A DNA stretch of 32,000 nt, from assembly GCF_000020385.1 (NCBI RefSeq), contig NC_010814.1:1800001-1832000 (forward strand), in the 5' to 3' direction. The stretch's first letter is position 1; every line of letters starts with the position of its first letter. The DNA is from Trichlorobacter lovleyi SZ (GTDB lineage: Bacteria; Desulfobacterota; Desulfuromonadia; Geobacterales; Pseudopelobacteraceae). The notes under the pieces are model-generated. The model was not told where the DNA came from, searched no databases, and was given only the letters and a program-made list of their open reading frames with translations. Below, in pieces: positions 1-32,000 of this stretch. Both the position numbers and the translations under genes were made by a program.

Positions 1-440
1 GTGACTTGGACTACCTGATTGTTGATTCACCTCCGGGCACCGGTGATGAACCACTTTCGGTCTGCCAGACCCTGGAGGATGCAGATGGCGCGGTGATCGT
101 CACCACCCCCCAGAAGGTTGCAGCGGTAGATGTCCGTAAATCCATCTCCTTCTGTCGTCAGATCAATCTGCCGGTGCTAGGGGTGATCGAGAATATGAAC
201 GGCTTTGTCTGCCCCAAATGCGGGGAGCTGACTGCGGTCTTCCAGTCAGGTGGCGGCAAGTTGATGGCCGATGATATGGGGGTGCCGTTTCTGGGGTCAG
301 TACCGATTGATCCCCGGATTTCCGAAGCAGGGGATAGTGGAGTAGCATTTTTGCAACGGTATGCCGACTCCACCACTGCAGGGCTGTTCCAGTCACTGAT
401 AATTCCGGTTATGGAAGAGCTGGAGGCGGCACAATTATGA
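1..440 (+). CDS. Mrp/ApbC/NBP35-family Fe-S cluster carrier ATPase, C-terminal part (5' end lies outside the window)
   Basis: The frame is open to the window edge. The translation DYLIVDSPPGTGDEPLS...VLGVIENMNGFVCPKCG...GSVPIDP is typical of this ParA-like family, including the CPxCG cluster-ligand motif. The stop TGA is at 438-440. Confidence 0.85.
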   Translation, partial: DLDYLIVDSPPGTGDEPLSVCQTLEDADGAVIVTTPQKVAAVDVRKSISFCRQINLPVLGVIENMNGFVCPKCGELTAVFQSGGGKLMADDMGVPFLGSVPIDPRISEAGDSGVAFLQRYADSTTAGLFQSLIIPVMEELEAAQL

Positions 441-670
441 CCATAACGCTCACAGCGGATACATCAGTACTGGAACTTGTGGAACATCACCCGGAGACCG
501 AAGCGGTCTTTGAGCGTTACACCAAACGGCTTGGTATCTGTATCTGCTGCGAGTGTCTGTTCTGCAGCCTGAAAGATGTTGCAGCACGTTATGAACTTGA
601 TCTTGATGAGCTGATGGCCCGTTTGAACAGCGCTATTGAATCTGATCTGAAGGAGTCACCGTGCGCCTGA
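437..670 (+). CDS. DUF1858 / hybrid-cluster-protein-associated redox disulfide-type small protein
   Basis: The 77-aa ORF overlaps the upstream stop (ATGA). It has the Cys-rich core GICICCECLFCSLKD followed by a LDELMARLN-type tail, as in DUF1858 proteins. Assigned from memory of the family pattern only. Confidence 0.55.
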   Translation: MTITLTADTSVLELVEHHPETEAVFERYTKRLGICICCECLFCSLKDVAARYELDLDELMARLNSAIESDLKESPCA

Positions 671-2115
671 ACGACCCATCCCTTTTACGCCAATCCTGTT
701 ACCTGAACGGCCAGTGGCTTGCTGCTGACAGCGGCAAGACCATTGATGTCACCAACCCTGCCACCGGTGAAGTTCTGGGCACTATTCCCAAAATGGGTAC
801 TGCTGAAACCCGTCGTGCCATAGAGGCAGCCAATGCAGCCTGGCCAGCCTGGCGGGTAAAGACCGCCAAAGAACGGGCAACCATCCTGCGGCGCTGGTTT
901 GAACTGATGCTGGAAAACCAGGAAGACCTGGCCATTATCATGACTGCCGAGCAGGGCAAGCCGTTGGCTGAATCCCGTGGTGAGATATCCTACGCAGCCT
1001 CATTCATTGAATGGTTTGCCGAAGAAGGCAAACGGCTCTATGGAGACACCATCCCTGCCCATGGCCGTGACAAGCGGATTGTGGTCATCAAAGAACCGAT
1101 CGGTGTCTGTGCTGCCATCACCCCATGGAACTTCCCCTCTGCCATGATTACCCGTAAAGCAGGCCCAGCCCTGGCTGCCGGTTGCACCATGGTGGTCAAA
1201 CCTGCCACCGCCACCCCTTTCTCGGCACTGGCCCTGGCTGAACTGGGTGAACGGGCTGGCATCCCTGCCGGGGTATTCAGCGTCATCACCGGTTCATCCA
1301 GTGAAATCGGCACTGAAATGACCTCCAACCCGATTGTGCGCAAACTGACCTTTACCGGCTCCACTGAGATCGGCAAGCAGTTGACCGCCCAATGCGCTGC
1401 CACCATGAAGAAGGTCTCCATGGAACTGGGTGGTAATGCACCGTTTATTGTCTTTGATGATGCGGATCTGGATGCGGCCGTGGAAGGAGCCATCGCCTCC
1501 AAGTACCGCAACACCGGACAGACCTGTGTCTGCACCAACCGCCTGCTGGTACAGGCTGGTGTCTATGACCTGTTTGCAGAGAAACTGGCAACCGCAGTTG
1601 CCAAGATGCGGGTGGGTGATGGCCTCAAGGATGATGTCCAGCAGGGACCACTGATTGATGAGGCCTCAGTACAAAAAGTGGAAGAGCATATCCATGATGC
1701 TGTATCCAAAGGGGCCCGCATAGCATTAGGCGGCAAACGCCATGAACTGGGCGGCACCTTCTTCCAGCCCACCATCCTCTGTGATGTAACCCCCCAGATG
1801 CTGGTGGCACGGGAAGAGACCTTTGGACCGGTGGCGCCGATCTTCAAATTCACCACTGATGCAGAAGCAATAAAAATGGCCAACGACACGGAATTCGGTC
1901 TGGCCTCCTACTTCTATACCCGTGACATCGGCAGGGTCTGGCGGGTGGCAGAGGCATTGGAATACGGCATGGTGGGGATCAACACCGGCCTGGTCTCCAC
2001 CGAAATCGCCCCCTTTGGTGGCGTCAAAGAATCAGGCATCGGCCGTGAAGGTTCCAAGTACGGTATCGAGGAGTTCTGTGAAGTGAAGTACCTCTGTATG
2101 GGCGGAATAGAGTGA
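661..2115 (+). CDS. gabD: NAD(P)-dependent succinate-semialdehyde dehydrogenase
   Basis: 484 aa with a GTG start. It is near-colinear with E. coli GabD as I remember it (LNDPSLLRQ..INGQWL, VTNPATGE, ITPWNFPSAMITRKAGPALAAGCTMV, ELGGNAPFIVFDDADLD, GQTCVCTNR, EETFGPVAP, EFGLASYFY). Confidence 0.9.
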   Translation: MRLNDPSLLRQSCYLNGQWLAADSGKTIDVTNPATGEVLGTIPKMGTAETRRAIEAANAAWPAWRVKTAKERATILRRWFELMLENQEDLAIIMTAEQGKPLAESRGEISYAASFIEWFAEEGKRLYGDTIPAHGRDKRIVVIKEPIGVCAAITPWNFPSAMITRKAGPALAAGCTMVVKPATATPFSALALAELGERAGIPAGVFSVITGSSSEIGTEMTSNPIVRKLTFTGSTEIGKQLTAQCAATMKKVSMELGGNAPFIVFDDADLDAAVEGAIASKYRNTGQTCVCTNRLLVQAGVYDLFAEKLATAVAKMRVGDGLKDDVQQGPLIDEASVQKVEEHIHDAVSKGARIALGGKRHELGGTFFQPTILCDVTPQMLVAREETFGPVAPIFKFTTDAEAIKMANDTEFGLASYFYTRDIGRVWRVAEALEYGMVGINTGLVSTEIAPFGGVKESGIGREGSKYGIEEFCEVKYLCMGGIE

Positions 2116-2354
2116 GGGATTGATATGAAAACCTGTATGAGTCCTGTTTTATGGGTGCAGTTGCCGCATAATCAGCAACGGCTAAACGGTGGCAGCTGGC
2201 AGGAACGTTGTTATCCGTTTCGTGGGGTGCTGGCTGAAAAACGGGCAGAAAGTACTGTAGAACGACGAAGAGTGATTGAAGACTGCTGGCTGGCCCTGCA
2301 GGAGTTTGAACAGGAATTTGAATGTCAGGCAGGTAAACCAAAGGGAGAACTATC

Positions 2355-2693
2355 ATGAGAGTAGCAATACCAGTAGCAGGGGGAAGACTGGCAGCCCATT
2401 TCGGCCATTGTGAAACATTTGCGCTGCTTGATATCGAGCTGCACCGACGCCATTTGTCCGGCCGTCAAGATGTGGCGGCTCCTCCCCATGAACCAGGTCT
2501 TTTGCCCCATTGGCTGGCTGAACAGGGTGTTGAGATGATCATTGCCGGGGGTATGGGGCAACGTGCTCAGGACCTGTTTCTGCAAAATGGTATTACGGTC
2601 TATGTTGGTGCCCCTGCAGTTGAGCCTGAACTACTGGTGCAGAAGTTTATGACCGGTTCCCTCTCTCTTGGGACCAACTGCTGTGATCATTAA
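2355..2693 (+). CDS. NifB/NifX-family (dinitrogenase FeMo-cofactor-binding domain) protein
   Basis: 112 aa with RBS GGGAGA upstream. MRVAIPVAGGRLAAHFGHCETFALLDIE ... GVEMIIAGGMGQRAQDLFLQNGITVYVG matches the usual PF02579-type layout. Confidence 0.7.
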   Translation: MRVAIPVAGGRLAAHFGHCETFALLDIELHRRHLSGRQDVAAPPHEPGLLPHWLAEQGVEMIIAGGMGQRAQDLFLQNGITVYVGAPAVEPELLVQKFMTGSLSLGTNCCDH

Positions 2694-2716
2694 CCACTAC
2701 TGAACAGGGGCCATCC

Positions 2717-4135
2717 ATGGATGCGGTAAAAAAACTGCTGGTAATTGACGATGAGCCTGCCATTCGCGAAGGGGTTCGCAGAATTCTGGAATCAGAATCG
2801 TTCCAGGTGGAGACCTTTGCCAATGGCCATGCTGCCCTGGAGCGGATCAAGCAGGAACCGTTCGATCTGGTGGTTACGGACCTGAAGATGCCCGGTATCA
2901 GCGGCATGGAAGTCCTGAAGGCTATCAAGGAGATCCAGCCGGATCTGCCGGTAATTTTTATTACCGGCTACTCATCGGTGGACAGTGCGGTAGAGGTGAT
3001 GAAGCTGGGGGCGGTTGATTACATTGCCAAGCCGTTTACCCCGGAAGAGATGCTGAGTACCATCAGGCTGGCCCTTGAACAGCGGGTTGTTGATCTTGGC
3101 GATCTGTACCTGCTCAAAGAGTTGCGGGATGGTGAAGGGTTTGACCGTTTTGTGGGGAAGAGCCACGAGATGGTCAAGGTCTATCGCCGGATCATGCAGG
3201 TTGCCCCCACTGACAGCACGGTGCTGATTACCGGTGAGTCCGGCACCGGTAAGGAGCTGGTGGCCCGCGCTATTCATAAGCACAGTCAACGGCGGGATCA
3301 TCCCTTTGTGGCGGTGGACTGCACCTCGTTGGTGGAAAATCTGTTGGAGTCCGAGCTGTTCGGCCACGTCAAGGGCTCATTTACCGGGGCGATGCATACT
3401 AAGACCGGTCTGTTCAAGGTGGCAGAAGGGGGCACCCTGTTTCTGGATGAGGTCTCCAACCTGAGTCTTACCACCCAGGCCAAACTGCTGCGGGTGCTGC
3501 AGGAACGGGAAGTGACACCGATCGGTGGCACCCAGCCGACCCCGATCAATATCAGGCTGGTGGCCGCTACCAACCGCAGTCTGCGGGAGATGGTGGCTGA
3601 AGGTACCTTTCGGGAAGACCTGTTCTTCCGGCTGAATATCATCCCGATGGATCTGCCGCCTTTGCGGGAGCGTACCGGTGACATACCGCTGCTGGTGGGA
3701 CATACCGTACGCACGGTGGCTGAAGAGGTGGGCAAGGATATCAAGGGAGTAACTGCCGGTGCGATGCAGGTACTGCAGAGTTACAGCTTCCCCGGCAATG
3801 TGCGTGAGCTTGAAAATATCATTGAGCGGGCTGTAGTGCTGGCTGAAGACAGCCTGATCACCCCGGATGATCTGGAGCTGAACCATGCCGCAAGCCCGAC
3901 CGTACTGCTGGATTATACGGCTGTGCCGCTGAGCGTTGAGGAGTTGAAAGAGACCAAACGCCATCTGCGGGAACAGGCGGTGGAAGATATTGAAAAGGCC
4001 TTTGTGGTGAATGCCCTGCAACGTAACCGTGGCAATATCACCCGCGCAGCTGAAGAGACCGGCATGCTACGCCCCAATTTTCAGGCCATGATGAAGAAGC
4101 TCGGCATATCGGCCCGGGATTATGTTGAGGCCTGA
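2717..4135 (+). CDS. Sigma54-dependent response regulator (REC + AAA+ sigma54-activator + Fis-type HTH; NtrC family)
   Basis: The receiver has LVIDDEP and the VVTDLKMPG phospho-acceptor context. The AAA+ part has Walker A GESGTGKE, a GSFTGA (GAFTGA-type) loop, ELFGH and FREDLFFRLN. The C-terminal HTH is NRGNITRAAEETGMLRPNF. Confidence 0.92.
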   Translation: MDAVKKLLVIDDEPAIREGVRRILESESFQVETFANGHAALERIKQEPFDLVVTDLKMPGISGMEVLKAIKEIQPDLPVIFITGYSSVDSAVEVMKLGAVDYIAKPFTPEEMLSTIRLALEQRVVDLGDLYLLKELRDGEGFDRFVGKSHEMVKVYRRIMQVAPTDSTVLITGESGTGKELVARAIHKHSQRRDHPFVAVDCTSLVENLLESELFGHVKGSFTGAMHTKTGLFKVAEGGTLFLDEVSNLSLTTQAKLLRVLQEREVTPIGGTQPTPINIRLVAATNRSLREMVAEGTFREDLFFRLNIIPMDLPPLRERTGDIPLLVGHTVRTVAEEVGKDIKGVTAGAMQVLQSYSFPGNVRELENIIERAVVLAEDSLITPDDLELNHAASPTVLLDYTAVPLSVEELKETKRHLREQAVEDIEKAFVVNALQRNRGNITRAAEETGMLRPNFQAMMKKLGISARDYVEA

Positions 4136-5744
4136 TCACCTATTGAGACGATTACTGCCCCGTCGATTTTCGCTGATTCAGAAACTGACCATCCTGACCG
4201 GTACCGTGGTGGTGCTGTTCATGACCCTGTTTGCCTGGGTCAATATCAATAACCTGCAAAAACTGCTGGTTAATAATACCATTCGGGATCTTGATAACCT
4301 GGCATCCACCATCATCAGGATGACCCGCCATCAGATGCTGGTGGATAACCGCACTATTGTCTACCAGATGATCAACGAGGTGGCCAATCGCCCAGGGGTT
4401 GAGCGGATCAGGATGATCAACCGTGACGGGGTGATTGTTCACTCAACCGCCACAGATGAAATCGGACAGCTGCTGGATCAGAAAGCAGCCCGGTGCAGCC
4501 TCTGCCATAAGCCGGGACAGACCCTGACCAGACCGCCGCTGCTTGAGCGCAGCCGGTTCTTTACCCTGCCTGACGGCAAACAGGTTATGGGGCTGGCCAA
4601 GGCGGTACAGAACGAGCAGAGCTGTTCCACAGCCGCCTGTCATGCCCATGCCGGTTCCACCAGGGTGCTGGGGGTGGTTGATATCATTGTGTCCCTGGAT
4701 GTCCTCAAGGCTGATCTTGCCTCCTACCGTAACCGGATTATCCTTCTGACCGTGCTGCTGATCATCCTGTTGGGGGCTTCGCTTACCTTTTTTACCCTGC
4801 ATCTGGTCAACCGTCCGGTCAATGAACTGCTTCGCCACACCGCCAGACTGGCCCAGGGACAACTGGACTGCGAAATGACCCCCACCTCCAATGACGAACT
4901 GGGGGAGTTGATGCGTGCCTTTCAGCTGATGACCAGCAATCTTCGACAGGCCCGCAATGATCTGGAGGAGTGGGGCCGCACCCTTGAAGAAAAGGTGCGT
5001 GATCGTTCTGACCAGCTGCAGCGGATGCAGATGCAGCTGGTACACACGGAGAAACTGGCCTCTCTGGGTGAACTGGTGGCCGGTATTGCCCATGAGATCA
5101 ACAACCCGCTGTCCGGCATCCTGATCTTCAGTTCGCTGGCTGCCAAGGACAAACGGCTTGATCCGGCCCTGCAGGGAGATCTTGAGACCATCAGCAGTGA
5201 GGCGCAGCGTTGTGCCGGTATCGTCAAGGGGCTGCTTGAGTTTGCGCGGGACTATCAACCCAAAATGACGGTCTGTGAGATTAACCAAGTGGTCCTGGAC
5301 TCCCTGCGGCTGGTTGAGTGTCAATCGGTCTTCCAGAATGTGGCCATCCTGCGGCAACTGGATAACGACCTACCGCAGATCATGGCTGATCAGAACCAGC
5401 TCAAGCAGGTCTTTATCAATATCTTTATCAATGCCGGACAGGCCATGCAGGATCTGAAGCGTGGGGAGCTGAAGATCATAACCACCAGAGCGGTGGAACC
5501 GGAAGGCGGGGTCATGGTCAGGATCTCCGACTCCGGCTGCGGTGTGCCGGAGGAACAGCTGGGCAAGCTGTTTGACCCGTTCTTTACCACGAAAGGTACC
5601 GGCGGTACCGGCCTGGGTCTGTCGGTCTCCTACGGCATTATTCAGGCCCACGGCGGTACTATTACTGCTGAAAGTGTCATTGGCGTTGGGACTACCTTCC
5701 GTATCAGCCTGCCCGCCTGTACTGGTGAAAAGAATAGTGAATGA
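4122..5744 (+). CDS. Sensor histidine kinase with heme-motif periplasmic domain, HAMP, HisKA and HATPase
   Basis: The ATG at 4122 overlaps the regulator stop. Two TM segments flank a ~170-aa loop that contains CSLCH (CxxCH) and CSTAACH (Cx4CH). The H-box is HEINNPLS and the G-boxes are DSGCGV and GTGLGLSVS. Confidence 0.88.
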   Translation: MLRPDHLLRRLLPRRFSLIQKLTILTGTVVVLFMTLFAWVNINNLQKLLVNNTIRDLDNLASTIIRMTRHQMLVDNRTIVYQMINEVANRPGVERIRMINRDGVIVHSTATDEIGQLLDQKAARCSLCHKPGQTLTRPPLLERSRFFTLPDGKQVMGLAKAVQNEQSCSTAACHAHAGSTRVLGVVDIIVSLDVLKADLASYRNRIILLTVLLIILLGASLTFFTLHLVNRPVNELLRHTARLAQGQLDCEMTPTSNDELGELMRAFQLMTSNLRQARNDLEEWGRTLEEKVRDRSDQLQRMQMQLVHTEKLASLGELVAGIAHEINNPLSGILIFSSLAAKDKRLDPALQGDLETISSEAQRCAGIVKGLLEFARDYQPKMTVCEINQVVLDSLRLVECQSVFQNVAILRQLDNDLPQIMADQNQLKQVFINIFINAGQAMQDLKRGELKIITTRAVEPEGGVMVRISDSGCGVPEEQLGKLFDPFFTTKGTGGTGLGLSVSYGIIQAHGGTITAESVIGVGTTFRISLPACTGEKNSE

Positions 5745-5910
5745 CTTGAGGCAAGATTGAAATATGTTAGGCTTTGTTTGTAGCACCATTCTCAAGGAAA
5801 GGAGATTAACTATGGAAACCGGACAGGGCTGCGTCAAACCGGCAGCAGGTCCACTGGCAGCAGCATCGCCACCACCAACTACAGCACAACTAGCAAAGGA
5901 GGAGCAAACC

Positions 5911-6516
5911 ATGACAGTTGCCCGTGTGGGGCATCAAGCCCCTGATTTTGAGGCTAACGTTTATTATAACGGTGGCTTCCAAACGATGAAACTCTCTGAC
6001 TATAAAGGAAAGTGGATCGTCCTGTGCTTCTATCCAGGCGATTTTACCTTTGTCTGACCGACTGAACTGACGGCGGTCGCCGTCAAGCATGCAGAATTGA
6101 AAGAACTGGGTGTAGAAAGCTTTGCAGCAAGTACTGACAGCCGCTTTGTCCATAAGATCTGGCAGGCGGAAGAACTCTCCAAGATGGTACCCGGTGGGGT
6201 ACCGTTCCCGATGATAGCCGATGCCAGTGGTCTGATCGGTCAGGCCTATGGTGTCTTTGAACCGGCCGCCGGTGTGGATATACGCGGTAGATTCATTATT
6301 GATCCTGATTTCAACATCAGAGCCATGGAAGTGCTTACTCCAGAAGTTGGCCGCAGCGTCAACGAGCTGATCCGCCAGATCAAGGCATTCCAGCATGTCC
6401 GTGCAACCGGTGAAGTGATGCCGGCAGGCTGGACGCCGGGCAAGCCGACCCTCAAGCCGGGGCCGGATCTAGCCGGGAATGTTTGGAAAGAGTGGAAACC
6501 GGAGATGGCGTTCTGA
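5911..6516 (+). CDS. Peroxiredoxin (AhpC/Prx family) with in-frame TGA (probable selenocysteine) at the peroxidatic position
   Basis: Track ORFs 5764-6057 and 6097-6516 are in the same frame and separated only by TGA 6055-6057. Read-through gives DFTFV-U-PTEL, the canonical FTFVCPTE active site. RBS AAGGAGGAG lies 7 nt before ATG 5911. An alternative in-frame ATG at 5812 also has an RBS. Confidence 0.8.
6055..6085 (+). promoter_or_regulatory. Candidate bacterial SECIS: UGA followed by a stem-loop
   Basis: TGA is at 6055-6057. The 7-bp stem TGACGGC/GCCGTCA (6068-6074 / 6079-6085) has a GGTC apical loop about 20 nt downstream of the UGA. This is the expected placement for a bacterial SECIS. 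Confidence 0.55.
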
Positions 6517-6547
6517 TTTTTTATCATAACAAGCTGCAAGTTTTAGC

Positions 6548-6582
6548 CATCAGGCTGGGCAGAACTTTTGTCCAGCCTGATG
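6548..6582 (+). terminator. Stem-loop terminator after the peroxiredoxin gene
   Basis: The 11-bp inverted repeat CATCAGGCTGG ... CCAGCCTGATG has a 13-nt loop and is followed by the T-rich TTGTCTT. Confidence 0.6.
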
Positions 6583-6826
6583 TTGTCTTAGCTTCTGCTC
6601 TGTCTACGGTGCATGGTTGTTGTATACAGCCATGCATGAACGCATATAATTTGTAATGGCAATGATTCAAGTGTGTTGCGTTTGGTTTTACGGGCTACTC
6701 CACCTGGCTGCTGCATAGATAAAACATACATCAAAACCACCTGTATGTTTTCAAATAGTCATCGAAAGTAAAATTAAAAACAATAATTATAGATATTTAA
6801 ATTTTTATTTTCCGTATTTGCCGGTT

Positions 6827-6843
6827 TGGCATTCTCTGTGCTT
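6827..6843 (+). promoter_or_regulatory. Sigma54 (-24/-12) promoter
   Basis: TGGCAT-TCTCT-GTGCT has exact GG-N10-GC spacing. It lies about 50 nt upstream of ATG 6893 and is preceded by a very AT-rich tract. Confidence 0.7.
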
Positions 6844-6892
6844 TATACAGAACATCGTGTATCGATCATACGCAGCACCCTGGGAGGATGCC

Positions 6893-7135
6893 ATGAAAAC
6901 GAAAATTGCCAACCTTTTGATTTCGATGCTCGGCGGCAGCGCTACCTCAGCTTTTGCTTCAGATGGCGCACTACAAGATGGTGGTGGACCACTGATCTGG
7001 TTCTTTATCGGCTTTGGGGTACTGGTACTGATGGTACAGGCCGTTCCAGCCTTGGTACTGCTCTATTCAATGGTCAAGGCCGTCTTTAGTCCGTCTGAAA
7101 CCAGCACCACAGCCACCGTTACAGGTCACAAATAA
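6893..7135 (+). CDS. Small signal-peptide + single-TM protein, family S1 (copy C)
   Basis: 80 aa with RBS GGGAGGA. It has a signal peptide ending SAFA and the core LIWFFIGFGVLVLMVQAVPALVLLYSMVKAVF. It is paralogous to 14206-14460 and 18553-18789. Confidence 0.75.
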   Translation: MKTKIANLLISMLGGSATSAFASDGALQDGGGPLIWFFIGFGVLVLMVQAVPALVLLYSMVKAVFSPSETSTTATVTGHK

Positions 7136-7178
7136 GCTGAAACATACAAAACTACTTGTCATCAAGGAGAATGAAGCC

Positions 7179-7445
7179 ATGAAATTTGTTCGTACCATTC
7201 TTACCACCACTGCACTGTCTGTCCTTGGCATGAGTAGTGCCTTTGCTTCCGCAGACCACGCCAACCATGTTGATACCAGCCTGACCTATAACAGCGGCAT
7301 TCTGGTGCTGGCTTTTGCCGGATTTCTGGCCCTGGTGGTTGTTGTGCAGACCATTCCGGCTGTTATCAGCCTCTACAACATGATCAAAAAGACTGCGGCA
7401 GAGAGCAGGCAGCAGCAGGCTGTACGGGCCAATGCACGGGACTGA
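7179..7445 (+). CDS. Small signal-peptide + single-TM protein, family S2 (copy C)
   Basis: 88 aa with RBS AAGGAGA. The core VDTSLTYNSGILVLAFAGFLALVVVVQTIPAVISLYNMIK is nearly identical to 17870-18136, and the nucleotide differences between the two are mostly synonymous. Confidence 0.85.
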   Translation: MKFVRTILTTTALSVLGMSSAFASADHANHVDTSLTYNSGILVLAFAGFLALVVVVQTIPAVISLYNMIKKTAAESRQQQAVRANARD

Positions 7446-7833
7446 GACACATGGCGACGGGGGCGGGTCATTGACTCGCCCCGCTGTTTCTGATGATCAG
7501 CCTGCAGATGAGACTATTGTTTGCTCATTGCCCAATCAGTCTGATCCTGTTGCCTTCAGGCAGGCAATGGACCTGATCCGCAGGCGTAGAAAATACTTCT
7601 TTGCCACCATCATCCTGTATATGCCATTGATGTGGGTATCCAACAAGATCTCTCCCACGTTCCGTAGCATGGCCATCACCTTTGGTATCTGGGTGGTGGT
7701 CCTGTTTATTACTGCCTTGTATTCCGCTCTTGCGCGCTGTCCGCGCTGCGGTCATTACTTTCATATGAACGGCATGTCGCTGCTGTACCTGCGACGGTGC
7801 CTGCACTGTCAAAACCATATAAACGCTTCATAG
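7432..7833 (+). CDS. Membrane protein with C-terminal CxxC...CxxC zinc-ribbon (start uncertain)
   Basis: The 133-aa ORF has two hydrophobic segments (FFATIILYMPLMWV and FGIWVVVLFITALY) followed by CPRCGHYF...CLHCQNH. No family was recognised. Confidence 0.5.
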   Translation: MHGTETHGDGGGSLTRPAVSDDQPADETIVCSLPNQSDPVAFRQAMDLIRRRRKYFFATIILYMPLMWVSNKISPTFRSMAITFGIWVVVLFITALYSALARCPRCGHYFHMNGMSLLYLRRCLHCQNHINAS

Positions 7834-7845
7834 AGGAGATCAAAT

Positions 7846-8016
7846 ATGTTTGGATTTGGAATGCCTGAACTGGTGGTAATACTGGGGATTGTGGTGGTGG
7901 TTTTTGGAGCAGGAAAGCTGCCGGAGATCGGTGCTGCCATGGGTAAGAGCATCAAAAATTTCAAAAGTGCTACAGAAGGAAATGAAGTGGAGTTGCTGCC
8001 CAAAAAAGATCTGTAA
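7846..8016 (+). CDS. tatA: Twin-arginine translocase subunit TatA/E (56 aa, below the ORF-track cutoff)
   Basis: Hand translation gives [56 protein letters not shown]. This is the canonical TatA N-terminus (FG.G..EL..I..V..L.FG..KLPE.G...G). RBS GAGGAG lies upstream. Confidence 0.85.
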
Positions 8017-8079
8017 CCACTCTGGTTGGTTGCTTTCCCTAAAGAGATGAGGCTGGTTTACCCGTTAGTGGTGCCATCC

Positions 8080-8595
8080 TTATTTGCTGTTTTGTCCCAT
8101 CCTGCTTTCAAGTGTCACCAGCGCCTCTTCTTCTTCCCTGATCTGAGCCATGCTTAACGACCAGATATGGTAGCTTTCAAGGCTTAAGATCGTCATGCCG
8201 GTGGCCAGCACGGCCCAGAAGTTCTCCGGCAGCACCCCTGAAAAAAAGTAGAAGGCATAAAAACAGATCAGGTAGCCGATATGGCTGAATGAAACCATCT
8301 TGGGGGAGCCGTTGGTGATCCTGCCCAGCACCAGCAGGATGGCAGAAAAGGCATAGACCACCAGCAAGGCGCTGATCATGTTGCTTGAAGGCGGGGTACC
8401 CAGCATCTTTTTTGCTGCAGGGGTAAGGGGGGGGAAGATCTGGTCGCTGAGCATGGCCGGAATACTGGTGCAGGCAAAAGCAGCTATGGCCCACAACCCC
8501 TGGTGGGAGCGGGTACGTAATCGGCGAATTGATTCCAGCAGGGCGGCGCGCTGCGTTTCCTGAGACAGCGCACTGCCGGATTCCTGATTGGACAT
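8080..8595 (-). CDS. Hypothetical integral membrane protein
   Basis: The 171-aa ORF has about 4 hydrophobic segments. No recognisable motif. Confidence 0.5.
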   Translation of the reverse strand: MSNQESGSALSQETQRAALLESIRRLRTRSHQGLWAIAAFACTSIPAMLSDQIFPPLTPAAKKMLGTPPSSNMISALLVVYAFSAILLVLGRITNGSPKMVSFSHIGYLICFYAFYFFSGVLPENFWAVLATGMTILSLESYHIWSLSMAQIREEEEALVTLESRMGQNSK

Positions 8596-8660
8596 GGGAC
8601 GAGACCTTCTCCGGTTACCGTATGATACCGCTGCCTGAATCCCAACCAGCTTTCGGGCCG

Positions 8661-9515
8661 CTAGCCGTTGTTGTCGGTATCATCCTTTTCTTTGCTGCAA
8701 TTACGGCAGCGTGCAAGTGCTTCACGGGTGTCATTCAGACGTGCCACAATCCGTTGATAATTACGGGCCAGAATGGACAGTTCACCATATCCTGATTCCA
8801 GCTGTTGTTCAAAGTCACATGGTTTTTCGTCGCTGGTAACAGCGAGCAGTTTTTTCAGTGGAACAAAGAATGAACGGTTCAGCAGGGCAGCAACTCCCCC
8901 CACCGTGAGAACCAGCGTCATAAGTGTAAACACTATCATACGGTAGCGCATCAGGGCGAGTGAATTTTGAAGTGGTCCCTGATCAAGCCCGATATCGAGC
9001 ATCCCGAGGACTTTTTGTGAAGGAGCGTGGTAGTGGCACGAGGTGGTTGAACAAGAAGGTTCATTGTAGATCGGTTGGGTCATGGCTAATACTTCAACGC
9101 CACGCTCGTTTGTAAATCGTCTGGTCTGTTTTACCGCAGCCAGCTGTTCAGCCGGTTTTTCCCCGCTGTGGCAACCGCTGCAGCCTTCAACCTTCTTGTT
9201 GACCTGCTGGCCTATTTCAGTCTGGTTGCGTGAGAAGGTGATAAAACCGTCATGATTGAAGACCCGCAGATGTTCAACTCCTTGGTGCTGGCCGATGTTG
9301 GCAATGATACTGCCCAGGTGTTGGCGGTCGTTGTGCAGCATGGCGTAGCGGGTAGAAAGCACAACGGTGTTGGCGATATTTCGCCCCCCTTGTGCTGCGT
9401 CGTCAATCATATCCTGCTTCATGATTGAGTAGAGACTTAAGCAACAGATGGCCACAAAGCCGGTAACGGCAAGACCAACCGGAACGATGGTTCTGGTAGC
9501 GATACTCTGTAGCAT
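8661..9515 (-). CDS. Kinase-less membrane sensor: heme-motif periplasmic domain + HAMP-like tail
   Basis: 284 aa with RBS GGAGGTG. The layout is TM, a periplasmic domain with CSGCH and CSTTSCH, a second TM and a short cytoplasmic helix region. The periplasmic part is colinear with that of kinase 4122-5744 (GVE(H/R)(L/I)R..N.DG.I, C..CH, EPSCST..CH.HA...VLG..DI). Confidence 0.75.
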   Translation of the reverse strand: MLQSIATRTIVPVGLAVTGFVAICCLSLYSIMKQDMIDDAAQGGRNIANTVVLSTRYAMLHNDRQHLGSIIANIGQHQGVEHLRVFNHDGFITFSRNQTEIGQQVNKKVEGCSGCHSGEKPAEQLAAVKQTRRFTNERGVEVLAMTQPIYNEPSCSTTSCHYHAPSQKVLGMLDIGLDQGPLQNSLALMRYRMIVFTLMTLVLTVGGVAALLNRSFFVPLKKLLAVTSDEKPCDFEQQLESGYGELSILARNYQRIVARLNDTREALARCRNCSKEKDDTDNNG

Positions 9516-9559
9516 TGGGCACCTCCGTAGATAGCGCCATGAGTTACATCAGTAAGTTG

Positions 9560-9599
9560 AAAAAGGGCCGACAGAGGGGTGCGCCTCCCTCTGCCGGCC
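9560..9599 (-). terminator. Rho-independent terminator after the dodecaheme cytochrome gene
   Basis: The minus strand reads GGCCGGCAGAGGG-loop-CCCTCTGTCGGCC followed by CTTTTTC. Confidence 0.75.
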
Positions 9600-9607
9600 A
9601 TAACATT

Positions 9608-10621
9608 TCAGGAGCTCTTATGGCACTTCAGGCAGTCGCCTTTGACCGAGAAGGCTGACTTCCCGTCATGGCAGGCGCCGCATGATGCGCCTTTTTCAAT
9701 CTGTTGCATGGTGGTACGTTTACCATTGCCGTAGGGGTACAATTTGGTGTGACAGTCATTGCACTGGAAGGCAGCGGTGTGGAACTCATGGCTGAAGTGG
9801 CCGATGACCGTGCCCTTTATATTTTTAAAGGTCATTTTTGCAGGCAGTTTGAACCCGGTGTGGCACTTGGCGCAGTCGCCCTTGATCGAGAAGGCAATCT
9901 TGCCATCATGACATGCTCCACATGATTGTCCTTTTTCCATATCAGCCATACTGACCCGTTTGTTTTTCTTCATGTCCGGCTTGACAATGGTGGTGTGGCA
10001 GTCTTTGCAACTGTAAGCCGATGTATGGAAGGCGTGGCTGAAGGTTGCCTTGGGCACTGGTGCTGTTTTGTAGGTCAGCTCCGGGCTCTTGTGGCATTTA
10101 CTGCATTTGTCGACACCAAAGGCCTTTTTGTTGTTGTGGCAGAAACCGCAGGATTTGCCTTTTTCCATCTCGGCCATGCTGACCGTGGGGTTTTTACCGG
10201 TCTTGTACAACTTGGTGTGGCAGGTGGCACAATCTTTGACCTTGGTCAGGTGCTTGGTGTGGCTGAAATGGGTAGGCCCGGTTTCTTTGACCTGATAGAC
10301 AATCTCTTTCACCTGATGGCATTTGCTGCACTCATGGGCGTCAAAGGCCTGCTTGCCGTTGTGGCAGGCACCGCAGGATTGCCCCTTGTACATATCAGCC
10401 ATGGTGTAATGCTTCTTGCTCTTATTGCCGGTGTGACAGGTGGCACAGCTAAAAGCGGCATTGCCACGGGCGGATTTTTTTGCAAGGTGTTTGGCATGGC
10501 TGAAGACAACCTTGCCTGCCTCTTTGGTGTCGTAACTGATATCTTTCAACTCTATCGCACCGGCCTGGGAGGCGATCAGGCCGACCAGTCCTGCCAGTGC
10601 AAGTGTTAGGGCGCGTTTCAT
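9608..10621 (-). CDS. Dodecaheme c-type cytochrome built from four c7-type triheme units
   Basis: 337 aa with a signal peptide and 12 CxxCH motifs arranged as four repeats of ~75-80 aa (F.H..H....C..CH ... M....G.SCG.CH.GK.AF....C.KCH). Confidence 0.9.
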   Translation of the reverse strand: MKRALTLALAGLVGLIASQAGAIELKDISYDTKEAGKVVFSHAKHLAKKSARGNAAFSCATCHTGNKSKKHYTMADMYKGQSCGACHNGKQAFDAHECSKCHQVKEIVYQVKETGPTHFSHTKHLTKVKDCATCHTKLYKTGKNPTVSMAEMEKGKSCGFCHNNKKAFGVDKCSKCHKSPELTYKTAPVPKATFSHAFHTSAYSCKDCHTTIVKPDMKKNKRVSMADMEKGQSCGACHDGKIAFSIKGDCAKCHTGFKLPAKMTFKNIKGTVIGHFSHEFHTAAFQCNDCHTKLYPYGNGKRTTMQQIEKGASCGACHDGKSAFSVKGDCLKCHKSS

Positions 10622-10679
10622 AACGATCTCCTGAATCCTTCCGCCTGTGGTGTGTCAGGCGGAAGGATGGTCGGTTATA

Positions 10680-12011
10680 TTACTTGCTGCTTGCCGCTTC
10701 GGCCTCTGCAATGGCGGCTGGCTGTGGTTCAAGTACTGCATAGTCGCTGTAGCGGGTCTTCCATTTGAACAGGATCGGCCAGCGGTACAGAATTGCACGG
10801 TAGGTGACGATGTAGACCGAGTAGACCGTGACGGTGATGATGATCTCGCGGATTGGCGGGATATGGACATGGCCCTGCTGCCAGTTAAAGGTAAACATGT
10901 AGACATTCAGGCGGTTCAGCACAACACCGATAATGGTTGTCCAGGCGCCCAGCCGTACCAGCGCGACACTGTTGTTTCTGATGCCTGCGGTTAACAGAAT
11001 CAGGGAGAGAATTACGCCAAATCCGATTTCAAACATCCACCAGGCACCCCAGCCGGTTCCCAGATAGGCCCACTTGTTGTCATGGGCAATACCGATCAAA
11101 CGGATGGTCAGGTAGGTGATCAGGCCCATGGAGGCACCTTTGGCCAGGGCGATCTGCAGTTTGCTCAGGCTGTTCTTGAAGGTGTCATCGCAGCGCCATT
11201 GCATGGTCTTGACGGCGATGGTACTGACTACGATTACCATGCAGAGGCCGCCGGGCAGCGACGATACAAAGAAGTAGAGCCACTGGAAAGAGGATGAATA
11301 CCAGAGCGGATGTACTTTGCCCGGTGCATAGGTGGAGAGTGCGCCCAGAGCGCCCTGGTGCAGGGTTGAAAGGATAATACCGGCTACTGCCAAGCCCAAT
11401 GCCATCTTCTTCACAAAGGTTTTGCCGGCTGGCCAGCCCATCCATTCAAAGAAGGCGGTTGAGGTTTCAGCAGCCTGTACCGACAGGTAGGTGGCAACGT
11501 GCCAGGCCACCAGGAACAGCACCGCCTCAGGCCCCCAGGAAACCACCATCGGGTAGGGCAAACGCCAGGGTTGGCCAAGGTCAACCATCAGGAACATGAC
11601 TGCAAAGAAGTAACCCAGAATACCGTTCAGGATGCCCAGGCGCTCAATCGGCTCAAAGTCATGCCGCCCAAACACCTCAACCGCAGAGCCCAGCTGGAAA
11701 CCTGATGATGAAAGCGGCACCATGCCGAACAGACCAAAGGCCAGAAACAGACCCCAGGCGTTGTCGTAGGGGTCACCCACGGCCCAGGAAAGGCCGAAGA
11801 TATAGCGGCCGATCAGCACCGGGAAGCCGATCAGGAAGATCACGGCAAAGATCCAGTTCAGCGGGTTACTCATGGCCTGTGACAGATACTGCTGCGGGGT
11901 CAGGCCGAGGAAGATCTTTTCCATCAGGGTCCAGGGACGACCCTTATCATCATCCTTACGCAGACTGCTGATGATCTGCGTGTTGGGATTGCGTGTCAGA
12001 AACTGTTTCAT
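10680..12011 (-). CDS. NrfD/PsrC-family polytopic membrane quinone-interacting subunit
   Basis: 443 aa and highly hydrophobic, with about 10 TM segments. Its start overlaps the FeS-subunit stop (ATGA). It sits in the NrfD position of NrfCD/PsrBC/ActBC-type modules. Confidence 0.8.
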   Translation of the reverse strand: MKQFLTRNPNTQIISSLRKDDDKGRPWTLMEKIFLGLTPQQYLSQAMSNPLNWIFAVIFLIGFPVLIGRYIFGLSWAVGDPYDNAWGLFLAFGLFGMVPLSSSGFQLGSAVEVFGRHDFEPIERLGILNGILGYFFAVMFLMVDLGQPWRLPYPMVVSWGPEAVLFLVAWHVATYLSVQAAETSTAFFEWMGWPAGKTFVKKMALGLAVAGIILSTLHQGALGALSTYAPGKVHPLWYSSSFQWLYFFVSSLPGGLCMVIVVSTIAVKTMQWRCDDTFKNSLSKLQIALAKGASMGLITYLTIRLIGIAHDNKWAYLGTGWGAWWMFEIGFGVILSLILLTAGIRNNSVALVRLGAWTTIIGVVLNRLNVYMFTFNWQQGHVHIPPIREIIITVTVYSVYIVTYRAILYRWPILFKWKTRYSDYAVLEPQPAAIAEAEAASSK

Positions 12012-12916
12012 TGGTGATCTCCCTCCTCATGGTCATGGTGGCCATCCTTGTTCTTGGTCGCCAGCAGATGTACGCCGGTGAACAGGGCCGGCCAGATGGA
12101 AAGTACCATCGGTACGAATCCCAGGAAGTCTTTGACGTTGGAGATGATCGGCTCATTCTGGATATGGCCGTCCATACCGACCTTGTCGAAATCAACACTG
12201 CTCAGGTACATCCAACTGGTGCCGCCAACGGCCTTTTCACCATATAACTTGTCCACATATTTGCCGGGGTTGGCCTGAATCCGGTCATGACCCAGCTTGA
12301 TCAGGTCTGCCCTGCGGCCAAAGGTCATCACCTGCTGAGGACAGATTTCTACACATGCGGGAGGCTTGCCGTCTTTCAGGCGGGTGTCGTAACAGAAGAT
12401 GCATTTTTTAACCAATGGGTTCAGCGGGCTTGAGTAGCTGTAAGCCGGGATATTGAAGGGGCAGGCGATCATACAGTTACGGCAGCCGACGCAGACCTTG
12501 GCGTTGTAGATAACCGCGCCTTCCTTGGTCTTGGTGTAGGCGTTGACAAAGCAGGAGCTGAGGCAGGCCGGCTCAGTGCAGTGGTTACACTGAATCTTGC
12601 GGTACAGGGTATCCTTGTCGGCAACTTTGTACTCGTTGACAATGGTATAGGCCTTTTCTGTTGTACGACGCTTATCCTTGAATACTGACATGTCATCAAA
12701 TGGCAGATCCGGCTCCGGCAGTTTCTGTTCAGCATTGCAGGCAGCCTCACAACTACGGCAGCCTACACAACGGGTCAGGTCAACCAGCACCCCCATAGCA
12801 TCCGGGTATCCTTCAAATGAACCGGCAGCCATCGCCTTGCCACTGGCAACGCTTACGGTCGCAGCGGTCACACCGCAGGCCAGGCACCCTTTCAGAAAAT
12901 CTCGACGTTCAATCAT
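12008..12916 (-). CDS. Tat-exported 4Fe-4S ferredoxin-type subunit (NrfC/HybA/PsrB-like) with C-terminal TM anchor
   Basis: The start is taken at ATG 12916 (RBS GGAAGGAGAA), giving MIERRDFLKGCLACG, a twin-arginine signal. Cluster motifs are CVGCRSCEAAC, CNHCTEPAC, CVGCRNCMIAC and C..C...CVEIC. The longer track ORF start was rejected. Confidence 0.88.
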   Translation of the reverse strand: MIERRDFLKGCLACGVTAATVSVASGKAMAAGSFEGYPDAMGVLVDLTRCVGCRSCEAACNAEQKLPEPDLPFDDMSVFKDKRRTTEKAYTIVNEYKVADKDTLYRKIQCNHCTEPACLSSCFVNAYTKTKEGAVIYNAKVCVGCRNCMIACPFNIPAYSYSSPLNPLVKKCIFCYDTRLKDGKPPACVEICPQQVMTFGRRADLIKLGHDRIQANPGKYVDKLYGEKAVGGTSWMYLSSVDFDKVGMDGHIQNEPIISNVKDFLGFVPMVLSIWPALFTGVHLLATKNKDGHHDHEEGDHQ

Positions 12917-12947
12917 GGTACACGTTCTCCTTCCCGTGGATATCGGT

Positions 12948-13478
12948 TCAGTGGTGTGCTGTCTTTGGTTTGGCAGGCGCCTTGGGGGCATGTTTGCCGG
13001 ACTTGAAGATGGCATCTCCGCCGTCATTGCGTTTGTGGCAGTCCTGACAGCCGGTGGGGCCGTTCATCTTCTGGTGGCAACCCAGGCAGCTGATATGGTA
13101 GGCGGCCTTGAGGCCCGGCTTGTCGCGATGGTAAACCGGTGGTTGCTGATCGCGCTGCTGTTTGAGTGCTTCAGGGGTAAATGGATCTGCAACGTGGCAG
13201 CCCTTGCAGCTGACCACCGGTTGGGCGCCACTGTTTTTGTGACAGCGGGCACAGTTAGGATCGGTTACCTGGGCACCGGTGGTGTGGTGGTGACAGAGGC
13301 CGCAGTCTTTCAGCCTGTTGATGTGTGCTGCATGGTTAAAACTGACCGGTGCGTAGTACTTCTGAATTGAACCGATGCTGACCTTGTCCGGGATACCGGC
13401 GCCAAAGCAGACGTTGGACACCAGCATCATCAGGATGCCTGTTATTCCCAGGATCATCTTTTGTTTTACTGCATGCAT
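12948..13478 (-). CDS. Membrane-anchored pentaheme cytochrome c (c3/ActA-like)
   Basis: 176 aa with an N-terminal hydrophobic anchor. It has 5 CxxCH motifs: CGLCH, CARCH, CKGCH, CLGCH and CQDCH. Confidence 0.88.
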   Translation of the reverse strand: MHAVKQKMILGITGILMMLVSNVCFGAGIPDKVSIGSIQKYYAPVSFNHAAHINRLKDCGLCHHHTTGAQVTDPNCARCHKNSGAQPVVSCKGCHVADPFTPEALKQQRDQQPPVYHRDKPGLKAAYHISCLGCHQKMNGPTGCQDCHKRNDGGDAIFKSGKHAPKAPAKPKTAHH

Positions 13479-13501
13479 AGCCCTCTCCTTGTAAAAGATG
13501 G

Positions 13502-13528
13502 CCGGTATCTATTTGCTGCAGATACCGG
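13502..13528 (-). promoter_or_regulatory. Intercistronic stem-loop between the 58-aa gene and the pentaheme cytochrome gene
   Basis: The 9-bp inverted repeat CCGGTATCT ... AGATACCGG has a 9-nt loop and no clear U-tract. It may be an attenuator or an mRNA stability/processing element. Confidence 0.4.
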
Positions 13529-13552
13529 TAGTTAGTGCAGAAACGGATGCTC

Positions 13553-13729
13553 CTAATGGGCTGCTTCCTGGGTACTGTTCTTGCCACTCATCATGTAGCG
13601 GTAGAACATCGGAAAGCCGACAAAGAATGCGACGCAGATCAGGTATTCAACCGTTTTGATGTACTGGTAAAAATCCACCAGCGTGTAAACCGACTTGACA
13701 TGTCCAATTGCACTGAATAACTCCGTCAT
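13553..13729 (-). CDS. 58-aa single-TM protein (family T, copy A), not in the ORF track
   Basis: Hand translation gives MTELFSAIGHVKSVYTLVDFYQYIKTVEYLICVAFFVGFPMFYRYMMSGKNSTQEAAH. RBS AAGGAGGAAGG lies upstream. It shares 51/58 identical residues with 17670-17846. Confidence 0.8.
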   Translation of the reverse strand: MTELFSAIGHVKSVYTLVDFYQYIKTVEYLICVAFFVGFPMFYRYMMSGKNSTQEAAH

Positions 13730-13795
13730 GATCCTTCCTCCTTTTATCTGTGCCGACCAATGACCGGCTGTATTTGCTATTCTTGATGCCCGGCG

Positions 13796-14176
13796 TTATG
13801 AGTTTTTCATATTCTCAAAGGCGCAGGCCACGGCCTGGCGCAGCTCTTCACGATCTGCCGGATCAATCGGCTTCAGGGAGTGGTAAAAGATCCCTTCCTT
13901 GCGCATCTTGCGGATAACCGGTAGTGAGGTCTCGTCCGAAACCAGTATGATGGTCAGATCACGGCTGCACTTCTTCAGCAGCGGGATCAGTTCTGCTGCT
14001 GCAAGTTCGTCAAATTCACTGCTTAACAGCACCACCTGGGCTGATTTTTTTAAAATTCCGTGCAGTACATTGGCGGCCGAGGTGGTTACCATCACGTTAT
14101 AGCCGGCCTCAATGCAGAGGTCGGCCAGCACCTTACGGGATTCAACGTTTTCATCTGCTATCAGAACACCTTGCAT
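13796..14176 (-). CDS. Stand-alone receiver-like (pseudo-receiver) protein lacking the phospho-acceptor Asp (copy A)
   Basis: 126 aa with a CheY-like pattern (VLIADEN..., TIILVSDE, FYHSLKP). The acceptor position reads VVLLSSEF, with S where D is expected. It is paralogous to 18155-18541. Confidence 0.75.
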   Translation of the reverse strand: MQGVLIADENVESRKVLADLCIEAGYNVMVTTSAANVLHGILKKSAQVVLLSSEFDELAAAELIPLLKKCSRDLTIILVSDETSLPVIRKMRKEGIFYHSLKPIDPADREELRQAVACAFENMKNS

Positions 14177-14205
14177 AGCGGTTACCTCTGTCCTTTAGGG
14201 AAAAG

Positions 14206-14460
14206 CTACTTCTCGCCTTTTCCCTTAAAGGGGGAGAAGGTGGCCTCAGCCTGGTTGCTGGAAAACAGCCCTTTCATCATTGATGCAAACATCACGATGG
14301 CCGGTGCTGCCTGGAACAGGACCAACATCACACCAAAACCGATGAAGAACCAGACCAGCATCATGCCATTGCCACCCTGCTCTAAACCAGTTGTTGCGGC
14401 GAATGAGGCGGTTGCGCTACCGGTGAGCATAGGGACCAGTGTTTTTGCTGCTGCTTTCAT
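14206..14460 (-). CDS. Small signal-peptide + single-TM protein, family S1 (copy A)
   Basis: The start is taken at ATG 14460 (RBS GGGGGAGA), giving 84 aa: MKAAAKTLVPMLTGSATASFAATTG...LVWFFIGFGVMLVLFQAAPAIVMFASMMKGLF. The longer track ORF start (14571) has no RBS and would run through the predicted promoter. Confidence 0.75.
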   Translation of the reverse strand: MKAAAKTLVPMLTGSATASFAATTGLEQGGNGMMLVWFFIGFGVMLVLFQAAPAIVMFASMMKGLFSSNQAEATFSPFKGKGEK

Positions 14461-14509
14461 GATCTCCCCCGAGTGGATCTTGAGAATTATTAAAATACAC
14501 TTACAATAG

Positions 14510-14525
14510 AGCACGCATCGTGCCA
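14510..14525 (-). promoter_or_regulatory. Sigma54 (-24/-12) promoter
   Basis: The minus strand reads TGGCAC-GATGC-GTGCT with exact GG-N10-GC spacing, about 50 nt upstream of ATG 14460. Confidence 0.75.
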
Positions 14526-14616
14526 GTATTGGATCGAACGGGAAGTTGGTTTTCAACATGCTGATATACATAGGTAATTATTGGGGTATAGGATGTGCAA
14601 AACGCGGTTTTGATTT

Positions 14617-14633
14617 GTGTATACTGTATACAC
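14617..14633. promoter_or_regulatory. Perfect 8-1-8 palindrome, candidate enhancer (UAS)/operator
   Basis: GTGTATAC-T-GTATACAC lies about 95-110 nt upstream of the sigma54 promoter at 14510-14525. That is the usual distance for an enhancer-binding-protein site. Confidence 0.4.
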
Positions 14634-14785
14634 CATTGATACATCAAGGTAGGTGTAGGGCAGTTGCTTGTCTCTGTTGTTGATTTAAATACCTGTTGCT
14701 ATTGCATAATATTAAAGTGTATGAATTTTTTATACGAAGGGTGGGGTGTATGAAACAGGTGATGGCTCAAACAGGCTTCTGAATA

Positions 14786-14820
14786 TGAAAAAGCCTCCCC
14801 CGGAAAACAGGGAGAGGCTT
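14786..14820 (-). terminator. Rho-independent terminator after the 490-aa cytochrome gene
   Basis: The minus strand reads AAGCCTCTCCC-TGTTTTCC-GGGGGAGGCTT followed by TTTCATATT. Confidence 0.75.
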
Positions 14821-14844
14821 GACAGCGAAGGCCGCTGGCAGATT

Positions 14845-16317
14845 TTACTGCCGGACAGCAACGACCTTTTTCAGGGAAATCATATCCACTACCGGCAAGA
14901 CCGGTATCTGTGTGACACCATAATCACGGGACAGGTTAATATCATCAGGTACTGCCTTAAGCAGCTTCTCAGCTACCTGTTGGTCTGCCTGACGATAGCG
15001 CAGCTTGACCTCAATTGTTACCTGCTTGGTTCCACCGGGTACCTGTACGCCAAACCAGGCATCTTTAAATCCTTTGGGCGGAATGGTCTCGTGACTTGAA
15101 AAGGCTGTGACCACCCAAGGATCTATAGCGAAGTGCGTGTCGCTACCCATGCCGTCAGAATTGAATTTACGTACATTTGACGGCAGCGATCCGTCTTTGT
15201 TCAGACTGCCGCTTGCTATGACTACCTTGCCTTTTTCATCGGTTGCACGGACTTCAAGCCACATCTGGCGGACATTGGTCAGTGATGTCGGTAGATTGTG
15301 TCCGGCACGGATATTCTTGACTCGTACCTTTACCTCTGCCAATCGCCCGTTACGATAATCTGGAGTTATTTCAAGTTCTGCTGCCTTCTGAAGGCGCTTG
15401 ACCGCCATTTCGTACTGTTTCATCAAACGCACAGACTGCTGCTTGTCACCAGACTTTTTAGCCGCCTCGGCAGACAGGAAATAAAGCAGATAGTTAGCCC
15501 CGTTAAAGTAGTGACGATACTCCTTGCGCTGGGGCTTGGTCATACTGTCGGCTGTTTTAACAAACGTGTCGTGGTCGACCATGTGACAGTCTTGGCAATG
15601 GATGTCTTTCTGGGCGTAAGGGCTGTGTTTCCACTCAAGGTAGGTTGCCTCCAGAGGATAGTGCTTGTCATAGTGGTACACCTGATGACAGGAGGCGCAC
15701 AGATCTGCTTTGACATGGAAGTCAGTCTGTTTGCATTCATGGAAGCCGCCCCCACATTCTTCAGCTGGCTTATGGGGGCCACGCTTGACCAGAACCGGGC
15801 TGTCCTTGCCATCCTCGCCAGGGCGCAGAACCAGTGAGCCGTTTTCAGGCTCTTTACTGGGGGTCCTGCAGTGATTCAGAGAGCTGACTGAGTGGCAGAC
15901 ATCGCAGGAAACTCCAGCCTTGGCAACAGGAGACAGTCCCTTGAGACCTGGGCCGCTTACCTCGCCGGTAACGGTCGCTGCCGGTGTATGGCAGCTGGAA
16001 CAGTGGCGTCCGATCTCTTTGCCCACTGCCTTGACCGCCTTGTTCATTTCCCCCTGATAGACCGGATCAACAAAGGCCAGGCTATGCAGTGAGCCATGCC
16101 ATTCTTCATACTGCTGCTGGTGACAGCCTGCGCAGGTTTCTGGCTCAGTGAAGTTGGCTTTTGTTTTCTCATACACCATAAGAGAAGGGTAAAATTTGAA
16201 CAGATCCCGATCAACCGGAAAGACGCTTGAAGAAGACGGGGAGGCGGCAAGTGCCACTGCACAGGCGATGATGAGCATTATGGCAGCTACGCAGATGAGC
16301 AGCAGGTGACGTTGCAT
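14845..16317 (-). CDS. Secreted pentaheme c-type cytochrome (cytochrome c554/NrfA-fold-like N-domain plus large C-terminal beta-type domain)
   Basis: 490 aa with a signal peptide. It has 5 CxxCH motifs: CAGCHQQQYEEWHGSLHS, CSSCH, CDVCH, CASCH and CQDCH. Confidence 0.85.
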   Translation of the reverse strand: MQRHLLLICVAAIMLIIACAVALAASPSSSSVFPVDRDLFKFYPSLMVYEKTKANFTEPETCAGCHQQQYEEWHGSLHSLAFVDPVYQGEMNKAVKAVGKEIGRHCSSCHTPAATVTGEVSGPGLKGLSPVAKAGVSCDVCHSVSSLNHCRTPSKEPENGSLVLRPGEDGKDSPVLVKRGPHKPAEECGGGFHECKQTDFHVKADLCASCHQVYHYDKHYPLEATYLEWKHSPYAQKDIHCQDCHMVDHDTFVKTADSMTKPQRKEYRHYFNGANYLLYFLSAEAAKKSGDKQQSVRLMKQYEMAVKRLQKAAELEITPDYRNGRLAEVKVRVKNIRAGHNLPTSLTNVRQMWLEVRATDEKGKVVIASGSLNKDGSLPSNVRKFNSDGMGSDTHFAIDPWVVTAFSSHETIPPKGFKDAWFGVQVPGGTKQVTIEVKLRYRQADQQVAEKLLKAVPDDINLSRDYGVTQIPVLPVVDMISLKKVVAVRQ

Positions 16318-16341
16318 GAATATTCCTCCTTTGGCAGCTAT

Positions 16342-16809
16342 TTATGAGCGTAATGTTGCAACAATACGCTGGGGCACCATCAGCAGCCCCAGGGCATCGT
16401 ACATGCTTCTGACAACAAGGTCCGCATGCAGGATGGCGCTTGCTGCAGTCCCTTCTCCTTCAAGCACGGCAATACCAAGGCGGGCTGCCTTCAGCATCAG
16501 CCGGTCATTGGCTCCATTGCCCATGGCAACCACCGTGTCAGCTCCCAACGCCTGTATGTATGCCTCTTTCTGTTCTGCCTCGTTGCCGCTTGTGATGATA
16601 TGCAGTCTGCAGGGCAGCCCTTCAAGCTCCTGCCTGACCGTGCCGCCGGTATCAGCGGTAAGCACATGGACGGTAATTTTTTCAGCCAGTTCGGTAAGTG
16701 TCTTATCAAGATTGGACAGTAACTGCCCGTCACGGGCAATGGTGCCGTTGTAGTCCAAGACCAGATGTTGCAGCTCTAAGGTCCCTGTTCCGGGAATAGT
16801 TAGTAACAT
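16342..16809 (-). CDS. HAD-superfamily protein resembling the soluble P-type-ATPase-like (COG4087-type) group
   Basis: 155 aa with LVLDYNGTIA (DxxGT-type motif I) and AMGNGANDRLMLKAARLGIAV (GDGxND-type motif). Its start overlaps the upstream stop. Confidence 0.65.
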   Translation of the reverse strand: MLLTIPGTGTLELQHLVLDYNGTIARDGQLLSNLDKTLTELAEKITVHVLTADTGGTVRQELEGLPCRLHIITSGNEAEQKEAYIQALGADTVVAMGNGANDRLMLKAARLGIAVLEGEGTAASAILHADLVVRSMYDALGLLMVPQRIVATLRS

Positions 16810-17069
16810 GGCGCAGGTTCCCCTTGGGTGCGAATCTGTTGTACCGTTTCAGTAATTTCCCTGATACCACAGGATTCACTGAAGCAACCGGCTCCGGCAT
16901 ACAGATCAAAGTTGCTCAGCTGCCCGATCAGCTTTCTGAGATCAGCTTCATGCTCAAGCACGCCGGGGTATTCTGTAAGGGTGAGGATTTCTGAAAGCAG
17001 GCTGTCAGGCAGCTCGGCATCCTGATTCTGCTCAACAGCAACCTGACGCAACTCTTCAAGTAATGTCAT
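16800..17069 (-). CDS. Hypothetical acidic 89-aa protein
   Basis: The ORF is translationally coupled to the HAD gene by a 10-nt overlap. It has a C-terminal CFSESC motif. No family was recognised. Confidence 0.45.
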   Translation of the reverse strand: MTLLEELRQVAVEQNQDAELPDSLLSEILTLTEYPGVLEHEADLRKLIGQLSNFDLYAGAGCFSESCGIREITETVQQIRTQGEPAPCY

Positions 17070-17247
17070 GGACTGCCCCTCCGTTAAATGATTTGTGAAT
17101 ATATTTTAATGCTGTGCAGTATGCCAAAGTACCTTGCTGCAGTAAAGTAGGAACAGCACGAGGAGACTGGTATCTGCCAAGCCTCCTCGTGTTTTGACTG
17201 CAACGTCTGTGTGGGGGGCTGGCAGTGTTGTCTTTGCCGCTGCAGCA

Positions 17248-17562
17248 TCAGATCAGGCAGAGTGTTGAGAGGATGTGATTTGCGGATTCGTCTGCTGCAC
17301 TGACCACACAGATCCCTGATCGTAACATTGATTCCTTAATTTCCTGCTCAGGCATATGTGTGCAGACAAGCTGCTTAACATTCAAAGAAATCAGCCATGC
17401 TGCCAAAAGAGGCTGTTCGCTGGCATCCCAGACACCCATGTTGACATTACTGGTATTTCCGTTTCTGTCGTCATATTCCAGCAAGAAAAAAATCCGCTCA
17501 AATCCTTTGCCTTCATAGGTAAGTGAGCCATAGTAGGGTATAGCGGTTTTAATTATGGTCAT
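17248..17562 (-). CDS. Hypothetical protein, possibly NifX/NifB-type domain
   Basis: 104 aa. It has a weak layout similarity to PF02579-type proteins (IIKTAIPYYG...ERIFFLLEYD...NVKQLVCTHMPEQEIKESMLRSGICVV). Confidence 0.4.
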   Translation of the reverse strand: MTIIKTAIPYYGSLTYEGKGFERIFFLLEYDDRNGNTSNVNMGVWDASEQPLLAAWLISLNVKQLVCTHMPEQEIKESMLRSGICVVSAADESANHILSTLCLI

Positions 17563-17610
17563 GGATTGGTTTCTTTTGATCTGTCCTGCGAGGTAGACTG
17601 CTGGGAAAAT

Positions 17611-17649
17611 GTTGCACAGGGGGCCTTCTGAGTCAGCCCCCTGTGCAAC
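17611..17649 (-). terminator. Strong stem-loop after the 58-aa gene (attenuator or partial terminator)
   Basis: The 14-bp inverted repeat GTTGCACAGGGGGC ... GCCCCCTGTGCAAC has an 11-nt loop. On the minus strand it is followed by ATTTTCCC, a weak U-tract. Confidence 0.5.
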
Positions 17650-17669
17650 AAAGCGTTATCAGTTTTGCC

Positions 17670-17846
17670 TTAATGTGCCGTTTCCTGTGTGCTGCTCTTG
17701 CCGCTCATCATATACTTGTAGAACATCGGAAAACCGACAAAGAAGGCAACGCAGATCAGGTATTCAACGGTCTTGATGTACTGGTAAAAATCAACCAGCG
17801 TGTAGACAGATTTAACATGGCCTATGGTATCGAAAAGTGCTGACAT
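17670..17846 (-). CDS. 58-aa single-TM protein (family T, copy B), not in the ORF track
   Basis: Hand translation gives MSALFDTIGHVKSVYTLVDFYQYIKTVEYLICVAFFVGFPMFYKYMMSGKSSTQETAH. RBS GGGAGGATACC lies upstream. Confidence 0.8.
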   Translation of the reverse strand: MSALFDTIGHVKSVYTLVDFYQYIKTVEYLICVAFFVGFPMFYKYMMSGKSSTQETAH

Positions 17847-17869
17847 GGTGGTATCCTCCCTATGGTTAA

Positions 17870-18136
17870 CTACCTGTTGGATGAAGTTGAACTGGCTTCC
17901 TTGTTTTTAACTGCTTCAGCCGCCCCCTTGATCATGCCGTACAGGCTGATCAGGGCCGGGATGGTCTGGACAACCACTACCAGCGCCAGGAATCCGGCAA
18001 AGGCCAGGACCAGGATGCCGCTGTTATAGGTCAGGCTGGTATCGACGGCATCTCCATGACCGGCAGAGGCCAGGGCGGTTGTCAGGCTTGCAAACAGCAG
18101 GCTTACGGTGTTGATGATGGTTGCGGTTGTTTTCAT
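17870..18136 (-). CDS. Small signal-peptide + single-TM protein, family S2 (copy B)
   Basis: 88 aa with RBS AAGGAGAA. The core is VDTSLTYNSGILVLAFAGFLALVVVVQTIPALISLYGMIK. Confidence 0.85.
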   Translation of the reverse strand: MKTTATIINTVSLLFASLTTALASAGHGDAVDTSLTYNSGILVLAFAGFLALVVVVQTIPALISLYGMIKGAAEAVKNKEASSTSSNR

Positions 18137-18154
18137 GGCAGTTCTCCTTGTTCG

Positions 18155-18541
18155 TTAGCAGTAACAACGCTTTGGTTGGTGTAAGGCACAGTTGATAACC
18201 TGCTTCAACTCTTCTCTGTCTTCCGGCAGTACCGGTCGCAGCAGGTGATAAAAAATTCCTTCATTGCGCATCTTGCGTATCACCGGCAGCGATACCTCAT
18301 TTGAAACCAGGATGATGGTCAGATTTCTGCAACATTTTTTAAAGAGCGGGATCAGGTCTGTTGCGGCAAGTTCATCAAAGCTGCTGCCCAACAGAATCAC
18401 CTGTGCTGTTTTCTTCAGGATTCCCTGTAGCACGCCGGCTGCGGTGGTGGTGACGGTCACACTGTAGCCTGCCTCCATGCAGAGATCTGCCATCACCTTG
18501 CGGGATTCAGGGTGCTCCTCAGCAATCAAGATACGGCTCAT
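18155..18541 (-). CDS. Stand-alone receiver-like (pseudo-receiver) protein lacking the phospho-acceptor Asp (copy B)
   Basis: 128 aa. The acceptor position reads VILLGSSF (G instead of D), and the conserved Lys position reads LLRP. Confidence 0.75.
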   Translation of the reverse strand: MSRILIAEEHPESRKVMADLCMEAGYSVTVTTTAAGVLQGILKKTAQVILLGSSFDELAATDLIPLFKKCCRNLTIILVSNEVSLPVIRKMRNEGIFYHLLRPVLPEDREELKQVINCALHQPKRCYC

Positions 18542-18552
18542 GGCTGGCTCCT

Positions 18553-18789
18553 TCAGTGTTTGCTGGCGGTTACTTCTTTGTCTGAATGGGCAAACAGCCC
18601 TTTCAGCATGGAGGCAAATAGAATCATGGCCGGTACTGCCTGCAGCATGATTACCATGATGCCAAATCCTATGAATCCCCAGATCAGCAAGCCGTTATCT
18701 TCAGCTCCTGCCCCTGTAGTGGCAGCAAAGGCAGCTGCTGCACCTGCTCCACTTAATGCTATGACCATTTTGATGATGGTTGCTTTCAT
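18553..18789 (-). CDS. Small signal-peptide + single-TM protein, family S1 (copy B)
   Basis: The start is taken at ATG 18789 (RBS AAGGAGGA), giving 78 aa: MKATIIKMVIALSGAGAAAAFAATTG...LIWGFIGFGIMVIMLQAVPAMILFASMLKGLF. Confidence 0.75.
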   Translation of the reverse strand: MKATIIKMVIALSGAGAAAAFAATTGAGAEDNGLLIWGFIGFGIMVIMLQAVPAMILFASMLKGLFAHSDKEVTASKH

Positions 18790-18834
18790 GACATCCTCCT
18801 TGTGCTGCATCAGTTCCTGCTTGTCTTCATACTA

Positions 18835-18850
18835 AGCATAGACAGTGCCA
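18835..18850 (-). promoter_or_regulatory. Sigma54 (-24/-12) promoter
   Basis: The minus strand reads TGGCAC-TGTCT-ATGCT with exact GG-N10-GC spacing, about 45 nt upstream of ATG 18789. An AT-rich tract lies upstream. Confidence 0.75.
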
Positions 18851-19085
18851 ATAACTGAAAATGTACTGAATATCTGTGTAATATGCTGATATTATTTGAT
18901 TCAATCTGTGCTAAAGCATGGGTGGAGCGGGATGGGGAATCTGTTGGAGAGTATTGCTTTGCTATGCACCAACCTGGCAAAGTTACGTGCGTAAACATAT
19001 AACACGCTGAAAATACACTAATATAATGTGCTGAGGGAAAGCTGGCTGCTGTATGAGGGAATCATGCAGGGGGGATTGGCTGGCG

Positions 19086-20498
19086 TCAGACTCCTGGTTC
19101 CTGAATCGGCAGGCAAACCGCAATGGTCGTGCCTTCGTCTGAGGATGAGGCTATGGAGACAAAACCACCATGCTGCTGCAGGGTGCCAAAGGCCATGGAA
19201 AGCCCCAGTCCGGTGCCTTGCCCCACCTCTTTGGTGGTAAAGAACGGATCAAAGATCTTCTGCCTGATTTCTTCAGGAATACCAGAGCCCTGATCAGTCA
19301 CCATCATGCGGGCAAATGGTCCACGGTGGGATGAGTTGTGGAGCCGTAACAACTCTGGATCTGGAATCAGTACCAGCCTGGTTTCAATCGTAATCGTGCC
19401 GCCGTTGGGCATGGCATCACGGGCATTGGTCAGCAGATTAAACAGCACCTGCTGCAGCAGGGTGCTGTCAGCCGTAATATGCAGCGGTTCCTGACAAGGG
19501 ATGAACTCAAGCTGTACCGTCTTGGGCAACAGTTTCCGGCCTAATATGAGCGCGTCAGCCAGCATTCGGTTCAGTTCCAGTGGTTTCATCCGCATAAACT
19601 GCTTGCGGCTGAACGCCAGCATACTGCGGGTCAGGTTTGATCCTCGCTCCACCGCCGTGATCATCTCCTGCAGGCTGGTATACACCGGATCATCGGCGTT
19701 AAATCGCTCCATGGCCAGGCGGGTGTTGTTTGAGACAATCTGTAGAATGTTGTTGAAGTCATGGGCGATACCACCGGAAAGCTGGCCCACCGCCTCCATC
19801 TTCTGGGCCTGCCGTAGCTGTTCCTCAATCTGCAGTTTTTCCGTAATGTCCATAAAACTGCAGACCATCCCCACCGCCTGCTGACCATCCCGCATCGGCA
19901 AAACACTATAGGAGACCGGGAACGAGCTGCCATCCCTGCGCCAGAACAGTTCATTCTCAATCACATTGACCACGCCGGTTTCGCTCATCCGGTGGGCCGT
20001 ACACTCCTCAGCCGGATAGTGGCTGCCATCCGGTCTGGTGTGGTGCATCAGGTTGTGCATCTGCTGTCCCAGCAACTGTTCCGGGGTGTCAAACCCCAGC
20101 ATCCGGGCACAGGCCTTGTTGGCCATGGTGCAGCAACCATGATGATCAGTACCGTAGATCCCCTCCTGGGTTGAGTCCAGTAATAACTGGATTTTGTAAA
20201 GATGCTCCTGCTGTCTGGCATCACTGGCAAGCTGCTGTTTGCGCTTGATGGCAAAAAGCAGGCAGACAGCGCTCATCGCCACAAAGAGCAGTAATCCGAC
20301 CGGTACCAGCGAACTCAGCAGATGCGCATGCAATTGACCTAAAAACTGATCATCAGACCGAACTCCGATCTGTGTCAGGAAGGTCTTGTGGGCATGCTCA
20401 TCCACTTCAAAGAGAAACAACATGCTGCTGATATAGACCAAAGAGGCCGGAATAAAGCGGTTTAGAAACAATTTGCTCAATGACGGAAGCGCTTTCAT
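19086..20498 (-). CDS. Membrane histidine kinase (2 TM, PAS, HisKA, HATPase)
   Basis: 470 aa. The PAS region is [21 protein letters not shown]. The H-box is GGIAHDFNN, with N/G boxes NARDAM, DQGSGI and GTGLGLSMA. Confidence 0.88.
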
Positions 20499-20660
20499 TA
20501 TGGCTTTAACCTTAATGTATATTAATTTTATATCTTGACTTATACCCCGAATACCCTATAAGGGCCATTATTAAATACATCTAATTATATCAAATATTTA
20601 TATGTATATTCATATATTATGCAACCTCGTTGTGAGGTTATTCCACGAAGGAGGACGTGT

Positions 20661-22055
20661 ATGAAATTACGGAAGTTAATGGCACGGATGGCGCTGTTGT
20701 TGGGGCTTTCCCTGGCGACAAGCGCAATCGCTGGTAATCATGCCGATTATGTCGGTGCTGGCCCTTTCAAGACAGGCCCTGAAGTGACCAAGAAGTGTAT
20801 GGAGTGTCATGAGGCTGAGACCAAGTCGTTTATGAAATCAGTCCACTGGACCTGGGCTAAAAAGCAGAAAATCAACGGTAAGGAAATGGAGTATGGCAAG
20901 AAGAACGCTCTTAATAACTTCTGCGTTGCCATTGACTCCAACTGGCCGCGCTGCACCAGTTGTCATGCCGGCTATGGCTGGAAGGACAAGAGTTTTGATT
21001 TTAACAAGGCAGAAAACGTTGATTGTCTGGTCTGCCATGAAACCACCGGTACCTACAAAAAGACACCGGCTGGTGCAGGCAATCCTGACGCCAAGGTGGA
21101 TCTGGCTAAGGTGGCCCAGTCAGTTGGTAAGCCGACCCGTGCAGCCTGTGGCTCCTGTCACTTTTATGGTGGCGGTGGTGACCGGGTAAAACACGGCGAC
21201 CTTGACTCAAGCCTGGCCAAGCCGACAGCCGACATCGATGTTCATATGGGTGGTAAGGCCCAAATGACCTGTCAGTCCTGTCATAAGGGGGGTAAGGATC
21301 ATGCCATCAAAGGTGAGGCAATTGCAGTATCCGTTGGTGCAGGCCCCCGTATCATGGGCTGTACTGACTGTCACAAAAAAAACGTGCATAAAAATGCTTT
21401 CCTGAACAAACATGCCAAAAAGGTTGCTTGTCAGACCTGTCATATTCCTACCTTTGCCAAGGCCAAGCCAACCAAGACCTGGTGGGATTGGTCCACTGCC
21501 GGGAAAAATATACCGGAAAAAGATATCCCTAAAGACGCATATGGAGAGAAGACCTATGCCAAGATGAAAGGTGACTTCAAGTGGGAGAAGGACGTTGTTC
21601 CCACCTATGCATGGTATAATGGAACCGTTGAGCGGGTTCTACTTGGCGACAAGATTGATCCTTCCAAAGTAGTCAAGCTGTCTGCTGCCAAGGGAGATCG
21701 TAATGACCCAAATGCCAAGATTATGCCGTTTAAGATCATGCGTGGCAAACAACCTTATGACAGCGTTAACAACACTGTTGCAGTGGTCAACACCTTTGGA
21801 CCGCCAACCAGTGAAACGGCCTACTGGGTCAAGTACGACTGGAACAAAGCGATTGAGGCTGGTATGAAGGCTGCCGGTCAACCTTATAGCGGCAAATACG
21901 GTTTTATTGAGACCTCAATGGTCTGGGCTGTCAACCATATGGTTGCTCCCAAGGACAAAGCACTTAAATGCAATGACTGTCACGGAGATAAAGGTCGTCT
22001 GGACTGGAAAGCGCTTGGCTACAAAGGTGATCCCAAGAATCCGGCGAATCGTTAA
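20661..22055 (+). CDS. Secreted octaheme c-type cytochrome, resembling the tetrathionate-reductase (OTR) octaheme family
   Basis: The start is taken at ATG 20661 (RBS GAAGGAGGA), giving the signal peptide MKLRKLMARMALLLGLSLATSAIA. It has 8 CxxCH motifs. SVHWTW, CTSCHAGYGW, VDCLVCHETTGTY and CGSCHFYGGGGDRVKHGD recall the OTR-type family. That assignment is from memory and unverified. Confidence 0.85.
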   Translation: MKLRKLMARMALLLGLSLATSAIAGNHADYVGAGPFKTGPEVTKKCMECHEAETKSFMKSVHWTWAKKQKINGKEMEYGKKNALNNFCVAIDSNWPRCTSCHAGYGWKDKSFDFNKAENVDCLVCHETTGTYKKTPAGAGNPDAKVDLAKVAQSVGKPTRAACGSCHFYGGGGDRVKHGDLDSSLAKPTADIDVHMGGKAQMTCQSCHKGGKDHAIKGEAIAVSVGAGPRIMGCTDCHKKNVHKNAFLNKHAKKVACQTCHIPTFAKAKPTKTWWDWSTAGKNIPEKDIPKDAYGEKTYAKMKGDFKWEKDVVPTYAWYNGTVERVLLGDKIDPSKVVKLSAAKGDRNDPNAKIMPFKIMRGKQPYDSVNNTVAVVNTFGPPTSETAYWVKYDWNKAIEAGMKAAGQPYSGKYGFIETSMVWAVNHMVAPKDKALKCNDCHGDKGRLDWKALGYKGDPKNPANR

Positions 22056-22080
22056 GCGTATATAGATAATATTGACAAAC

Positions 22081-22106
22081 AGGCCCGCAGAGTTATCTGC
22101 GGGCCT
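22081..22106 (+). terminator. Stem-loop after the octaheme cytochrome gene
   Basis: The 10-bp inverted repeat AGGCCCGCAG ... CTGCGGGCCT has a 6-nt loop. There is no strong T-run on the plus strand. Confidence 0.5.
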
Positions 22107-22309
22107 GCTGAATACTGCTATAGCGGTTGACGTTATAGGCGCGAATATACCAATCTATGTACCGAAACTGTTTTATTGAAAAGTTCGAAGTGCGTCCGCT
22201 AGGGGACGCCAAATATCAATGGCTTACGAAAGTAAGCCATTTCTTTATGTGGTGCATTTTTACACGACCCTTGCCTCTTCAGCAGAAAAACCGGCTGCTA
22301 TCCCAAGTT

Positions 22310-22533
22310 TTAACGCAATATCCCAGCCCGACGCCCACACGCAGGTCGAGCGCGTGGGACAGATCGCAGCGTGGTGTGGTGTCAAGACTCTGGTTCTGAA
22401 CCGTATCGTGCCTGGCATGGCCCCGCTACGGAACCTGCTGCAGGCAAAACAGAACTTCCCGGGAAACCTGTTCATCAGCGATGGCCTCATGCAGATAGGG
22501 GAGAGGTCCCTTGGCGGCGTGGTGCTGAATTAG
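22310..22533 (+). pseudogene. Probable remnant of the C-terminus of an MBL-fold hydrolase gene
   Basis: The translation ...AHTQVERVGQIAAWCGVKTLVLNRIVPGM...LLQAKQNFPGNLFISDGLMQIG resembles the last ~70 aa of metallo-beta-lactamase-fold proteins (H.....a...a...gvk.LvLtHi ... f.g.v..a.Dgm.i). The metal-ligand motifs and the N-terminus are absent, and the usual TH is NR here. Confidence 0.35.
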
Positions 22534-22686
22534 TTGAATACCTCGGCTGTTTTAGTAAGGTGAGTCTGGAGTGGGAGACCTGCCCGCACTTCATCTGGGA
22601 AGAAATACCCGCCCGAAAGCCTGCTCGGCGTACTTACCGCGTTACGCGCAGACAGTTCGGGGGGGGGCTGCTACAGGGCGCTAATC

Positions 22687-22723
22687 AAAAAGGTCTACCA
22701 GTTTTTATCTGGTAGACCTTTTT
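22687..22723. terminator. Bidirectional rho-independent terminator
   Basis: AAAAAGGTCTACCA-GTTTTTATC-TGGTAGACCTTTTT has a U-tract on both strands. It lies about 110 nt downstream of the protease stop. Confidence 0.75.
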
Positions 22724-22835
22724 GATTCAGAGGTGGGTTAGGACCTGTGTCAGAAACAAAATTCAACTGACCGGAACAGCCCCGTAATCAAGAGCGTCAC
22801 TTCATGATCACCTCTGTAGGAACGCGTGATTATCT

Positions 22836-25800
22836 CTACTTCACAACTATCCGATCCACTACCAGGCTGCCGGAACCTATTGAGAGCGTGCCTTGCAATG
22901 TTGTCGAGCCGCTGACGCTCCTGACGAACGTTGCCAAATATCCGCCTGTTAGCTTAAGTGGCTTGTTGATGACAGTAGAGACCGGCAGAATATCCTCCAA
23001 CAGCATGATGGTTGTTGTGGAGTCTGTTGCAGCAGCGGCGTAGGCTTCCGCAAAACTTGAATATCCGGTGCTGGCAATCATTGCCTTGGGAGCCAGGTTA
23101 AAGGCGGCCGTGACGGTTTTGGATTCTGTCATGGACAGGCTGCAACCTCCGGTTCCACTGCATGCGTTGCCCCAGGTGCCAAATGTCGAGATAGAGGAAG
23201 GCGAGGCAGACAGGTTGACGGTCCCTGAGAAAAGACCATCACAGGTAACCGGATCATTACCGGATTTGATGCAGGAGATACCGGAAGGGCTGCTGGTAAC
23301 CGTGCCATAGCCGGTTCCGGAAACGGTAACCGAAAGGGTTGGTGTCCATACGGCATTGAGTGTAACAGTTGCATCTGTGCTGTAGGTTCCTGCTGCCGGG
23401 TAGGCTGTGCCGCTAGCGTCAGCCGCTGTATTCCAGCCTGTAAAGGTGTAACCGTTCTTGGTGAGGCTGCCGCTGTTCGTGGCCAGCGTCAGGTCAATGC
23501 CATGGTATTTAATTTGTGGAGCAGGCACGGTGCCGCTGGTTGCACCGTTGGCGCTGTAGGTTACAGCGTAGGTTGGCATCAGAACAATCTGGGCAGTATT
23601 CACGGCATTGTGATGATGCAGCAGCAGCAGTCCTTTGGACCCATTTGCTGCAATGGCTGATTTGTCATAGTTGAAGCTAAATGGAGAGTCTGCGGTATCG
23701 TACCAGATCGCTCCCCCTTGTGGAGTGAAGGATTGGCTGGCAACATCGTATGACATAACAGGGCTGGTACTCACGGCATCGACCGCATCATGACTAAAGG
23801 ACACAACCCTGAAATTGAATTTGGTGTTGCTGCCTTCCACCAGCCCGATACTTGAAAGCGGTGCCATCAGAGTCATGACGTTATTGTTGAAGAGGTTGGT
23901 GTTGATGCTGCCACTCAGTCCATTCAAATAGTAATAGGCAGTGGCGCTGGCCGTGGACAGGTTTGCAACCACGGAAATCATGGTGTCGGTCCCGGTGAAA
24001 TAGGAGTTGTAGACAACATAATCGTCTATTCCATCTTCGTTTGTATCAATATAGATGTCGAACTCCACAGAGCTGGGAGTGTCCCATATGCCGTAGGTAG
24101 AGATACCAAAGTACATCGCTGCACTTCCGAATGCTGTTGCCGGGTAATTTGAAGCTGCTCCGATGTACTGTAGCGCAGCAGCAGAAGCTGGGCTGGTGCT
24201 GGATACCGTATTCGGCATGCTTTCTTTCAGTTCCAGAAGCGTTATTATGGATCTGTCATCGCTGGTATATACCTCTGTACCGGTGGGGGTTAGTTGTGAT
24301 GTACCCGTTGTTGCGGATGGCAAATAAATGCCGGGTTGAAGCACACTCATGGCTGAAGCCGGACGTGCAGCGATGTGGACAGGGACGCGCAGGGCCGGGG
24401 CTGAACCGGTGGAGGTGAGGGTCACATAGCCGCCCCCCTCACTGAAACGTTGGCGTTCGCCTGTTACGAGCGTTGGGTCAAGGGCCTTTGTAAGCAGGCT
24501 GGCATTGACTGTAGCCTGTACCTTTATTGCAAGGGCACTGCCTGCCGGAACGGTTACCGGGTTGGAAAGCGGGCTGCCGTTGGCATTCAGCACTGTGAAC
24601 GTGAGACCTGAATTGGTCTGGTAGCGCGAGTCAAAGCTTATGTTGTACGATGCTGCCTCAGTACCCTTGTTGTTGATTGTAATATTTTTGGTAAAGCTAC
24701 TCTGTGAACCTGCCAATACCTCGACCACCCCAAAAGCCACACTGACCTGTTCTGGGTTGGTGGTGTTATAGGCGATCACCTGCGATGCCGCGGCATTAAC
24801 AGTGCTTACCCGACCGGCACCAATCCTGCTGGGGGTATATTTGTTGCCGGTTTTGTTTGTGCCGGTAAATAGATCATTGGCGGCGGTATTCATGGCCAGG
24901 GCCTTCAGTTCGGTAACTGACCAGGTGGGGTGGATCTGCTTCAAGAGCGCCATCATCCCCGCCACATGGGGTGAAGCCATGGAGGTGCCGGACATGCTGG
25001 TGCCCTGATTCCCGCTGCCGGTTTTCACCGAAAAGATGGTGTCGCCAGGGGCGGCAATATCAGGCTTAAGCCGTGAGCCAAGTCGCGCCAGGCCACGGGA
25101 ACTGGAGCTTGAAACGGTGTCTTCAATACTTGAATCCTGCATAACCAGGCTGTTGCGATGGGCTGAGGTCAGCAAAACCGTGACGGTACCGGTTCCCAGA
25201 TCAGCCTTGAGATTTGTGCCAATGGCCTGGTATGTCATCATGGAGGGGATCGTGATGCTGGCGCCGGTCCCGTCATCGCTCATGGCAAATGGGAATGACG
25301 AGACATTGTTAACAATCAGCACGCCGAGCGCACCGGCATCCTGCGCGAATTTTACTTTTGTGGCGAAGCTGCAGGTTCCGCGATCAATGAGCGCAATTTT
25401 CCCACTGACGTTATTCGTGATGGTACTGCAACCTATAGCTGGCGAGGCGTATACCAGGTCACCAGTCTGGCTGAAGGTCTGCGGGCCAAAGGCAGCTTCA
25501 ACACCTGAGTACAGGCCAACCGGCATGGTTGCTGACGGAGCTGTTGTTGCCGTTACTTCAAAGGCGCTACCAATTGCACCACTATCGACACTGTTGGCAA
25601 CACTTACGGCATAACTTGCAACAGCAGGAGAGCCGGTGATGTAATTTATATCACCGTCATTGCCCGCTGAAGCAACCACAATCACGCCCGCCAGGGCTGC
25701 ATTGTTTGCAGCAACAGCAGAGGTGTCATACTCAGAACCAAAGGCAGACCCCAGCGACATGTTGATCACATCCAGGTGATCGCTTGTGTCGCCATCACCA

Positions 25801-26807
25801 TTGGGATCCATGGCCCATTCAATTGCCTGCTCGGTAACGTTCGTGGAACCTGTACAACCGAAGACGCGCAGTGCATACAGGTCCGCCTTGGGGGCTACCC
25901 CAGGGGCAATGCGGAATTTGCTGGTATAGTCAGCTGCTGACAGGTCTTTCAAGCCGGCATAGGTGTCTGCGCCGGATTCAACATAGGTGGTGCCATCGGT
26001 TTTAACACCAAAGCCTGCTGCAGAGCCGGCAACGTGACTGCCATGACCGTAACAGTCCATCGGATTGTTATCGGGAACCGGGGTATTGCTGCCGTTATAG
26101 GCATCACCGACAAAGTCCCACCCGCCTTTTACTTTGCTGTTGGGGAAGGTACCGCCGCCAAAGTGCGCATGGGTATAGTCGATGCCGGTATCAATGATGC
26201 CGATTCTGATGCCGGTCCCTTGATAACTGCCCAGGCCACCCCATACTTGCAGTGCACTGATGAGAGGGACGCTGGTGGTGTGATGCAGGACTTTCGGGAT
26301 GATGGGGTGTATTGCCTTTACGCCGGGTAAACCAGCCAGCGTATGCAGGTCTTTCATCTCAACCTTCATCCAGATACCATTATAGGCCTTCTGTGCACGG
26401 AACATCTCGGCAGCGTTCACACCTTGTGATTTGAGTGTGCTCATCACCGTATTTTGTTTCTGTAGGATGCCGTCCAGATGCTTGCGGCCCTGTGCGGGGC
26501 CAAGCGTCTTCGCGGTTTGAGCATACACCAATGCAGCCGGTGCGTCTTCCAACTCGACCACCACCCCTACAGGTCCGCTGACAGTCCCCTGACGGCTGTA
26601 GTAGCCCCGGACTTCAGCCAGGCTTGGTGGTATGGCTTGTACTGTTTTATTGCCCGATGACGCTGCTGCTGCGGTCTGTGTTACAGCGTGGAGTCGGGGT
26701 GAAAGGGGCGCACCTGCAGCCATACTGGCGGTAAAGGCTGCTCCGGTGGTCAACAGGGCTACGGCCAGCAGTAACGGCTGGAGAAGTCTTGCAATACAGT
26801 TCTTCAT
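22836..26807 (-). CDS. Large secreted subtilisin-like (S8) serine protease with I9 propeptide, PA domain and C-terminal repeat/adhesion-type domains
   Basis: 1323 aa with a signal peptide. The catalytic triad contexts are IGIIDTGID, GHGSHVAG and GTSMASPHVAG. The PA-domain insert is GKIALIDRGTCSFATKVKFAQDAGALGVLIVNN. The C-terminus has a Listeria-Bacteroides-type repeat (NGYTFTGWNT). Confidence 0.9.
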   Translation of the reverse strand: MKNCIARLLQPLLLAVALLTTGAAFTASMAAGAPLSPRLHAVTQTAAAASSGNKTVQAIPPSLAEVRGYYSRQGTVSGPVGVVVELEDAPAALVYAQTAKTLGPAQGRKHLDGILQKQNTVMSTLKSQGVNAAEMFRAQKAYNGIWMKVEMKDLHTLAGLPGVKAIHPIIPKVLHHTTSVPLISALQVWGGLGSYQGTGIRIGIIDTGIDYTHAHFGGGTFPNSKVKGGWDFVGDAYNGSNTPVPDNNPMDCYGHGSHVAGSAAGFGVKTDGTTYVESGADTYAGLKDLSAADYTSKFRIAPGVAPKADLYALRVFGCTGSTNVTEQAIEWAMDPNGDGDTSDHLDVINMSLGSAFGSEYDTSAVAANNAALAGVIVVASAGNDGDINYITGSPAVASYAVSVANSVDSGAIGSAFEVTATTAPSATMPVGLYSGVEAAFGPQTFSQTGDLVYASPAIGCSTITNNVSGKIALIDRGTCSFATKVKFAQDAGALGVLIVNNVSSFPFAMSDDGTGASITIPSMMTYQAIGTNLKADLGTGTVTVLLTSAHRNSLVMQDSSIEDTVSSSSSRGLARLGSRLKPDIAAPGDTIFSVKTGSGNQGTSMSGTSMASPHVAGMMALLKQIHPTWSVTELKALAMNTAANDLFTGTNKTGNKYTPSRIGAGRVSTVNAAASQVIAYNTTNPEQVSVAFGVVEVLAGSQSSFTKNITINNKGTEAASYNISFDSRYQTNSGLTFTVLNANGSPLSNPVTVPAGSALAIKVQATVNASLLTKALDPTLVTGERQRFSEGGGYVTLTSTGSAPALRVPVHIAARPASAMSVLQPGIYLPSATTGTSQLTPTGTEVYTSDDRSIITLLELKESMPNTVSSTSPASAAALQYIGAASNYPATAFGSAAMYFGISTYGIWDTPSSVEFDIYIDTNEDGIDDYVVYNSYFTGTDTMISVVANLSTASATAYYYLNGLSGSINTNLFNNNVMTLMAPLSSIGLVEGSNTKFNFRVVSFSHDAVDAVSTSPVMSYDVASQSFTPQGGAIWYDTADSPFSFNYDKSAIAANGSKGLLLLHHHNAVNTAQIVLMPTYAVTYSANGATSGTVPAPQIKYHGIDLTLATNSGSLTKNGYTFTGWNTAADASGTAYPAAGTYSTDATVTLNAVWTPTLSVTVSGTGYGTVTSSPSGISCIKSGNDPVTCDGLFSGTVNLSASPSSISTFGTWGNACSGTGGCSLSMTESKTVTAAFNLAPKAMIASTGYSSFAEAYAAAATDSTTTIMLLEDILPVSTVINKPLKLTGGYLATFVRSVSGSTTLQGTLSIGSGSLVVDRIVVK

Positions 26808-27346
26808 GATACTACCTCGATAGGGGGGGATTCATGCATAAACATGGTGAGTTCTGATTGGCTGCGCATTGTTGTATTCCGTCGGGCCGGTACTGTTATC
26901 ACGTACGACCGCCCGTGGAAGGTCTTTTGTGTGATTGTTACTCATACAAAAAGTTACTACGCTTTTTTATGATGTCAATCGAGTCCACCAAATAAAGCAG
27001 TAGCCCGTGATTTTTTTGGTTTGCCGGCAGAGTGATGCGCAGTTGCTGCCGGGACATTTGGCGGGTATCAATGTTGTAATCAGGGCAAGCATGCGGGTAC
27101 CTGAGTCGTCTCAGGACAAACGCAGGTTTGGGTAATAAACTAAAACTGTGGATGTTTTGTGTGCGCAACGATCAAGAGGTCTGCTGGGTACTAACGTGCA
27201 TCCGTTTCAAGGAGGTCTGGAGATGTGGCGGTTTATGCTGCATAGTGAATCTTTTCCTGAAAAATGTATAGCTAGTCAGCTCTTTTGAGATAGAATGGCG
27301 GACATGTGACAATGCTGTGCTACTTGAAATCAGGAGATGGATATCC

Positions 27347-30300
27347 ATGAAGTGGTTGCGCTCATTGCCCATACATATGCTGATTCTGCTGCTGCTCATG
27401 CTAGTGGCGCTGCCTTCCATCGGCATTATTATACAATCCGGGCTTCAGGTGAGAGAAGCTACCAGCAATGATGCCGGCAAGGCATCAAGCTACCTGCTTA
27501 ACAGCGTTGTTGCAGAATTACAGACCAAGGTTGACAGTTCCCGTCAGTTGTTGGAAATGCTGGCACTTTTCCCGGAAGTGCGCCAAAAAAACAGTGCGGC
27601 CACCAGCCGTTTACTGGCTGACCTGCTTGCCAGATATCCTCTGTATACCAATATCATTATTGTTGACCGCTCCGGAGTGCCCTGGGCCAGCGCGATACCG
27701 GATAACAGAAAAATATCCTATGCTGATCGTAAAATTTTTAAGGATGCCGTAGCAACAGGGCACTTTTCACCCGGTGAATATACTATCGGCAAGGCTTCAC
27801 AGAAGCCGATCCTCAACTTTGGTTTGCCGATCAAGGATCAACAGTCTGTTGTTACCAGTGTGATCCTGATCGGAATCAATCTTGAAAAGATCGGCAGTGT
27901 ATTGAATGCACACAGGCTTCCTGCCGAAACCTCTTTTGGCATATTCGATAGCAAAGGGGTTTTTCTCTATAGAACAGCCCGTGCCAATGAGTTTATTGGA
28001 AAACATGATCAACCGCATCTGTTCGAACAGATGAAGAATGGTCCTGAAGAAGGAATTATCGATATTGTCTCCAATGACGGTGTTCACCGTATGGCGGCAT
28101 ACCGCAAAATCCGGCTGTCTGATGATCAGCCCCCCTATGCCTATATCCGGGGAGGGATCCCGCTTGATCATATTGTTAACAAGGCAAATAGCAGCATAGC
28201 AAAAAATCTGACCATTCTGTCAGGCATGCTTTTGCTCGGCTTCACAATAAGCCTGCTGATCAGCAGACGTTGCATTGTCAAACGGATCTCGGCGCTGCAT
28301 GATGCCTCCCAGCGACTGGCCGCCGGTGATTACCGGGTAAATGTTGACAAAGAGGTTGAGGGGGGAGAGCTGGGAAAGCTCGCAGAGGCCTTCAACACCA
28401 TGGCTGGCAAACTGATTCAGAGAGAGAAGGCGTTGGCTGCCAGTGAACGCTTTCTGAATACAGTCATCGACACGGAACCGGAGTGTGTCAAACTGCTTGA
28501 TGCCGATTGCAACCTGCTGATGATGAACCGGGCCGGGCTTGGGATAATAGAGGCTGACTCTTTTGAACAGGTACAAGGGCAATGTGTCTGTTCCTTGATT
28601 GCACCGCCTTACCAAGCCGCTTTTCGCGAACTGACCAGACAGGTTTTTCTGGGAATTCAGGGACGGCTTGAATTTGAAGCCATCGGGCTTAAAGGCCGCC
28701 ATGTCTGGCTGGAAACCCATGCGGTGCCGTTTCACGATGATCAGGGGAATATTACCTCCCTGCTGGGGGTTACCCGTAATATTTCCGAGCGGAAACAGTT
28801 TGAGCAGGCAATCAAGGCTGAACGTGATCACTTTCAGGCCTTGTTTGAAAATGACGGCTCGGCCCACGTGATTGTTTCATCAGATCGCCGGATTGTGAAG
28901 GTTAACCGGCAGTTCTGTGAGATGTTCGGGTATGACGAAGCCGAACTGCTGGGGGAATCAACGCTCATACTGCATGTTGACCAGAAACATTATGACGAGT
29001 GGGCTCCCAACTTCCGGCAGGCGTTGGATAGCAAGGAACATTTCAGCGCCGAATTTCCCTGGCGTCGCAAGGATACCAGCATATTCTGGTGCGTCTTTAA
29101 CGGGGTCAGGCTGGAGCTTGTTTCCGGTGATATCGTTGCCGTCTGGACGGTGATTGATATTACCGCACGTAAACAGGCGGAACAGCAACTGCGATCAGCC
29201 AAGGAGGCGGCTGAGGCGGCGAACTCCGCCAAGAGCGCATTTCTTGCCAACATGAGCCATGAAATCCGTACCCCCATGAACGGGATTATCGGCATGACGC
29301 ACCTGCTGCAGACAACCGTCATAACGCCTGAGCAGGAGCATTACCTCGAAAATATTGAAAATTCGGCGAACAGTCTGACGACCCTGATCAGTGACATCCT
29401 TGACCTGTCGAAGATCGAGTCCGGCAAACTGGAGCTGGAATACAGCGACTTTTCCCTGCGCCGTTGCATCCGGGAACTGCTTGCCAGCCAACAGTTTCAG
29501 ATTCAGCATAAAGAACTTATGGTTCAGACCGACATAGCGGATAACGTGCCGGATATCCTGCGGGGCGATCAGTTGCGTACTCGGCAGATCCTGTTGAACC
29601 TGATCGGTAATGCCATAAAATTTACGGAACAGGGCTCCATTGCCATTACTGCCCGCTTGGTAGCCCAACAGGATGACCTTGCTTTGATCCGGCTCAGCAT
29701 TTCAGATACCGGTATCGGTATGTCGCCACAGCAGGTTGACCGGATCTTTGCTCCTTTTGAACAGGCTGATAACTCAATTACCAGAAAATATGGCGGGAGC
29801 GGTTTAGGGTTGGCAATCTGCCAGCGTTTGATTGAGTTGATGGGAGGCCGGATCTGGGCTGAAAGCACAGAAGGGAACGGCAGCAGCTTCCATATTGAGA
29901 TGCGTTTTTTTATTCCGGAATCTTCAGCAATCCAATCATTTGCAGACAACGTGTCGCTGTCAGAACCAGTTACCCGGCAAAACCTGAATATTCTGCTTGC
30001 AGAGGATAACAAGGTTAACGCTGAGTTTATTGTAAAAATACTGGGTAGAACCGGACACAGGATTACTGCGGTGGAGAATGGTCAGCAGGCGCTGGAGCTG
30101 TTACAGCACCAGCGATTTGATTGTGTCCTGATGGATATACAGATGCCGGTGTTGGGAGGCGACGCTGCTACCCAAATCATCCGGGAACAGGAGCTTGGTA
30201 CAGGGGAGCATATCCCGATCATCGCACTCACCGCCCATGCCATGACCGATGAACGGATACGGTTACTGAGTCAGGGGTTTGATGCCCATGTATCCAAGCC

Positions 30301-30370
30301 GGTGGATATCAGTTTTCTCGTTTCCGAGCTGGAACGTGTGACATCTGCTCAACTCAACCAGCCACGATAG
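27347..30370 (+). CDS. Hybrid sensor histidine kinase (periplasmic Cache-like domain, HAMP, 2 PAS, HisKA, HATPase, C-terminal REC)
   Basis: The start is taken at ATG 27347 (RBS AGGAGA). The H-box is FLANMSHEIRTPMNG, with GSGLGLAICQRL. The receiver has ILLAEDNKVN, VLMDIQMP, ALTAHAM and VSKP. Confidence 0.9.
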   Translation: MKWLRSLPIHMLILLLLMLVALPSIGIIIQSGLQVREATSNDAGKASSYLLNSVVAELQTKVDSSRQLLEMLALFPEVRQKNSAATSRLLADLLARYPLYTNIIIVDRSGVPWASAIPDNRKISYADRKIFKDAVATGHFSPGEYTIGKASQKPILNFGLPIKDQQSVVTSVILIGINLEKIGSVLNAHRLPAETSFGIFDSKGVFLYRTARANEFIGKHDQPHLFEQMKNGPEEGIIDIVSNDGVHRMAAYRKIRLSDDQPPYAYIRGGIPLDHIVNKANSSIAKNLTILSGMLLLGFTISLLISRRCIVKRISALHDASQRLAAGDYRVNVDKEVEGGELGKLAEAFNTMAGKLIQREKALAASERFLNTVIDTEPECVKLLDADCNLLMMNRAGLGIIEADSFEQVQGQCVCSLIAPPYQAAFRELTRQVFLGIQGRLEFEAIGLKGRHVWLETHAVPFHDDQGNITSLLGVTRNISERKQFEQAIKAERDHFQALFENDGSAHVIVSSDRRIVKVNRQFCEMFGYDEAELLGESTLILHVDQKHYDEWAPNFRQALDSKEHFSAEFPWRRKDTSIFWCVFNGVRLELVSGDIVAVWTVIDITARKQAEQQLRSAKEAAEAANSAKSAFLANMSHEIRTPMNGIIGMTHLLQTTVITPEQEHYLENIENSANSLTTLISDILDLSKIESGKLELEYSDFSLRRCIRELLASQQFQIQHKELMVQTDIADNVPDILRGDQLRTRQILLNLIGNAIKFTEQGSIAITARLVAQQDDLALIRLSISDTGIGMSPQQVDRIFAPFEQADNSITRKYGGSGLGLAICQRLIELMGGRIWAESTEGNGSSFHIEMRFFIPESSAIQSFADNVSLSEPVTRQNLNILLAEDNKVNAEFIVKILGRTGHRITAVENGQQALELLQHQRFDCVLMDIQMPVLGGDAATQIIREQELGTGEHIPIIALTAHAMTDERIRLLSQGFDAHVSKPVDISFLVSELERVTSAQLNQPR

Positions 30371-30399
30371 TCAGCACTGACCCCCTGTCTTTGGGTAAA

Positions 30400-31098
30400 T
30401 CAGCTTGCCGCAGCAGTTCCAAGCAGTTTTTCATACATGGCCAGCAGTGTTTCATTACTGAGGGCAACAACCATTGGATGTGGGACGCCTTTGTGTTCTG
30501 CTCCGTTTTTGACGATCATCTCATACAGCTCCCCGATGTACATTGAATAGGCCTTGCGGTAATAGTCCCACCAGACCGGTAGTCCGTCCGGTGACTGGTC
30601 AAAGAGCTGGCTCAGAAGGTGGTGCAGTACCCGCAGTTTCATTTCAGCCCAGGCACTTTCATGCAGTGCCTTTTCATAGCACCAGGTGTAATCCGGGTAG
30701 GCCTCTGACTGCTGCATCAGCTGGGTGGCCGGCAGCAACCGCTCGTCTTCCAGGGAAGAGGCGATCCCGCGGTTTATTGATCCGCAAATGAGTTCACAGT
30801 CGTCAGCAAATTTGCCGCTTAGCAACAGCTGGTTTACCACCGCCACCTGAATGGTGGTTGCTATAAGCCCCCGGAACGTCCCGTTGAGGTTAGCACTTTG
30901 CACGACGGCAATGAGGTCCAGGTGGAGGCGTTCTTCCAAGGACTCTCGTAAAGCTGGATTCTGCTGAAATACGCTGATTTCAAAGTGTTCATGTGCCAGC
31001 GTCTCACTGCCAATCAGCATATCCAGGCACTCCTTGATGCTGTTGGTGATCTTTTCCTTTGTCTGGGTATTGATGGACAAATCAGTTTCCGGTTTCAC
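30400..31098 (-). CDS. Hypothetical protein
   Basis: The 232-aa ORF is predicted soluble. No motif was recognised. Confidence 0.45.
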   Translation of the reverse strand: MKPETDLSINTQTKEKITNSIKECLDMLIGSETLAHEHFEISVFQQNPALRESLEERLHLDLIAVVQSANLNGTFRGLIATTIQVAVVNQLLLSGKFADDCELICGSINRGIASSLEDERLLPATQLMQQSEAYPDYTWCYEKALHESAWAEMKLRVLHHLLSQLFDQSPDGLPVWWDYYRKAYSMYIGELYEMIVKNGAEHKGVPHPMVVALSNETLLAMYEKLLGTAAAS

Positions 31099-31226
31099 TC
31101 GATCCTCCTGATGGTGTAGTGATAGTTGGTGTGGGGAGATAACCGCTTTTCAGGACAAGCGCCATGGGGCCGGGTCTTTGGTTTATGGTCCGTACCGGCT
31201 TTTTCTTGAATTGAAGCTATCGTTTC

Positions 31227-32000
31227 TCAACCTGATAATGACTGCCAGGGGTACAGGCCATGCACACGGCCATGCAGGCGGGCAATTCCAAGCAGGATGT
31301 CGATATTCGTGGTTGACTCACCTGTTTTCTGTCCGATTTCGCGCACAGCGCTGACAAGCGCATCAAGCTCTATGGCTCTCCCAGCAGCGGCATCCTGGAG
31401 CATGGAGGTCTTGAATGCTCCCAGTTTGCGGGTGACAGCATTCCTCTCCTCGCCGCTCTGGCTAACCGGGCAGCCGATTTTAGCGCCGATGCGCGACGCC
31501 TCTGCCATGACGTCCAGACAGAAGCGGTTGACCAGCGGATCATCGAGAATTTGGTCGCAGGTGGCCCCCGTGATGGCAGAGACCGGATTCATCGTCATGT
31601 TTCCCCAGAGTTTGAACCAGATGTCGCTCTGGATATTTCTGGAGACCTCTACTTCAAGTGTTGCCGAGCCAAGCAGCTGCTCCAGCTTGCGTAGTCTCTC
31701 GGAATCGCTGCCGTTGGGCTCCCCGATAATCAGCCTTTTGCCGAAGACATGGCGTATAAAGCCCGGCTCCAGCAGGGAGAAACTGCCATGTACGACACAG
31801 CCCAGCACGTGTGCAGCAGGAATCCTGGCGGCAATTAAACCGTCCGGGTCCACTGATGCAAGTCTTGTCCCGGCATAGGTGCCCCCGAATCCGTCAAAAA
31901 ACCACCAGGGGATACCATTCATTGCAGTCAAAACCGTCGTGTCCGGGCCGATTAACGGGGCGATTCCCTGGGCAACCTGTCCCAGGGCAGTGGCCTTGAC
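31227..32000 (-). CDS. 2-dehydropantoate 2-reductase (ketopantoate reductase, PanE/ApbA family), N-terminus outside the window
   Basis: The frame is open to the window edge (VKATALGQVAQGIAPLIGPDTTVLTAMNGIPWW...). SMLQDAAAGRAIELDALVSAVREIG matches the family signature SM.qD...gr.tEid. Confidence 0.8.
   Translation of the reverse strand, partial: VKATALGQVAQGIAPLIGPDTTVLTAMNGIPWWFFDGFGGTYAGTRLASVDPDGLIAARIPAAHVLGCVVHGSFSLLEPGFIRHVFGKRLIIGEPNGSDSERLRKLEQLLGSATLEVEVSRNIQSDIWFKLWGNMTMNPVSAITGATCDQILDDPLVNRFCLDVMAEASRIGAKIGCPVSQSGEERNAVTRKLGAFKTSMLQDAAAGRAIELDALVSAVREIGQKTGESTTNIDILLGIARLHGRVHGLYPWQSLSG

Follow-up and report, generated by a model that had tools for sequence, protein, structure and literature searches.

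A conserved sigma54-linked leader of small membrane proteins and pseudo-receivers at low-potential respiratory operons of Trichlorobacter lovleyi and other metal-reducing bacteria

Three sets of small genes behind -24/-12 promoters lie within a 32,000-nt stretch of the Trichlorobacter lovleyi SZ genome (the window), and the question is what they encode and why they recur beside multiheme cytochromes. A sequence-only reading had described them as three paralogous cassettes. Every ORF of these cassettes (Table 1) was recovered in the ORF list, Shine-Dalgarno sequences precede all small ORFs, and the copies of S1, S2, T and the receiver align between cassettes. The leader consists of S (a bitopic membrane protein of ~80 aa), an Asp-less receiver (RR), and a second S behind conserved sigma54 promoters, and is triplicated in this genome as cassettes A, B, and C. 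Cassette C converges on the far end of the genes that lie downstream of A, past those of a sensor-only protein and a 171-aa membrane protein.

Table 1. Features of the window, in order of position.
Feature	Position	Strand	Basis or content
NtrC-type sigma54 activator (receiver, AAA+, HTH)	2717-4135	+	Pfam Sigma54_activat 4e-70, Response_reg 1e-35
HAMP histidine kinase, partner of the activator	4122-5744	+	Pfam HAMP, HisKA, HATPase_c
Cassette C	6827-8016	+	sigma54 promoter, S1c, S2c, zinc-ribbon membrane protein, TatA
-24/-12 (sigma54-type) promoter of C, TGGCATTCTCTGTGCT	6827-6842	+	orthologous position conserved
S1c, 80 aa	6893-7135	+	signal-peptide-like segment, then membrane helix with QxxPA
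S2c, 88-aa S-family protein	7179-7445	+	paralogue alignment, codon count
133-aa two-helix membrane protein, C-terminal CxxC...CxxC zinc ribbon	7432-7833	+	weak zinc-ribbon Pfam matches only
TatA/E paralogue	7846-8016	+	PF02416 1e-18; TIGR01411 68 bits
171-aa membrane protein, possible CbcE equivalent	8080-8595	-	present in both locus types
284-aa sensor-only protein: helix, Cache-like periplasmic domain with CxxCH, helix, HAMP-like tail	8661-9515	-	weak sCache Pfam matches
Intrinsic-terminator-like hairpin after dodecaheme gene	9566-9599	-	13-bp stem, then T run
Dodecaheme c7-type 'nanowire' cytochrome (CbcC/GSU1996-like)	9608-10621	-	TIGR04257 x4, 321 bits
HmcC-like NrfD-family membrane quinol-interacting subunit	10680-12011	-	NCBIfam HmcC 5.9e-94
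HmcB-like 4x[4Fe-4S] protein, Tat signal, C-terminal membrane tail	12008-13027	-	NCBIfam HmcB 8e-118
Pentaheme cytochrome c, 5 CxxCH	12948-13478	-	translation
Conserved hairpin in T-pentaheme spacer, CCGGTATCT...AGATACCGG, then CCATCTTTT	13502-13528	-	folding, orthologue comparison
Cassette A	14525-13553	-	sigma54 promoter, S1a, RRa, Ta; then pentaheme, FeS, NrfD-like, dodecaheme genes
Ta, 58-aa HmcD-like single-helix protein	13553-13729	-	NCBIfam HmcD 1.7e-4, below cut-off
RRa, stand-alone pseudo-receiver, Ser at phospho-acceptor position	13796-14176	-	PF00072 4e-10
S1a, 84-aa S-family protein	14206-14460	-	ORF, promoter position, Shine-Dalgarno
-24/-12 promoter of A, TGGCACGATGCGTGCT	14510-14525	-	nearly invariant among orthologues
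Palindromic upstream motif GGTGTATACAGTATACAC, candidate activator site	14617-14634	-	~110 nt before -24 element of A
Terminator-like hairpin after 490-aa cytochrome gene; separates B-side genes from cassette A	14791-14820	-	
490-aa pentaheme cytochrome	14845-16317	-	PF13435 1e-9; weak ExtKL-type match
HAD-like 155-aa, GSU3529-family 89-aa, 104-aa (possibly NifX-like) proteins	16342-17562	-	profile matches
13-bp GC-rich terminator-like hairpin after Tb, then CATTTT	17612-17648	-	sequence inspection
Cassette B	18850-17670	-	sigma54 promoter, S1b, RRb, S2b, Tb; then 104-aa, 89-aa, HAD, 490-aa pentaheme genes
Tb, second HmcD-like 58-aa protein	17670-17846	-	paralogue alignment
S2b	17870-18136	-	identical to T. 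lovleyi protein annotated hypothetical
RRb, pseudo-receiver, Gly at phospho-acceptor position	18155-18541	-	PF00072 2.5e-8
S1b, 78-aa S-family protein	18553-18789	-	ORF, paralogue alignment
-24/-12 promoter of B, TGGCACTGTCTATGCT	18835-18850	-	motif match, orthologue comparison
PAS histidine kinase upstream of B	19086-20498	-	Pfam PAS, HisKA, HATPase_c

S1 and S2 form one undescribed family of ~80-aa proteins. Profile searches with S1c returned no Pfam or NCBIfam match, and its 461 homologues are without exception annotated as hypothetical. Identity is 45–51% among S1a, S1b, and S1c and 58% between S2c and S2b, whose core agrees in 38 of 40 residues; Q, P, A, M, and K of the motif proposed earlier as common to S1 and S2 are invariant in their alignment. 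The motif QxxP lies inside the membrane helix and is kept throughout the family (474 clusters at 50% identity), and the S2 core is near-invariant within its own subfamily. A recount of the core of S2c and S2b gave exactly the differences reported before (17 of 120 nucleotides; 13 synonymous and 2 non-synonymous codons), and this excess of synonymous changes bears out the suggested purifying selection on S2. As predicted from sequence, the sole source for both signal-peptide cleavage and topology, S1 and S2 would span the inner membrane, exposing a short stretch to the periplasm and a tail to the cytoplasm. A 121-aa call for S1a starting at 14571 is unlikely, its start falling upstream of the cassette A promoter.

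The receivers RRa and RRb (68% identity) lack the canonical Asp, as had been noticed: S52 of RRa, which falls on D54 of Spo0F in a gapless alignment, takes its place in one copy, and Gly in the other. The same holds for every orthologue examined (80/80 and 28/28), where the residue is G or S and never D. Acidic residues occur 1–4 positions past the canonical site in some receivers, for which atypical phosphorylation is possible. BLAST detected no similarity between RRa and the receiver domain of the NtrC-type activator of the window.

The earlier view that S1, S2, and T belong to no characterised family holds for S1 and S2 but not for T, which appears to be a distant member of the HmcD family. 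NCBIfam HmcD is matched by 23 of 23 members of the T family, although T itself, at 21.6 bits, falls short of its cut-off of 34, and a precomputed match to Pfam PF28260 ('DVU_0533') is weak. Ta and Tb are 88% identical (19 synonymous and 7 non-synonymous codon changes), and T shows 19 invariant positions and a membrane helix that is well conserved across genera. Because the neighbouring genes, previously described as FeS and NrfD genes, are HmcB-like and HmcC-like, T is best read as a subunit of an HmcB/HmcC-like complex instead of an unplaceable protein of a mystery module. It is limited to the Hmc-like module and duplicated copies of its leader, and no match was found in any of 80 cbcB loci. 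T is also duplicated together with S-RR-S away from the HmcBC genes, in cassette B and in stand-alone units, so that a role as HmcBC subunit only fits poorly.

Since the genes downstream of cassette A are HmcB-like and HmcC-like, the cassette heads an Hmc/9Hc-like quinol:cytochrome c oxidoreductase, and the gene of a dodecaheme cytochrome that matches PDB 3ov0 at 8e-80 comes next. The HmcB-like protein (392.9 bits against the NCBIfam HmcB cut-off of 420) also matches TAT_signal TIGR01409; translation probably begins at the Met at 12916, and public records give the product as 302 aa. The HmcC-like protein (315 bits against the NCBIfam HmcC cut-off of 550) has no Pfam match and no PDB sequence match, and the pentaheme protein matches the C-terminus of HmcA (3e-13) and nine-heme cytochrome (3e-10) weakly. 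The sensor-only protein, which has no kinase domain and weakly resembles the N-terminal parts of BarA and LetS, is encoded after the dodecaheme gene also in related loci. The 171-aa membrane protein matched no family in profile searches; its homologue lies directly 3' of CbcB in most cbcBA loci and after the heme sensor in Hmc-type loci.

Of the two cassettes said to head multiheme-cytochrome operons, A keeps this role, whereas it is doubtful for B, because a terminator-like hairpin follows Tb and because S-RR-S-T units that stand alone, each having a promoter and a terminator of its own, are found at other loci. The hairpins noted 3' of both T genes are indeed present. That between T and the pentaheme gene retains pairing via double changes in 4 of 8 pairs (17 orthologous spacers), and in every case where the pentaheme gene does not come after T, a strong hairpin equivalent to that after Tb is present (z -4 to -7). 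Among the genes after cassette B, the 89-aa protein matches NF045727 (GSU3529_fam) at 1.9e-24, the 155-aa protein shows HAD and P-type-ATPase-like matches, and the sole match of the 104-aa protein is a weak one to the C-terminus of MrpORP.

The proposed -24/-12 elements were reproduced as TGGCAY-N6-TGCT, 61–66 nt ahead of each S1 ATG. A stricter motif occupies a constant position upstream of S1 in 64 of 76 orthologues (background 0.056 per kb), and sigma54 motifs also lie ahead of 22 of 30 cbcBA leaders. ATACAG/CTGTAT motifs cluster at -120..-100 and -220..-200 (66 promoters). The NtrC-type activator, which aligns end to end at 61–71% identity with the activator divergent from S1 in loci of Geomonas, Citrifermentans, and Geobacter, is a candidate BccR-like regulator of the three promoters. 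Its partner HAMP kinase adjoins cassette C in related genomes, and the position of the PAS kinase is likewise conserved ('HK470' before S1b-type cassettes in L003, L004, L009, L017, L020, and L066).

Gene-neighbourhood and homologue surveys show that the module, sigma54-linked and under purifying selection, is conserved well beyond the T. lovleyi genome, as the sequence-only reading had anticipated. Across 77 genome loci, an S gene lies no more than 1.6 kb upstream of 75 of the 81 T genes, and 62 of the 81 have the receiver; pentaheme, FeS, and NrfD-like genes come after T in 46 of 70. Owing to shared phylogeny, such locus counts are not independent of one another. S2 is encoded in cis in 20 operons and in a neighbouring convergent S cassette in 11 (both or neither in 3). 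The suggested resemblance to the BccR/sigma54-controlled cbcBA region of Geobacter sulfurreducens is correct in substance, given the published gene order (sigma54 promoter, hypothetical GSU0597, receiver GSU0596, hypothetical GSU3489, cbcA, cbcB) and the leader at homologous cbcBA loci, on which two points the equivalence rests. The operon GSU0597-0593 depends on sigma54 and BccR and is induced late in Fe(III) reduction.

In metagenomic cbcBA loci with full upstream sequence (n=30), the leader is S-pseudo-receiver-S or a fusion thereof: S occurs with RR, an RR::S fusion, or a long RR in 26, S alone or S-S in 2, and RR without a preceding S in 2. Locus L082, for example, encodes S, an RR::S fusion, a 7-heme CbcA (7.6e-100 to PDB 28pb_A), and a PF01292 CbcB. 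RR::S fusions are present in at least nine cbcBA loci of differing sequence, and one with a Pro/Ala linker recurs in independent samples; such frequent natural fusions argue for a physical association of the pseudo-receiver with S at the membrane. In different genomes, the same S-RR-S leader precedes two unrelated quinol-oxidising modules, CbcA with CbcB versus the pentaheme, HmcB-like, and HmcC-like proteins of T. lovleyi; CbcB, a dihaem cytochrome b, is structurally unrelated to the NrfD-type HmcC-like protein.

The reading we prefer, with about as much doubt as confidence, is that the leader forms a pseudo-receiver module tethered to the membrane and belonging to a BccR-type sigma54 regulon, in which it probably exerts regulatory feedback, and that T is a structural subunit of the Hmc type; the mechanism is the part that we infer. 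From the earlier proposal of an accessory or regulatory membrane module for electron transfer, it retains the conserved sigma54-linked module and drops T as part of an undescribed one. T would quite probably be a structural single-helix subunit of the HmcB/HmcC-like module, and we lean towards S1 and S2 holding the pseudo-receiver at the inner membrane, as the RR::S fusions suggest. More tentatively, because its canonical site cannot be phosphorylated, the pseudo-receiver might act by protein–protein contact, through feedback or partner-switching that targets the NtrC-type activator, or its kinases, by which these same promoters would be driven; PspB/C-PspA-PspF or MgrB-type small-protein feedback would be a parallel. 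The TatA of cassette C may add Tat capacity for the Tat-dependent, tail-anchored HmcB-like protein, a weak link because the S-S-ZnR-TatA cassette also adjoins a cbcBA locus.

It is hardly credible, and already contradicted, that the small ORFs are not genes or that the -24/-12 matches arose by chance. It is true that a loose GG-N10-GC pattern occurs in the window no more often than expected (10 against 10.2) and that the small proteins lack family annotation, but the excess of synonymous changes, the Shine-Dalgarno sites, full-length homologues in the hundreds, gene order and promoter position kept in 64/76 orthologues, and the published transcription of the equivalent G. sulfurreducens operon say otherwise. 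A role in biogenesis, in which the small membrane proteins would, together with the zinc-ribbon protein and TatA, help to insert the tail-anchored FeS protein and the cytochromes by the Tat or Sec route and to load their cofactors while staying outside the mature machinery, is improbable. It would suit the TatA paralogue in cassette C, the Tat signal and C-terminal tail of the HmcB-like protein (proteins of this build are integrated into the membrane by Tat), and the NifX-like, HAD-like, and GSU3529-family genes downstream of cassette B. However, the order S-S-ZnR(-TatA) is kept in related loci including one, L115, that adjoins cbcBA and showed no FeS gene of the HmcB-like, Tat-signal kind; in most genomes that carry the full leader, TatA is missing from its vicinity; and neither the pseudo-receiver nor its fusion to S would have a role.

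A purely structural explanation, although rather unlikely, deserves more weight: S1, S2, and T would be supernumerary single-helix subunits of a quinol:cytochrome c oxidoreductase in the inner membrane, comparable to the small ones of alternative complex III, and the pseudo-receiver a peripheral cytoplasmic subunit without any part in gene regulation. The HmcD-like nature of T beside HmcB-like and HmcC-like genes, the availability of S2 in cis or from the adjacent cassette, and the single transcript-level promoter common to leader and complex genes in most genomes favour it; the very strong conservation of T, together with that of the S helix motif and the S2 core, is equally typical of tightly packed structural subunits and counts against the regulatory reading. 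Yet the leader precedes two structurally unrelated membrane subunits, CbcB and the HmcC-like protein, stand-alone copies with their own sigma54 promoter and terminator occur without complex genes, the window holds three leader copies and only one Hmc-like complex, and a receiver-fold protein would be an odd structural subunit.

The region is the form that the 'Cbc5-type' low-potential respiratory supercluster of Geobacterales takes in T. lovleyi-type genomes, and its small gene sets are an uncharacterised, very widely conserved leader of low-redox-potential respiratory operons in metal-reducing bacteria.

All cassette genes that the sequence-only reading had located in this stretch were recovered in the ORF list, each small ORF preceded by a Shine-Dalgarno site. 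The S proteins (S1a, S1b, S1c, S2b and S2c, lettered by cassette) are about 80 aa long. An N-terminal segment that resembles a signal peptide and ends in small-x-small is followed by one long hydrophobic helix, which contains GF..AL...Q..P, and by a short basic tail, a predicted topology that fits all five copies of the window. The S1 copies share 45-51% mutual identity in the alignment and the S2 copies 58% over their whole length, with 38 of 40 core residues identical; Q, P, A, M and K are invariant when S1 is aligned with S2, and the codon count given for S2 proved exact (17 of 120 nucleotides differ; 13 codons changed synonymously, two non-synonymously). The two copies of the 58-aa protein T (Ta and Tb) are 88% identical, with 19 synonymous versus 7 non-synonymous codon changes, and the stand-alone receivers RRa and RRb 68%. 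For S2b there is an identical Trichlorobacter lovleyi protein, whose annotation is 'hypothetical'. The public gene calls agree with the ORFs except for S1a, which is called too long: the 121-aa version starts upstream of the -24/-12 element, which makes the 84-aa form, with its GGGGGAG ribosome-binding site, the likely product.

S1 and S2 gave no match in Pfam or NCBIfam. A search of 1.84 billion representatives with the S profile returned 474 clusters, 109 of them below 1e-10; the best 150 of these 474 matches are nearly all 70-90 aa long, and QxxP is present in 144 of the 146 short ones. Whole S1 and S2 proteins are 35-50% identical between genera, as against 60-77% for T, and deserve a family definition of their own.

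Coordinates of features in the window
Feature	Position	Strand	Remarks
NifX/NifB-type FeMo-cofactor-binding domain protein	2355-2693	+	PF02579, 2e-18; directly 5' of the sigma54 activator
NtrC-type activator	2717-4135	+	
Peroxiredoxin	5764-6516	+	In-frame TGA at 6055-6057
Sensor-only protein	8661-9515	-	
Dodecaheme cytochrome	9608-10621		
Start of the Tat signal of the HmcB-like protein	12916	-	Internal Met
Overlap of the long HmcB-like ORF with the pentaheme gene	12948-13027	-	
Extension of S1a in public calls	14461-14571	-	
104-aa protein after cassette B	17248-17562	-	Faint similarity to NifX/NifB-type domain (MrpORP C-terminus)
Octaheme tetrathionate-reductase-family cytochrome	20619-22055	+	TIGR04315, 636 bits; divergent from the PAS kinase upstream of cassette B
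Subtilase, 1323 aa	22836-26807	-	PA, Fn3-like and Listeria-Bacteroides repeat domains; unrelated to the cassettes

Outside the cassettes, a peroxiredoxin gene is split by an in-frame TGA at the position of the peroxidatic Cys (FTFV-TGA-PTE), and a GC-rich hairpin, GACGGCGGTCGCCGTC, starts 15 nt after this codon. The gene probably encodes a selenocysteine peroxiredoxin and is probably not a pseudogene.

A TGGCAY-N6-TGCT element lies 61-66 nt before the S1 start codon in all three cassettes. The strict sigma54 consensus TGGCAC-N5-TTGC has no match anywhere in the window, and a loose GG/GC pattern occurs there at chance frequency, so the case for predicted sigma54-dependent promoters rests on position and conservation. 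A stricter motif than the loose one is found at a fixed distance 5' of 64 of the 76 S1 genes drawn from the 77 loci of a T-seeded genome scan (background, 0.056 per kb), and the -24/-12 motif precedes 22 of the 30 cbcBA loci with full upstream sequence. Farther upstream, ATACAG/CTGTAT motifs, often palindromic, are concentrated at -120 to -100 and -220 to -200 relative to the -24 element, which is the usual geometry of activator sites; these motifs, including the palindromic copy of the window, GGTGTATACAGTATACAC, are candidate sites. The NtrC-type activator is orthologous, with 61-71% identity, to the activator divergent from S1 in Geomonas, Citrifermentans, and Geobacter, a conservation that equals that of the operon's own enzymes.

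Both receivers match PF00072 above the gathering score (4.4e-10 and 2.5e-8). A gapless alignment with Spo0F places Ser52 of the receiver on Asp54, and all 80 Hmc-type and all 28 cbcBA-type orthologues have G or S there. Most receivers keep the first Asp of the acidic pocket, which corresponds to D12, and the Lys that corresponds to K109. The second acidic residue, at the place of D13, is Glu in receivers of the Hmc type and mostly Arg or Lys in those of the cbcBA type. A MAFFT alignment anchored only on CheY made the receivers appear to contain the Asp; this was due to a mis-registered column and is ruled out by the gapless Spo0F alignment and by pairwise mapping. A recent origin of the pseudo-receiver as a copy of the activator's receiver was likewise rejected, as there is no BLAST similarity between the two.

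Natural fusions of the pseudo-receiver with an S domain (RR::S) occur in the homologous loci L082/L087 (12169-12885, minus strand) and in at least eight other cbcBA loci, among them L088, L089, L091, L099, L103, L125, L139, and L157. Some are joined by a Pro/Ala-rich linker; a more divergent S domain is probably also present in several further receivers with a length of about 240 aa. Two short-linker RR-S2 fusions (P0452 and P0492), found on one contig each, may be stop-codon losses or errors and were set aside as evidence of fusion, so that the weight is put on long-linker fusions from many loci. In the fusions, the receiver is followed by a signal-peptide-like helix, a short loop, and the QxxP helix. 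This domain order suggests anchoring of the pseudo-receiver to the membrane by S proteins; the receiver would then reside in the cytoplasm and the loop between the helices in the periplasm.

T, which the sequence-only reading could assign to no characterised family, scores 21.6 bits (E 1.7e-4) against the NCBIfam model of HmcD, under the cut-off of 34. The same model is matched by 23 of the 23 T-family members tested (best 1.7e-6), and T homologues carry the precomputed public Pfam label PF28260 'DVU_0533' (the HmcD locus tag), graded 'weak'. A search of PDB sequences with the T profile gave nothing useful; in the literature searched, HmcD itself is characterised no further than as a small, hydrophobic peptide that belongs to the Hmc complex. 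The assignment is supported by synteny with HmcB-like and HmcC-like genes, and T can be annotated as HmcD-like.

The FeS protein of this module matches HmcB (NF045715; 8e-118) with 392.9 bits, slightly under the equivalog cut-off of 420, and has a Tat signal (TIGR01409) and a hydrophobic C-terminus visible in the translation. Its long ORF shares 80 nt with the end of the pentaheme gene, and its Tat signal begins at an internal Met, which is also the start of the public gene call (302 aa). The 'NrfD' protein matches HmcC (NF045714) at 5.9e-94 over 369 residues, with 315 bits versus a cut-off of 550 and HybB as the second-best match; there was no Pfam NrfD match at 1e-3, and a PDB sequence search was empty. 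It appears to be a relative, not an equivalog. The cytochrome encoded after T (176 aa, five CxxCH motifs) resembles the C-terminus of HmcA only locally (49 bits versus a cut-off of 400); no 16-heme (HmcA) or nine-heme cytochrome subunit was found, the gene at that place encoding the pentaheme, and no ORF between 8000 and 19000 corresponds to the cytochrome b HmcE or the cytoplasmic CCG protein HmcF. The dodecaheme is GSU1996-like, and terminator-like hairpins are located 3' of its gene and 3' of that of the 490-aa cytochrome. The combined matches to HmcB, HmcC, and HmcD point to cassette A as the head of a putative Hmc/9Hc-like operon.

The Hmc complex (HmcABCDEF) and the nine-heme complex 9HcA-D of Desulfovibrio are among the systems nearest to the window operon. 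The operon shares with these complexes a Tat-dependent, tail-anchored FeS protein with four clusters and a multiheme cytochrome, and it appears also to share an NrfD-type subunit with ten helices and a small hydrophobic peptide (HmcD). By contrast, all scores of the window proteins are under the equivalog cut-offs, the cytochrome has five haems instead of 16 or nine, HmcE and HmcF are missing, and the HmcD-like gene comes first instead of after HmcC. Unlike Hmc, the operon is predicted to be sigma54-driven and has a leader of S and pseudo-receiver genes, and its direction is likely quinol oxidation in a metal reducer, whereas Hmc serves sulfate respiration.

An S gene is located at most 1.6 kb upstream of T in 75 of 81 T genes and a receiver gene in 62 of 81; pentaheme, HmcB-like, and HmcC-like genes follow T in 46 of 70. 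The commonest layout starts with the divergent activator, followed by S1-RR-S2-T-pentaheme-HmcB-HmcC-(dodecaheme)-haem sensor-171-aa membrane protein, and the split layout of the window occurs in Trichlorobacter and some Desulfuromonadaceae. Operons of type A that lack S2 have a convergent cassette of S1, S2, a zinc-ribbon membrane protein (ZnR), and sometimes TatA next door (11 cases), whereas those with S2 in cis have none (20 cases); only three operons are exceptions. Stand-alone S-(RR)-S-T units were also found. A strong terminator-like hairpin is present 3' of T wherever the pentaheme gene is not next, and cassette B is of this kind. The weaker hairpin located ahead of the pentaheme gene is conserved as well, and some of the changes in it are compensatory. 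The sensor-only protein of the window combines two membrane helices, a Cache-like periplasmic domain that carries a CxxCH haem motif, and a tail of HAMP-like type; it lacks a kinase and any other output domain. Its position 3' of the dodecaheme gene is conserved among Hmc-type loci, and some cbcBA loci have it too.

The likeness to the cbcBA region of Geobacter sulfurreducens that the sequence-only reading pointed out holds for the gene order and is strengthened by metagenomic cbcBA leaders, but it does not extend to CbcA and CbcB, which are replaced in the window. In G. sulfurreducens, cbcBA (Cbc5), with the activator BccR alongside, is arranged as sigma54 promoter, GSU0597 (hypothetical), GSU0596 (receiver), GSU3489 (hypothetical), cbcA, and cbcB; CbcBA-type clusters are reported to be the most conserved cytochrome clusters of Geobacter and are needed for respiration near the thermodynamic limit (Joshi, Chan and Bond 2021, bioRxiv 10.1101/2021.04.15.440034). 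By gene order, a sigma54 promoter (a predicted one in the window) precedes in both cases a small hypothetical protein, a receiver-only protein, and a second small hypothetical protein ahead of the quinol oxidase genes, with an NtrC-type activator nearby and a dodecaheme (CbcC) downstream. However, the window has the pentaheme, HmcB-like, and HmcC-like proteins and T in place of the seven-heme CbcA, which has a C-terminal anchor, and the dihaem cytochrome b CbcB; its leader is triplicated, and its activator is not divergent from the operon but shares the strand of cassette C, 2.7 kb upstream of it. The G. sulfurreducens leader (GSU0597, GSU0596, and GSU3489) is likened to that of the window by gene order and by way of the homologous genes of metagenomic cbcBA loci; the 120 matches listed in homologue searches with T, S1/S2, and the receiver included no G. 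sulfurreducens protein.

One such locus (L082), reached via a distant member of the S family, encodes S, a 238-aa RR::S fusion, a seven-heme CbcA, a CbcB (PF01292), and a homologue of the 171-aa protein. Its CbcA matches PDB entry 28pb_A at 7.6e-100, presumably the CbcA structure that a 2026 review lists as '2BPB'. A metagenome scan with CbcB of L082 yielded 80 loci, 30 of them with full upstream sequence; S together with a receiver, an RR::S fusion, or a long receiver (about 240 aa) is present in 26 of the 30, and none of the 80 has a T gene. The neighbourhood survey proposed in the sequence-only reading found the leader with cbc-type operons and -24/-12 motifs beyond this genome, in loci that are not phylogenetically independent of one another. 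The cbcBA leaders, with S and an Asp-less receiver but no T, indicate that S–pseudo-receiver–S is the predicted core leader of both types of loci and that T apparently tracks the Hmc-like module. Downstream of cbcB in another locus (L115) lies an S-S-zinc-ribbon protein-TatA cassette like cassette C; the link to TatA is therefore not specific to the Tat-dependent HmcB-like protein.

The analyses show the gene families, the conserved promoter, the lack of the canonical Asp, the fusions, and the exchange of two quinol-oxidase modules; the mechanism is inferred. The membrane helices are well conserved (T between genera, the helix motif with QxxP in the whole S family, and the S2 core inside its subfamily), which makes it a serious alternative that S1, S2, and T are all structural subunits of the complex. 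Nevertheless, the leader serves two unrelated membrane subunits, can stand alone, and always keeps its predicted sigma54 promoter, for which reasons we favour a regulatory feedback that acts on the sigma54 two-component system next to it, T being a structural subunit of the Hmc type. Under regulatory feedback, the leader would be a device that is Psp-like or MgrB-like in its logic. It is conceivable, although rather unlikely, that S1, S2, and the Asp-less receiver, possibly with T, the 171-aa membrane protein, and the haem sensor that has no kinase, make up a signalling device in the membrane that works without phosphorylation. Such a device would inform the sigma54 activator of the redox or energetic state at the quinone/cytochrome interface.

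The Psp system (PspF/PspA/PspB-PspC) is a sigma54 operon with small membrane proteins and a cytoplasmic protein. As in Psp, the cytoplasmic protein of the leader could bind in turn to the membrane proteins and to the AAA+ activator, and the feedback would be tied to membrane energetics. This is an analogy only. There is no sequence relationship, the activator has a receiver domain and partner kinases, and the cytoplasmic partner has a receiver fold, not that of PspA. MgrB, SafA, and MzrA are small membrane proteins that act as feedback regulators of sensor kinases; they resemble the S proteins in being very small and bitopic and in having their genes within the regulon that they could influence. 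Their sequences are unrelated to S, however, and the leader is a fixed set of two paralogous small proteins and a pseudo-receiver, sometimes with T, in which one of the small proteins and the pseudo-receiver often form a single fused polypeptide. The receivers of the leader also resemble other Asp-less (pseudo-receiver) domains, receiver folds whose signalling does not depend on phosphorylation.

The context of the operon was known before, and publications mention the leader genes without characterising them. As far as the literature searched goes, the definitions of the families, the link to HmcD, the swap of modules, and the RR::S fusions appear to be new. That the first three transcribed genes of an operon in a well-studied pathway were left 'hypothetical' is a blind spot. 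They represent two large, conserved families that travel as a unit and keep their predicted sigma54 promoter. The leader is common to two unrelated quinol-oxidase modules and includes a pseudo-receiver that is probably tethered to the membrane. Experiments could address by what means the low-potential branch is turned on and which small subunits current models of the complexes lack. If the signalling device exists, it would set when Geobacterales switch on their lowest-potential respiratory branch, regardless of whether the quinol oxidase is CbcBA or Hmc-like.
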